Both the position numbers and the translations under genes were made by a program. A stretch of 64,000 nt of DNA from the NCBI GenBank assembly GCA_963717435.1, contig OY970332.1, forward strand, positions 768,001-832,000. The letters run 5' to 3'. Within the stretch, counting starts at the first letter, position 1; the number at the start of each line of letters is the position of its first letter. Below are positions 1 to 64,000 of the stretch, piece after piece. The notes under the pieces are model-generated. The model made no database searches, was not told where the DNA came from, and saw nothing but the letters and a program-made list of their open reading frames with translations. This stretch comes from an uncultured bacterium. Lineage in GTDB: Bacteria > Babelota > Babeliae > Babelales > Babelaceae.

Positions 1-180
1 GAGCGTATTTTCCCTATGCAATCACCACTTGTTGAATCAATTAAGTTTGTAAGAAGTGGTAAGGTTAGAAGAGCTAAGCTTTATTATATGAGACACAGAG
101 TTGGTAAAGCTTCAAGAGTACAAGAAAAAGTTATGACAAAAGAGCAAAAAGAGCAAAATACAGCAAATAGAGCTGCATAA
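1..180 (+). CDS. rplS: 50S ribosomal protein L19, 3' part (truncated by window)
   Basis: Frame 1 reads [31 protein letters not shown]...*, containing the L19 signature [10 protein letters not shown]. Confidence 0.95.
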
Positions 181-204
181 ATTCCCAATCTGGGGTTAAT
201 TATT

Positions 205-675
205 TTGTACTTTCATAATCTTCTTCGTATTTTTATCCTGATATTAATACTTGCCGGGTGCGAAAAAAAGCGCCCGGTTAAGTTGCAGTTTATCGATCAA
301 GCTCGGCTTGTTGATATCCCAATTCCGCCCAGCGTCAATCCTATAAATTTAAATCACAAAGCAAATAGTAATATTAATAATCACAGTGAGAATATCACTT
401 CTGACAATAATAACTCTGCTAGCAAAGTTATATCTCTAAAATTTAACTCAAAATTATCTTTTTCTTGGCTAAAAAAATTCTATCTAGAACAGATGGAACT
501 AGCTGACTGGCAGCTTGCTTGGACAGCACCAGCGCAGCAACAAACTTCTTTTATTTTTCAAAAACCCAATCGTGTCTGTAATATTGTTATAGAAAATCTT
601 GATCAAGATTTTTCCGGAACAAGCAATAAAACAAATTTGGGATGTGAAGTCAGACTAATTTCCGGGCCGCTATAA
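205..675 (+). CDS. hypothetical lipoprotein
   Basis: 156-aa ORF; hydrophobic N-terminus ending in lipobox-like LAGC. Confidence 0.7.
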   Translation: MYFHNLLRIFILILILAGCEKKRPVKLQFIDQARLVDIPIPPSVNPINLNHKANSNINNHSENITSDNNNSASKVISLKFNSKLSFSWLKKFYLEQMELADWQLAWTAPAQQQTSFIFQKPNRVCNIVIENLDQDFSGTSNKTNLGCEVRLISGPL

Positions 676-695
676 AAACTTATATAAAGCTTAAT

Positions 696-2201
696 TTACT
701 TCTTAATCTCTTTAAACTCTACATATTTTTCTTTAATCAAGCCTTCTTGCAAAGCTTTAGGCAATAATTCAAAAACTGTTTTAAGTTTTGGATAAGAAAT
801 AATAAATGCAAAATTATTTTTAGTCTTTAATGTTTCCTGTTCTTTGCGATTGTTTAATATGGCCTCAAATAATAAGATGGCAGTCATACCATTTGTTGTT
901 CTAGTCAGTTTTTGAAACTCTTTATTAATATCAAATACTCCGGCAAAATTCCATACTTTGATATAACCGCTATAGCAGCCCGCAATTGCAATATTAGTTT
1001 CTTTGTTCCAATCGATAGTCTCTACATCACTTTCAGTCTTCAAAACTGCTATGGGATTATTATCCAATATTTTTTTATCATCTGAAACACGCCACACTAA
1101 AACCGCTTTCATGTTGGAATCCATACAAAGTACAAATTTGCTATCCGGGCTCCAAGCAATTCCATTTTTTGTAGTTGAAAAATTATCTGAGTGACCCTTA
1201 TATTTTTTCAACGATTCAGGTATTTTTGAAAACTTTGCGATAGCTCCATTTTTTTCTACGTCAAAGATCTTGATACCGCCTTCTCCTGCAGCCATAAATA
1301 TATATTTTCCATTAGGGCTGGCAAAGATTTTTGTACCATACCCCAATGACTGAAAAGTTTGTTTTTTAGATTGGTTATTAATATCGTATATAGTATCATA
1401 TACGAGTATTGAATTGTTGTTTACCCAGGAAATATTCGTATTAGAACCTACATCAATTTTGTCTAATGCTTTAATTAGATTTGGATTTTTAATATCTGAA
1501 AAGTCCCATAATTCTATGCCATTTGGAAAACGTTCATACAAAATTAGTGCCATGTGATTCTGCTTGTTAAAACTTACTTCTTTAACTTTTTGAGCTATGT
1601 TATATCTAAAAATTTCTATTGGATTTTTAGGATCTTTCATATTTAAAATTTTAAAATAATTGTCACATCCTAAAAAAAGATAATCCGCAGGGAGCCATTT
1701 AAGCGCGCTAATTTTATCATGGCCGTTATTAAAAATTTTCAGCTCTTTTGGTTCTATTGATGATAAATCCCATATTTTCATGAGAGCCCTATTTGAGTAA
1801 GCAGTGGCCGCATATTCTCCATCTGGGCTTATGCTAACAAGATCTGCTATTCCATGATCCATAGCTTTGACATAATACTCTTCTACAGAATTCAATGACA
1901 GCTGAAACGCTTTCAGAGTTAACGGGCTATCAAGAACAGATAAATATTGTTCCATTACCCTTTTATTAACTTCAAATAGTTTTGGCTTGTCTGTCCAGTT
2001 AGTTTTCAAACTCCAAATGAATTTTTTTTCTTCGGGTGTGCCGACTGGCAGACTTTCAATCGTCTCCTGTTTTACTGCAAAAAAAGAATTTACATATTTC
2101 TTAAGATTGTCAAAATTAAAACCCATGCCGCTTAAAGAGATATTTAAAAAAACAATCGAAACAATAAATATTTTTTTAAATAACAAACTTAACTGTTTCA
2201 T
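696..2201 (-). CDS. secreted WD40/beta-propeller protein
   Basis: Signal peptide; repeated ISPDG, WSPD, KIWDL, ELWDF and KVWNF WD-type motifs. Confidence 0.85.
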   Translation of the reverse strand: MKQLSLLFKKIFIVSIVFLNISLSGMGFNFDNLKKYVNSFFAVKQETIESLPVGTPEEKKFIWSLKTNWTDKPKLFEVNKRVMEQYLSVLDSPLTLKAFQLSLNSVEEYYVKAMDHGIADLVSISPDGEYAATAYSNRALMKIWDLSSIEPKELKIFNNGHDKISALKWLPADYLFLGCDNYFKILNMKDPKNPIEIFRYNIAQKVKEVSFNKQNHMALILYERFPNGIELWDFSDIKNPNLIKALDKIDVGSNTNISWVNNNSILVYDTIYDINNQSKKQTFQSLGYGTKIFASPNGKYIFMAAGEGGIKIFDVEKNGAIAKFSKIPESLKKYKGHSDNFSTTKNGIAWSPDSKFVLCMDSNMKAVLVWRVSDDKKILDNNPIAVLKTESDVETIDWNKETNIAIAGCYSGYIKVWNFAGVFDINKEFQKLTRTTNGMTAILLFEAILNNRKEQETLKTKNNFAFIISYPKLKTVFELLPKALQEGLIKEKYVEFKEIKK

Positions 2202-2349
2202 TTACTTATTTCTCTTATTTTTGGTTAATGACAAATTTATAAAACATTTAATTTTATTATTAGCAGTTCTCTTTTTGGATAACAAGAGTTTTTTGGATAA
2301 AATTTTGCGCCCACCAACTTTTAGGCCAGTGAGCGCACAGTTTATTTAT

Positions 2350-2673
2350 CTATCTATAATATCTTCCATGGTGGTAATACCCTGGGCCATAATAGCCTGG
2401 TCCATAACCATAACCAACGCTTACGTATGGGCCACCATAATACCCGCCGCCATAATATCCGTCATAATAATCATCAGGATAATAACCGTAATCTCTGTTT
2501 CTTTCTGCTGCTGAAGCTATTGCGCCACCGATTATAGCACCGCCGATAAGACCACCGGCAACTGCTCCACCAGTACCAGCTTTTATTTCATTACCACTTG
2601 TTGTAGCTATAATCAGCCCAAGTGCCAATAAAACTTTATTTAACTTACTCGATTTTATATTCTTCATCTTCAT
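2350..2673 (-). CDS. small secreted Gly/Tyr-rich protein with glycine zipper
   Basis: GGAGG RBS; signal peptide; GGAVAGGLIGGAIIGGAIA then a GYYG-rich tail. Confidence 0.75.
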   Translation of the reverse strand: MKMKNIKSSKLNKVLLALGLIIATTSGNEIKAGTGGAVAGGLIGGAIIGGAIASAAERNRDYGYYPDDYYDGYYGGGYYGGPYVSVGYGYGPGYYGPGYYHHGRYYR

Positions 2674-2715
2674 AATAACCTCCGTTTTTATATTATTATT
2701 TTTTAATTATCTTAA

Positions 2716-3030
2716 TTATCTTCTAGTATCTACCGTTCCTGGTCCACGTTTGTTCTTGTCATAGTACCATTCTCTTGTTGAGTATTCTCGTCCCTTTAAA
2801 GTTGGGTTATCAAAAACACTATTATCAAAACCGCGCGAGTAGTTTGATCTAACTGGATCGCCTATGCCGGGAGCAACTGGGTAATTTTCACTTTCGGGAG
2901 TGTTGGGCAAGTCACCGTTTGTTGATTGAGCCGCGGTCTCTCTTCTAGAAATATCTTTTGAATATAGTCCTGAGACTGACGCTACTAGTCCAATAAAAAT
3001 AAAATTTGCTATTATATTTTTGAAATTCAT
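2716..3030 (-). CDS. small secreted hypothetical protein
   Basis: GGAGAG RBS before ATG 3030; signal-peptide-like N-terminus. Confidence 0.65.
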   Translation of the reverse strand: MNFKNIIANFIFIGLVASVSGLYSKDISRRETAAQSTNGDLPNTPESENYPVAPGIGDPVRSNYSRGFDNSVFDNPTLKGREYSTREWYYDKNKRGPGTVDTRR

Positions 3031-3060
3031 ATAACTCTCCAATTTTTAACTTTTTTATAA

Positions 3061-3306
3061 TTAATAAACTGGCTTTTCACCAATTAATGTCTGTTGCTGT
3101 TGAATCGCAGCCGATTCAGGGTATCCAAAATGGTGATGAACCTCATTTTCTTCCCTATCTGCTTCGTTATAATAATTTTTAGGAGGCATGTTTATAGCTG
3201 CTCCCCTATATCTTCTACACTCTGATTTGATACCTGAAGACAAAAAAGCCAGGTATAAAACAGCTGCAAAAACACCTAATTTTATTATTTTGAATAACAT
3301 GGTCAT
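3061..3306 (-). CDS. small secreted hypothetical protein
   Basis: GAGG RBS; hydrophobic N-terminus; co-oriented with neighbouring small genes. Confidence 0.6.
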   Translation of the reverse strand: MTMLFKIIKLGVFAAVLYLAFLSSGIKSECRRYRGAAINMPPKNYYNEADREENEVHHHFGYPESAAIQQQQTLIGEKPVY

Positions 3307-3598
3307 AACCTCTCAGTTTTGATACTGGTTCGAATACCAGTTTTTCTATATTTTCTACTATATCTATAGTTTCAGGTTAGCAGAATAAAGCTTGGAAAAT
3401 CAATGGTTTTTCAGGTTTTAGCTGTTTTGGCAAATTTGAACCTGTTTTTTGGCAACCCGAATTATAAAAACTTTTAATGGGTTATACCGACTTAAGACTT
3501 AAAAAGTCTGATATAGTAAAAGCGAGTCTTTTACCAGTAAACTTTGTCTTCTGGCATTAAATTTTTCATAACTACTCTTTTTTTTAACAAATAATTTT

Positions 3599-4774
3599 TT
3601 ATAAATTTTTATACAGATTAGCATGATCGCTAATCATTTTTGAATAATCAAAATCTGTTAAGTTTTCTTCGAAGTTTTTTAAACTATCATACAGTTTTCT
3701 GTTTGTGCTTATCTCAAGCATGCCATCAGCAAGTAGCTCCCATTTTTTTTGTGGATATAAATATCCATTTTTGCCATTAATTATGACATCAGATATTCCC
3801 CCGGTGTTATAAGACAAAACTGGAAGCTTAAGTAATCTCGCTTCGATAACCGCACATGGCAGCCCTTCCCAAAGTGAGCTTAATACAAAGCTATCCCAAT
3901 TTTTCATAAATTTAGCTACATCGTGTTGCCAGCTGTGCAAAATAACAACATCCTTCAGATTATATTCTTGAATTTTTTGTTCGATATCTTTTCTTAATAC
4001 CCCGTCGCCGATAATCTCTAATCTTATATTATTATTTTTTTGATAAGCACAGTTAAACGCTTCTATGAGATCTAACAGGTTTTTTTGTGGCTTGAAGCAT
4101 GAGATCGACCCGAATGTGAAGTTGGCGCCATCCCTCGATACATTTTTCTCCGTTTCACTACGAAAAACACTCGGGACGAGCGGGGTGCTGGCAAAATCTA
4201 CTAGAAACTTGTCAGAATCGACAGCGGCGCGTATTAGAGCATATTTTTTCTTGAAACCGGGGATAAGTTTATTTCCAGTTTTAATATCATGGGAAGAGAC
4301 ACAAACAAATTTTGTTGTTATCAGCCCAGTTAATAACTCCGGGATATATATCAAGAGCCATTTTAAATAATTTTGATGCTCATGAAAGCCGTAGCCATGA
4401 ACAGTGTGAACCCTGTTTTTTATTCCTGCAAATAGTGCTGCCCAGCGGCCAACTATACCAGCTTTGGTGCTATGCGTGTGAACTATAATATTGGGGTTAT
4501 TTTTTTTAATTTTTCTCAGCTCTTTAATTAAAATAAAAAAATTTTTTATTTCCAAAAAAATAGCTTTAAAAGAAATTTCTCTTTTAAAGCTATCCAATAA
4601 AATTATATTTTTGTCAGATTTGACACTATCACTTAAGAGTCCATCAGAGCCAGATATTAATATAGTCTCAAAGTTTTCTTTTCTTAAGCCATCAAGCAGA
4701 GCAAGACAAACTTTTTGCGCACCGCCAAGTTCAAGTTTTGTGATTATATAAACTACAGTTTGATTTTTTTGCAT
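3599..4774 (-). CDS. glycosyltransferase family 4 (GT-B), carrying an in-frame palindromic element in the interdomain linker
   Basis: GGAQ, HTHSTKAG, HTVHG and SLWEGLPCAVIEA motifs. Confidence 0.92.
   Translation of the reverse strand: MQKNQTVVYIITKLELGGAQKVCLALLDGLRKENFETILISGSDGLLSDSVKSDKNIILLDSFKREISFKAIFLEIKNFFILIKELRKIKKNNPNIIVHTHSTKAGIVGRWAALFAGIKNRVHTVHGYGFHEHQNYLKWLLIYIPELLTGLITTKFVCVSSHDIKTGNKLIPGFKKKYALIRAAVDSDKFLVDFASTPLVPSVFRSETEKNVSRDGANFTFGSISCFKPQKNLLDLIEAFNCAYQKNNNIRLEIIGDGVLRKDIEQKIQEYNLKDVVILHSWQHDVAKFMKNWDSFVLSSLWEGLPCAVIEARLLKLPVLSYNTGGISDVIINGKNGYLYPQKKWELLADGMLEISTNRKLYDSLKNFEENLTDFDYSKMISDHANLYKNL
4128..4184 (-). repeat. palindromic element copy 1 (in-frame in GT4 gene)
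   Basis: Minus strand reads CCGCTCGTCCCGAGTG-TTTTTCGTAGTGAAACGGAGAAAAA-TGTATCGAGGGATGG; encodes PLVPSVFRSETEKNVSRDG. Confidence 0.9.
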
Positions 4775-4820
4775 AGCACTCTACCACTTTTTTTTATTAC
4801 TCTTTTTTGTAAAAAATATT

Positions 4821-5777
4821 TTAAATATTAAAAACAAGCATCAACATAGTAGCACCGAAACAGTATACAGCAGAAGCGTCTATAAAGCCCTGTGTGAGTA
4901 TACTCGACTTTGAAATAAGAGAATAAAGTTCAGGTCTTTTTGCAAGTTGGTTGCACGCAGCAACGGCAGTTTTTCCTGAAGCGATTCCACAACCTAATGG
5001 CCCGATGCCCATTAAAAGTGCCATGGCCAAAAACACAAACGCGCTAATCGGTGTGATATTAAAATTTACAGTTGCTAAAATTGCGCTTGTTATTAGTGAG
5101 AATAAAACAGGAGTTTCGATCATCGCCTGGCTGATAAAAGTAAGAGAAAGAATTTTCGGGTAAGCCAATCTGTTATAGCTGATCCCGTCGTATGCGCTTT
5201 GCGCAAATTTGCTTATCCCAATTAATGGCCCAATAGAACCAAGGCCTATACAGAGCCCGCTAGAAAACAGTTTAACTGCGTCATGTATATTTGTTATAGA
5301 ATTTATTTTGCTTACAATTATTGCCGCCACAATAAATCCAAAAATAAACGAAGTTTGCAAAATCGATAAACTTAGTAGCATTAAGTTTGTTATTTTCTTG
5401 CTCAAAAATGGCTGTCTTGAAATAGCATAAATTGCTCTTTGGGCAGGTTTTACTGAAACCAAACTTGCTGTTAATCCTGTAAAAATTAATGCAGCTGCAA
5501 CGCCCAGTTCAGCAAAAATTGTATATATGTTTGCCGGATTTTTTAAAACAAATAAAAGCGCCATCGATAAAACCATACTTAATACCGCGCAGGTTTCAAG
5601 TAGGCCCATGGCAATTAAAGACAAGGTTCTTAAATCGTTTTTTGCAGCTGGCTGGATATTAATTGCATCAACAGTTGTTGTAGCAATTTCGCCCTGTCCT
5701 TTTGCGACGGCCCAAGAATTAACTATGAGTATAGATAAAATTATTAAGTAGTGAATTAACTGAAAATACTCTGTCAT
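4821..5777 (-). CDS. atpE: F0 ATP synthase subunit c, four fused c hairpins
   Basis: Four ~80-aa two-TM repeats with loops IQP/RQP/YNR/KRP and carboxylate positions E61, Q141, E221, D300; ATGA overlap with atpB. Confidence 0.88.
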   Translation of the reverse strand: MTEYFQLIHYLIILSILIVNSWAVAKGQGEIATTTVDAINIQPAAKNDLRTLSLIAMGLLETCAVLSMVLSMALLFVLKNPANIYTIFAELGVAAALIFTGLTASLVSVKPAQRAIYAISRQPFLSKKITNLMLLSLSILQTSFIFGFIVAAIIVSKINSITNIHDAVKLFSSGLCIGLGSIGPLIGISKFAQSAYDGISYNRLAYPKILSLTFISQAMIETPVLFSLITSAILATVNFNITPISAFVFLAMALLMGIGPLGCGIASGKTAVAACNQLAKRPELYSLISKSSILTQGFIDASAVYCFGATMLMLVFNI

Positions 5778-6499
5778 TTGGGCTCCTCTTGAACAAGTAA
5801 AGCTAAATTGGTTAACGAGATTATTGAGAACACAAATGATTGCAAAAAGCCCTCAAAGATTATAAAAAAAGCGGTAATTATAAACGGGATCCCAAAAATA
5901 GATGTGATTAAGTGCCCTATAACGGACCCTGAAACGGCTTTGTTATACATGGTCACAATAATCGCTCCGCCAAAGATATTACCAAACAATCTAAAAGAGA
6001 GTGACATTATTGTCGCCAGTTCCCCGATTATATTCAAAAATACCATGGGCGCAAATGGCGAAAAATAGTGGTGAATATAAGCATATAGCCCATTTTTCTT
6101 TATAGAAGCAATTTGGATATAAAGAAAAGTTATAATAGCAAGCGCCAGTGTAGTATTGAGGTCTTTTGTGGGTTCTTCAAGTTCAGGAATTAAAGCTATC
6201 CAGTTGCATGCCAGAATAAATAAAAAAATCGAAGTGATAAAACTAAAATAATTAAAAGAGAATTTGCCAACAGACTGCTGGATCATGGTCATGAAGTTTA
6301 TTACTATATTTTTTGTAATAAATCCCGCCACAGTCTCTTTTTTGTATAAAATAAGATACCTGCCCAAAATCCCCAGGGCAAGTAAAATTCCCATGGCGAT
6401 CCAGGTATTGATTAGTGTTTCACTGTTTAATATAGCAAATATGCTTTTTATATTTGCCAGTTGCCACTGGTGCGTCCCAAATATTTGGATGCCTTCCAC
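5774..6499 (-). CDS. atpB: F0 ATP synthase subunit a
   Basis: PTKDLNTTLALA, SLSFRLFGNIFGG (essential Arg) and FLQSFVF motifs. Confidence 0.95.
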   Translation of the reverse strand: MEGIQIFGTHQWQLANIKSIFAILNSETLINTWIAMGILLALGILGRYLILYKKETVAGFITKNIVINFMTMIQQSVGKFSFNYFSFITSIFLFILACNWIALIPELEEPTKDLNTTLALAIITFLYIQIASIKKNGLYAYIHHYFSPFAPMVFLNIIGELATIMSLSFRLFGNIFGGAIIVTMYNKAVSGSVIGHLITSIFGIPFIITAFFIIFEGFLQSFVFSIISLTNLALLVQEEPK

Positions 6500-6609
6500 G
6501 CGTAGCCTCTTTTTGATAAAGATTTAATCAGACTGAAAATTAATTTTTATTCTGATCCTAATTATAAGTTTATTTATTTTTCGACGCAACAAAACTGTTT
6601 AAATAATCT

Positions 6610-7983
6610 CTAAAATATCTTATCCATAAAGTAACTTATTATTCTCGAGCCAAATCTATATGGCGGGTATCTGAATGGCAGTTCAAATCTTCCGGACCTA
6701 ACTACGGACTTATAATTGGAAAAAGTCTCGAAGCTTGTCTTGCCATGATATCTGCCAAATCCACTTTGTCCAACCCCACCAAATGGCAGGTAAACTGAAC
6801 CCGCATGGGTTAAAGTGTCATTTATGCATATGGCACCGGAGCTTGTGTTGTTTATTATCTTGTCTTGAGCTTCTATATTTTCAGTAAAAATATAAATAGC
6901 CAGCGGCTTGGGGTTATTTTTAATATAATTTATAGCCTGATCTATATTTTTGTAACTTATTATTGGCAAAATGGGCCCAAAAATCTCACCATCAAGATTA
7001 GTTTTGATTATAGTGGGCGCGATATACAAATTTGATTTATTAGAATTTCCACCAAAAACTATTTCTGTGTTCTGGATAAAATTATTTAATCTATCAAAAT
7101 GCTGCTCGTTAATAATTTTGCCATAATCCGGGCTCAATTCTGAGTTTCTGCCAAAAAATTTTTTAATATATTTTTCAATTTCAGAAATAAGCTTTTCTTC
7201 AATATCTTCATGAACCAGAACATAATCTGGTGCTATGCAGGTCTGACCAGCGTTTAAAAATTTCCCCCAAGCTATTTTTTTGGCAGCTTTTTTAATATCA
7301 GCATCGGGTTCGACTACGCATGGGCTTTTTCCTCCAAGCTCTAACGTTAATGGCGTTAAATTTTCAGCAGCTGCGCGCATCACAATTTTGCCCACATTAC
7401 TGCTGCCCGTGAAAAATATATAGTCAAATTTTAAGCTTAATAGATTTTGTGCAACTTCATGATCCCCTTCAATTACGCAGACATAGTTTTCCTGAAAAGC
7501 TTCTTCTATAATTTTTTTTAATACTTTACTCGAATTTGCTGATATTTCTGACGGCTTTAAAATTACGCAGTTACCGGCAGCGATTGCGCCAATAACAGGA
7601 ATCAAAGACAAGGCAAAAGGGTAGTTCCATGGCGAGATCACTAAAACGAGTCCCAGCGGCTCTGGGGTTATGGAGCTTTTTGAACCAAAAAGTGAGCTGG
7701 GCGTTTTTACTTTTTGCGTACTTGCCCAATCGCAAATATTATCGATAGCGTGTTCTATCTCTTTTTTTATCTGATAGATTTCTGTGATATAACTTTCAAA
7801 ACTTGATTTTTTCAGATCAGAATTTAAAGCATTAAAAATCTCTTTTTTATATTTTTTTAAAACTTTTTTTAATCTCGTAAGATTCTCAACTCTGAATTCT
7901 ATGGGTTTTGTTCTGCCTGAGGCAAAAAACTCTTTCTGGCTGTTATATATATTTTCTATTTCTATATTCACAGATTCTCCCAA
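6610..7983 (-). CDS. NAD(P)-dependent aldehyde dehydrogenase (ALDH3-like)
   Basis: SPWNYP, KPSE, FFTGS, LELGGKSP, NAGQTCIAPDY, EIFGP and PFGGVGQSG motifs. Confidence 0.95.
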   Translation of the reverse strand: MGESVNIEIENIYNSQKEFFASGRTKPIEFRVENLTRLKKVLKKYKKEIFNALNSDLKKSSFESYITEIYQIKKEIEHAIDNICDWASTQKVKTPSSLFGSKSSITPEPLGLVLVISPWNYPFALSLIPVIGAIAAGNCVILKPSEISANSSKVLKKIIEEAFQENYVCVIEGDHEVAQNLLSLKFDYIFFTGSSNVGKIVMRAAAENLTPLTLELGGKSPCVVEPDADIKKAAKKIAWGKFLNAGQTCIAPDYVLVHEDIEEKLISEIEKYIKKFFGRNSELSPDYGKIINEQHFDRLNNFIQNTEIVFGGNSNKSNLYIAPTIIKTNLDGEIFGPILPIISYKNIDQAINYIKNNPKPLAIYIFTENIEAQDKIINNTSSGAICINDTLTHAGSVYLPFGGVGQSGFGRYHGKTSFETFSNYKSVVRSGRFELPFRYPPYRFGSRIISYFMDKIF

Positions 7984-8020
7984 CTTGTTTTTAATTTTTT
8001 TAATAGTATACGAAAAATAG

Positions 8021-8068
8021 AAAAACTAAAAATAGCCGGGGTTTTATTCCCAGCTATTTTTAGTTTTT
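8021..8068 (-). terminator. intrinsic terminator-like hairpin downstream of the folC-like gene
   Basis: AAAAACTAAAAATAGCCGGG...CCCAGCTATTTTTAGTTTTT inverted repeat 30 bp past the stop. Confidence 0.65.
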
Positions 8069-8098
8069 TAAAATTTAATTAAAAAATTTAAAATCTAG

Positions 8099-9520
8099 TT
8101 AAAATCTCTTGATACCTTTTTGAACCCAGTATTTATTAACAATAGATACTGAACCCGTGATAACAACAAGACCATATTTTTCATCAACAGATTTTTTCGC
8201 AATATCAAACGCTTCTTCGAAGTTCTTGCAAGATTTTGCTTTGATCTTCATAGCTTTCAAATCATTGGCAACTTGTTCAGTGTCCCACGATGAATTTTCA
8301 TTTGCGCTAACTAATCCATCTTCTGTTGGGCAAAGTAATAACTGACCAGAAGTCTTCTTGAAGAAATATCTTATTAGCTTTAAAAATTCTTCGTTATGCA
8401 TAGAATCTTTTGTTGCTGCCATAATAATGGTCAGCCCCTTAAGTGAACGTTGATAATGCATTAATCTAATACCAAGTAAAAGATTTTTTAATGCGTCAAC
8501 GTTACTAGCCGTATCAAGTAATATAGTCGGCTTTTCTTTATCAAGCACCTGGAACCTAGCAGGTAAATCTGTTACCGTTTCGTTCCAAAGTTGCTCAACT
8601 GTTCTTTTCGGATTTAGTTCTTGTTGTCTTTTTGCTTCCAAAGATGGACGGCCACGTGTTCCTTTTTGTTTTGAAAGTAAACTATCAGCAACGACAACTG
8701 TGTCTTTATTAAATATTTTTTCTACAAAAAGCTGAGCGATTCTTTCAGCTAGTGCTGCACAACGACCATGAAGTTGTTCAAACGGATAAGAAAGAGCAGC
8801 CAATTTTCTTATAGGCATCGCCCAATTTCCACCATTTGCAACCGTAAGATTGTGCATCATTTCAAGATGTTCTTTGTTTTGATCACCGGAAACCAGCCAA
8901 GTATCTTTTTTGACAATACCGGTCATAGATTTAATTGCCTGATTAAGTTCGTCAGCAGAAGTTTTTGTATCTTCTAATGTCGCTCTTGTAATTGCTGCAA
9001 CTTTTGCTTGGCAAATATTTGCTGCATCAAATTGTCCGCTATTAACTTCAAGTAGTGCAACATCGATCTTATTTTCTGCAAAATAAGAGATTGCCATCAT
9101 AGTTAATATTTCATATGAGCTTGATTCAATATTTTCAGCTTCAGCTGTGTTTATAACTTCGTTACCAATTTCAGCAAATACTTTATTTGATATTGTCTCG
9201 CCAGATAGAGAAATTCTTTCATTATATGTAAGAATATGTGGAGAGTAGAAAGCGCCAACTTTGAGACCTTCTGCTTTTAATAGTTTAGAAGCAAAATTTA
9301 GTGTTAAGCTCTTTCCATTTGTTCCTGCAACTAATACAGCTGGAACTTTTTGTGCCAACCCACCAAGAGCCGCATCCAATTTTTTCATTCTATCAAGAGT
9401 CTTTGAATCGGAATTTGTTGTCCAATGAGCGTCCAAATAGTCCACAACTTCATTGTATGTTCTTTGTTTGCCGATGTTCAGACCAGTTTTTGTGCCAGTC
9501 TGTTTGCGAATATCTATCAT
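8099..9520 (-). CDS. divergent FolC/Mur-ligase-family protein (folylpolyglutamate synthase-like)
   Basis: VAGTNGKS P-loop, YSPHILTYNERI, DVALLEV, PARFQ..ILLD and VVITGS; several canonical residues altered. Confidence 0.8.
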   Translation of the reverse strand: MIDIRKQTGTKTGLNIGKQRTYNEVVDYLDAHWTTNSDSKTLDRMKKLDAALGGLAQKVPAVLVAGTNGKSLTLNFASKLLKAEGLKVGAFYSPHILTYNERISLSGETISNKVFAEIGNEVINTAEAENIESSSYEILTMMAISYFAENKIDVALLEVNSGQFDAANICQAKVAAITRATLEDTKTSADELNQAIKSMTGIVKKDTWLVSGDQNKEHLEMMHNLTVANGGNWAMPIRKLAALSYPFEQLHGRCAALAERIAQLFVEKIFNKDTVVVADSLLSKQKGTRGRPSLEAKRQQELNPKRTVEQLWNETVTDLPARFQVLDKEKPTILLDTASNVDALKNLLLGIRLMHYQRSLKGLTIIMAATKDSMHNEEFLKLIRYFFKKTSGQLLLCPTEDGLVSANENSSWDTEQVANDLKAMKIKAKSCKNFEEAFDIAKKSVDEKYGLVVITGSVSIVNKYWVQKGIKRF

Positions 9521-9857
9521 GAAGTCATCTCCAATTAAAAAGATTACTAATATAAATTAATAGTAAAATTAGACCCATTTTTAAAATATGTCAAATAATA
9601 AATCAGAGCTTGAAATTTCGTTAATAAATTTTCAAATATTTCTTATTGTAACTAGGTTAAAAAATATTTAAAGATTAAATTTGTGCGCTATTTTGCCCCT
9701 TGGTTTCTATCTGTCATGTTTTGATAAAAATTTTATATTTGAAATGTTTAAATTATTTTTTTAACTTTTTTAAACTCATGTTCAAACTATTGCTTTCCAG
9801 GATCATGCTTGATGTAAGATGTTACTAAGGGACAAAAGGGTTAAGGGGAGTTTTTCT

Positions 9858-10319
9858 ATGCGTAAGTCGTTTTTGGGGTTCACTCTTATTGAGTTGATGA
9901 TTGTTATTGCGATTATAGCTTTTCTTTCGATGATTTCAATTCCAAGCTTTTTAAAATTTCTTGCAAAAGCAAAGCGCTCAGAGGCTTATTTAAATTTAAG
10001 CTGTATTTGTACTGCGCAGAAAGCTTATTGGGCCGAGAATGGGAAATATACGAGCAACTTGTCGGGCAAAGACGGGGCAGGGTGGAAACCATCAGGTTCC
10101 CACTATTATACTTATGGTTTTTCAGGCGGGGCAGCTGGGCAATCACATTTTATTGGTTCTTTGGGTGCGAGTGGCGCGGATCTTAAGGGCTCAAATGCGT
10201 CTGATAACGGCTTTGTTGCTGTTGCTGCAGGGGATATCGACGGCGACGGTGTGCTTGATATTATCGGGATCGACCAGAACAACAAGATTACTATAATCCA
10301 GGACGATTTGGCTGATTAA
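9858..10319 (+). CDS. type IV pilin-like protein
   Basis: AGGGGAG RBS; class III signal G|FTLIELMIVIAII; AKRSEA...AQKAY. Confidence 0.9.
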   Translation: MRKSFLGFTLIELMIVIAIIAFLSMISIPSFLKFLAKAKRSEAYLNLSCICTAQKAYWAENGKYTSNLSGKDGAGWKPSGSHYYTYGFSGGAAGQSHFIGSLGASGADLKGSNASDNGFVAVAAGDIDGDGVLDIIGIDQNNKITIIQDDLAD

Positions 10320-10359
10320 GATTAGGGTTTAAAATTTTAATTTAATATGGGGTATTTTT

Positions 10360-10967
10360 ATGAAAAAAAATTTGGTTTTGTTTGCGAGTTTAGTTATTTT
10401 TAACAGCTCTTTGTTGGGTGCGGAGAAGAAATATACTGTGCAGGAAGTAAAAAGTAGTTTAGAAAAAGCTGCTAACGGCTTATTTTTGGGTAAAAAATAG
10501 CTTTATCTAATTTTGATTTGACCAATGAAGATCGTGCTTCGGCAAAAAGAAGATTCGAAGATGCGATAAATACTGATTTGGGTAATTTCATAAAAGCTTC
10601 TAAGTCTAGCGACTTGCCGCCGATCTTTAATGAAATTAGAAATTTTAATACTAATTTTATCTTTAAAATTACCGAAATATCTAAACAGCTTCAGGAGCTT
10701 CTTGGTGGATATAAAAATCTTTCTCGCAATGATACAAAAATCAAAGAATTTGAAAATTTTTATACAGAAGCTATGAATTATTTCAAGACAAAAATAAGCG
10801 AATTTTCTAAGGCACTCTCTGACGTTACGACAATTATGCCAGCAAAGAGACAGGCCAAAGAGTTGCTGTTGTATTTGGTAGATGATATTTATATAAGTGT
10901 TTATGAAAAATTAGCTACTGATATTAACTCTGCTGTTACAGTTCTAAATAGGGCCAAGAAAAGTTAA
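10360..10967 (+). pseudogene. secreted helical-domain protein split by a 1-nt frameshift (or sequencing error)
   Basis: ATG 10360 gives MKKNLVLFASLVIFNSSLLGAEKK...GKK* (stop at 10500); one extra A in the A6 run joins it to ORF 10518..10967. Confidence 0.7.
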
Positions 10968-10970
10968 CTA

Positions 10971-11091
10971 AAAAATAAGTAAGTAATTTTTAAACATCGC
11001 CAAGATTATAGCGCCGAGAGATAAAAATATGCCGAACGGGAGAGCCGTCTCTCGTTTGGCATATCCTGTTGCAATTAAAGTTAAACCCAAG
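10971..11091 (-). repeat. orphan copy of the prepilin peptidase 3' end (direct repeat, left)
   Basis: 121 bp matching 11892..12012 with 7 mismatches; encodes LGLTLIATGYAKRETALPFGIFLSLGAIILAMFKNYLLIF then TAG at 10968-10970. Confidence 0.9.
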
Positions 11092-11191
11092 GATCTAATA
11101 AAGGGTTGATTTATATAACTAAAAAACAGTAGCATGTGTATTATTATTGTGTTACGCTTTTATTTGTAAATATTTAAAATCTGAGAATTTG

Positions 11192-11584
11192 ATGAAAAAA
11201 GAATTTGTTATATACAAAGGTAAGTTTTTCACTTTGGAGTGGTATTTTAATAGCCGCGGGAAAAGTGCCGTTCTGGAATATTTTAATGAGTTGTCATTGG
11301 ATAGAAAGAAGAAATTACTTAAGTTAATTGAAACAATGGGGGACGTGGGCCAAATTTTTAATAAAGAAAAATTTAGGAATGAAGGCGATCAAATTTATGC
11401 ATTTAAACCGGTTCCAGATAGATTTTTGTGTTTTTTTGTTAAGGGCTCAAAAATAATCATTACCAATGCGTTTGAAAAAAAGACTGATAAACTTTCACCG
11501 ACAGAAAAAGATAAAGCGTTGAAATTTAGAGATGACTACTTAAATAGAGTTGATGATGGGAGTTACTATGACCAAAAAAATTAA
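11192..11584 (+). CDS. type II TA toxin, RelE/ParE (Gp49/HigB-like) family
   Basis: EKFRNEGDQIYAFKP..RFLCFF...IIITNAFEKKTDK; lies upstream of and overlaps an HTH gene. Confidence 0.85.
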   Translation: MKKEFVIYKGKFFTLEWYFNSRGKSAVLEYFNELSLDRKKKLLKLIETMGDVGQIFNKEKFRNEGDQIYAFKPVPDRFLCFFVKGSKIIITNAFEKKTDKLSPTEKDKALKFRDDYLNRVDDGSYYDQKN

Positions 11585-11903
11585 AAAAGATAAACAGCTT
11601 ACAACTTATGAGAGGGTTATGGCCTCTTTGACTCCAAAAGAAAAAAAAGAATACGAACAAGAATATAAAGAATTTTTGATTTCTGAAATGTTGTTGGCAG
11701 CAATGGAACAAGACGATATTTCTGTCAGAAAATTGGCCAAGCTTGCCGGTGTTTCACCCACAGTAGTCCAAGGCGTTCGCTCAGGCGACAGAGAAAATAT
11801 AACTGTTCAAAGCTTTGTTAAAATATTGAAAGCCCTGGATTGTTCTCTAGTGGTAGAAAAAGGGGGACAAAGATTCCCTCTAGATCTGCCCAAAAATAAG
11901 TAA
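11568..11903 (+). CDS. XRE-type HTH antitoxin
   Basis: GGGAG RBS; ISVRKLAKLAGVSPTVVQGVRSG HTH; overlaps the toxin 3' end. Confidence 0.85.
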   Translation: MTKKIKKDKQLTTYERVMASLTPKEKKEYEQEYKEFLISEMLLAAMEQDDISVRKLAKLAGVSPTVVQGVRSGDRENITVQSFVKILKALDCSLVVEKGGQRFPLDLPKNK

Positions 11904-12647
11904 ATAATTTTTAAACAAGGCAAAGATTATAGCACCGAGAGATAAAAATATGCCAAATGGGAGAGCCGTCTCTCGTTTGGCATATCCTGTTGCAATTAAA
12001 GTTAAACCCAAGACAGAGCCGGTAAGTGAGCCGATAAATATGGACATAAATAGGCCATAAAGTCCCAAGAAACTGCCGATAAGCGCCGCAAGTTCAAGAT
12101 CGCCGTCACCCATGCCCTCAATATTTCTGTAATAATAAAAAAGCTTTTTGATTATCCAGAAAACTAAATAACCAGTTAGGCTCGCCAAAACAGACTCTAG
12201 TAAGCTTATTTCTAAGTAGCCAAGATAAGCAAAAATAAAACTTACCGGTAATAAATATAAAGTTACAAATCTGGATATCAACATAGAATCTAAGTCAGAT
12301 CTGATAGTTATAAGTAGCGCCGTAAAAAAGATAAAATAACTGGGCCAGAATTGGGGTTCGACAAAAAATATTAGTAGCTCAAAAGTTATTAAACTTAAAA
12401 TCTCTATAAATGGATATATGGGAGATATTTCTTTTTTGCAGCTGCGACATTTGCCGCGCAATATAAACCAAGAAATAACTGGTATAAGATCGTAGGGCGA
12501 AATACTTTTCTTGCACTTTGGGCAAAACGATCTAGGGATCGACAGGCTCTCACCACTGATTAGCCGGTAAGATAACATGTTAATAAAAGAGCCCCAACAT
12601 AAGAATATTGGGGCCAAAATTATTGCTAGATTAGTTAAGCTACACAC
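11880..12647 (-). CDS. pilD: prepilin peptidase (A24 family)
   Basis: GSFIN, RSFCPKC...RGKCRSC zinc motifs, GMGDGDLEL and LPFG. Confidence 0.93.
   Translation of the reverse strand: MCSLTNLAIILAPIFLCWGSFINMLSYRLISGESLSIPRSFCPKCKKSISPYDLIPVISWFILRGKCRSCKKEISPIYPFIEILSLITFELLIFFVEPQFWPSYFIFFTALLITIRSDLDSMLISRFVTLYLLPVSFIFAYLGYLEISLLESVLASLTGYLVFWIIKKLFYYYRNIEGMGDGDLELAALIGSFLGLYGLFMSIFIGSLTGSVLGLTLIATGYAKRETALPFGIFLSLGAIIFALFKNYLLIFGQI
11892..12012 (-). repeat. direct repeat, right copy (current prepilin peptidase 3' end)
   Basis: Matches 10971..11091. Confidence 0.9.
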
Positions 12648-12668
12648 AGGCTTATACTTTCAGTCGCT

Positions 12669-12760
12669 ATCCCTCGATACATTTTTCTCAGCTTCGCTTT
12701 CAGCTTCCGACTTCGCCAAGGCTTCGACGGACGCGACGTCGGGCACTCGGGACGAGCGGG
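12669..12760 (-). repeat. palindromic element copy 2 with nested hairpin insert
   Basis: ATCCCTCGATAC...CACTCGGGACGAGCGGG ends; internal TCCGACTTCGCCAAGGCTTCGACGGACGCG. Confidence 0.9.
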
Positions 12761-12793
12761 TATTTAGATAAAGTTTTATTAAGAGCAAAATTA

Positions 12794-13180
12794 TTAATCT
12801 TGATCGTCATAATCTTCAGGGGTTTCCTGTTTGACCTTATCAAGAAGATTTTCGATTCTCATCTGCTTTTCAAACTGCTCATCAAACTTGAATACCAAAT
12901 CAGGCGTGTAACGTGATTTTAGCCCAGATAGCGCTTTTCTTAAAGACGGCTTGTAAAGTTTTAAAGTTTCAAGCTGCTCATGAAAAACTTCTTTGCCATC
13001 AGGGGTGTAAAAGTACACGGAACAGAAACCCTTGTCAGCCGAAAGTTCAACTCTTGTTATCGTAAAGCCCCTAAGTTTTGGGTCATCCATAGATGCCTTC
13101 ATAAACAAACTCGAGATCTCACGAAATAAGAGCTTCTCTTTTTGGGCGATTTTGATAGTTCTTGATGGTCCTGAATGCAT
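12794..13180 (-). CDS. rbfA: ribosome-binding factor A
   Basis: DPKLRGFTITRVELSADK and RYTPDLVFKFD motifs. Confidence 0.92.
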   Translation of the reverse strand: MHSGPSRTIKIAQKEKLLFREISSLFMKASMDDPKLRGFTITRVELSADKGFCSVYFYTPDGKEVFHEQLETLKLYKPSLRKALSGLKSRYTPDLVFKFDEQFEKQMRIENLLDKVKQETPEDYDDQD

Positions 13181-13181
13181 A

Positions 13182-13391
13182 TTAAGCTGCTGTCTGTGTC
13201 GACATTCTGATAAAGTTCTGTCTGACAGCTCTCATCATCTTTTTGCGACGTTTTTGTGTTGGTGGTTCATAGTAAACGACACGTTTCATATCACGAACAA
13301 CACCTTCGCGTTCATTCTTCTTTTTCATTTGTCTGATTGCGCGCTCTAGATTCTCATTAACTGAGACTATTACGTTTGCCTTTTTTTTCAT
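13182..13391 (-). CDS. rpsU: 30S ribosomal protein S21
   Basis: ENLERAIRQMKKK..REGVVRDMKR..YYEPPTQKRRKK. Confidence 0.9.
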   Translation of the reverse strand: MKKKANVIVSVNENLERAIRQMKKKNEREGVVRDMKRVVYYEPPTQKRRKKMMRAVRQNFIRMSTQTAA

Positions 13392-13463
13392 TTATAATCA
13401 CGATCCTTAAATTGATAATAGGCGAAAACTTCAAAAATATACTCAATTAAGTCTACTCTTTTT

Positions 13464-14909
13464 TTAGAAAGTCGCAACAAAACTTCCCATTAAAGTGGTT
13501 GTTTTATAAGCATTTCTTCTTCCAAGGGGCGCCTGCCAAACAAAACCAAGCTTTATATTCGGCGATACGTCATAGTATAAGCTTGAATTTGCCTGCTGAG
13601 ATTCCCATTTGGTCAAAAATTCAGCCCGCTTTATTAAGAACATATTATTCTGGGCCGGATTTTTGAGGCAAATTGTGTCTTGTGAATGGCTAATAAAGCA
13701 ATATTGAACAAAGAAAGATAACCTGTCTATAAAGTGATAAGCCGCCATCTGTGCTGAAAATCTCCAGTTTATTCCCGGGTGCAATTTGACTTCTGTGTAA
13801 AGTGGGAAGATTCCGCTTTGGAAGCAGTCGTTGGGTAGTCTATAATTACAGAAATCTAAAGGGAAGAACTTGGTTACGCTGGCCTCCATACCAATATTAA
13901 CTGATTCCAAAAAGTGCACGTTCCAACCCGCTGTCATGCCCGCACTGGTGTGTCCATTATTTCCCGGTGATATTTCAAACTGATTTCTATAGTTATGTTT
14001 TTTATGGGCAGGTATCCCAACTTCAGCCGTTACAAATGGCATCACAATAACTTCAGGGTAAGTCGGTCTGTCCTGATTTATATAAAATAATCTTCTCCAA
14101 TACCCGGTAAGTCTTATATCTTCGACGCCCGTTGCATGATAGTCATCGATATTAAGATTTATGGTATTCGCAACAACGCACAACTGCTTCATGATGTCAT
14201 TAATAACTAACGCTTTGCAATTGACATCAAAGCTTTCTACGCAGAATATCGTATTGTTGCAGCAATCTGAAGTTGCGCAGTTTCCTGTTCCTGGGGTTTC
14301 GCTGTTTCCTACGCAAGAAGTGCCCGACGCGCTACATGTAAGATCAACAAAGCTAGCTGTCTGTTTTATGTCAACGATACCAAAGTCCAGTTTTAAACCA
14401 AAGTCGCATGGAAGTTGAAAAGCTGCCTGGAACCTGACACCATATTTTTTATAGTTTACAGGAACCATAAAGAAGCCAAACTGTTCGTTGCTGTCCACGC
14501 ATGTCGGGGTTGTAATAAAATTTACACAAGAAGAATCGGCAGGAAGTTGAAGATTATTTATTAAATTTTGCGCAGTTGTAGGATCATAAAACAGCCCCAA
14601 TATGTTCCATCTTCCTTGAAGATCGCCAAGTGTGCTGGTTCGACCTTTTACGTCTGTTCCGTATTTTGCCTTTTGTCCAAAAACGTTCACGGCAAACTGC
14701 ATATGTTCCATGTAGCTTGGAACCTCGATTCTCATCGCGCGTGCCCGGTCCCATTCTGTTAGGTAATCTTGCGGATCGATACAAGTATATAGTGGATAGG
14801 GGTCGTTATTGGTTAAGTTACTGTATCCCCAAGCATCAAACTGCAACAACAATAACAATATTTGAAAAAATATTGGGAAAATCTTTTTTAAATATCCCGG
14901 GAAGTTCAT
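13464..14909 (-). CDS. Cys-rich putative outer-membrane beta-barrel protein
   Basis: Signal peptide; amphipathic beta pattern; C-terminal F; GNNGH motif shared with 43428..45263. Confidence 0.65.
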   Translation of the reverse strand: MNFPGYLKKIFPIFFQILLLLLQFDAWGYSNLTNNDPYPLYTCIDPQDYLTEWDRARAMRIEVPSYMEHMQFAVNVFGQKAKYGTDVKGRTSTLGDLQGRWNILGLFYDPTTAQNLINNLQLPADSSCVNFITTPTCVDSNEQFGFFMVPVNYKKYGVRFQAAFQLPCDFGLKLDFGIVDIKQTASFVDLTCSASGTSCVGNSETPGTGNCATSDCCNNTIFCVESFDVNCKALVINDIMKQLCVVANTINLNIDDYHATGVEDIRLTGYWRRLFYINQDRPTYPEVIVMPFVTAEVGIPAHKKHNYRNQFEISPGNNGHTSAGMTAGWNVHFLESVNIGMEASVTKFFPLDFCNYRLPNDCFQSGIFPLYTEVKLHPGINWRFSAQMAAYHFIDRLSFFVQYCFISHSQDTICLKNPAQNNMFLIKRAEFLTKWESQQANSSLYYDVSPNIKLGFVWQAPLGRRNAYKTTTLMGSFVATF

Positions 14910-15002
14910 TACTATCCTTTCAAGAATTTCAACAATTTAATTAGTAAAATGTCATGCTTCAAATTTGTACCTCTAATGTGTACAGACATCTTACATTAAC
15001 AG

Positions 15003-16196
15003 TCAAGCTAGCAAATAGTTTTTTATTTGCCAAATTATACCCCAAAATGCATAAACGAAAATTACAAGTCCTGTTAAAATGCCCGATATTGCTGTATAAA
15101 CATAAAATCTATCTTGGTTTTTATGTTTGATAATTATAGTCAACATAGAACTTATATATGGCAAAACTATAAACACTGCGGTAAGTTCAAAAAAAAGTAC
15201 TGTACTTTTTAGCAAGATAGAATTAATGGCCGTTATGATGCCTACCAAAATTACTAAATTTTTATTTTGTAGTATCGCAAATCTTGTTTTTTTAATTAAC
15301 GCGGTTAGTAACATACTTGATGACCAGATGAGTGAGTGCAGCGTCCCAAGCATTGCAGTAAGTACTGAAAAATTTACGACTTTTGAGATCCACCAATACT
15401 GCGGTAAATTCTCCGCAAGAATTTGTGATAAAGTACTGCTTTCGTTTTGAAATTTATAAGCAGGAATTGCAAGCATAATAGAAGTTGTAAAAATTAAATA
15501 AATTATTCCAACAATCGCTATCGAATACGCAAGAGCGTTATAAACATTTTTTCCGGGATTTTTTACAATATTAAAAAGTGATGTCGCGCATTCAAAGCCA
15601 AAAAAACTAAATATCACAGTTTTTGTTGATGCGAAAATATTTGAGTATCCAAATGGAAAAAACGGAAACAGATTCGATAATTTTGCGTGCAACAAACAAA
15701 CAAGTGACGTCAACAAAATAGGCGTTACTGTGCATGCGACAAGAATTATCTGTCCAAGTTGTGAGATCGCTATTCCAAATACATTTAATATTGTAAGTAA
15801 TATTATAATAATCAAACTTAATAGTGGCGCCGGCGTATGAATTATATTTTCTCCTAAATATAAACCTGCCAATTTTGCTATTAATCCCATTCCTAGTGTA
15901 AGACCGATTATATAACTCATGGCTGCCGCGACGCCCAGATAGTGACCGCCCCACTGCTTTGTATAAGTATAAAAAGAGCCCTCTTCTGGATACAATTGCG
16001 CCACACGTGCAATAGAAACCGCCATTAGCCATACCGCAACAACAACAAAAAGATAGGTCAAAACTCCAGCGGGTCCGGCTGACTGCGAAAGGGCTAGCGG
16101 GACGCAAAATATTCCGCCGCCTATCATGGCATTTATTCCAACTATAGTGGCCGTTTTTACACCTATAGATCTTTCTGGTATTCTATTAGAGTTCAT
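15003..16196 (-). CDS. APC family amino acid permease
   Basis: GINAMIGGGIF, GSFYTY and FSFFGFE motifs; about 11-12 TM segments. Confidence 0.92.
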   Translation of the reverse strand: MNSNRIPERSIGVKTATIVGINAMIGGGIFCVPLALSQSAGPAGVLTYLFVVVAVWLMAVSIARVAQLYPEEGSFYTYTKQWGGHYLGVAAAMSYIIGLTLGMGLIAKLAGLYLGENIIHTPAPLLSLIIIILLTILNVFGIAISQLGQIILVACTVTPILLTSLVCLLHAKLSNLFPFFPFGYSNIFASTKTVIFSFFGFECATSLFNIVKNPGKNVYNALAYSIAIVGIIYLIFTTSIMLAIPAYKFQNESSTLSQILAENLPQYWWISKVVNFSVLTAMLGTLHSLIWSSSMLLTALIKKTRFAILQNKNLVILVGIITAINSILLKSTVLFFELTAVFIVLPYISSMLTIIIKHKNQDRFYVYTAISGILTGLVIFVYAFWGIIWQIKNYLLA

Positions 16197-16248
16197 TTTT
16201 TGCCCTTATTTTTGTTGTTTTAGCAGACTTTTAACTTTCCAAGATTTT

Positions 16249-16500
16249 ATGATTTATTGTTTATATTATCAAGCCCATGTTAATAAACCGCAAACATGGT
16301 TTTTTGTTGCGATTTTAAGAAGTTACGAACATATCTGTTTTGATCGCACTTTGGACAAATCTCAAAGTGTGTTTGAATTTTATGTACCCAAAGATTTTGA
16401 ACAAGAATTTTTGTCCCTAATGGATATATTTCTAAAAACCGGCGTGATTTCTAATCTGATTAAATCTGAAAATAGAGTTTTGCTTGGGCAAGATTTATAA
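16249..16500 (+). CDS. small conserved hypothetical protein (DUF4911-like)
   Basis: FFVAILRSYEHICFDRTLDK..FEFYVP pattern; ATG 16249 avoids overlap with the permease. Confidence 0.6.
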   Translation: MIYCLYYQAHVNKPQTWFFVAILRSYEHICFDRTLDKSQSVFEFYVPKDFEQEFLSLMDIFLKTGVISNLIKSENRVLLGQDL

Positions 16501-16722
16501 AATTATTAATGAATTTGTTTAAAATTTTATTATTTTTAATAAATATAGCTATATTTGTGCTTTTTATAATGGATTATTGCCTGTATCGCAAAAGTAGTTT
16601 TTTAATTTTTGCCATTATTACTATTTTTATTACTGTTTCTTGAATTTATATCCCTCAAAAAGCTAAAATACCCAATATAAAAATTATTAACTTATTAAAC
16701 TCAACTTATTAATGGGGAAATA

Positions 16723-17055
16723 ATGCGCCGAGCAATTAAAAATTTTTATTTGATTTTAAGTTTGGTCAGTTTTACAAATATTTCTGGTCTGTTTGTCCAA
16801 GATTGTGATCAAATAACCAGCTTTACGGAAATTTGTTCTATTATTGGGCAGCTAGAAAGTCAGGATAAGAACCCGGAACAAACAGATATTCAACCCACTG
16901 GGCAAGAACGGGCCAAAAACATTAATAATATTACATATCAGCCCGAAATCGGGCTAAAAAAGCCAGAAACCGTACCTCAAGGACCATTTTGGTACAAAGT
17001 TGCCTATATTATTGCCAAGCTTAAAGCTATTTCAACTTATGTGGTCTTATTTTAG
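16723..17055 (+). CDS. hypothetical exported protein
   Basis: GGGGA RBS; signal-peptide-like N-terminus. Confidence 0.6.
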   Translation: MRRAIKNFYLILSLVSFTNISGLFVQDCDQITSFTEICSIIGQLESQDKNPEQTDIQPTGQERAKNINNITYQPEIGLKKPETVPQGPFWYKVAYIIAKLKAISTYVVLF

Positions 17056-17197
17056 ACCCAAAAATCCCGCCATTTTAATTCTATATGAATTTTGCAGCTT
17101 CTCTTGTTTTTCTATCAGTAAATTTAATAAGCTTAAATTAGGTATGCTGTTAGTACTATTGGGTGTACAAAAAGCTATTAATTATTTAGGGGGCGTT

Positions 17198-17404
17198 ATG
17201 TCAGTTATGAAAAGAAGTTTTATATTTTGTTCTGTTGTACTTGCAATAACTTTTTCATGCTTGTGTATTGAAAGTGGACAAAGTAAAGAAATAGAAAAAA
17301 AATCTACAGCCAAAAAAAGCAAAAAATCACCAGAGGCTGGGGCGCCAATACGCGTTCTGCCAAAGTATGTTTTTTCTGGACCCAAAGATGATAAAAATGC
17401 TTAA
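17198..17404 (+). CDS. small hypothetical exported protein
   Basis: AGGGGG RBS before ATG 17198; hydrophobic segment then a basic tail. Confidence 0.5.
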   Translation: MSVMKRSFIFCSVVLAITFSCLCIESGQSKEIEKKSTAKKSKKSPEAGAPIRVLPKYVFSGPKDDKNA

Positions 17405-17428
17405 TTAATTTTAATTACGGAGTTAGTA

Positions 17429-17971
17429 ATGAAAAAGATATTTTTGATTTTAAGTTTGATAGGCTGCAATTATCTTTTATTTGCGGATCCAATAAATATG
17501 CCTGGTGATGGGGGAGGTTCTGTGACCGAGATTAAAAAATTGCGAAGTGATCTGGCGCAAAATATTGAGAGCCAAAAAGATACTTTAATTAAAGACTTTG
17601 AAGAAGCCAGACAATTGGCAGCTAAATCAAAAAATAAAGACTTAGAAAAAATTTTGATTGCTATCGGAGAAGAAGTTAACTCAATAAAAATTTTGATTAA
17701 TTTAACCAAGTCTAAGGATTTTGTTAAAGCGACAAAATTGAGATCTCAAATTCAGCTGAAAAACTTATCTATCAGACAAGAAATTGCAGATTTCAAATTT
17801 GATAGAAAAAATAAAAATCTACAAGAAAAATTACAAGGGTTGGTTGGATATCCGCCTAGGGAAGAAAAAAAATTGTTTGGATCTACAGCTGAGATTGCCG
17901 GTAATACTGGTTCGATTTATGACTTACTTAAGATAATCGGTGATTACATAAAAGAATTACAATACAAGTAA
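17429..17971 (+). CDS. secreted helical hypothetical protein
   Basis: GGAG RBS; signal MKKIFLILSLIGCNYLLFAD. Confidence 0.8.
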   Translation: MKKIFLILSLIGCNYLLFADPINMPGDGGGSVTEIKKLRSDLAQNIESQKDTLIKDFEEARQLAAKSKNKDLEKILIAIGEEVNSIKILINLTKSKDFVKATKLRSQIQLKNLSIRQEIADFKFDRKNKNLQEKLQGLVGYPPREEKKLFGSTAEIAGNTGSIYDLLKIIGDYIKELQYK

Positions 17972-18031
17972 AACTTTAAAATAAATATTGGGTATGTGAG
18001 AAAAAGTAATATTTCAGAGTATGGAGATGTA

Positions 18032-18634
18032 ATGAAAAAGATATTTTTAGTTTTGGGTTTGCTAGGTTGCAGCAATATTTTGTTTGCAGACAAAGAGTCA
18101 GCTCAAGATTTGATAGATTATTTAGAACCTATTTCACAAGTAGTTTTTTTGGGTAATAAAGTTGATCTCTCCGAAGGAATCAAGGAAAGCCGATGGGATT
18201 CTTGGAACCACGCTTTAGATCGCGTACGAAATTTTATTTTAGCTTCAGGACAAAAAGATTTAGAAATTTTTGTTAAAAAATCTGGAGAAACTGGCTTTAA
18301 AGAAAATTTATCGATATATGGCTTATCAAATAAGCTTAATGAGAATATTAAAAAACTTGTGAAGCTAAAAAACTCTAATAAGATTGAAGCTTTAAAGCAA
18401 GAAGCACAAAAATTCAATTTTCAAATGTCCCAAGATATTCTAGCGGCCCGCAACGCACTTCATAATATAAAAGTATCAATGCCGCAAAAAGAAAAAGAAG
18501 TTCTGGAATATTTCTTTGGTTATTTTGCAGACCCTGAAAAAGGTAGACCGGTAAACAAACAGGGACTTTTTTACGATATTCTTGAGAAAAAATTGACCAG
18601 AAATTTTTTGAAGGGCATAAGTCTTGCGGTTTAA
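18032..18634 (+). CDS. secreted helical-domain family protein
   Basis: GGAG RBS; signal MKKIFLVLGLLGCSNILFAD; W...V..F..SGxKDL motif. Confidence 0.8.
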   Translation: MKKIFLVLGLLGCSNILFADKESAQDLIDYLEPISQVVFLGNKVDLSEGIKESRWDSWNHALDRVRNFILASGQKDLEIFVKKSGETGFKENLSIYGLSNKLNENIKKLVKLKNSNKIEALKQEAQKFNFQMSQDILAARNALHNIKVSMPQKEKEVLEYFFGYFADPEKGRPVNKQGLFYDILEKKLTRNFLKGISLAV

Positions 18635-18735
18635 AGGTAAAAAATAGATAGTTATTTTAATAAGTATAACGACTGTGTAAAAATATGTTGTTTACCCGGC
18701 GGCTCTTATTTTGGGCCAATTTGAGATTGTAAATT

Positions 18736-18770
18736 TACAGGGCGCGTGTCGTGATGATACGCGCCCTGTA
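18736..18770 (+). repeat. array hairpin copy 1 (terminator-like), followed by a conserved promoter-like block
   Basis: TACAGGGCGCGTGTC-GTGAT-GATACGCGCCCTGTA. Confidence 0.8.
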
Positions 18771-18864
18771 TTCTTTAAAAATTAAATTATTGACTAATAT
18801 CTAGTTATTGTGGAAAACTCATTTTTGGATTAAAAAAATATATTAAAAAAAGAAGGAGATTGTG

Positions 18865-20451
18865 ATGAAAAAGATATTGTTGTTAGCTCTAATGTTGGGC
18901 GGAGCAATTTGGGGACAGGAATATGAGAAAACCCAGGCAGAACTCGCTAAAGAACGTGGTGCACCAAAGGGGCTAGATCCGCAGGAATTATATAGTGATA
19001 TTTTTCAAGTTGCCAACGATCTGTTCAATTTAAAAAATGAAAAAAAACCCGCAAAGTTCAGCCAGAACGATATTGATGCTAAGGTTAAACTTTTGACTAG
19101 CTATATCGAAGATGCGGCCTCCTATATAAAAACAAATATCAAGGGAAATTCTATAATCAGCACAAATTTGAACTCCTACAATTCTGGAATAACTGGAAGA
19201 TTGAGCGCAGTGAGATCTGCCGAGTTGGCGAACAATACTAAACTGATATCAGAAGAATTGCTTTCGATTTACAAAATTGCTAACACTTACATAGAAGGCG
19301 TAATTTCTGAATTAAATGCGTTTAAACCATCAGATTCTGGGGCTGAGCAGGCTAAAAAATTGGCTTTAAATATTTTCAAGCTCTTGCAGAACATTGGAAA
19401 TAAAATTATTGCTGATTACACTTTCTCACCTGGAGAGGTATCAGAGGAAATTAATACCGATGTTACATATGTTTTCATGAAAGCTGATTGGGTGAAAAGT
19501 AAGGGTGTACGCCGGGATAAATCAGACGATTTAAAGCGGTTATTTACAAAATTGGGATACCTGGTTAACTTTGCCAATGATGGATTTAAAACCCCATATA
19601 AGGTTATTACGGCTCTTTATATGTCTACTATTGATGCGATTAATGACTTCTCGGAAGCTTTTAAAAACAACGAGCCACTTGTTTTTCAGGAAGGACAACA
19701 TGAAGAAAAAGAGTCTTTAAGAGAATTTTTGAACACGCGCGCTTCTGATATCAAAAATACTATTAATAAAGCGGTCGATAACCTCACAACTAAAACAGCA
19801 GCTGACAAAAATGCAAAGGCGATTTTGCAGCTCTTATTGAAGTTGTATGAGCCTATCTTAAAGAAAATTGAAAAGGAGTTTGATTATAAATCAGCTATGA
19901 AAAAGGCTATTGATTCAATCACATTCAAAGGAAATATTTACAGTTTGCAGACTCTGGGTTCTCAGTTTCAACAAATTAATGCTCTTGATTCGCAGTTGCA
20001 AGCATTTATCGGCTCAGAAGGTAAGTATAATAAAGATAAATATAATAGTTATCAAGAATGTTTTGTAAGAATTTATGACCTCATGACTGTTCTTTATTCA
20101 GAACGATCCACCTTAGAATCAAAGGAACGAAGTGAAAAATCATCAACTGTGAATAAATATATTAGCTCGATGAACGAAGAGCTCAAGAACGCTGGAGTCT
20201 TAATCGATAAAATATCTGAATCAAAAGTGGTTAGGTCGATTCTAAAAGATTTATTATCAAAATATAAAGATTTTATTAATAAATTTGAGGATGATATGAG
20301 AACCTCTTTGAAACTTACGTTCTCAGAAACAGTTAAATCGATATTCTCTATTGGAGGAAAAAAGAGGAGTGCAGGAGAAGAACTAACAGCAACATACACA
20401 GGCGGAAAAAGAGAACGAATAAAGCCATTAAAACCTTATAAACAAGACTAA
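18865..20451 (+). CDS. tandem-array secreted helical-repeat protein A
   Basis: AAGGAG RBS; signal peptide; family motifs IGNKIIADYTF, LGYxVNF and AADKNA..IL..LL. Confidence 0.88.
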   Translation: MKKILLLALMLGGAIWGQEYEKTQAELAKERGAPKGLDPQELYSDIFQVANDLFNLKNEKKPAKFSQNDIDAKVKLLTSYIEDAASYIKTNIKGNSIISTNLNSYNSGITGRLSAVRSAELANNTKLISEELLSIYKIANTYIEGVISELNAFKPSDSGAEQAKKLALNIFKLLQNIGNKIIADYTFSPGEVSEEINTDVTYVFMKADWVKSKGVRRDKSDDLKRLFTKLGYLVNFANDGFKTPYKVITALYMSTIDAINDFSEAFKNNEPLVFQEGQHEEKESLREFLNTRASDIKNTINKAVDNLTTKTAADKNAKAILQLLLKLYEPILKKIEKEFDYKSAMKKAIDSITFKGNIYSLQTLGSQFQQINALDSQLQAFIGSEGKYNKDKYNSYQECFVRIYDLMTVLYSERSTLESKERSEKSSTVNKYISSMNEELKNAGVLIDKISESKVVRSILKDLLSKYKDFINKFEDDMRTSLKLTFSETVKSIFSIGGKKRSAGEELTATYTGGKRERIKPLKPYKQD

Positions 20452-20479
20452 AAAATAGGTTTGGTGTAGAACGATAATT

Positions 20480-20514
20480 TACAGGGCGCGTGTCTTGACG
20501 ATACGCGCCTTGTA
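20480..20514 (+). repeat. array hairpin copy 2
   Basis: TACAGGGCGCGTGTC-TTGAC-GATACGCGCCTTGTA. Confidence 0.8.
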
Positions 20515-20603
20515 TTATTTTAAAATAAATTATTGATTAATTCGTGTCGATTATGAAAAGCTTATTTTTGAATAAAAAAAGAGTAAAAAAGAAGGAGATT
20601 GTG

Positions 20604-22205
20604 ATGAAAAAGATATTATTACTGTCAGCGCTGATTTTGTGCGGTTCAATTTGGGGAAGGGAGCCTGAAAAAACTCAGGCGGAAATCGCCAAAGAACGTG
20701 GTGCAGCAAAGGGTCTGGATCCTCGGGTGTTATATAGTGATATTTTTCAAGTTGCCAACGATCTGTTCAATTTAAAAAATGAAAAAAACCCCGCAAAGTT
20801 CAGCCAGGAAGATATTAATACTAAGATTAAACTTTTGAATGGCTATATCGAAGATGCGGTTACTTATATTAAGACAAATATGAAAGAAGAACGCGTAGCG
20901 CATACGGTCGTAAAAACGTATAGTGCTGAGATAATTAATAGATTCAATGCATTGCGAACTAAAAATAGGTCATTCATCACAGAGGAATTACGTTCAATTT
21001 ACAAAGTTTCGAATATTACTATCGCAAATTTGATTCCTGAACTAAATACATTGAAAATGTCGAATCCTGATGCAGAAGCGGCCAAAAATCTTGTTTTAAA
21101 TATTTGCAAGCTCTTGCAGAATATTGGAAACAAAATTATTGCTGATTATACTTTTGGTTCAGTGGCTGAATTAAAAGGAACAATGGAAACTGTTCTTCAA
21201 GCTATTTTTTACCGGCATAACTATCAGGATGGGGTCAAACAAGACGAGATACAAGTTTTCAATACTTATTTCACAAAATTGGGATACGTGGTTAATTTTG
21301 GCGACAATCTAGATTTTATGCGGAAATTTACAGCTATTTATGCGCTTTATAATTCCACTATTGATGCGATTAATGCATTCGCGCAAGCTTTTGCAAAAAA
21401 GGGAGCACTTGTTTTTAACGGCGAGCCTTTGAGGGGATTTTTGACAAATAAAACTTCTGATTTCAAAAATATTAGTAAAGCGGTCGATAAAGTTGCAACT
21501 GAAACAGCAGCTGACAAAAATGCAAAGGCGATTTTGCAGCTCTTATTGAAGATGTATGAGCCTATCTTGAAAAAGATCGAAAAAGAATTTGATTATAAAT
21601 CAGCTATGAAAAAGGATATTGATTCTATCAAGTTTACGGGTGATTTTTCCAAACCACAATTTCTAGAAGAGTCGTTACGCAAATTGCGTTTGGCTGCTTG
21701 GCAATTGGAATCATTTCTTGGCTCAGAAGGGTATGATTCAGGTCAATATACGTTCTATAATCAGGATTTATACGCAATGATGAGGTTAATGGGTGATCTT
21801 TATTGGGACTTGTCTGTCATAGCATCAAAGGATCGCGCCGAAAGGGTGTCGTGGGTAGATCGGGATATTGACGCGATGAACGAGTTGATTAAGAGTGCTG
21901 GATCTTTAATCAATAAAATATCCCAATCAGAATCAGCTAGATCGCTCCTGAAAGCTTTATTATCGAAGTTTAAGGATTTTGTTAATAAATTTGGGGACTA
22001 TACGAGGAAATCTTTGAAGATTACAACATTAGACGAAGTTAAAGAAAAAGCTAAAAGATTTAAAGAATTTTTAACGGGCGGAAAGAAGAGTGATGTAGCA
22101 AAAGCAAGAGAGGCATTCGAAGCCCCAAGAGGCAACGAACCAATAATGACATACGAATTTGAAGGGCAGGGAACAGAAATCCCATACGGTAAACAGGAAG
22201 AATAA
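20604..22205 (+). CDS. tandem-array secreted helical-repeat protein B
   Basis: AAGGAG RBS; paralog of A. Confidence 0.88.
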   Translation: MKKILLLSALILCGSIWGREPEKTQAEIAKERGAAKGLDPRVLYSDIFQVANDLFNLKNEKNPAKFSQEDINTKIKLLNGYIEDAVTYIKTNMKEERVAHTVVKTYSAEIINRFNALRTKNRSFITEELRSIYKVSNITIANLIPELNTLKMSNPDAEAAKNLVLNICKLLQNIGNKIIADYTFGSVAELKGTMETVLQAIFYRHNYQDGVKQDEIQVFNTYFTKLGYVVNFGDNLDFMRKFTAIYALYNSTIDAINAFAQAFAKKGALVFNGEPLRGFLTNKTSDFKNISKAVDKVATETAADKNAKAILQLLLKMYEPILKKIEKEFDYKSAMKKDIDSIKFTGDFSKPQFLEESLRKLRLAAWQLESFLGSEGYDSGQYTFYNQDLYAMMRLMGDLYWDLSVIASKDRAERVSWVDRDIDAMNELIKSAGSLINKISQSESARSLLKALLSKFKDFVNKFGDYTRKSLKITTLDEVKEKAKRFKEFLTGGKKSDVAKAREAFEAPRGNEPIMTYEFEGQGTEIPYGKQEE

Positions 22206-22227
22206 AAAATACTCTTGATAAAGAGCG

Positions 22228-22264
22228 ATAAAGGGCGTGTGTCATCAAGACACGCGCCCTTTAT
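22228..22264 (+). repeat. array hairpin copy 3
   Basis: ATAAAGGGCGTGTGTC-ATCAA-GACACGCGCCCTTTAT. Confidence 0.8.
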
Positions 22265-22351
22265 TGTTTAAATAAATTATTGATTAATTTGTAGTTATTA
22301 TGAAAAACTTATTTTTGAATTAAAAATATACCAAAAAAGAAGGAGATTTTG

Positions 22352-24424
22352 ATGAAAAAGATATTGTTACTGTCGGCGCTGATTTTGTTGAGCACATTTA
22401 ATTTTGTGCCGATTTTTTCAAAATCAAATTTTGGTGGCCCTAATTTACCTAGTGTAGCTGATTCCAATTATGCAGATAAACTATATGAAGATATCTTGAA
22501 GGGCGCAAAACAAACAACATTATTTGGTTTAGAAAAAAAATCTGATCTTTCAAAATGGGACATCACAAATCGCGCTTATGTAGCTTTCTGGAACGATGAT
22601 ATCAGATTGGCAAGTGAATATATCGGAATGGTTAGTACCATAAACGAGAGAGCCAAAAAACCCAACACAATTTTGGAGGATGCAGCAGAAAATTTAGTCG
22701 CTTCAAATTCAGTGATAATTTATGCATTTACAAATTTGCCGGTCGAAGTAAAGCAGAGAGACAAGACGAGCGCTTCCAAACTTTTGCACGATGTTTATGC
22801 AACTATTAACACAAATATACCCGATTCAGTTTCGAAGTTAAATGGTCTTAAAAAAGTTATTGAGCAAGACGGATATGCGAAAAAACTGGGCCTGGATCTG
22901 TTCAAGCTTTTACAGGTAATCGGGAGCAAAATTATTGTTGATTATGCTTTTGAGCCTAAAGATGCGTTAAAGACAATTGAGAATTCTATACGCGGTATAT
23001 TTTTGCCAAAAGATTATTATACCCAGATTGGTTTGGTCGAATTTCCCGGAAAAAAAATAGTTCTTGATGCATTATTTAACAGACTAGACTATGTAGTTAA
23101 TTTTAGCGATAACGGCACTTTATGGGCTAATTTTTCTTTAATTAAGCAGCTTTATATTTCTGCGCTTAATGTAATCGAATCTGCTTCAGGGGCTTTCGGG
23201 AAAAAAGAGCCGTTCACTAAAGTTTATAATAACAAACAGTCTTTGAATCAATTCTTGGAAGACGAAAGTCGTATTCTAAAAGAGACCAGTAAAGGGGTCG
23301 ATAATATCGGGGCCAACAAACCAGCTGACAAAAATGGCGTGGCGATTTTGAAATTGTTGTTGAAGTTATATGGACAAATCTTGGAGAAAATTAAAAAAGA
23401 TTTTGATTATAGGCCATTGATTAAGAAAGAACTTGAAATAATCGAAAAAGGTAAATATGACTTTAACACACTTGAGAATATAAACGCGTTTCTTAATGCC
23501 GCGAACTGGGTTCGTTTGTTCGGAGTTTCAGAAGATCATAACTTTAAAACAGAGACGTGGCAGAAAGATTTCGTAACTAATTTAATGGGGTTATATGATG
23601 GAATAATAACTTTTACAAAGACTTCTGAGCGGCTAAAGAGAGAATCGACAAATGCTAAAGATGCTTCGTTAAAAGCTTTTAATGATATCGCAAAGCCTCT
23701 TTTGAAGAAAGCTGAAGGAGCCATAAATCAAGTTTCGAGCGTGAAGGCAGTCCAGACAGTAATGAAGGATCTGCTTGCTACTTACAAAATTATGCTTGAT
23801 AAATTTGAAGATGATATGAAAAATAAGTTGGGAATTACACGTTTGGCCAGATTTAAAAATGCGGTTTTTGGAGAAGAGAAAGGCGAGCCAGGAGCAGGCG
23901 AGCAGAAGCAAGGTTCTGAGGAGCTCGAAGCAAAAGCGAGCAGTAAGTCAGCAGCTACGACTGCAACAAGTGAAGCAAAACAATCTTCAAAACCTAAGAT
24001 GACAAAACAAGATATATTGAATTCGCTGGGAACAGTCAACCTAAATGTTGATTTGATGAAGGCGAATAACTTATATGATGCGACTAGAAAACTTCGTGAC
24101 ATTGTGTCTGTCAAGTTTGTTGAGCAATCACCATCCAAATTTAATTTTAGGAAATATGATACTTATCGGGGGAATTTATTGGACCTTATTGTTTTCATCA
24201 CTGAGATTAACGATCTTGCTAAAAATGAAGATAGAGATGTGAAATACAGGAAATTTATAAACGACACAGACGATGTTTTGAGTGCAGCTCAAGGCGAAAT
24301 AGCCGCCATAACCCAAGACGAAGATCAAGAGTCAGTTCTGAAAGATATAATGGCAAAATTTAGGCAGTTCCGTGATGAATTTGCAAAGCAACTGGCAGCG
24401 AAGCTTGAGATTAAAACATCATAG
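22352..24424 (+). CDS. tandem-array secreted helical-repeat protein C
   Basis: AAGGAG RBS; family motifs; extra C-terminal domain. Confidence 0.88.
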   Translation: MKKILLLSALILLSTFNFVPIFSKSNFGGPNLPSVADSNYADKLYEDILKGAKQTTLFGLEKKSDLSKWDITNRAYVAFWNDDIRLASEYIGMVSTINERAKKPNTILEDAAENLVASNSVIIYAFTNLPVEVKQRDKTSASKLLHDVYATINTNIPDSVSKLNGLKKVIEQDGYAKKLGLDLFKLLQVIGSKIIVDYAFEPKDALKTIENSIRGIFLPKDYYTQIGLVEFPGKKIVLDALFNRLDYVVNFSDNGTLWANFSLIKQLYISALNVIESASGAFGKKEPFTKVYNNKQSLNQFLEDESRILKETSKGVDNIGANKPADKNGVAILKLLLKLYGQILEKIKKDFDYRPLIKKELEIIEKGKYDFNTLENINAFLNAANWVRLFGVSEDHNFKTETWQKDFVTNLMGLYDGIITFTKTSERLKRESTNAKDASLKAFNDIAKPLLKKAEGAINQVSSVKAVQTVMKDLLATYKIMLDKFEDDMKNKLGITRLARFKNAVFGEEKGEPGAGEQKQGSEELEAKASSKSAATTATSEAKQSSKPKMTKQDILNSLGTVNLNVDLMKANNLYDATRKLRDIVSVKFVEQSPSKFNFRKYDTYRGNLLDLIVFITEINDLAKNEDRDVKYRKFINDTDDVLSAAQGEIAAITQDEDQESVLKDIMAKFRQFRDEFAKQLAAKLEIKTS

Positions 24425-24443
24425 CTTGATATGCTATAAATTT

Positions 24444-24475
24444 GCAGGGCGTGTGTCTTTTGGCACGCGCCCTGT
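24444..24475 (+). repeat. array hairpin copy 4
   Basis: GCAGGGCGTGTGTC-TTTT-GGCACGCGCCCTGT followed by a T-run. Confidence 0.8.
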
Positions 24476-24649
24476 TTTTGTTTGAATAAAAATTATTGCT
24501 TAATTTCATGTGATTGTGGAAAACTTGTTTGGGAAAGTAATCAAAATACGTGTTTGAGAGAGTTTAAGCAGTTTCGGGCAAGTTATAAGCTCAAGGCAGA
24601 ATTAGAATAATTTATAATCTAAAAAATTAAGATAGAAGAAAGAATTGTG

Positions 24650-26674
24650 ATGAAAAAGATATTGTTACTGCTGATTGTTCAGATTTTTGCTGTGTCGATT
24701 AATGCTATGGAGTCTGCGCAGAAGAAGATAGATTATCAGGCTTTTTTTGATGATATGAACAAAGAAGCGGATCGGCTTTTTGGTCTAACAACAGGCGCCA
24801 TAGGAGGCGGAGGGGCCACCGAGGAAAACTTAAAAAAACAAATTGAAGAGTGGTACAAAAAATATATCGAACTGTTTATTAAAGATATAGATACAAAATA
24901 TGCTGTTTTGAGAGATCTGAAACGGGAATTTAGCAACTCAAGCAAATTAGTGCCGGACACAGCTTCTTTGGTTGTGATGGATAAAAGAAAAGATTTCAGT
25001 GCGATTGGCAATATTCTGTCTGGGATATATAGATACGTGAATATAAATCTTGTTGAGTTAATCAAAAATTTGGAAAAAATACGGACAGAAAAAGCCGAGG
25101 ATAAAGATGCTAAGCAGCTCGGTTTGAATGTAACTAAGTTGTTGCAAAAAATTGGGAACAAAACAATTATCGATTACACTTTCGCGCCAAAAGATGCATT
25201 AAAGACAATTGAACATTTTATTAGCGGTATATTCCTGCCACAAGATTATTACACAGCAATTCCTAATGGACAAATTCAGCAGAACAGAAAGAATCTCGAA
25301 GCATTATTTGCCAGACTGGGATATGTAGTTAATTTTAGTGAAAATGGCACTTTATGGGCCAATTTTTCTTTAATTAAGCAGCTTTATATTTCTGCTTTTA
25401 ATGTAATTGAATCTGCTTCAAATGCTATTACCAACCGAGAGCAATTCAGTAAAGTTTATAATAACAAACAATCTTTAAATCAATTCTTGGAAGACGTAAA
25501 TCGTAATCTAAAAGAGAGTGCCAAAGGGGTCGAAAACATAAGCAGTAGTACGCCAGCTGATAAAAATGCTGTGACGATTTTGAAACTGTTGTTGAAGTTA
25601 TATGGACAAATCTTGGAGAAAATTAAACAAGATTTTGATTATAAAGTATTGATTAAAAGAGAGCTTGATTCTGTTAAATCAAAAAAATATGAATTTAATA
25701 ATGCAAATAACAAATCTTTAACAAATATTGAGCAATATATTGGGGCATTTGGACAGACGCAAGACTCTAACTTTAAGACGAACTTATACAAAAATTCTTT
25801 CTTAAAAGAAGGGCTACAAAAAGCGGGAGCGCAGATGGGAAGTTTTATAAAAATTGCAGCGAGTATCGAGAATAAACCGACGGATGACAAGCTTGAAGAA
25901 TTTAAGACATTTGACTCCAATATCAAAGGCCCATTGAAATTCGCCGGAGATCTTATAAAAGAGGTGTCTAATGTGAAAGAAGTTCAAACAGTTATGAAAG
26001 ATTTGCTTGAAGCATATAGAGTGATAGTCGATAAATTTGAAGACAAAATGAAAGATGAACTGAAAATTACGGCATTTGAGAGATTTAAAGAGTTTCTGCC
26101 GGGAGGTAAAAAAGAACCGTCCCAAGCAGAAAATTTGGCCAAACAAAATGCTGCTTATAAAGAGAGCATCGAGCGACAGCTCAAAGCGATAAGCATCGTG
26201 GACAAATTGCTAGATGAAAAACGACTGGAAAAGTTGCAGAAAGAACTTAGTAAAGTTGTTGCAACTGAATTTGGCAAGCAGAAGACTCATGAAGAACAGA
26301 AGGCGTATGGTGAATACAAAAAAGCGCTTGATGAGATTGTTCGATTAATGATAGATCAGTTTGGGCAGATAAGCATATACAAAAGAAAAAGACAAGAAAA
26401 AACTATGGGGCAAAAAATTGATTTTGTAGAAGAGTTGATTAAAGAAACTAATAAACAACTCAAGATGGCTGAAGACCAAGTGAGGACAATATCTCAATCA
26501 GGAGGTGTTAAAACTGGTCTGAAAGATATAATAAAGAAACACAAAGAATTGCGTAATGAATTTGTGGATCAAATGGAAACAGAGTTGGGCATCACGTTTG
26601 CTGCAAGAGCAAAAGAAAAGCTGACTCCAAAAAAGTTATTAGAAGTAGACTATGAGCAATCTGGAGAAGAATAA
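24650..26674 (+). CDS. tandem-array secreted helical-repeat protein D
   Basis: Signal peptide ending SINA|MES; central module near-identical to C. Confidence 0.88.
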   Translation: MKKILLLLIVQIFAVSINAMESAQKKIDYQAFFDDMNKEADRLFGLTTGAIGGGGATEENLKKQIEEWYKKYIELFIKDIDTKYAVLRDLKREFSNSSKLVPDTASLVVMDKRKDFSAIGNILSGIYRYVNINLVELIKNLEKIRTEKAEDKDAKQLGLNVTKLLQKIGNKTIIDYTFAPKDALKTIEHFISGIFLPQDYYTAIPNGQIQQNRKNLEALFARLGYVVNFSENGTLWANFSLIKQLYISAFNVIESASNAITNREQFSKVYNNKQSLNQFLEDVNRNLKESAKGVENISSSTPADKNAVTILKLLLKLYGQILEKIKQDFDYKVLIKRELDSVKSKKYEFNNANNKSLTNIEQYIGAFGQTQDSNFKTNLYKNSFLKEGLQKAGAQMGSFIKIAASIENKPTDDKLEEFKTFDSNIKGPLKFAGDLIKEVSNVKEVQTVMKDLLEAYRVIVDKFEDKMKDELKITAFERFKEFLPGGKKEPSQAENLAKQNAAYKESIERQLKAISIVDKLLDEKRLEKLQKELSKVVATEFGKQKTHEEQKAYGEYKKALDEIVRLMIDQFGQISIYKRKRQEKTMGQKIDFVEELIKETNKQLKMAEDQVRTISQSGGVKTGLKDIIKKHKELRNEFVDQMETELGITFAARAKEKLTPKKLLEVDYEQSGEE

Positions 26675-26776
26675 TTTCCTAAAAAATTGTTTGCAAAAAA
26701 TATTGAGTTTTTTTAGAAGTCTTAATTAAGATCAAAGTGGAATTAGAATAATTTAATTTTTGAAGAGGGAAATGTG

Positions 26777-28315
26777 ATGAAAAAGATATTGTTACTGTCG
26801 GCGCTGATTTTGTTGAGTGTATTTAATTTTGTGCCGATTTTTTCAAAATCAAATTTTGGTAGCCCTGATTTACCTGGTATAGCTGATCCCAATTATGCCG
26901 ATGCACTATATAAAGATATCTTGAAGGGCGCAAACCAAACAACATTATTTGGTTTAGAAAAAAAATCTGATCTTTCAAAATGGGATCCCACAAATCGCGC
27001 TTATGTAGATTTCTGGAACGGTGATATTAGGCTGGCAAGTGAATACATAGGGATGAACAAAACAAATTCGACTGTTCCAAAGGACGCAATCTTGGCAAAA
27101 TTGGCCCCAAGAATGATTGCGTTCAATAACAAAATAATTAAAAATTTTCAGGAGATGCGTGAAAAGCCAGCATACGTGGAAGACGGCTTAAAGAGTACTT
27201 ATTTGATCGTCAACAATGAGATCCCAGAAGTTCTTCAAGAATTAGATAAAATTAAAGGCTCAGATCCTGAAGTCAAACAAGCCAAAAAGCTGGCGCTTGA
27301 TATTTTCAAGTTATTGCAAGTTATTGGAAACAAAATTATTGCTGACTATACTTTTGCTCCGGATCAGGTGTTAAAAAAGACCCAAGTTAATATAACTTAT
27401 GTTTTCACCAATGTACCATATTCTCAAAGTGGCATCACTACAGGTCAAAGAGAAGTTTTCGATTACACATTCACAAGATTAGGTTACATAGTTAATTTCA
27501 GTTACAATAAAGAATTTATGCAGAAATTTGCAGGCATTTATGAGCTTTATAATTCTAGCATTGACACGATTAATAAGTTCTCGCAAGCTTTCGTAAAAAA
27601 AGAGCCACTTGTTTTTAACGGTAAATCTTTAAGACAATTTTTAGATGAAAAAGCCGCTAATCTTAAAAATCTTGATAAAGAAGTAAGCAAGCTTCCCACC
27701 AAAACAGCAGCTGACAAAAATGCTGTGACGATTTTAAAGTTATTATTGAAGCTGTATGAGCCGATCTTGAAAAAGATTGAAAAAGATTTTGATTACACGC
27801 CGATTATAAAAAAGCAGCTTTCTGAATTGAAATTCACAGAAAGCTTATCCAATCCCAACGAGCTAACTGCCGCCTTTGGTTCAATTGCTGAATTGAGCAG
27901 TCTTGTGGGTACATTTGCGATCTCAAATAGCACTGATTACAATGAAACATCGTACAACGATTATAATGCAAATCTTTTGGACGGCGTTACAGCTGCAGGC
28001 CATTTGGCTGAGAGCAAAACCGCCTGGAACGACGCGCAGACAAGTGCAAAAATACAAGAATTAGATCGTGTTATCAAGGATATGAACGGGAAGCTTAAGA
28101 CTGCCAAATCAAAAATAGACACGATATCTACATCAAAAGCCGTTAGGTCCTTTCTAAAAGATCTGTTATCAAAGTATGAAGAATTTCGTGATAAATTTGA
28201 GAGTGATATGAAGGAATACTGGAAGATTACTAAGTTAGACAGATTTAAAAACCTATTGCCGGGTGGAAAAAAAGGGGGAGAGTCTGCGTCATCACCAGAG
28301 CCATATGCATACTAG
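26777..28315 (+). CDS. tandem-array secreted helical-repeat protein E
   Basis: N-terminal ~90 aa near-identical to C; central module similar to B and F. Confidence 0.88.
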   Translation: MKKILLLSALILLSVFNFVPIFSKSNFGSPDLPGIADPNYADALYKDILKGANQTTLFGLEKKSDLSKWDPTNRAYVDFWNGDIRLASEYIGMNKTNSTVPKDAILAKLAPRMIAFNNKIIKNFQEMREKPAYVEDGLKSTYLIVNNEIPEVLQELDKIKGSDPEVKQAKKLALDIFKLLQVIGNKIIADYTFAPDQVLKKTQVNITYVFTNVPYSQSGITTGQREVFDYTFTRLGYIVNFSYNKEFMQKFAGIYELYNSSIDTINKFSQAFVKKEPLVFNGKSLRQFLDEKAANLKNLDKEVSKLPTKTAADKNAVTILKLLLKLYEPILKKIEKDFDYTPIIKKQLSELKFTESLSNPNELTAAFGSIAELSSLVGTFAISNSTDYNETSYNDYNANLLDGVTAAGHLAESKTAWNDAQTSAKIQELDRVIKDMNGKLKTAKSKIDTISTSKAVRSFLKDLLSKYEEFRDKFESDMKEYWKITKLDRFKNLLPGGKKGGESASSPEPYAY

Positions 28316-28350
28316 ATAATAATAAAAAATGTGCTTGAAGCTATAAATTT

Positions 28351-28383
28351 GCAGGGCGCGGGTCGTGATGATACGCGCCCTGT
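28351..28383 (+). repeat. array hairpin copy 5
   Basis: GCAGGGCGCGGGTC-GTGAT-GATACGCGCCCTGT. Confidence 0.8.
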
Positions 28384-28481
28384 ATTGTTTAAAAAAATTG
28401 TTGATTAATTTGTAGTTATTATGGAAAGCTTATTTTTGAATTAAAAATATGGTTAAGAATATTTTTGACGAAAGAGTTTTT

Positions 28482-47458: not shown

Positions 47459-49537
47459 GTGATTTTAAATAAAATTTATAACAAATTTAAGATTATTGGA
47501 TTAAAGCGAACGTGTGAGCTTGTAAAAAACAAGTTTGCCAGTTCGCTTTTTTTGTTCTTAAACAGAAGACGGGCAAAAATAACCCGTTATATGGGCAAAA
47601 CTGCAAATTACAGTTGGCCGGAAGTCTCGAGTAAATTAAAATTTGATAAAGATTTTGAAAAATTCTGGGAAAATTTTTGCAACAAAAAATCTTATATTAA
47701 TTTTAATAATTTTTTAGAAACTTTAATAACTGATTATAATCTTGATAATCAGGCAAGCATCCCAGATAAAAACTGTGTTAAACTTCTTCAAGAATTCTCT
47801 TCCCCGCTCGTCCCGAGTGTTCTTCGTAGCTTTAGCGTAGAAGAATGTATCGAGGGATCGAGTAAACCCAAGTGGCACTATGATCTTAACGGGTTTTATT
47901 TTGACGCAAATATTTTTTATAAAGACATAAAAATACAAGCTAATATTGGGGAAAATATCGGGCCGGATATCAGAACACTGTGGGAAAAAAACAGATTTAA
48001 TAATATTTTTTTTCTGGGCATAAATAATTCACCGGACAAATTTTTCAGTGACATAAAAGACTGGATAGATAAGAACCCATATTTATATGGGCCCAATTGG
48101 GTTTGCCCGATGGAAGTAGGAATCAGGTCGGTTAACTGGGTTTTGGGCTTTATGTTTTTTAAAGACATAAAATTTGGTGAGCCAAAACAGAAATTTGAGT
48201 TTTGGGAAAAATTTATCTGCTCACTTTATGACCACATGATTTTTATAGAACAAAATTGGGAAATTTATGATACACGAACAAATAACCATTATTTGTCAGA
48301 TCTACTGGGGTATTATTACTTATTAATATTTTTTGATAGTTTAGGCGCAAAAAATTTAAAATCTAAAATTATTTGGGTAAAAAAAGAGTTTTTAAAAGAG
48401 CTTGATAAGCAGATATTACCCGACGGCTCTAGTTACGAGGGCTCGACGGCTTATCATAATTTAATTTGTGAAATAGTTTATTATTTTAAAATTTTAAGTG
48501 ATCAAGAAGAGTTAAAAAATAATTATAATAAATTACTCGACCAAAAATTTAAAAATATGTGCCAATTTGCAAGTTATTTTTATCTTCAGGACCCTAAAGT
48601 TAAAATACCGAAGCAACTTACGCCGCTCGTCCCGAGTGTTCTACGAAGCTCAAAGAGCGAAGTAGAATGTATCGAGGGATGGCGGGGGCAAAATTTTGTG
48701 ACAATAGGCGATAACGACTCGGGCAAAATTGTCGCGGGCCTGCCTGAAAAATTTTTTAAAGTTACTAAATTTGATAACTTGCCCGAAATTGCGCACTTTA
48801 AGGATTTTGGAGTATCTGTTTATAAATCACCGAATATACACATAACTTTGCGCCATCATGCATATAATAAATTACAACCAAGTGCTCATTTCCATAACGA
48901 TTTTTTAAGTATCACGTTAGCAATAAACAATATTCCGGTTATTATCGATCCTGGTTCTTATGTTTATACCGCTTCAAGTTATTGGCGAAATTATTTTCGC
49001 AGCGCTGAATCCCATAATGGGTTTTATATTAAAAATTTAGAACCTGTCAAACTCGATAATTACAATCTTTTTGCTCCCGATATTCCCGAAAAAATTCTAG
49101 AAAATAATAGTCTAAAAAATAATAATGGCATTAAAAAATCGATAGTGTCTAGTCACGAGCTTTATAAAAATCTGGGCCTAAGAGCGGCAAGAAAAATTGA
49201 ATTAGAAAATTTAAATAAAAATATAATTGTCACAGATTCCTGGGATAGTATTTGGGAGAATATTAATAAAACAAACTTAGAAAATCTTGAGAATCTTACA
49301 ACTGTCTGGAGCTTGATTTTGCACCCAGATATTAAAGCAATAAAGCGGACAGATAAGTCTTGGGATCTTTTTTACAACAATATTAAACTTGCGAACATAA
49401 GCTCCAAAGATCTTGATTTTGAAGCAGATTCCTCATGGGCAAGTTTTGTTTATGGCGAAAAAATCGCTGCAACCAGATTAGCCGCGCAAAGCAGCTTGAA
49501 ATTAAAAAATTATGGCTGGCAGATAACTATTTTTTAA
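47459..49537 (+). CDS. heparinase II/III-family (alginate-lyase-like) protein with two in-frame palindromic insertions
   Basis: WEKNRF, NWVCPMEVGIR..NW, NNHY, EGSTAYH, IGDNDSG, HFHND, IDPGSYVY and FRS..SHN motifs. Confidence 0.88.
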   Translation: MILNKIYNKFKIIGLKRTCELVKNKFASSLFLFLNRRRAKITRYMGKTANYSWPEVSSKLKFDKDFEKFWENFCNKKSYINFNNFLETLITDYNLDNQASIPDKNCVKLLQEFSSPLVPSVLRSFSVEECIEGSSKPKWHYDLNGFYFDANIFYKDIKIQANIGENIGPDIRTLWEKNRFNNIFFLGINNSPDKFFSDIKDWIDKNPYLYGPNWVCPMEVGIRSVNWVLGFMFFKDIKFGEPKQKFEFWEKFICSLYDHMIFIEQNWEIYDTRTNNHYLSDLLGYYYLLIFFDSLGAKNLKSKIIWVKKEFLKELDKQILPDGSSYEGSTAYHNLICEIVYYFKILSDQEELKNNYNKLLDQKFKNMCQFASYFYLQDPKVKIPKQLTPLVPSVLRSSKSEVECIEGWRGQNFVTIGDNDSGKIVAGLPEKFFKVTKFDNLPEIAHFKDFGVSVYKSPNIHITLRHHAYNKLQPSAHFHNDFLSITLAINNIPVIIDPGSYVYTASSYWRNYFRSAESHNGFYIKNLEPVKLDNYNLFAPDIPEKILENNSLKNNNGIKKSIVSSHELYKNLGLRAARKIELENLNKNIIVTDSWDSIWENINKTNLENLENLTTVWSLILHPDIKAIKRTDKSWDLFYNNIKLANISSKDLDFEADSSWASFVYGEKIAATRLAAQSSLKLKNYGWQITIF
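47802..47858 (+). repeat. palindromic element copy 6 (in-frame)
   Basis: CCGCTCGTCCCGAGTG-TTCTTCGTAGCTTTAGCGTAGAAGAA-TGTATCGAGGGAT; encodes PLVPSVLRSFSVEECIEG. Confidence 0.92.
48623..48682 (+). repeat. palindromic element copy 7 (in-frame)
   Basis: CCGCTCGTCCCGAGTG-TTCTACGAAGCTCAAAGAGCGAAGTAGAA-TGTATCGAGGGATGG; encodes PLVPSVLRSSKSEVECIEGW. Confidence 0.92.
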
Positions 49538-49626
49538 CTTTGTTTCTATATTCTTGATATTTCATATTTATTTTAGCCAAAATTGTTTTGATATTAAATT
49601 TAAAAAAAATTTAACTGGGACCAACT

Positions 49627-51243
49627 ATGAAAAGTAAAAAAAATAATCTTATTGTCTTAATTATTATGCAGCTTCTTTTCCAAATAAACTGCTTAGGGAT
49701 GGAAAATATTTATATTAACAAAGCAAATGAACTGGCCAAGAAAATCTTTGGTGTATTTGATCCGGAATCAAAGATAAATTTAAAAGATTTCGGTTCTTAT
49801 GAGTCCAAGGAACTTAGAGAATGGGTCGAGTTATTATCCAAAATAGCTGCCATGCGTGTTAATGTTAAGACCCAGGACCTTAAATGCTTGCTTATAGACC
49901 CAATTAATGAGGATCGTTGTTCAAGGGTCGCAACTAAAGAGAATAAAGACACCCAAATTTTAACGATTTATGATCTGAATCAGGCACTTTTTGTCATGTT
50001 AAAAGACTTGTTTGGTTTAAGGACATCTGAACAAATTAAATACAACTTAAAACTTCTTGATTATATAACGAACTTTTCAAGCGACCTTAAAAAGATTAGT
50101 AATTTTTTAAAATCAATTAAGCTCCAAGATTCTGGTACAGATGAACCGCTCAAGAAGATAATTGAAAATCTAATAAAAATTTACGAGGCGATACTTGATA
50201 AAATTAGGATAGATTTTGGGCCCAGCGGTCAAAAACTGATTAAAGCGACTGATGAAGCTTATGAATTCGTGTTTGCGAAATCTGGAGTGAATGAAAAATT
50301 TAATGATTTGCAAAAAGCATCTTGGAAAAATCTAGTAATAAATATACAAAGACTGGTGTTTGTCTCAGGAGTTGAAAGCCTTATTTGTGTAGCTCAAAAT
50401 CCAAGCACAAGATGTAAAACAAAAGATGGAAAAGATATTTATACCATTTTCGATTTATCTGTAAATTTCATCACAGGATCTGATGAATTATCTGCATTGT
50501 ATAAAAGAGAAGGTGCCAACGCTCACGATACATACAAGAAAATCTATGACTCATCTGAGCGCGGTATCAATCAAATTGAAACAATAATTAAAGAAGCAAA
50601 AATTAGTAATAATATATTTGGTCAAAGCGCAAAAAATGTTCTTGAAAACTTAATGAAAAAATTTAGGTTGCTCTTGCAAAAGCTTGAAGTGGATTTTGGC
50701 TACTCAAAAGATTCGGTAATAAAATCTATAGATACCAAAATAAAAGAAATATTTGCAGGTGATTTGTCTGTGTTTCCAGGGAACGCTGCTCAAGTGAACA
50801 GAAATAAATCATGGGACGAGCTATTATATAAAGTTGGTTTGTTTATAAAAGCTTCAGATCCCGATGATAGCTCTAATATTTATGAGGGAAACGTTTATGT
50901 GAAAGTAAAAGGCGGGAGGCAGGTTAGGCAAGCTAATGTAAAAGAACGTCTGGCCTCAATCTTTGATTTTATGAGCATATCGACGGATAAAAGAGGGTGT
51001 TTTGGTGATCCAACGCAAGTCTGTTCGACTGAGCCGCTTAAATATTTTGATGAGCATATTTACAAAACAATTGCCACCAACTTGGCTCAGGCAAAAAAGC
51101 TTATTAATGATATTTCCTTTAGCATCAGAACGAAGCCACGAGAAGCAAAAGCAGTTTTGGAACATCTGGTGAAAAAAATGGATGGCGTTGTTGCCAAATT
51201 TAAATCTGATTGGGAAAAATATTTAAAGAGTATTAAGAAATAA
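49627..51243 (+). CDS. secreted helical-repeat protein (three domains)
   Basis: Signal ending CLG|MEN; repeats ending ...ILDKIRIDFG / LLQKLEVDFG / VVAKFKSDW. Confidence 0.82.
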   Translation: MKSKKNNLIVLIIMQLLFQINCLGMENIYINKANELAKKIFGVFDPESKINLKDFGSYESKELREWVELLSKIAAMRVNVKTQDLKCLLIDPINEDRCSRVATKENKDTQILTIYDLNQALFVMLKDLFGLRTSEQIKYNLKLLDYITNFSSDLKKISNFLKSIKLQDSGTDEPLKKIIENLIKIYEAILDKIRIDFGPSGQKLIKATDEAYEFVFAKSGVNEKFNDLQKASWKNLVINIQRLVFVSGVESLICVAQNPSTRCKTKDGKDIYTIFDLSVNFITGSDELSALYKREGANAHDTYKKIYDSSERGINQIETIIKEAKISNNIFGQSAKNVLENLMKKFRLLLQKLEVDFGYSKDSVIKSIDTKIKEIFAGDLSVFPGNAAQVNRNKSWDELLYKVGLFIKASDPDDSSNIYEGNVYVKVKGGRQVRQANVKERLASIFDFMSISTDKRGCFGDPTQVCSTEPLKYFDEHIYKTIATNLAQAKKLINDISFSIRTKPREAKAVLEHLVKKMDGVVAKFKSDWEKYLKSIKK

Positions 51244-51356
51244 TATTACTATTGAACCGGAATAATCAAAGAAGTTAAAAACAAGGGGAGTGATAAATAG
51301 ATTGGCGTGCTTTATAGAGATTAATTGTATAAAATTTTAAAAAAAGGGTAGTTAAT

Positions 51357-51971
51357 ATGCAAAGTTTAAAGATATTAAATTTAAATTCGAAGCTAAAATT
51401 TTTAATTTTGACTTTTTTGGCGCCGATTAGTTTGTTGGCTGCAAGTGATAATGAGTTACAACAAAAGCTAAAAACTCTGATGGACAAGATCGAAAATCCA
51501 AATGGCGAATTTAACGCAATATTTGGTGGAAATCTGATTGATAATTTAAACAAGAAGAATAGAGACGCTAAATACGACTCGATTACTAAACTTTTTACAG
51601 AAATTTCTAACTTTGTGTCCTATTCGGGTTCAAAAGAATTGCCGTTTCTTATACAGGGGATTGATCGCGTTCTCCTGAACGTAATTGATAGAATTGTTCT
51701 AACAAATGATAATGAGAATCAGTTGTCTGCACTAACAAAATCCAAATTTGTCGAGCTTATTATTAAACCGTTAAAAGCTGAGATTGCCAGCGCTAAAAAG
51801 CAGGTTGATGACGTTTATACATTTAGAGAAGGGCCGAGAGCTGCCAAAAAGCTTTTGCTGCTTTTGATTAACAAAATGGATGAGGTTGTTGAAAAATATA
51901 GTCAAGATTGGCAAGATAAATTGCGACTTTGGACTCGTAATGAACCTGGCGAAAAAGTGCGGCGTAGTTAA
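51357..51971 (+). CDS. secreted single helical-domain protein
   Basis: Signal peptide; FVSYSGSKEL and AKKLLLLLINKMDEVVEKYSQDW. Confidence 0.8.
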   Translation: MQSLKILNLNSKLKFLILTFLAPISLLAASDNELQQKLKTLMDKIENPNGEFNAIFGGNLIDNLNKKNRDAKYDSITKLFTEISNFVSYSGSKELPFLIQGIDRVLLNVIDRIVLTNDNENQLSALTKSKFVELIIKPLKAEIASAKKQVDDVYTFREGPRAAKKLLLLLINKMDEVVEKYSQDWQDKLRLWTRNEPGEKVRRS

Positions 51972-51993
51972 TAGTTTTTAATTATTTAAAACA

Positions 51994-52026
51994 AACAAGA
52001 GCGGGATTTTAAATCTCGCTCTTGTT
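51994..52026. terminator. bidirectional terminator-like hairpin
   Basis: AACAAGAGCGGGATTT-T-AAATCTCGCTCTTGTT between convergent genes. Confidence 0.7.
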
Positions 52027-52074
52027 ATTGTTTAAGAAATTTAATACTTAAGAAATTTTAGGTTTGTTTGGTTT

Positions 52075-54351
52075 TTAGTTAACTTCACTTGCGTCAAAGT
52101 CTATATTCTCTTGCTCTGTTTTATACCCGCAGTCTTTGTTTGGACAAACAAGCATAGCAGTGCCATCTTTTTCTTCTTTTTTAAGTAAATAGGGCGACTT
52201 GCACTCAGGACATTCAACTTCTTCTATTTCACCAGAGATAGAGAACTTACACTTAGGATAATTTGAACAGCCCCAGAATTTTTTGCCTTTCCACGAACGT
52301 TCAATAACATCGCCAGTTCCACAAGAAGGGCACTTGAATTTCGCTTTTTTAACGTAAATATATTTACACTCTGGATAACCCGAGCAAGCTATAAACGGCC
52401 CAAATCTCCCGACAACTTGTCTTAAATTCTTGCCGCAGTTGGGACATGTTTCTTCAAGAAGCTTTGGCTTTTGCGCTTCTATTAAAACAATTTCACCATC
52501 TTCTTTGCGCTCAAAGTTGCTTGTAAAATCACACTCTGGAAATCCTGAACAACCTAAAAATGGTCCCGATTTTCCAAATCTAATTGCAAGTTTATGTTTT
52601 TTGCACTTAGGGCAAGTAATATCTGTTGGTTCAGCAACACGTTTGTTGCCGTCATGCCCTCTAAATGCTGCAAGATCTGTTTCAAATGTTTTATGAAAGT
52701 CTCGTAACAGTTTATCTCTTTCAAGCTCACCTGAAGCGATTTTATCCAGATCCTCTTCCATGGTTGCTGTAAAACCGATATCCATTATTTTTGGTAAATT
52801 TGTTACTAAGCTTTTTGTTACCGCCATGCCAAGTTCTGTTGGCACAAATCTTTTTTTATTATCTAGAGTGGTATACGCACGGGCCTGAATAGTTTTTAAA
52901 ATAGTTGCATAAGTTGATGGACGGCCGATACGCTCTTTTTCCATCTCTTTGACAAGCGACGCTTCTGTATATCTTGGAGGTGGCTGCGTAAAATGCTGCT
53001 TAGGAGTAGTTTTTTCTAAACTTAATTTATCGTTTTCTTTTATATCTTTTGGAATTAAAGAAGCTTTTTCTTCTTGATCCTCTGCATCTTGGTAGATTTT
53101 CAAGAAGCCATCAAATATTAAAGTAGAACCGGTTACTTTAAACACAAATTGACCGCCGGTAATTGTAACCTGTCGCTGAGCATATTCAGCCGGTTTCATT
53201 TGACTTGCAACAAATCTGTTCCAAATTAATGTATAAAGCTTTGCCGTGTCAGGCTCTAAGTGTGAACGTATTTTTTCAGGCGATAAGTTTACGTCTATGG
53301 GTCTTATTGCTTCATGGGCATCTTGAGCTTTGTCTTTTGAATATATATTAGACTTGCCCGGCAAATAGTTGTCGCCATACTCTTTTTTAATAAAAGTTCT
53401 TGATGCTTTTAGCGCAGTATCTGCGATTCTTAAGGAGTCGGTACGCATGTAAGTTATAAGAGCAACAGGCGTTGATGAATCTTCTAACGGCACGCCTTCA
53501 TATAGTTTTTGGGCGATCTGCATAGTTTTTTGAACTGAAAAACCAAGCTGATTATAGGCCGCTTGCTGCATGCTACTTGTCATAAACGGTGCAGCAGGAT
53601 TTTTTAATCTTTTTGAATCTTTTATAGTTTCTATAGAATATTCATGGCCTGAAAGTTTATTAATTACTTCTTGGGCCTGTTTTTCGTTTTTTAAATCTAT
53701 TTTTTTCTTATTTATAGTTGCAAGTTGAGCAGAGATATTATTCTTTCCATCAGAGAATACACCTTCTATGGACCAAGATTCTTCCGGTTTAAAAACTCTT
53801 ATTGCATCTTCTCTATCAACTATAAGTCTTAATGCAACAGACTGAACTCTTCCTGCTGATAGCCCCTTGGCAATTTTTTGCCATAATATAGGAGATACTT
53901 CATAACCCACCCATCTGTCCAACACTCTTCGTGCCTGCTGGGCGTTAACCTTTTTTATGTCTATATTTCCCGGGTGATCTATCGCATCAAGAATCGCTGT
54001 GCTTGTGATTTCGTTAAAAGTTATTCTATGAATCTTGCTTTTGTCTTTAACAACTTTTTGAATCTCATTTGCTACGTGCCACGCTATAATTTCACCCTCA
54101 CGATCTGGATCGGGCGCTAGATAAATTTCATCAGAAGTAGAAGCTTCTTTGCAGATATCAGCTATAACTTTATCTTTGTCATCCAAAGTAACATAATCTA
54201 TATTAATTGAGCCGTTTATTGTTATTCCAAGCTCTTTTTTGGGCAGATCTTTTATGTGCCCGACAGTGGACATGATTTTAAATTGTTTGCCTAAAAACTT
54301 TGATATAGTTTTTATTTTCGCAGGAGATTCGACAATAAGTAATTTTTTCAT
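52075..54351 (-). CDS. topA: DNA topoisomerase I with C-terminal zinc ribbons
   Basis: LIVESPAK, DPDREGE, SAGRVQS, ITYMRTDS, AHEAIRP and CxxC..F.GCS.YPEC repeats. Confidence 0.97.
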   Translation of the reverse strand: MKKLLIVESPAKIKTISKFLGKQFKIMSTVGHIKDLPKKELGITINGSINIDYVTLDDKDKVIADICKEASTSDEIYLAPDPDREGEIIAWHVANEIQKVVKDKSKIHRITFNEITSTAILDAIDHPGNIDIKKVNAQQARRVLDRWVGYEVSPILWQKIAKGLSAGRVQSVALRLIVDREDAIRVFKPEESWSIEGVFSDGKNNISAQLATINKKKIDLKNEKQAQEVINKLSGHEYSIETIKDSKRLKNPAAPFMTSSMQQAAYNQLGFSVQKTMQIAQKLYEGVPLEDSSTPVALITYMRTDSLRIADTALKASRTFIKKEYGDNYLPGKSNIYSKDKAQDAHEAIRPIDVNLSPEKIRSHLEPDTAKLYTLIWNRFVASQMKPAEYAQRQVTITGGQFVFKVTGSTLIFDGFLKIYQDAEDQEEKASLIPKDIKENDKLSLEKTTPKQHFTQPPPRYTEASLVKEMEKERIGRPSTYATILKTIQARAYTTLDNKKRFVPTELGMAVTKSLVTNLPKIMDIGFTATMEEDLDKIASGELERDKLLRDFHKTFETDLAAFRGHDGNKRVAEPTDITCPKCKKHKLAIRFGKSGPFLGCSGFPECDFTSNFERKEDGEIVLIEAQKPKLLEETCPNCGKNLRQVVGRFGPFIACSGYPECKYIYVKKAKFKCPSCGTGDVIERSWKGKKFWGCSNYPKCKFSISGEIEEVECPECKSPYLLKKEEKDGTAMLVCPNKDCGYKTEQENIDFDASEVN

Positions 54352-54497
54352 AATTCCACTTTTAAGCTAAATAACCTAACCCATTCAAGATAGATTTTAA
54401 CTAAGTTATTTACAAAAAGTCAAATCTTTGGGAAAAAATATTTTATACTGTATCTGTATATTAAGATAAAAATAATGCAGAGATGTTATTAATATTA

Positions 54498-55121
54498 TTA
54501 ATCTTTTATAGCTTTGCTATAAAATTCTGCTTCTGATCTTGGATTTTGTGCCAGAACGATGGGCTTGCTGATTATTATAGCATGGGGGCCTATGGCCAAT
54601 ATATCGTTTATAGATTCACGTGTTATATTTGTTGAAATAAATATAGGCAGTTTTGTGTTGCCGCGAACCATCTCCCATCTATCAAAAAAGCTAAGTTGAT
54701 CCTCTTCGTCTGATGGCTTATGAAATAGTACCGCATCGACGCCCAAACTTTGTGCCTCAAGTGCAGATTGTCCCAATGAGCTTGAGTCTAGAAGATCCAA
54801 TATTATTTTTTTGCCTAGAATATGCGCTTGGGTGCATGCAACATGAATTACATTTTTTCCGGCTCCTGCCATCACTGTTATCCAGTCGGCTCCTGCGGAC
54901 GCGAATATCGTTACCGCGTCTTTGCCCCTGTCGGCAATTTTTGCGTCGGCAAGTATTGTTTTTTGTGGGAACTCATCCCTAAATCGTTTTATGGCCTGTT
55001 CGCCATATTTGTATATTAATAAAGATCCAATTTCTAATATATCTGCGTAGTCTGCAATTTCTTTGGCGACTGTTATTGCCTGATCAAGATCTGTACAATC
55101 GAAAGCGACTTGTAATTTCAT
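54498..55121 (-). CDS. 3-hexulose-6-phosphate synthase / OMP-decarboxylase-superfamily (HUMPS) protein
   Basis: MKLQVAFD, ILEIGS, ILADAKIAD.G and AGADWITV motifs. Confidence 0.85.
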   Translation of the reverse strand: MKLQVAFDCTDLDQAITVAKEIADYADILEIGSLLIYKYGEQAIKRFRDEFPQKTILADAKIADRGKDAVTIFASAGADWITVMAGAGKNVIHVACTQAHILGKKIILDLLDSSSLGQSALEAQSLGVDAVLFHKPSDEEDQLSFFDRWEMVRGNTKLPIFISTNITRESINDILAIGPHAIIISKPIVLAQNPRSEAEFYSKAIKD

Positions 55122-55148
55122 AGTTCTATGTTCCTTAAATATTTCAGG

Positions 55149-55871
55149 TTAAATAACTATTTCTTGATAGCCCTGCGCATCAAATTTATACTCAGATTTA
55201 ATTGGTGAAAAGTACCTTTTTACTTTAAAGAATTTTACGGCATTTAAGGCTGTTGATATCCCTTGTTTTGCATAGATATCTGGTAGCTCCAAGTTTGGAT
55301 CGTCATTGGATTCAAAGTGGCCGGTTGGTATATATATATAACTTGGTTTTGAAGAAATTAATAGTATGTCAGCGGGTAAATTTGGACCAGTTATGTTTTT
55401 TTCTGATACGTTCCAAAAATATTTTTTAGTTCTTTTATCAAATACTTTGTCGAATTTATACCACCTTGCGTCTTCTGGTTTTGATAGTGCAAAATGGTGA
55501 ATAGTGTTTGAGGTCATAAAAACCGGCTTAATATTTTGGGAAACAACAATATTAACTGTATTAGATTTTGTTTTTCTTAAAAATTTTATTTGGCCGTTAA
55601 TATCAGAAATAGAAAAATTACCCATATAAGAAACAAATATGCCGGTATTATATAGCTCTTTAAACATGTTCTTTGTTATCGAGTGAGTAGTTTTTCCCGG
55701 GATCTTAAGTTTTTTTGATACTTTTTCTCCAGATTTAAGATCTTGTCCAAAATATGGCCTTATAAAAAAAGTTAAAAGTTGGTTATTAGCTTGTTGTGGA
55801 AAACTTATTTTTATATTTAGTAAACTAATTATCGTTACCTTAATTGCAACCAAAATAATCTTTTTCTTCAT
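55149..55871 (-). CDS. hypothetical exported protein
   Basis: About 240-aa ORF; MKKKIILVAI N-terminus. Confidence 0.7.
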   Translation of the reverse strand: MKKKIILVAIKVTIISLLNIKISFPQQANNQLLTFFIRPYFGQDLKSGEKVSKKLKIPGKTTHSITKNMFKELYNTGIFVSYMGNFSISDINGQIKFLRKTKSNTVNIVVSQNIKPVFMTSNTIHHFALSKPEDARWYKFDKVFDKRTKKYFWNVSEKNITGPNLPADILLISSKPSYIYIPTGHFESNDDPNLELPDIYAKQGISTALNAVKFFKVKRYFSPIKSEYKFDAQGYQEIVI

Positions 55872-55982
55872 ATTTTTTCCTACTGTTTTACACTTATCAA
55901 GACTTAAGCACAAAGCTTAAGTACAAAAACACTGTACCAAACTTAACAAACAAAAGTCTATGCTATGGGTGGGGTTACTAAA

Positions 55983-56630
55983 ATGATAAATAAATCTGAG
56001 ATGAATTCAGCTGAAATTTTAAATGTATGGGCAGAGTTCCAGAAACAATTTGAGCTTTCAGATGACCAACTTTCAAAGTTTCAATTATATTTTGACATGT
56101 TGATTGCCAATAACGAACTTTTTAATATTACAGCAATAACGGGACTGCGCGAGGTTGTAAAAGATCATTTTGCAGATTCGCTATATATATCTAATTTTAT
56201 AGATTTTCAAAATATTAAATCTATTTGTGATGTTGGATCAGGTGGAGGATTCCCGGGAATTCCACTTAAAATCAAATATCCCCATTTAGAAGTTTGCTTG
56301 ATAGAGGTGACTGGAAAAAAGATTGCTTTTTTGCGCAATGTGATACAGAATTTGGGTCTAGATAAAACACAAATTTATACTAACGACTGGAAAACATTCT
56401 TGAGAAAAACCGATTTTAATATAGATCTATTCTGTTCAAGAGCTTCTTTGCAACCTGAAGACTTGGTTAGGGTTTTTAGCCCTGCATTTAACTATAGTAA
56501 TTCTCGTCTTGTATATTGGGCATCTAAGTTATATGTTCCAGGGGAAAAAGTAATAAAATATTTGGAAAAAACTGAAGAATATAAAATAGGTAATAAAGCC
56601 AGAAAATTAGTTTTCTTTAAAAAAGATTAG
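55983..56630 (+). CDS. rsmG: 16S rRNA m7G527 methyltransferase
   Basis: NITAI, HFADSL, DVGSGGGFPGIPL, KKIAFL and SRA motifs. Confidence 0.93.
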   Translation: MINKSEMNSAEILNVWAEFQKQFELSDDQLSKFQLYFDMLIANNELFNITAITGLREVVKDHFADSLYISNFIDFQNIKSICDVGSGGGFPGIPLKIKYPHLEVCLIEVTGKKIAFLRNVIQNLGLDKTQIYTNDWKTFLRKTDFNIDLFCSRASLQPEDLVRVFSPAFNYSNSRLVYWASKLYVPGEKVIKYLEKTEEYKIGNKARKLVFFKKD

Positions 56631-56639
56631 AGAGGCAAC

Positions 56640-58040
56640 ATGAAAAAACCTTTATTTTTAAGTTATATTTCGGGAGTTCAGGACCATCTTGAACAAGGTC
56701 AAAGTTATCCAAAAATATTAAAATATTTCGTTCCTGAACTAGTTACCGCAACAGTATTTTTATTCTGTACGTCGATATTTGATAGTTATTTTATAGCCCA
56801 TCTTAAATCTACTTCTTTGACCGCAACGCAGGGGGTCACAACTTCTTTGTTGCATGCGATTATCAAACTGTCTGAGGGGTTATTGGTCGGGGCCGTTGTT
56901 ATTTGCGGTCAGTATAACGGGATTCAAGACTACAAAAAAGTTGGTAAAGCTCTGTCTAACGTTTTTTGGCTAACGGTAATTTTTGGCGCGACTATCGGGA
57001 GCTTTTTATATTTTTGTGCTTATTATATTTATTATTTTTATGGGGTTACTCCAAAAATGATAACCCTGGGCATGCCATTATTAAAACTTAGAGCTATAAG
57101 TATATTCTTGATGTGCATATTTTTCGGGTTTGTAGGTTTTCTGCGTGGAATTAAGAACACTTATGTCCCGATGGTAATCTCTATCGTGGGCGGTATATTC
57201 TTTGTTTTTATAGATTATGCACTTATTTTTGGTTGTTATGGTCTGCCTGAATGCGGAATTTTAGGTTCTGCCATGGCGTCGATAATACAGTATGTTGTTA
57301 TGCTAATTGCTGTGTTTTTGTATATTATTTTTGATAAAGAAAATCGAAAATTTGGAATCGAATTTTTTTCTCGTCCATCACTTAGCATGATGAAAAGTTT
57401 ATTACTTGTAAGCTGGCCCGTGATGATAGATAAAGTTACTTTGTCTCTGGCCCATGTCTGGCTGGGATTCAGACTTGCTCCTATGGGCAAATACGCGCTT
57501 GCAAGTTTTAGTGCCATAAAAGATATTGAGCGAGTTGCAATTCTGCCCGCTTTGGCCTGCGCCCAGGTGATAACATTTTTGGTCAGCAACGACTATAAGA
57601 TTCAAAACTGGGAGAGCATAAAAGTTAATATAAAAAAAGTGATTTTTATAGCAACCATACTGGTCTGCGCAATACTACTGGCAATCTCTTATAACCCAAC
57701 TTATTTTGTAAGATTTTTCGATCATAAGGGGTCGTTTACAGAGTTATCTGTCAAAGTCCTTCCTATAATCAGTGTACTTGTGTTTTTTGATTTGCTACAA
57801 TTGATTCTGTCCGGCTCTTTACGAGGCGCGGCTGACGTTAAATATGTGATGAATGTAAGGCTCGGGGTTTGTATACTATTTTTCATGCCACTTTCTTATT
57901 TTCTTTCAGGTATTAACTGGTCCAGTCCTATAACAAATTTTTTAGCTGTTTATGGGACACTTTATATTTCAAATGCCATAATGTCTTTATTTTATATACA
58001 GAGATTTCGTGGCGGTGGCTGGAAAAAACAGACTGTTTAA
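56640..58040 (+). CDS. MATE family efflux transporter
   Basis: About 12 TM; GFLRGIKNT..PM, G..G.A.AS and GSLRGAAD motifs. Confidence 0.9.
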   Translation: MKKPLFLSYISGVQDHLEQGQSYPKILKYFVPELVTATVFLFCTSIFDSYFIAHLKSTSLTATQGVTTSLLHAIIKLSEGLLVGAVVICGQYNGIQDYKKVGKALSNVFWLTVIFGATIGSFLYFCAYYIYYFYGVTPKMITLGMPLLKLRAISIFLMCIFFGFVGFLRGIKNTYVPMVISIVGGIFFVFIDYALIFGCYGLPECGILGSAMASIIQYVVMLIAVFLYIIFDKENRKFGIEFFSRPSLSMMKSLLLVSWPVMIDKVTLSLAHVWLGFRLAPMGKYALASFSAIKDIERVAILPALACAQVITFLVSNDYKIQNWESIKVNIKKVIFIATILVCAILLAISYNPTYFVRFFDHKGSFTELSVKVLPIISVLVFFDLLQLILSGSLRGAADVKYVMNVRLGVCILFFMPLSYFLSGINWSSPITNFLAVYGTLYISNAIMSLFYIQRFRGGGWKKQTV

Positions 58041-58068
58041 TTGATATGTTTTTGAAAGAATTAAATCG

Positions 58069-58362
58069 ATGTCATTAATTACAAAAGATGAAATTTTAAA
58101 GCTAGCTAAAATTTCACAAATAGCGATAACTGAACAAGAGATTGAAAAAGTTCAGAACGAGATTGAGCCGATTTTACAATATGCTTCTATTTTAAAAGAT
58201 GTTGCGCAGGGTAAAAAAACTGATGGTTTTGAATTCAAAAACAAAAATGTAACTCGCCCTGATGTTATTGCAAGAACAGATTCTGAGATTATCATCTCAC
58301 GTGCACCACTTGCACAGGATAACTTCTTTGTAGTGCCGGCTATAATAAAACAAAATGAGTAA
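58069..58362 (+). CDS. gatC: Asp/Glu-tRNA amidotransferase subunit C
   Basis: ITKDEILKLAKIS, NVTRPD and FFVVPAII; directly upstream of gatA. Confidence 0.92.
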   Translation: MSLITKDEILKLAKISQIAITEQEIEKVQNEIEPILQYASILKDVAQGKKTDGFEFKNKNVTRPDVIARTDSEIIISRAPLAQDNFFVVPAIIKQNE

Positions 58363-58374
58363 TTTGGGGCGTAT

Positions 58375-59817
58375 ATGAACAACTTAGCATTTAAAAGTAT
58401 AAAAGAGCTTAGAGAAAAATTAGTAAAAAAAGAGATAAGTTCCAAAGAGTTATTGGACCTGTTTATTTCAAGATTTAAAAAATTTGATAAGCAGCTAAAT
58501 TCTGCTATCGAAATATTTCCAACAGATTCGATAAAATTTGAAAACGAAACGGGAGCCCTTTCAGGTATTCCAGGCCTAATAAAAGATAATATTTGCCAGC
58601 AAGATAGAATAACATCTGCAAGTTCAAAAATATTAAGTAATTACAGCGCTTCTTACGACGCAACCGTAACAAAAAGAATTAAGAATTCAGGGGCCGTTTC
58701 TATTGGCCGCGCAAATTGCGATGAGTTTGCAATGGGAAGCTCAAATGAAACTTCTTATTATGGAAAAGTTTATAATCCATGGGATATTTCACGAGCACCC
58801 GGTGGTTCAAGCGGTGGCTCAGCAGCAGCAGTCGCGGCTGGTTTGGTTCCGTGGTCATTTGGATCAGAAACAGGTGGTTCAATAAGATTGCCGGCGATGT
58901 TTTGTGGTATTGTTGGTTCCAAGCCAACTTATGGTCTTGTTTCTCGTTATGGACTACTTGCTTACGGTTCATCACTGGATCAAGTTGGTGTCTTTACAAG
59001 AACTGTTTACGATAACGCTCTGGTTCTTTCTCAAATAGCGGGGCAAGACAAGCAAGATTCAACAACTTTGTCTGTATCTGCGCAGGATTACACAAAAAAT
59101 TTAACTGGTAAAATTAAATCGGGCATGACCATAGCAGTTATCGATAATGCCCTTAATGCTGAGGGTATGGAACCAGAAATAGCACAAATATTGGAATCAG
59201 CTTTAAAAGATTTAGAAAAACTTGGCGCTAAAATTAAAAGAATTAAGCTGCCAACTATGGAATATGGCGCAGCGGTTTATTTTATGATAAGCCGAGCTGA
59301 AGCAGCATCAAATCTATCAAGATTTGACGGTGTAAAATATGGTTATCGCAGCAAGAACGCAGAGACACTTTCGGATATGTATTCAAATACAAGAGAAGAG
59401 GGTTTTGGGGACGTTGTTAAGTTGCGAATATTAATCGGTAACTATGTTCTTTCTGTTGGACACGCCGATGCTTTTTATGAAAGTGCCCGTACTGTTCAGG
59501 CTATGATGCGACAAGAATTTTTGGAGGCATTCAAAGAATGTGATCTTTTGTTTGCACCTGTCGCCCCAATTCCTGCATTTAAATTTGGTGCATTTAAGAA
59601 TAACTTAGCTTTAGACTTAATGGATTACTTTACATGTCCTGCTAATTTGATCGGAATTCCGGCGCTTTCAGTTCCGTGTGGGTTCACAAAAGAGAATCTT
59701 CCTGTTGGGTTCCAGCTTATGGGGCCGCATCTGTCTGAAGATTTAATTTTCCAGACCGCGCACGCTTATGAACTTGTTAACGAATGGTATAATAAGATCC
59801 CGCAAGACTTTGTTTAA
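58375..59817 (+). CDS. gatA: Asp/Glu-tRNA amidotransferase subunit A
   Basis: [44 protein letters not shown] and LPVGFQL motifs. Confidence 0.97.
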
Positions 59818-59854
59818 GTTTTATAAAATTAAACTACAGAGTAATTCCCAACAG

Positions 59855-59899
59855 CCGCTCGCCCCGAGTGAAATTCCGTAGGAATTTAGTATCGAGGGG
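59855..59899 (+). repeat. palindromic element copy 8 (short)
   Basis: CCGCTCGCCCCGAGTG-AAATTCCGTAGGAATTT-AGTATCGAGGGG. Confidence 0.88.
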
Positions 59900-59939
59900 T
59901 CGGCATAGCGTGAGATTCGTAATAAATCTAATATAATTA

Positions 59940-59969
59940 ATAAACCCGGAAAGAAAAACCCGGGTTTAT
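59940..59969 (+). terminator. terminator-like hairpin after gatA
   Basis: ATAAACCCGG...CCGGGTTTAT. Confidence 0.5.
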
Positions 59970-60068
59970 CTGTTTGAAAATTTAATAAGTCTATTATTGA
60001 TTTCTATTTGAAAAATATAATATCTTGATCTTGAGTAACTGTCGTGTGCAAAAACGTTAGGGGGAGTT

Positions 60069-60899
60069 GTGCAAGACAAGACAAGCTTACTAACAAGATT
60101 TTTTTTGATATTTACTATTTTTTTCTCTGCTCAACCAGAAGGGGACAATCGGGAGAGCAGGTGCAAAAAAATATTTACGCCAAAATATTTCAATAGAGGG
60201 CTTCATACAGTCTTGGATGATGCCTTTGGTGTTGTGGGCAATTTATTTTGTAGGGACACCCTAAAAATAATTACAGGCGCCCTGCCAATCTATCTACTTT
60301 CAAGAATGCAAGACGAGCGGATCCAAAGATCTTTTTTTTACGACAGAAAGCATCACAAGAATTTGTGCGAGCACCACTCTTTCTTTTATCATCTTGCAGA
60401 TGAAGGGGTAGCGATTCCATTTAGTGCTGCTTTAGGCGCATTTTTGTTTTCAAAAAATTGTGATTTGCATACCACTTCACGTGTTTTTTTAATATCACTA
60501 CCAATTACATGGGCGACACGATCAGCTATGAAGGAGATAAAAGTTGATTGCTGCTTGCGACCTTGGAACCAACATTTTAGTAGCAAACACAGGTCTTTCG
60601 GAGGGTTCCCTTCTGGGCATATGCTTGAAATGGCATACATGACAACTCTATATGGAATTAGATTTGGACCAAAATGGGGCGTGCCGCTTGGGCTCTATAG
60701 CGCGTTTATATTTTCTGAATTTTTAGTTTGTAACAGGCACTATTTATCACAACTTGTTGCAGGTACCGCACTTGGCGTTGCATTTGCATATTCTGCTAAC
60801 AAAACTATTGAAAGGGACTTAAAGAAAAACAGCTGGGATTTTGATGTTTCTTGCGATCGCTGCGGCAACCCAAACTTAAAAGTCTGTTATAAGTTTTAA
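60069..60899 (+). CDS. PAP2 family phosphatase
   Basis: K.....RP, FPSGH and RHYLSQLVAG motifs. Confidence 0.88.
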   Translation: MQDKTSLLTRFFLIFTIFFSAQPEGDNRESRCKKIFTPKYFNRGLHTVLDDAFGVVGNLFCRDTLKIITGALPIYLLSRMQDERIQRSFFYDRKHHKNLCEHHSFFYHLADEGVAIPFSAALGAFLFSKNCDLHTTSRVFLISLPITWATRSAMKEIKVDCCLRPWNQHFSSKHRSFGGFPSGHMLEMAYMTTLYGIRFGPKWGVPLGLYSAFIFSEFLVCNRHYLSQLVAGTALGVAFAYSANKTIERDLKKNSWDFDVSCDRCGNPNLKVCYKF

Positions 60900-60953
60900 G
60901 CTTGTTTTGTGCTTATCTGACCCAGTTCTAATGCGATACTGCTAATTTGCAGA

Positions 60954-61430
60954 TTAAGTATTGTGCTTTTCTTCAAACATATTGGTCGTAAAGCTGCTCG
61001 TCAAAATACCAACTTTAATTTTAATATTTTTGCTATCGGGTGAAATTTTACAATTTCCGGGAACATATTTGCCATGTTCGCCAGATATACTATCTAATTT
61101 AGTTAGAGAGAATGGTTTCTTTGAAATTGTGCCAGTTAAACTTGAAAAAAATTTGTCTTCTGAATAATTGATAAGATAAACATATATATCAGGAAACTCT
61201 TGGCTATCAGCAACTACGGCAATCGCGTATTTTCCATTTGGGGCCTTCACTATTTCTATGACGTTATTAAGTACTGTTGTTTTTGACCATAATTTAAGTT
61301 CGTTTTGGTCAGTTGAAAATAAAACGTGATCTTCGGTTTTAGATATAATATTTTCAGGATATTCCATAGAGAAAATATTATGCTGCGCAAGATTAAATAT
61401 AACTAAGATTTGTAAAAATAATTTGCTCAT
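60954..61430 (-). CDS. secreted hypothetical protein (paralog of 61439..61936)
   Basis: Signal NIFS|MEY; LKLW...PNGKYAIA...CKISPD. Confidence 0.78.
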   Translation of the reverse strand: MSKLFLQILVIFNLAQHNIFSMEYPENIISKTEDHVLFSTDQNELKLWSKTTVLNNVIEIVKAPNGKYAIAVVADSQEFPDIYVYLINYSEDKFFSSLTGTISKKPFSLTKLDSISGEHGKYVPGNCKISPDSKNIKIKVGILTSSFTTNMFEEKHNT

Positions 61431-61438
61431 GTTCTTCC

Positions 61439-61936
61439 CTACTCGATTATGTCTACGCTAAACGTTGTCCTAAAGTATCCAAAAGTCTTTACCTTGATAA
61501 TTCTGCCATTCTCACTTATCTTGCAACTACCCAAATCATACCAACCTATAGTGTATATTAAGTTTGTTGAAAATTCTTCGACATCCAATATACCTGGATG
61601 AAATCGTGAGTGCATTTTACATTTTGCAAAGCTGATAAGATAAAACAATGCTTTGGGATATTTTATATCTTTTTCATCAATAGTTATGGCAATGGCATAT
61701 TTTTTATTTGGTGATTCTATTAATTCTTTAACTTCTCCAATTAAATTTGATACGTGCCATAATTTCAAATTATTGTCGTCATCCAAAAATAAGATATTTT
61801 TGATCCCATTTTTTTCTATTACAATTCTCTTTTCGTTTTTCTTGTCCTCTTCTTGATCTTGAGCAGCATCCATAGAAAAAATGTTTAAGTTTGTAAGATT
61901 TAATAAAAATAATGCTTGTAAAAATAATTTGTTCAT
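61439..61936 (-). CDS. secreted hypothetical protein (paralog of 60954..61430)
   Basis: Signal NIFS|MDA; LKLW...PNKKYAIA...CKISEN. Confidence 0.78.
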   Translation of the reverse strand: MNKLFLQALFLLNLTNLNIFSMDAAQDQEEDKKNEKRIVIEKNGIKNILFLDDDNNLKLWHVSNLIGEVKELIESPNKKYAIAITIDEKDIKYPKALFYLISFAKCKMHSRFHPGILDVEEFSTNLIYTIGWYDLGSCKISENGRIIKVKTFGYFRTTFSVDIIE

Positions 61937-62067
61937 GATCTTCCCAATTAATTTAATAATTAATAAATAAACATAAAATTAAGATTTTAAGTAATTTTAT
62001 CCTGTGCTATTTTATACATGAATTTTAAATTTATAAACAAAAAAAATGATTAAAATTGGGTGCGCCT

Positions 62068-62574
62068 ATGACAAAACAAGAGCGATTTGACAGAAACTTT
62101 TTACGCGTGGCTTGGACAACTGCGTTGAGCTTGTCAAAAGACCCACTAACGCAAGTTGGCGCGGTGATAGTATCAGAAGATTCACGACAAGTAAGTCTTG
62201 GTTATAACGGATTTTCTGCAGGAGTTGCCGAGCCTGAATCAAGATGGGCGCGGCCAGAAAAATATTCTTGGGTAATTCATGCAGAGATGAACGCTGTCAT
62301 GAACACTCCATTTGATACAAAAGGTTGTACGCTTTATTGCACGCACCAGCCATGTCACAGATGCATAGTTCACTTGGTTAATACCGGAATTAAAAAAATA
62401 GTTTATTATACGCCAAAGTCTGACGAGAGACCTGATATATTTCAAGAGATTTCTATGCTTTTTGATCAAGTTTATTGCATAGATTATGACGAAGTTGTTG
62501 AGAATCTAAAATCTATGTATCAAGTTGATCCTGTTAGATTTGTTGGGAAGATTTCCAGAGAAAAAAATATATAA
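62068..62574 (+). CDS. dCMP deaminase (ComEB-like)
   Basis: SKDP.TQVGA, GYNG, HAEMNA and PCHRC zinc motifs. Confidence 0.92.
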   Translation: MTKQERFDRNFLRVAWTTALSLSKDPLTQVGAVIVSEDSRQVSLGYNGFSAGVAEPESRWARPEKYSWVIHAEMNAVMNTPFDTKGCTLYCTHQPCHRCIVHLVNTGIKKIVYYTPKSDERPDIFQEISMLFDQVYCIDYDEVVENLKSMYQVDPVRFVGKISREKNI

Positions 62575-62579
62575 ACCCA

Positions 62580-62636
62580 CCGCTCGTCCCGAGTGTTTTT
62601 CGTAGCGCAAGCGAAGAAAAACGTATCGAGGGATGG
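62580..62636 (+). repeat. palindromic element copy 9
   Basis: CCGCTCGTCCCGAGTG-TTTTTCGTAGCGCAAGCGAAGAAAAA-CGTATCGAGGGATGG. Confidence 0.92.
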
Positions 62637-62693
62637 CGGTAAACACTAATATTATATAATAATTTATATATTTTTATAATTGCAAAAAATGCT

Positions 62694-62748
62694 CATCCCT
62701 CGATACAATCACCTTCACTACGTTTCGGTGATCACTCGGGACGAGCGG
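62694..62748 (-). repeat. palindromic element copy 10
   Basis: Minus strand reads CCGCTCGTCCCGAGTG-ATCACCGAAACGTAGTGAAGGTGAT-TGTATCGAGGGATG. Confidence 0.92.
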
Positions 62749-62803
62749 TTTTGCTTACGTATACAATTTATGTAAAATTCCACAGAATCTAATTATCAAA
62801 AAT

Positions 62804-63616
62804 TTAATTTTGCTTTAGGCCGAAAATCTTGTAGCAGTTGTTTGTGGTGACTGTTGAAATAGTTTGCAAATCTAGTCCAAGCAGTTCTCCAACAAAATTT
62901 GCTATAGTGACTATCTCTTTTGGGTGATTAACCTGCCCGCGGATGTTTTGGGGCGGCAAAAACGGCGCGTCGGTTTCAAGAACAATATTTTCAACTCCGA
63001 CAGATTTGACGACGTCACGTAATATATTATTTTTCGGATAAGTTATTGTTCCGCCAATTCCTAAAACAAAACCCATATTTATAGCATCTTGCGCAAAGCC
63101 AAGATCTTCAGAGAAGCAGTGAATTACGCCACGTAATTTGGTGTCTTTAAACTGTTCAAGATGTTTCAGGACATCGTCACCTGCGTCACGTGTGTGAATA
63201 GAGAGTGCAAGATTGTGCTCCAAAGCTAACTCTATTTGTGCTTTAAATGCATCTATTTGCAAGTTTTTGCTATATTCTGGATAGTGATAATCTAACCCAG
63301 TTTCGCCTATAGCCACGATTTTGTGGCCAACTTGTTCAAGATATTTTTCCAGCTCTTTCAGTTCTTTGTGCCAGTCTTTGGTGCAATCGTTTGGATGAAT
63401 GCCTATAGACGCAAAAACATTTGCAAATAAATTGGCAAGCTCTATACTATTGAGACTTTCTATAAAACTTGTCCCGATATTAATTATTTTTTTAACCCCG
63501 CAGTTTCCTGCCTCGGTTATTATATTATTTGCTTGCTGAAAATTTTCTTGATTTAATCTGACATCAAAAGCCTTTTTGACAATCATATTAATGTGACAAT
63601 GTGTATCTACTAGCAT
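62804..63616 (-). CDS. tatD: TatD family DNase
   Basis: DTHCH, GIHP, AIGETGLDY, IHTR, GVIHCF and LETDAPFL motifs. Confidence 0.95.
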   Translation of the reverse strand: MLVDTHCHINMIVKKAFDVRLNQENFQQANNIITEAGNCGVKKIINIGTSFIESLNSIELANLFANVFASIGIHPNDCTKDWHKELKELEKYLEQVGHKIVAIGETGLDYHYPEYSKNLQIDAFKAQIELALEHNLALSIHTRDAGDDVLKHLEQFKDTKLRGVIHCFSEDLGFAQDAINMGFVLGIGGTITYPKNNILRDVVKSVGVENIVLETDAPFLPPQNIRGQVNHPKEIVTIANFVGELLGLDLQTISTVTTNNCYKIFGLKQN

Positions 63617-63764
63617 CTATGCCCCAAAATAAACGTTTTTTTGATTTCAAAAGTTGACAAACTCATAAATAGAATTACGCTATTTTGAAAATCAAGCAAG
63701 TAAAATATGCATCTTTCAAGCGGTGCATAAAACCTTATTAACCCATAAGTATAGGAGTCTTTCA

Positions 63765-64000
63765 ATGAATAAGACTGAATTAATCAATGCGCTGTCTGAA
63801 GAAACTACCTTCAGCAAAAAAGATATCTCTAGAGTTCTAGACAGCTTTGCGCGTATTTTAGAGCGTACCTTGAGAAAAGGTGACAAATTGCAATGGTCAG
63901 GATTTGGTACTTTCTCAGTATCTCGCCGTCCAGCTCGTGACGGAATCAATCCTGCAACAAAACAAAAGATCAGATTGAGCGAAACATTTGTTCCTAAATT
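63765..64000 (+). CDS. hup: HU family DNA-binding protein (truncated by window)
   Basis: AGGAG RBS; MNKTELINAL...GFGTFSV..RPARDGINPAT...PK. Confidence 0.93.
   Translation, partial: MNKTELINALSEETTFSKKDISRVLDSFARILERTLRKGDKLQWSGFGTFSVSRRPARDGINPATKQKIRLSETFVPK

Follow-up and report, generated by a model that had tools for sequence, protein, structure and literature searches.

The REP/REPIN–RAYT systems, reportedly described by Nunvar in 2010 and by Bertels & Rainey in 2011, and the Rickettsia palindromic elements (RPE), reportedly described by Ogata in 2000, offer two points of comparison for the family of palindromes analyzed here. Like REP/REPIN–RAYT systems, this family combines a single-copy enzyme gene located between inverted hairpin repeats with repeats that have multiplied both singly and as inverted doublets, single-stranded DNA (ssDNA) being the presumed substrate, but its putative enzyme is a GIY-YIG nuclease rather than a Y1 HUH transposase (the source genome has none), its repeats carry no GTAG tag, and many of its copies lie inside genes. 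With RPE it shares the presence of palindromes in frame in genes for essential proteins, in an intracellular bacterium with a reduced genome. The CGTC REPs, stated to "lack a dedicated transposase", are defined by a CGTC tag, a stem of 8–9 bp that opens with AT, and a CCA tail (Di Nocera 2013, PMC3733652), tags and stem rules that are unlike those of the elements reported here; the dRS3 repeats of Neisseria are of the CGTC-1 type and were later tied to Ssn.

The closest described system is that of the Ssn nucleases, presented in 2025 as the first nucleases that are site-specific and act on ssDNA only, and accompanied by hairpin repeats of the NTS/dRS3/SRM group; the enzyme from Neisseria meningitidis, SsnA (94 aa), cuts only ssDNA, and in Neisseria its published role lies in modulating transformation rather than in transposition (Chenal et al., Nat Commun 2025, PMC11893778). 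In both systems, a single-domain GIY-YIG protein of 94 aa is encoded by a gene bordered on both sides by inverted hairpin repeats, tens to hundreds of gene-less hairpins occur, often as inverted pairs, unpaired conserved tags flank a covarying stem, and the distribution is patchy, crosses phyla, and is enriched in host-associated bacteria. The nuclease-plus-hairpin arrangement has been known since that publication, and novelty of kind is not supported for the system reported here. The hairpin itself is nonetheless of a different motif class: it carries a CCGCTCG box, is enclosed by a further stem of 4 bp, has GAG(TG)/(GTA)TCGA tags, and lacks an HGTC tag. The family also differs from Ssn/SRM in that about 30% of its copies lie inside ORFs. 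At the protein level, the prokaryotic stand-alone Slx1-like GIY-YIG domains, among which 1YWL and 1ZG2 were placed by Dunin-Horkawicz et al. 2006 (PMC1564403), share with the protein found here a minimal GIY-YIG domain and these same best solved relatives, the difference from eukaryotic Slx1 being that neither a RING domain nor an Slx4 partner is present.

A Hairpin Family with Compensatory Changes

The window, that is, the whole stretch of 64 kb that was analyzed, contains 12 copies of the pattern CCGCTCG-N4-GAGTG-[hairpin]-(T)GTATCGA-N4'-T, for 0.08 occurrences of CGCTCG-N4-GAGTG expected over 100 shuffles (shuffle maximum 3). All of the ten loci and twelve copies initially listed were found again, with positions off by only 1–3 bases. 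They are the following, coordinates running from the box to N4':

4131-4182, minus strand: solo hairpin, N4 TCCC, 64.7 bits; in frame and sense in a group-1 glycosyltransferase ORF (3599-4774, minus), between its two Pfam domains
12670-12758, minus strand: expanded inner hairpin, N4 TCCC, 40.4 bits; neighbors are a prepilin-peptidase-like ORF (11880-12647, minus) and rbfA (12794-13180, minus)
32148-32231, minus strand: expanded inner hairpin, N4 TCCC, 49.4 bits; separates the convergent ORFs 31218-32141 (plus) and 32277-33731 (minus, gltX-like)
42348-42448, minus strand: composite, with an outer TGGT-type hairpin enclosing an inverted CCCT-type element (42377-42426, plus)
47323-47425, minus strand: second nested composite, outer TGGT-type with inner CCCT-type (47352-47403, plus); flanked by metG (45357-47300, plus) and a heparinase II/III-like ORF
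47805-47857, plus strand: solo, TCCC, 64.6 bits; a sense, in-frame insertion near residue 115 of the heparinase II/III-like ORF (47459-49537, plus)
48624-48679, plus strand: solo, TCCC, 65.4 bits; likewise sense and in frame, near residue 388 of that ORF, where it separates the two Pfam domains
59856-59899, plus strand: short hairpin, CCCC/GGGG, C-GTA-G triloop, 59.4 bits; neighbors are an amidase ORF (58375-59817, plus) and a PAP2 ORF (60069-60899, plus)
62581-62633, plus strand, and 62696-62747, minus strand: gene-less convergent pair separated by 62 nt of AT-rich sequence; neighbors are a cytidine-deaminase-like ORF (plus) and tatD (minus)

At the scale of the source genome (G000, Dependentiae/TM6, 1.2 Mb), 111 copies are retrieved by pattern and 116 by a covariance model, with hairpins of about 60 bases and sites that include essential genes; the TGGT/CCCT composite recurs at genome positions 44208, 815425 (the second composite of the window), and 1119584. 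The pairs TCCC/GGGA, CCCT/AGGG, CCCC/GGGG, and TGGT/ACCA, as well as the covarying inner stems, are present in the window copies as originally described, and across the genome N4 and N4' are perfectly complementary in 99/111 copies representing 7 different 4-mer types, the other 12 showing one mismatch. In an alignment of 124 distinct copies from many genomes, which had been fitted to the model, 97.3% of stem cells pair and 10 of the 11 stem pairs vary on both sides, values that were reached in 0/500 shuffles, with slid controls at 41–59%. The compensatory covariation proposed from the window alone is thus very strong, and the invariant boxes and covarying stems persist across phyla. The elements are also GC-rich as stated (0.52–0.58 vs. 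0.346 for the genome). The covariation supports a family selected for structure; when folded as DNA, the elements are more stable than their shuffles by only a modest margin (z from -0.5 to -3.4). No match at gathering score was obtained over the window with the 4227 covariance models of Rfam, and nothing fell on the elements of the region 47300-48800 at E<=10.

Within one DNA strand, the fold may be read as an outer stem in which the CCGCTCG box would pair with the 3' flank T-G/C-G-C/G-G, followed by the 4-bp N4/N4' stem, by a junction in which the conserved GAG...TCGA would form G.A, A.G, and G-C pairs, and by a variable stem predicted to end often in a C-GNA-G loop, a loop frequent among the elements.

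Convergent Hairpins Bracket a GIY-YIG Nuclease Gene

We agree with the initial annotation that the window lacks a mobilizer, and indeed any partner gene. One of the candidates it had proposed looking for, a copy-flanked GIY-YIG gene, is located 234 kb downstream: a 94-aa single-domain ORF (1066108-1066389 of the source genome) lies within a convergent hairpin pair, separated by 29 nt from the hairpin that precedes it and by 22 nt from the inverted one that follows, and the gene-less pair at 62581-62747 of the window has the same geometry. The ORF matches Pfam GIY-YIG over residues 4–75 (E=1e-16) with no second domain, among solved structures it is closest to 1ZG2 and 1YWL, both UPF0213 proteins (E ~1e-14), and the GIY/YIG, Arg, His, and Glu columns are conserved among 32 homologues of 90–110 aa. 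The protein appears to be of the Ssn/UPF0213 (prokaryotic Slx1-like) type, and its gene is the likely partner of the hairpins.

The bracket is found in many genomes and in three phyla. Surveying 31 loci of other Dependentiae genomes that encode homologues of at least 57% identity with the generalized pattern N4-GAG...TCGA-N4', which occurs by chance about 30 times per strand per 1.2 Mb, we found hairpins flanking the gene in the same convergent arrangement at 20 loci, a hairpin on one side only at 8, and none at 3 (at least one side, 28/31), and the generalized hairpin was found at 0/6 loci of distant GIY-YIG genes (<42% identity). At 18 of the 20 double-sided loci, the two ends agree in N4, and within single genomes paralogues differ in hairpin type, the two ends of each unit being nearly identical; in one type, GAA...TTGA replaces GAG...TCGA, a compensatory G-C to A-T change. 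The same bracket is present in a Pseudomonadota MAG of 68% GC and on a plasmid of Sphingomonas parapaucimobilis, where a 53%-identical homologue is encoded, and a variant form occurs in Methylobacterium bullatum.

Hairpins and close homologues (E<=1e-20) also tend to co-occur: across 261 genomes of the phylum, 38 have both, 19 the hairpin only, 40 the gene only, and 164 neither, an odds ratio of 8.2 from a table tallied by hand over related, non-independent genomes. The gene is carried by 11 of the 12 genomes with at least 15 copies, and variant boxes were seen in at least four (G007, G011, G022, and G028) of the 40 genomes that have the gene and no exact-pattern hairpin. Two hairpin-rich genomes, G103 (55 copies) and the Myxococcota genome G001 (17 copies), lack a close homologue (their best matches being at E=4.5e-4 and 39% identity), so that copies can be retained, or can spread, where the gene is missing.

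On these grounds, we propose, with a probability of roughly 70%, that the elements are the gene-less hairpin ends of a very small IS-like unit of about 440 bp, laid out as hairpin, nuclease gene, and inverted hairpin, whose sole gene would be that of the 94-aa GIY-YIG nuclease; the source genome holds a single such unit, outside the window. By analogy with SsnA of Neisseria, the nuclease would bind the hairpin fold in ssDNA and cut beside it, and this cleavage could underlie the spread and copying of the hairpins, the window copies then representing solo, paired, and nested gene-less forms of the unit ends. The initial suggestion that the element acts as single-stranded nucleic acid would fit the closest known system, in which the nuclease cuts ssDNA only. 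Against the proposal count the two hairpin-rich genomes that lack a close homologue, the 40 genomes with the gene and no exact-pattern hairpin, the modest folding energies, the failure of all 111 copies to fit the published SRM consensus, and the transformation role, as opposed to transposition, published for Neisseria.

Alternatively, the hairpins may spread otherwise, through host recombination or replication at hairpins or through another factor, and the GIY-YIG gene may be a secondary parasite that homes between existing hairpin pairs, or a domesticated user that takes hairpins as cut sites for a host function, in parallel with the transformation role proposed in Neisseria. The hairpin richness of G103 and G001, the presence of 1 gene for ~110 hairpins in the source genome, the bracket geometry shared by convergent pairs without a gene, and the fact that the Ssn phenotype in PMC11893778 is transformation rather than transposition all speak for such a scenario. 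We nevertheless regard it as rather unlikely, since the ends of a unit are nearly identical to each other and specific to their paralogue, nuclease lineage and hairpin type travel together across phyla, and no alternative mobilizer was found, the source genome having no Y1 transposase match (PF01797, E<=1).

Insertion into Genes and Orientation

The family is supported as dispersed selfish DNA, in line with the mobility first proposed for it, because it is patchy among relatives (57/261 phylum genomes hold any copy, and a single genus spans 0 to 63) and because the RecR insertion of 34 aa is missing in 39/39 matched family relatives, an empty-site comparison of the kind initially suggested. 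The motif is also present in Myxococcota and Pseudomonadota. In the source genome, 33/111 copies lie inside ORFs, in all three frames and both orientations, including in-frame copies in RecR, MurB, MnmG (an insertion of ~25 aa relative to Escherichia coli), and other essential genes; in conserved protein genes, elements are inserted in frame without breaking the ORF, as in RPE-like insertions, and antisense copies also occur inside essential genes.

No target-site duplication was detected around the 111 copies: direct repeats of at least 4 nt reach at most 4–6 copies at any offset or length, and 2- and 3-nt repeats flank 7–20 copies, where chance rates are high. This weighs against ordinary MITEs of a DDE transposon, with ends recognized as double-stranded terminal inverted repeats, as do the compensatory changes that keep intra-strand pairing and the lack of a transposase gene beside the copies at the five single-copy loci examined; although Myxococcota copies lie within a 190-bp unit with outer inverted ends, we hold this origin to be highly improbable.

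The five simple copies of the window are all sense, as the initial annotation reported, but the sense-strand bias drawn from them is a small-sample effect: with crude ORF-based gene calls, sense and antisense copies number 21 and 12 inside ORFs (p=0.16), 18 and 18 between co-oriented genes, and 39 and 30 overall. These counts bear on the idea of a structured RNA acting in transcripts, be it a small ribozyme, a terminator or stabilizer, or a kink-turn-like GA-junction protein-binding motif. Tandem G.A adjoining a stem resembles known RNA motifs, which, along with the invariant boxes and covarying stems found across phyla, the uniform sense of the five window copies, and the excess of intergenic copies between convergent over divergent gene pairs (29 vs. 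11), counts in its favor; the genome-wide lack of strand bias, the antisense copies in essential genes, the absence of any Rfam match even at E<=10 (region 47300-48800), the inverted pairs flanking a DNA nuclease gene, and the inactivity of SsnA on RNA (PMC11893778) leave it little credit. More generally, the absence of target-site duplication, the use of both orientations and three frames, and the C-GNA-G loops fit a hairpin acting at the DNA level rather than in RNA.

Mobilization by a Y1 (HUH) transposase on ssDNA hairpins, as for REP/REPIN-type or IS200/IS605-derived elements, would account for hairpin repeats and frequent inverted doublets, and Y1_Tnp genes exist in 94/261 phylum genomes. 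However, PF01797 is unmatched in the source genome at E<=1, and a RAYT-type model enzyme is not supported; the hairpins that end the IS200-like element of G258 are unrelated to these; among the 9 genomes that reach 20 copies, only 5 carry a Y1 gene (36% of all genomes do); the terminal GTAG tag is absent; and no lagging-strand bias is seen (58 leading vs. 53 lagging, p=0.70, GC skew having been used to locate origin and terminus). We accordingly give this mechanism very low odds.

A Hairpin Class Outside the Published SRM Pattern

The SRM consensus HGTCWYN(0-2)YYVSBRHN(0-5)WNVSBRGN(0-2)RNCYNB matches 0/111 elements and has one match in the source genome, for 1–2 in shuffles, and the motif strings are absent from the text-form supplements of PMC11893778, bar one chance GTATCGA and one reverse complement in primer oligos. 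In the material of that article, Dependentiae are not reported as Ssn/SRM carriers, and for the only Dependentiae genome of its table, that of Ca. Babela massiliensis, 0 SRM are listed and a homologue is lacking. The table gives no SRM enrichment for S. parapaucimobilis or M. bullatum, yet hairpins of a related class are present in both. S. parapaucimobilis is scored cd10448-positive in Supplementary Data 4, an indirect hint that the 94-aa protein may belong to that clade. Since this class has an architecture different from SRM and is missed by the published pattern, surveys using that pattern undercount such systems. The present case brings in a new phylum, that of the protist-parasitic Dependentiae, with bursts of ~90 copies per Mb and clear evidence that hairpins land in frame within essential genes, and a possible enzyme for palindromes reported to "lack a dedicated transposase". 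The paralogue-specific hairpin types of single genomes may further be useful for mining new ssDNA cutting specificities.

A bolder and doubtful version of the IS-like unit would make it an autonomous transposon of about 430 bp with the 94-aa GIY-YIG ssDNA nuclease as its sole protein, which, if true, would represent a transposition chemistry undescribed for prokaryotic IS elements. The N4 stem and tandem G.A junction would then form the module setting the cut site of the enzyme, and nuclease paralogues and hairpin types would diversify together into a natural library of site-specific ssDNA nucleases. Solo hairpins, as imperfect palindromes with two similar ends, could be the smallest mobilizable form, which would explain the ~20-aa in-frame insertions in essential genes.

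Separately, some whole units are fused to neighboring genes, and these fusions look like by-products of unit insertion. They would explain the GIY-YIG "domain fusions" noted in 2006, when one HsdR gene was described as having a GIY-YIG domain "very recently inserted" into it and a fusion of GIY-YIG with TrmH was recorded (PMC1564403).

A covarying hairpin family in the window and across the genome

In the window, the motif CGCTCG-N4-GAGTG occurs 12 times, against a mean of 0.08 and a maximum of 3 in 100 dinucleotide-preserving shuffles, which bears out the 12-copy family put forward in the initial annotation. Reading the copies recovers the layout described there, namely CGCTCG, a 4-mer (N4, after which types are named), GAGTG, a variable hairpin, GTATCGA, and the reverse complement of the 4-mer, and the elements are indeed GC-rich, with 52–58% GC versus 34.6% for the single source contig (1,198,203 bp, of which the window spans 768001–832000). 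Some copies have a more elaborate form:

Window, 42.3 kb and 47.3 kb: nested composites, with an inverted CCCT-type copy within the hairpin of a TGGT-type copy
Window, 12.7 kb and 32.1 kb: copies with expanded inner hairpins
Window, 62.6 kb: convergent pair

Over the whole source genome (G000), we counted 103 exact 5' boxes, 111 full copies by relaxed search, and 116 matches at E<=0.01 to a covariance model trained on 21 copies; the nested composites are themselves duplicated as units, in at least four copies. The three boxes are near-invariant, CGCTCG and GAGTG being jointly exact in 99 of the 111 copies and GTATCGA in 109, and the claimed complementarity of the 4-mers extends to the whole genome, where it is perfect in 99/111 copies and broken by a single mismatch in the remaining 12. 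The perfectly paired copies fall into seven N4 types (TCCC 55, CCCT 26, TGGT 10, CCCC 4, TCCT 2, TACT 1, and TGCC 1). Conservation extends 2 bases upstream (C, C) and 5–6 downstream (T, then G/C-G-C/G-G) before dropping to background, which sets the length of the element at ~60–65 nt, and the 5' box, in our own reading of the aligned copies, pairs with the 3' flank in one of several registers.

The compensatory covariation reported in the window was reassessed in the window together with other genomes, which yield 132 model matches, 124 of them distinct: standard pairs fill 97.3% of cells, versus 66.8% after shuffling and 41–59% with partners slid, in an alignment that is fitted to the model and made of related sequences, the N4 columns being nonetheless anchored by the invariant boxes. 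None of 500 shuffles reached the observed covariation, and two-sided changes are found in 10 of 11 pairs across the 124 sequences. As nearest-neighbor DNA folding energies are only modestly better than those of shuffles (z from -0.5 to -3.4), the case for structure rests on covariation rather than on energy. The hairpin is selected for intra-strand pairing. An Rfam search matched none of the elements, either at gathering score over the window or at E<=10 over 47300-48800, and a tRNA scan of the window returned none.

Position, orientation, and insertion into genes

On gene calls that are crude (the 1,122 longest non-overlapping ORFs, together 87.5% of the genome), 33 of the 111 copies are wholly ORF-internal, 2 overlap an ORF end, and 76 are intergenic, between convergent (29), divergent (11), or co-oriented (36) genes. 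The sense-strand bias proposed from the window, where the five simple copies are all sense (5/5), does not hold at this scale: ORF-internal copies comprise 21 sense and 12 antisense (binomial p=0.16) and those between co-oriented genes 18 of each (binomial p=1.0), so that the figure from the window is a small-sample effect. No replication-strand bias was found in G000 either: with the origin put near 499 kb and the terminus near 1067 kb of the contig by GC skew, 58 copies are oriented with the leading strand and 53 opposite to it.

The ORF-internal copies are read in three frames and both orientations and add ~18–25 residues to their hosts, which include, by reading of translations, RecR, MurB (two copies), MurD, MurE, MnmG, GlmM, glucose-6-phosphate isomerase, transketolase, MiaA, and a class-I aminoacyl-tRNA synthetase (two copies). 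Among window ORFs, to which the use of Pfam was restricted, copies in a glycosyltransferase and a heparinase-like ORF sit between domains. RecR of 39 out of 40 family relatives aligns with that of G000 as two pieces that skip residues ~135–167, and an alignment with nine of those relatives displays a 34-residue insertion in G000 only; MnmG likewise carries ~25 extra residues at the element with respect to E. coli MnmG, the boundaries of such insertions being precise to ~3 residues in protein alignments. Incidentally, the insertion in RecR (gene at G000:C1:105597-106298, outside the window), at 34 aa or 102 nt, exceeds one hairpin unit by ~37 nt, a surplus that lies as AT-rich sequence upstream of the box and may be what is left of a second copy. 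In-frame insertion in protein genes is also a known behavior of Rickettsia palindromic elements. Frame-keeping copies would be the survivors of a process whose disruptive insertions would have been purged.

No target-site duplication was detectable at any offset. Comparing G258 at the nucleotide level with the congeneric genomes G259, G257, G254, and G255 for the empty sites that the initial annotation proposed to look for revealed whole clusters present or absent, the exact ends being lost in intergenic DNA that is too diverged. Element insertions come and go between relatives.

A small GIY-YIG gene bracketed by hairpins

The nuclease gene flanked by copies that had been suggested as worth seeking exists in G000, outside the window. 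It surfaced among the element-holding ORFs, one of which in fact consists of an element and, behind it, a small GIY-YIG gene, within a unit of ~440 bp:

G000 1066027-1066078, + strand: hairpin upstream of the GIY-YIG ORF
G000:1066108-1066389: 94-aa GIY-YIG ORF, sole close copy in G000
G000 1066412-1066466, - strand: inverted hairpin downstream of the GIY-YIG ORF

GIY-YIG is the sole Pfam domain of the 94-aa protein, for which NCBIfam holds no family, and its best matches among proteins of solved structure are 1ZG2 and 1YWL, both UPF0213, listed among prokaryotic stand-alone Slx1-like domains (Dunin-Horkawicz et al. 2006, PMC1564403). Many Dependentiae genomes have homologues with 55–67% identity, often as several diverged copies, some with stops, and phage and plasmid protein searches returned homologues of at most 53% identity. 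We surveyed 31 loci of homologues with at least 57% identity for the generalized hairpin N4-GAG...TCGA-N4': 20 are bracketed on both sides (upstream gene-oriented, downstream inverted), with the same N4 at both ends in 18 of them, 4 upstream only, 4 downstream only, and 3 on neither side, several of the one-sided or empty loci being variants or cut by contig ends when inspected by eye or by model. None of six distant-homologue loci has a hairpin. The cognate small GIY-YIG gene is bracketed by two inverted hairpins, and gene-less hairpins exist as solos, pairs, and nested composites. A hand tally of exact hairpins and close homologues across the phylum, in which relatives are non-independent, gives an odds ratio of 8.2 (both 38, hairpins only 19, gene only 40, neither 164), and, of the 12 genomes carrying 15 copies or more, all but G103 have the close gene.

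The bracket is also found around a 53%-identical gene in a Pseudomonadota MAG (G005, 68% GC), in short form on a Sphingomonas parapaucimobilis plasmid, and in Methylobacterium bullatum, where the boxes differ and the hairpins point the opposite way. In the G005 locus (L138, G005:C14:120405-123677, ~1436-1846), the GIY-YIG ORF continues in frame into a SpoU/TrmH-like RNA methyltransferase, forming a 375-aa open frame whose linker peptide (...TRDER...) is the translated downstream inverted hairpin, and the two genes are adjacent with a 4-base overlap on the S. parapaucimobilis plasmid. The GIY-YIG-TrmH "fusion" described in Erythrobacter in 2006 may have arisen in this way, as a side effect of a unit inserting. 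G000 also has a second small GIY-YIG ORF (G000:C1:1022982-1023275, ~80 aa), which shares 39% identity with the element-associated one, has no hairpin within 3 kb, and is possibly another Ssn/UPF0213-type lineage.

Some genomes with several copies of the nuclease gene have no exact-pattern match because their hairpins are related variant forms: short forms (N4-GAGCYTGTCGA-N4' or N4-GAGC-GNA-GTCGA-N4'), forms with other 5' boxes (CGTGCA, CAGGCA), and a further GATGG/GAATGGA type. In five genomes (G259, G260, G011, G190, and G041), the hairpin type differs by paralogue and both ends of each unit are nearly identical; hairpin types are paralogue-specific. One type has GAA...TTGA in place of GAG...TCGA. 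At loci L150 and L151 (G259:C1 ~231.6 kb and ~1102.9 kb), the short-form hairpins read GAACTTGTTGA, versus GAGYTTGTCGA in other types, a two-sided G-C to A-T change at the conserved junction in units that carry their own nuclease paralogue. This compensatory change supports a G-C pair there, next to G.A and A.G.

Alternative mobilizers and relation to known systems

With a DNA nuclease as partner and no strand bias, we considered and dropped the idea that the conserved junction is a K-turn, a sarcin-ricin motif, or a ribozyme. An HUH transposase of the Y1 (IS200/RAYT) kind was also considered as mobilizer: such genes are common in the phylum, but they match hairpin copy number poorly, and G000 has none at E<=1. 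Our literature search found no paper tying GIY-YIG to RAYT/REPIN. G258 contains an IS200-like element of 574 bp with a Y1 transposase, in three copies 99.8–100% identical:

L104 419-992 (G003/G258:C1:574419-574992): IS200-like copy
G258:C1 ~369.1 kb: IS200-like copy
G258:C1 ~1166.6 kb: IS200-like copy

As a source of the family, it was rejected, its end hairpins (CCCTGGC.../GGGGGC...) being unrelated.

The closest parallel lies in the Ssn system. SsnA of N. meningitidis is a single-domain protein of 94 aa (CDD cd10448) whose gene is flanked by NTS/dRS3 hairpins, themselves present in hundreds of copies; it binds the hairpin and cleaves only single-stranded DNA, beside it, homologues of other species cut their own hairpin variants, and the authors remark that NTS-ssnA-NTS resembles an insertion sequence (Chenal et al. 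2025, PMC11893778). Di Nocera et al. 2013 (PMC3733652) had earlier placed dRS3 and two Rickettsia RPE families in a class of "CGTC-tagged REPs" that lacks a dedicated transposase. The G000 unit has the same gene-plus-hairpin architecture, on which ground we file it as a system of the Ssn kind; its protein may fall in cd10448 or in the neighboring UPF0213 group. However, the SRM consensus of the Ssn system matches 0/111 G000 elements and a single site in G000, which is chance level. Among our four box strings, CGCTCG and the short-form string have no occurrence in the searchable supplementary text of that paper, parts of which may be cut short, and the two hits that do occur, one of GTATCGA and one of its reverse complement, are chance matches within primer oligos. 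Its genome table has a single Dependentiae entry, for which it gives 0 SRM and no homologue, and indicates no SRM enrichment for S. parapaucimobilis (0.76-fold) and M. bullatum (0.88-fold), both scored cd10448-type positive (PMC11893778).

By analogy with SsnA, the nuclease would bind the folded strand when DNA becomes single-stranded, during replication, repair, or uptake, and would cut adjacent to the fold; as such cuts are repaired or rejoined, hairpins could then be copied or moved. The enzyme may act as a transposase, a homing-type nuclease, or a domesticated host tool. The initial observation is real and strong, strand bias excepted, and its interpretation was right in spirit. Systems of this kind have been on record since 2025; the one described here has a distinct class of hairpin, comes from a new phylum, and includes copies inserted in frame into genes.

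Distribution across genomes

Exact matches occur in 57/261 genomes of Dependentiae; the reversed-pattern control has no hit in any genome. Copy numbers are very patchy, ranging from 0 to 63 within one genus, with bursts in G000 (93 exact matches), G258 (63), G254 (59), G103 (55), G256 (47), G259 (39), and G155 (29). In other genomes, the neighbors of five loci with one or few copies are unrelated housekeeping genes, and a literature search found no paper linking Dependentiae to such repeats. Outside the phylum, the TCCC type with full boxes is found in two Myxococcota MAGs, a Solimonas MAG, and a 68% GC Pseudomonadota MAG, with stems that covary to GC-rich sequences. In one of the Myxococcota MAGs (G001), 17 copies (L029-L045) consist of a convergent TCCC-type and TGGT-type pair, lying inside a repeat of ~190 bp that has inverted outer ends of its own, CCCCAGTTTT...AAAACTGGGG; this MAG has no GIY-YIG homologue closer than 39% identity. 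The hairpin-rich genomes G103 and G001, which have no close gene, argue that hairpins can in some cases persist without it. The 38 box-pattern matches in IMG/VR viral contigs include none with complementary 4-mers, for which reason we regard them as chance matches and thus as a negative control, and they give no sign of a phage vector.

Two minor observations concern the genomes themselves. The MAG G002 is the same as G075 (G075:C98:40505 being the same place as G002:C98:40505), and its label and placement disagree, since this record titled Candidatus Saccharimonadales is grouped with the Dependentiae set. The source genome (window 34221-37226 and whole contig) encodes BamA, a type IV prepilin peptidase, and a heparinase II/III-like protein.

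Follow-up and report, generated by a model that had tools for sequence, protein, structure and literature searches.

The ion to ATP ratio of an ATP synthase is fixed by the number of ion sites in its c ring, and an F-type c subunit is as a norm one hairpin of ~8 kDa per polypeptide. The window analysed here, a stretch of 64,000 nucleotides from the genome of an uncultured bacterium of the Babelaceae, departs from that norm and raises the question of how a rotor could be assembled from a c polypeptide that is 318 residues long and contains four hairpins.

The gene, here called c4 (P0001), lies on the minus strand at 4821..5777, where the plus strand is full of stops. Directly upstream is atpB (5774..6499, minus strand; PF00119), the sole copy in the genome, which encodes a subunit a of 241 residues with R170 kept. 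The start of c4 and the stop of atpB overlap as ATGA at 5774-5777, and, judged from the sequence only, a Shine-Dalgarno-like AGGAG for c4 (5783..5787, minus strand) lies within the 3' end of atpB, 5 bases ahead of the c4 ATG. A search with PF00137 returned four stretches in c4 (E 5.7e-26), the number that the earlier note on this DNA had expected, and when the four hairpins were scored separately in the genome each was above the curated cut-off. AlphaFold2, with a 28-sequence alignment, gave four helical hairpins (pLDDT 93.8, pTM 0.90). Family scores favoured an F-type c, and the top NCBIfam matches were F0F1 subunit c models, all of them under the whole-protein cut-offs. The carboxylate positions are occupied by E61, Q141, E221 and D300, with a spacing of 80/80/79. 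That note had already proposed the 318-residue frame, its ATGA junction with atpB, these four residues and an F-type c of four fused hairpins, and all of this is borne out, the last by PF00137 and by the F-type gene set that accompanies c4.

The genome, one contig of 1.198 Mb that is 88.8% complete, also encodes a canonical single-hairpin atpE of 85 residues (c1; G000:C1:228005-228262), in which an inner Gln and ETSSVY make up a full Na+ motif. The c1 gene is ~545 kb from c4 and heads the gene run atpE-b'-b-delta-alpha, where b' matches Desulfosarcina b' (E 2e-9) and b was assigned from its position, having no Pfam match and an E of 0.023 against Desulfosarcina b. In all, the atp genes occupy four loci (G000:C1:225090-228262; 457.6-459.3 kb; 721972-722829; window 4821-6499). 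A genome search found one copy each of subunit a, alpha, beta and gamma, with one weaker PF00006 match besides F1 alpha and beta; delta and epsilon are also present, and there was no PF01496 match to a V-type subunit I in this 88.8% complete genome. With a, alpha, beta and gamma single and the search for a V-type subunit I negative, the gene content is that of one enzyme that has two genes for c.

Three simple assignments of c4 are ruled out by these genes. As a second atpE is present, c4 as the sole c gene forming a homo-ring is excluded as the default, and the homo-oligomeric ring of 4n hairpins put forward in the earlier note, with 9 ions per 12 hairpins, is left unsupported; its arithmetic applies only to the rival with separate homo-rings that is taken up below. 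The V/A-type c (K) subunits, such as Enterococcus hirae NtpK (2bl2), the eukaryotic V-ATPase c and the multi-hairpin K of methanogens, likewise have fused hairpins and lost sites and match c4 by fold, but their enzyme class differs: the F1 genes here are alpha, beta, gamma, delta and epsilon, subunit a is of the F-type, and no subunit I was found. An N-ATPase is an extra ATPase operon without delta that stands beside a normal F-type set; here delta is present and the F1Fo set is single, and c4 as an N-ATPase part is excluded as well.

Some features of the remaining loci were recorded on the way. The beta gene atpD (L128:2367-2600 and 1132-2472; G000:C1 about 457,835-459,300) is in two frames through a frameshift in the assembly, the break being an A-run ~45 codons past the start, near the 5' end; an error of the assembly, slippage or a gene that is truly broken may lie behind it. 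A gene that by look resembles a deoxynucleoside kinase lies upstream of c1, in two overlapping frames (L001:1836-2604), and at G000:C1:229581-230765 and 230783-231967 there are tandem near-identical ORFs of 394 residues with signal-peptide-like starts. In two near-invariant columns of subunit a (5774-6499) the protein of this genome deviates from its family, with F154 where 87 of 88 have Pro and N231 where 82 of 88 have Tyr.

It can be seen from a survey of 151 Dependentiae genomes that both c genes are kept across the phylum alongside a single subunit a, and those c4 homologs that bear names belong to Candidatus Dependentiae. A c4 near full length in one open frame was found in 149 of the 151 (of the other two, one has a partial and one a weak match), and a single-hairpin ORF of 82-136 residues in 150 of the 151 among the matches listed, the best match of the last genome having an E of 4.8e-26. 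For closer comparison we took 90 c4 sequences, namely the window gene and 89 loci of the 151 genomes (29 best-scoring and 60 picked for spread or pairing). In 88 of the 89 loci atpB lies upstream of c4; R170 of subunit a is invariant (88/88), and no single c was found in the fetched c4 loci. When the hairpins were placed in a tree, each c4 hairpin position formed its own clade across the phylum, with hairpin 1 of this genome's c4 on a long branch. As c4 is kept phylum-wide and its hairpin clades are position-specific, an assembly artefact or a chance product is ruled out. The earlier note had named, as one result that would tell against its own reading, a canonical atpE elsewhere that forms the ring combined with a c4 that is not expressed or conserved. 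The canonical atpE was indeed found; a lack of conservation was not, c4 being conserved throughout the phylum.

The acids themselves are less constant. The four-position pattern is EQED in 33 of the 90 c4 proteins, EEEE in 22, EQEE in 19 and other in 16; four acids are present in 24, three in 60 and two in 6, and by hairpin 1, 2, 3 and 4 an acid occurs in 90, 27, 84 and 87. With EQED in only 33 of 90, E/Q/E/D as a fixed phylum trait is ruled out; the three active sites of four that the earlier note had inferred are likewise no fixed trait, since all four acids are retained in 24 of these 90. From the way in which the pattern varies between these sequences, the missing carboxylate is a lineage-specific trait. 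Among 71 single c proteins (this genome's, the 30 best-scoring and 40 picked, of which 20 were the weakest-scoring and 20 were for family spread), 37 have the full Na+ motif, or 48 if one missing ligand is allowed. Ligand loss was compared between c1 and c4 in 62 genomes, of which 43 scored in both, 5 in neither and 9 and 5 discordantly; there is no tight pairing, and paired loss between the two proteins was dropped for want of a clear signal in these 62. One genome, G111 (L099/L233), has a degenerate c4 (D/E/S/G) together with a single c without Na+ ligands, and another, G036 (L066/L220), has Asp in the single c and in c4 hairpin 1.

In a c ring the Na+ site is split between neighbours, with the inner Q/E and the carboxylate on one side and S/T and Tyr on the other, as in the structures from I. 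tartaricus and E. hirae. Within one c sequence the Na+ motif is an inner Q/E together with E[STQ][STQ]xxY, as given in a phylogenomic preprint (bioRxiv 10.64898/2026.10.01.756066). The hairpins of c4, all matched on the minus strand, differ in which part of this they hold. Hairpin 1 (5562..5723) has the accepting half-site, formed by the inner Q28 (codon 5694-5696) 33 residues N-terminal of E61 (5595-5597), and is without the Tyr at +5. The Na+ signature that the earlier note had seen in this repeat thus stands as far as the inner Q and the E-T are concerned and fails at +5, where the Tyr is missing; that Tyr is found in repeat 4, as Y305. Hairpin 2 (5316..5507) has Q141 (5355-5357) in place of the carboxylate and an inner S108, and hairpin 3 (5076..5264) has E221 (5115-5117) in E-T-P with an inner I188, a carboxylate without Na+ ligands. 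Hairpin 4 (4839..5030) has D300 (4878-4880) and Y305 (4863-4865) and corresponds to the donating half-site; in this genome it reads DASAVY, with Ala at +1, and the donor set is incomplete.

The same polarity is seen across the 90 c4 proteins. For hairpins 1 to 4 in turn, 75, 0, 28 and 0 proteins have the acceptor set, while 0, 0, 0 and 76 have the donor set, with Tyr in hairpin 4 of 88; the internal hairpins have Pro at +2 (85/90 and 83/90) and Tyr is absent from them. No single c4 hairpin has the complete Na+ motif, which c1 of this genome does have, and no internal c4 interface brings acceptor and donor ligands together. On this distribution, the start and the end of the c4 chain are the sole places where a complete Na+ site could form. 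In 117 other proteins of four to six hairpins the first hairpin is an acceptor in 106 and the last a donor in 117.

We consider it probable, at roughly 65%, that c4 makes up an arc of four hairpins in the rotor and that copies of c1 close a mixed c4+c1 ring; since an ordinary single c also occurs in this genome and in its relatives, c4 and c1 would most likely belong to one rotor. Hairpin 1 of c4 would complete a site with the preceding c1, and hairpin 4 would complete the site of the next c1. By analogy with Acetobacterium woodii one c4 per ring is most likely. The c4 arc would hold fewer ions than four c1 subunits, so that the ions per turn would fall at fixed ring size; if a ring of 11 hairpins is assumed, one c4 and seven c1 would provide 10 carboxylates, at most 8 of them with Na+-type ligands, compared with 9 of 12 in the ring of the earlier note.

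The closest known rotor is that of A. woodii, an F/V-hybrid Na+ c-ring that consists of 9 single and 1 double c subunit according to PMC9171764; Clostridium aceticum is given in PMC7911925 as having the same two-gene c layout. The long subunit of A. woodii (AtpE1, also termed c1; PDB 4bem chain J) was the top PDB match of c4 by sequence (4bem_J, E 5.5e-24) and the best by fold, which upholds it as the closest of the precedents named in the earlier note. In both cases the enzyme is F-type and has one long c gene besides a single-hairpin one, and the chain ends are alike: the first hairpin of AtpE1 has ETSGIF in a Q...ET arrangement, its Q...E[ST] being matched by Q28, E61 and T62 of c4, and the last has QTTGIY with the S/T..Y ligands. 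The two proteins differ in that c4 has four hairpins rather than two and in where the carboxylate is lost, which is hairpin 2 in c4 and the last hairpin (Gln) in AtpE1, whereas the last hairpin of c4 keeps an acid in 87 of 90. The c genes stand at separate loci here and in one operon behind atpB in A. woodii, and the host is an ATP-importing parasite here and an acetogen there. We conclude that c4 is most likely an enlarged version of the Acetobacterium rotor design. An ion-free spacer does not explain c4, however, as acids are kept in hairpins 3 and 4 (84/90 and 87/90), unlike in AtpE1.

Profile searches recovered F-type c proteins of 3, 4, 5 and 6 hairpins outside the Dependentiae, those with names coming mostly from Desulfobacterales/Deltaproteobacteria and one from Margulisiibacteriota. 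The four-hairpin AtpE of Desulfobacterales, present for example in Desulfosarcina variabilis (L173) and Desulfatibacillum alkenivorans (L202) and called no more than F0 subunit C in the records seen, is like c4 in its length of ~324 residues, its place directly behind atpB, its first and last polarity and an internal x-T-P motif; identity to c4 is 26% over the full length, and that between the subunits a is 37%. In the Desulfobacterales the gene order is unsplit, a-c4-c1-b'-b. The 80 best genome loci, nearly all of them titled as Desulfobacterales or delta proteobacteria, have a single c gene immediately after the multi-hairpin one in 78 cases (75 from labels, 3 by reading), the remaining two being one without a single c and one at a contig edge. 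An upstream gene bears the subunit a label in 72, and two b-sized genes come after the c genes wherever the locus reaches far enough, for instance in Desulfosarcina variabilis. If the two Dependentiae loci are put together, the result is this same order, which in A. woodii also runs atpB, long c, single c. Judged by gene order, the atp set of this genome is an operon of A. woodii order, intact in Desulfobacterales and here split between the two c genes. In one Desulfobacteraceae locus (L162) the genes for a and c4 are accompanied by two for a single c, which is the gene count of A. woodii.

The Desulfobacterales proteins also differ from c4. Five- and six-hairpin forms occur among their homologs, and their patterns (n=73) are EQQQ in 43, EQQE in 26, EQEE in 3 and EQEQ in 1; the common patterns of the 117 other multi-hairpin proteins were EQQQQ (66) and EQQQQQ (26), in a search that favours longer forms. 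By profile scores hairpins 1, 2 and 4 of the Dependentiae and Desulfobacterales c4 match by position and hairpin 3 does not. In the hairpin tree, which had 66 columns, 12 random rows per group and an unsettled bootstrap, the Desulfobacterales repeats lie apart from those of Dependentiae without repeat-by-repeat orthology. The four-hairpin forms of the two groups may therefore be separate expansions, and if so the operon analogy is weaker. Two longer proteins were seen as well. P0084 (968 residues; a cluster of 12) has thirteen fused hairpins, all with Glu, and could possibly be a whole F-type ring in one chain; its 91 Trp against 45 Gly suggest an organism that reads TGA as Gly. P0145 (1139 residues, named Promethearchaeota) has fifteen fused hairpins, all with Glu, and is longer than the 13-hairpin Methanopyrus protein.

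A predicted complex of c4 and c1 scored 0.77 against 0.00 for the best of 3 controls, with at least 99% of contacts agreeing between runs and a partner pLDDT of 88; of 157 solved pairs 116 attain the mark for this score, as do 2 of 215 mismatched ones, a calibration that is only rough for alignments of the kind used here. In the model c1 docks on hairpin 4 of c4, with c4 residues 301, 302 and 305 and c1 residues 31 and 64 in the interface, which agrees with a Na+ site shared between neighbours. The pass may reflect likeness more than binding, and perhaps memory, and it weighs little because solved c-rings contain like c-c contacts.

The end polarity that favours a mixed ring would also fit head-to-tail c4 homo-oligomers, in which hairpin 4 could donate to the acceptor in the next hairpin 1 and so close the ring. 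On that basis two alternative homo-rings, (c4)n of 8 or 12 hairpins and (c1)n, might be placed on one subunit a and switched by life stage, for example for pumping within the host and synthesis outside, which is the model of the earlier note fitted to the second gene. Separate control is possible, with c4 coupled to atpB and c1 placed apart, and single-gene multi-hairpin rotors do exist, among them P0084 and the 13-hairpin Methanopyrus kandleri rotor reported in bioRxiv 10.64898/2026.10.01.756066. Against this, the c genes of Desulfobacterales are adjacent in one cluster, their c4 goes down to 1 acid in 4 and longer forms to 1 in 6, which would make a poor stand-alone rotor, and where a rotor with two types of c has been solved, both are in one mixed ring (PMC9171764). 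We regard separate homo-rings as improbable.

It is quite unlikely, in our view, that c4 is instead an assembly nucleus or an a-bound accessory, a pre-curved template for the addition of c1 that is released or stays outside the rotating ring and so does not set the ions per ATP. The linkage of c4 to atpB and not to c1 (88/89 loci) would suit such a role, as would the c4 loops, which differ by hairpin and lack the usual loop proline in hairpin 3. So would the surroundings of atpB, since no atpI-like ORF was recognised upstream of it within the window, where an aldehyde dehydrogenase gene lies instead; the Desulfosarcina cluster has two small ORFs upstream. The acids at hairpins 1, 3 and 4 are kept (90, 84 and 87 of 90), as are the half-sites at the chain ends, which speaks rather for ion handling in a closed ring. 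Least probable of all is a mixed ring in which c4 is present twice or in varying numbers (e.g. 2 c4 + 3 c1), where the c4:c1 expression ratio would tune the ions per ATP: the genes, ~545 kb apart, could be expressed separately and both c4 ends are compatible with c1 or another c4, but in A. woodii the number of long subunits in a ring is fixed at one (PMC9171764).

On the mixed ring of one c4 with c1, the direction in which the enzyme runs is a further matter. The motor of this energy parasite would mostly burn imported ATP, pumping Na+ or H+, and we think that it is probably run as an ATP-driven pump. The epsilon gene (L128:889-1128) encodes 79 residues that comprise the N-terminal beta-sandwich only, and in all 20 of the fetched relatives (L252-L271) epsilon stops 0-8 residues past the domain match; the C-terminal helices of epsilon normally inhibit ATP hydrolysis. 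Three TLC ATP/ADP translocase genes are present, and COX1 was not found in this 88.8% complete genome. For TM6, the relevant section of Yeoh et al. (PMC4776705) describes the lack of an electron transport chain and suggests that the ATP synthase hydrolyses ATP, with no mention of the c subunit there. The pumping direction that the earlier note had thought likely is in keeping with these features, the missing respiratory chain, the translocases and the short epsilon; it follows from lifestyle and the short epsilon and is not shown by site loss, which that note had also taken as a sign of it. Site loss is no proof of pumping, as the A. woodii enzyme, despite its lost site, makes ATP from 90 mV, a low threshold (PMC9171764), and free-living sulfate reducers, which have 1-3 acids of 4 and 1 of 6 in longer forms, have lost more sites; nor is three of four sites clearly tied to parasitism, given those same sulfate reducers. 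The genome also encodes a membrane pyrophosphatase (G000:C1:670807-672726; L272) carrying GNTTAA, where Ala presumably marks the K+-dependent class, which includes Na+ pumps.

A broader reading, which as a whole we hold to be tentative and rather doubtful, would join several propositions. Two kinds of site would share one ring phylum-wide, Na+-type sites in c1 and hairpin 1 and H+-only carboxylates at E221 and D/E300, so that one motor would pump both ions, and the number of acids in the arc would be set by lineage at two, three or four. Rotor inserts of 3-6 hairpins would be widespread and unrecognised, including those of Desulfobacterales with 3-5 acid-free hairpins in a row; such inserts would tune the ions per ATP at fixed ring size, with the rotor forced across a long torque-free arc.

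We found no paper describing a four-hairpin F-type c, in a search that did not include the review of hybrid rotors by Brandt and Muller (2015), which may list Desulfobacterales cases. The main text of the phylogenomic preprint bioRxiv 10.64898/2026.10.01.756066 mentions multi-hairpin cases in its methods and contains none of the terms Dependentiae, Babel- or Desulfo-, although its supplements may bear on this, and term searches in the available text of PMC2702500, PMC4103992 and PMC5129741 gave nothing relevant. Multi-hairpin c proteins of this length were outside a survey in which ring sizes were studied with AlphaFold, since it left out c sequences of more than 250 residues (bioRxiv 10.1101/2024.02.27.582367).

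In the one solved mixed bacterial ring, that of A. woodii, a single site is absent. If inserts of four to six hairpins are built into the rotors of common sulfate reducers and of an entire phylum that parasitises protists, mixed rotors would be widespread, and bioenergetic estimates made from a single atpE would be wrong for these organisms. How a rotor crosses several empty positions would then be testable in cultured Desulfosarcina or Desulfatibacillum.

Follow-up and report, generated by a model that had tools for sequence, protein, structure and literature searches.

A heparinase II/III-like gene of an uncultured Babelaceae bacterium carries two copies of the same palindromic element in frame, which raises the questions of how a short hairpin repeat came to enter one enzyme gene twice and what became of the enzyme. 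The gene lies in a window of 64,000 nucleotides, the whole stretch of DNA analysed here (contig OY970332.1 of assembly GCA_963717435.1, positions 768,001 to 832,000). An initial annotation of this window had proposed two independent, element-driven insertions that create new protein sequence, and had remarked that the recipient genes were glycan-related. We read both inserts as belonging to a REP-like hairpin repeat that is non-autonomous, would be moved by an Ssn-like nuclease and is tolerated in protein loops, and we assign this reading a probability of about 0.68.

The host ORF, a predicted lyase gene, has the Hepar_II_III_N (PF16889) and Hepar_II_III_C (PF07940) domains in a Pfam search, together with the Asn/Tyr/His set of heparinase II/III-like lyases. 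The nearest solved structures, by profile as well as by fold, are 4MMH and 5JMD, which places the protein in the heparinase III / PL12-like fold class. It shares with these lyases the two-domain fold and the catalytic set, whose roles in heparinase III are tabulated in PMC12088678, and differs from them by its two element-derived loops and its low identity (15-16% to the heparinase III structures). The three catalytic residues were matched to 4MMH with an offset of 24 in the residue numbering (Table 1) and are invariant in 98/98 rows of the alignment. The named homologs are Babeliales/Dependentiae proteins (32-42% identical, the best 36-42%), and an AlphaFold model computed from the 98-row alignment reached a pTM of 0.90. 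The source genome (G000) is a single contig of 1.198 Mb with 34.6% G+C and a completeness of 88.8% by markers. The bacterium, of the phylum Babelota, is intracellular.

The inserted peptides occupy residues 116-133 and 389-408, directly ahead of W139-H140-x-D142 and I416-G-D-N-D-S-G422, where the initial annotation had seen them. As it also stated, both copies have the same strand and frame and different inner hairpins, and the ORF runs through 692 codons without a stop or frameshift; the chance that two copies share a frame is about 1 in 5, by a hand calculation from the frame counts. The annotation had advised delimiting the insertions by ortholog alignment. Against 119 homologs, the net insertion is 17 aa ahead of W139, slightly under the 18-21 codons of the element, and 32 aa at the second site, about 10 aa beyond the element. 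Alignment columns 112-125, 133-135 and 377-408 are occupied in fewer than 10% of the 119 homologs, and neither insert peptide was found at the corresponding sites of this alignment. The extra ~10 codons of insert 2 have no second DNA copy anywhere in the genome. New peptide has thus been added to an open gene, as proposed, but not in clean, element-sized pieces. Since the net lengths in the lyase, and that of ~12 aa in a glycosyltransferase gene of the window, depart from the size of the element, insertion appears to be imprecise, with flanking bases lost or gained. A close relative lacking the inserts did not turn up (the best homologs are 36-42% identical), and the 4 of 14 listed runs that were covered showed no junction skipping either insert, so the insertion borders are estimated at the protein level. 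In the lyase model, pLDDT falls below 50 solely at residues 102-134 and 391-410. Each lyase copy has its nearest kin elsewhere in the genome, and its partner ranks only 32nd and 18th of 92, which argues for two separate events and bears out the claim of independence.

Table 1. Coordinates of the lyase gene, its inserts and catalytic residues, and of other repeat copies. Positions are those of the window, except those preceded by G000:C1, which refer to the source genome.
Feature	Position	Strand	Basis or remark
Heparinase II/III-like polysaccharide lyase ORF, 692 aa, GTG start	47459..49537	+	ORF listing; host of both repeat insertions
First hairpin copy, core at 47806-47856, encoding S115-S135	47803..47864	+	Pattern and profile search, alignment
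Second hairpin copy, core at 48625-48678, encoding T388-G410	48622..48686	+	Pattern and profile search, alignment
Whole net insertion 2, Q377-W408, 32 aa	48587..48682	+	Ortholog alignment; element plus ~10 extra codons
N276	48284..48286	+	Matches Asn240, the heparinase III neutraliser, in the 4MMH alignment
Y332	48452..48454	+	Matches heparinase III catalytic Tyr294 in the 4MMH alignment
H479	48893..48895	+	Matches heparinase III catalytic His424 in the 4MMH alignment
Third coding copy, in frame within a glycosyltransferase ORF of GT4 type (3599-4774, -)	4124..4184	-	Net ~12 aa against 5 orthologs
Nested double element in the metG / lyase gene interval	47324..47424	.	A + copy sits in the loop of a - copy
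Intergenic nested double element	42349..42447	.	Build as at 47324-47424
Intergenic copy	12663..12760	-	Long nested loop
Intergenic copy	32142..32233	-	Long nested loop
Intergenic copy	59854..59906	+	
Intergenic inverted pair (62579-62640 +, 62689-62749 -)	62579..62749	.	Convergent genes on either side
ORFs with close inverted in-frame pairs	G000:C1:632866-635529, 158168-159418, 367880-369529, 866812-870069		ValRS, MurB, PMT-like protein, 1085-aa ORF

The repeat is about 60 bases long and consists of a 5' tag GCTC, a five-pair outer stem, a conserved GAG/TCGA neck and a variable inner hairpin. A two-arm pattern found it at 111 genome sites, 100 of them with paired arms, and at none in each of three shuffled genomes. 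The stem covaries: in a set of 18 hand-chosen copies, taken from the source genome and its relatives, pairing holds for 97.6% of 208 cells, and 10 of the 13 pairs have changed on both sides, a level reached by 0/500 shuffles, while slid controls were 42-59% paired. Single-strand folding of each insert alone gave weak z-scores (-1.7 and -2.3), so the case for structure rests on this covariation. An Rfam scan of positions 42000-49600 of the window returned two matches only, with E-values of 2.6 and 3, neither of them meaningful.

A profile search yielded 113 merged loci, 39 of them inside ORFs of at least 100 aa; after one weak partial match had been dropped and one copy overlapping an over-extended GIY-YIG ORF had been moved to the non-coding class, 112 loci remained, with 37 copies inside 32 ORFs. 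Gene calls were longest-ORF calls (1091 ORFs, 86.7% coding), and about six coding copies lie so close to the 5' end of their ORF that the true start may be downstream of the copy. Copies are 13-fold rarer in coding DNA (0.036 per kb) than in non-coding DNA (0.47 per kb). All six frames occur among the 31 simple coding copies, of which 9 begin in the PLVPSV frame; the copies yield unrelated peptides, and their core length is not divisible by 3 in 12 cases. Five ORFs carry two copies against 0.8 expected; four of the five hold close inverted pairs (Table 1), which are probably single events, and one true double-hit ORF is expected about half the time. The double hit in the lyase is an ordinary outcome of the heavy element load.

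No target-site duplication rose above the null: a shared word of at least 9 bases, mostly an A/T run, occurs in the 45-base flanks of 9/104 copies and in 27/517 shuffled pairs, and neither lyase insert has a flanking duplication. In this the repeat departs from a classical MITE. No RAYT/IS200 partner was found: the genome, 88.8% complete by markers, has no Y1_Tnp (PF01797) match.

A different enzyme gene lies beside the repeat. Inverted copies at G000:C1:1066028-77 (+) and 1066415-65 (-) directly flank a 94-aa, single-domain GIY-YIG ORF (G000:C1:1066108-1066392; PF01541, E 1e-16) whose nearest atlas clusters are all GIY-YIG proteins of 92-93 aa. There are five GIY-YIG matches in the genome, and this gene is the only one with any copy within 5 kb. 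Across 34 related GTDB loci from several phyla, a hairpin matching a broad pattern stands within 140 bases upstream on the same strand in 26, against 0/218 distal windows, and a strict pattern places copies on both sides of the gene in 11/34. The tag varies with lineage, being GCTC in 11 of the 26 loci, GTTC in 7, TGTC in 4, AGTC in 2, and ATTC and GGTC in one each. Among 150 genomes of the phylum, copy number ranges from 0 to 114 (at most 5 for a reversed-pattern control) and is very patchy among kin; 27 of the sampled genomes have 20 or more. A nuclease match occurs in 48 of them, and at least 10 copies are present in 28/48 genomes with the nuclease and 14/102 without (odds ratio 8.8, with kin not independent); 20/48 nuclease-bearing genomes have fewer than 10. 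Six genomes (G085, G141, G003, G031, G053 and G136) hold 31-67 copies and no nuclease match at E 1e-15, for which a lost partner, an unassembled gene or a different enzyme are candidate explanations. Two further small GIY-YIG ORFs of the source genome (G000:C1:1023036-1023248 and 200267-200425; L035 and L038), the one at 200267 with an early stop, lie just 3' of tRNA-like sequences with hairpins of their own.

SsnA is described as binding its hairpin as single-stranded DNA and cutting a few bases upstream (PMC11893778). By analogy, the 94-aa protein would be a putative nuclease of the Ssn-like kind, binding to the hairpin in single-stranded DNA and cutting beside it, and its role in cutting or moving the hairpin is inferred from this likeness. 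Host repair or recombination would then paste hairpin-bearing pieces imprecisely at new sites, without target duplication and with flanking bases lost or gained, and genic copies would survive only where their net length preserves the reading frame and they have landed in a tolerant loop. Uptake of single-stranded DNA may be one route, given the ComF and pilin-like genes present in the genome. In the Ssn paper, cutting and an effect on transformation are reported, and mobility is offered as a hypothesis in the Discussion (PMC11893778).

In a bolder version, the GCTC-tagged hairpin and its 94-aa GIY-YIG gene would be mobile as an active pair throughout Babelota: the nuclease itself would initiate the entry of hairpins into genes, and the same lyase loops would be hit repeatedly in separate lineages. 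Such a pair would supply the missing motor for RPE/CGTC-type protein-coding palindromes and make the genome a natural loop-insertion screen of the whole proteome, tilted to glycan enzymes; we regard it as a tentative possibility. Recurrence does occur in the lyase family. The ortholog of genome G031 (L082, G031:C38) has its own in-frame copy near the N-terminus, seen at the DNA level, and three homologs carry element-derived peptides at other sites, counted by runs of overlapping words (P0110, P0114) or by blastp at E 4e-6 (P0087, P0114). Four more (P0013, P0089, P0092, P0095) look element-like by eye only, at the protein level. A scan of the homologs for 7-residue peptides matched 7/119 against 5.2 in shuffles, so lone matches are noise. 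Long inserts of other homologs cluster at query positions ~112-144 and 412-438. Because the regions hit by the repeat are length-variable loops in this family, such recurrence is expected from tolerance alone.

The inserts might instead persist because the protein no longer matters. On this reading selection on the lyase, an accessory gene, is relaxed or its decay has begun, and the product may be inactive. The gene is indeed accessory, present in 12/31 genomes searched and in 3/18 others of the family, and its end branch in a quick tree is 1.69 against a median of 0.56. It differs at 19/134 near-invariant columns (the median of aligned homologs is 3), 9 of them in residues 111-191 beside insert 1, a stretch that also contains short deletions; 1/97 aligned homologs is equally degenerate, in a comparison that is partly circular. 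The family motifs, called intact in the initial annotation, are so for the catalytic residues and the named motifs, but erosion is seen in the L-G-S motif beside insert 1 and in the K-D-I-K-V-P-W-E-L-S-R block. Against decay, the reading frame is open throughout, and the catalytic triad and 44 invariant columns are kept. In an out-of-sample test the lyase misses 22 conserved residues, where 11 GTDB orthologs miss 1-56 and 16 further homologs 1-10; five of the 11 orthologs miss more than the lyase (29-56), and four of these five are without an element copy by pattern. The element-bearing homologs P0087, P0114 and P0110 miss just 1-5 of the 134. A second allele with insert 1, from two studies, shows five shared differences just downstream, four of them synonymous, and when translated, five of the eight listed strain differences are synonymous, in both cases in contigs of depth 2-4; W139R was seen in one single low-depth contig. 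Decay is moreover not needed, as the same element sits in valS, mnmG, murD and murE, and we consider it unlikely. On the reading that we prefer, the lyase was hit twice, separately, and its product is probably still translated and folded, with added peptides that are probably neutral or mildly deleterious.

Among non-coding copies there is a preference for convergent ends (26/74), the class with the least intergenic DNA. Together with the G-U pairs present in the stem and the copy-rich genomes that have no nuclease match, this would suit a host element acting at the RNA level, as a terminator or stabiliser, that is spread by gene conversion or recombination and has the nuclease gene as a mere neighbour. 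Such an element would leave the entry of copies into genes unexplained, and it accords poorly with a hairpin placed right upstream of the nuclease gene in several phyla, under a tag that varies with lineage, and with copy numbers as patchy as those of a mobile element. We find this account improbable.

The functions of the host genes bear on whether the insertions are selected or targeted, that is, whether glycan and cell-wall enzymes are the element's preferred targets, their new loops changing substrate range or regulation. The 32 hosts include SufBD, PGI, RecR, ComF, MurB, GpsA, a SpoU methylase, MnmG, MnmE, MiaA, ValRS and transketolase, and further WecB, ManC, PGM, GT2, GT4, a NagZ-like GH3, MurD, MurE, AsnB, NurA, two PMT-like proteins and others. 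Glycan or peptidoglycan enzymes make up 10/32 hosts against 14/121 random coding draws (odds ratio 3.5, p 0.012, Pfam E 1e-12), with two weaker PMT-like matches beyond the ten. The comparison set consisted of 121 length-weighted draws from 110 of the 1091 ORFs, and the classes were assigned by hand after the hosts were known; p is 0.054 among Pfam-annotated genes and 0.046 with one gene cluster counted once. A modest glycan tilt exists but is not a rule. The remark that both recipient genes of the window are glycan-related holds for the window, its other coding copy being in a glycosyltransferase, and in the genome-wide census that the annotation had called for it shrinks to this modest enrichment. 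The tilt and the inserts near the same two regions in orthologs of other lineages are what selection or targeting would predict; the use of all six frames with unrelated peptides, the 13-fold depletion of coding copies and the prior length variability of the loops speak against it, and we rate it as very improbable. One glycan cluster (G000:C1:508144-523359, with WecB, a PMT-like protein, ManC and GT2) has, within 20 kb, four coding copies and several more in non-coding DNA, a density that suggests local spread.

That the inserts are repeat-caused assembly artefacts, as an abundant repeat in a metagenome assembly might produce, is barely credible. Each of the two copies is distinct from its partner and from every other one, and another assembly has a 12.5-kb contig, possibly from the same sample, that encodes the identical protein (P0001) from residue 45 on. 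Insert 1 is joined to its gene flanks in contigs of three studies, which largely refutes an artefact there, insert 2 being bridged by none of the listed contig pieces.

Selfish DNA tolerated in protein loops is real here and largely familiar in kind, having first been described in Rickettsia. The Rickettsia palindromic elements RPE-1 to RPE-7 are described in PMC2229807, PMC3767692 and PMC3733652, where in-frame palindromes and inserts longer than the core are reported for RPEs and REPs; an RPE-bearing guanylate kinase is reported to be expressed and active (PMC2229807), and PMC3733652 documents other REPs that have entered one ORF twice. Like the RPEs as portrayed there, the Babelota repeat is a dispersed palindrome of a small intracellular genome, with many in-frame copies in conserved enzyme genes (37 in 32 ORFs), double insertions per ORF, inserts that extend beyond the core ('extended RPE') and likely neutrality. 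It inserts in frame as RPEs do, but it is about 60 and not 100-150 bases long, belongs to Babelota and not to the Rickettsia/Wolbachia lineage, has a different sequence and a variable inner hairpin, and brackets a candidate cognate nuclease gene, all as judged from the RPE descriptions.

Closer in organisation is the Ssn family with its NTS/SRM hairpins (Chenal et al. 2025, PMC11893778). The likeness, as far as that account goes, comprises a single-domain GIY-YIG gene under 150 aa (94 aa here) with hairpins on both sides, an oriented hairpin with an unpaired 5' tag, and many solo copies in the genome. The Babelota tag is however GCTC/GTTC and not HGTC, a long inner hairpin takes the place of the loop, and one third of the copies lie in ORFs, against the 2% given for NTS in N. 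meningitidis. The published SRM consensus matched the genome once, overlapping 0/113 loci (a result that depends on how the N(0-2) notation is read), and had no match in any of the 28 related loci, out of 34, that the scan covered; the GCTC tag and long inner hairpin account for this failure.

The CGTC-tagged REP superfamily, as presented by Di Nocera et al. 2013 (PMC3733652), offers a tagged stem-loop, inverted dimers, a preference for convergent ends, intragenic copies and the lack of a RAYT transposase as common traits. The tag of the Babelota repeat is GCTC and not CGTC (or TGTC/CCTC), and where those REPs have a stem of 8-9 bp and a loop of 4-5 bases, it has a five-pair outer stem, a neck and a loop region of ~10-80 bases. 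Short-loop hairpin forms do occur in related genomes, and TGTC/AGTC-tagged short forms at nuclease relatives in other phyla bridge the Babelota repeat and the CGTC REPs. Since the published SRM pattern overlaps none of its loci, we have not filed the repeat as SRM, CGTC REP or RPE, though it works like them. We found no publication on this Babelota repeat, although the supplementary genome lists of PMC11893778 could include Babelota, and in the TM6 genomics paper the terms palindrom*, heparinase and GIY-YIG do not occur.

The spread of protein-coding palindromes has been a standing question ever since the first accounts of RPEs. The CGTC repeats are said to lack a dedicated transposase (PMC3733652), and PMC11893778 offers a candidate nuclease family, with mobility as a hypothesis. 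The double insertion in the lyase adds little by itself, being a known phenomenon, beyond pointing to two loops where a so far uncharacterised clade of Babelota lyases tolerates insertions. In this genome a high coding load (1/3 of the copies) meets a nuclease gene flanked by the repeat and a sequence variant that the published SRM pattern does not catch, so that it offers a new enzyme-hairpin pair to assay.

Other repeats were noted in passing. The nested double build, an inner copy inverted in the loop of another subfamily's copy, occurs four times, namely at the two window sites of Table 1 and at G000:C1:44209-44307 and 1119485-1119583, which suggests that the composite moves as one. An unrelated G+C-rich palindrome of ~35 bases, followed by a conserved downstream stretch (18736-18771, 20480-20515, 22228-22263 and 28352-28384), precedes members of a tandem paralogous ORF array at ~18.7-30.2 kb. 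A tandem duplication with a period of ~1356 bases spans 37381-39990, its copies being 86-89% identical. Finally, a 632-aa ORF of the random sample (L134:9-1904, +) has a C-terminal Ntox17 domain (Pfam), of the sort seen in polymorphic toxin systems.
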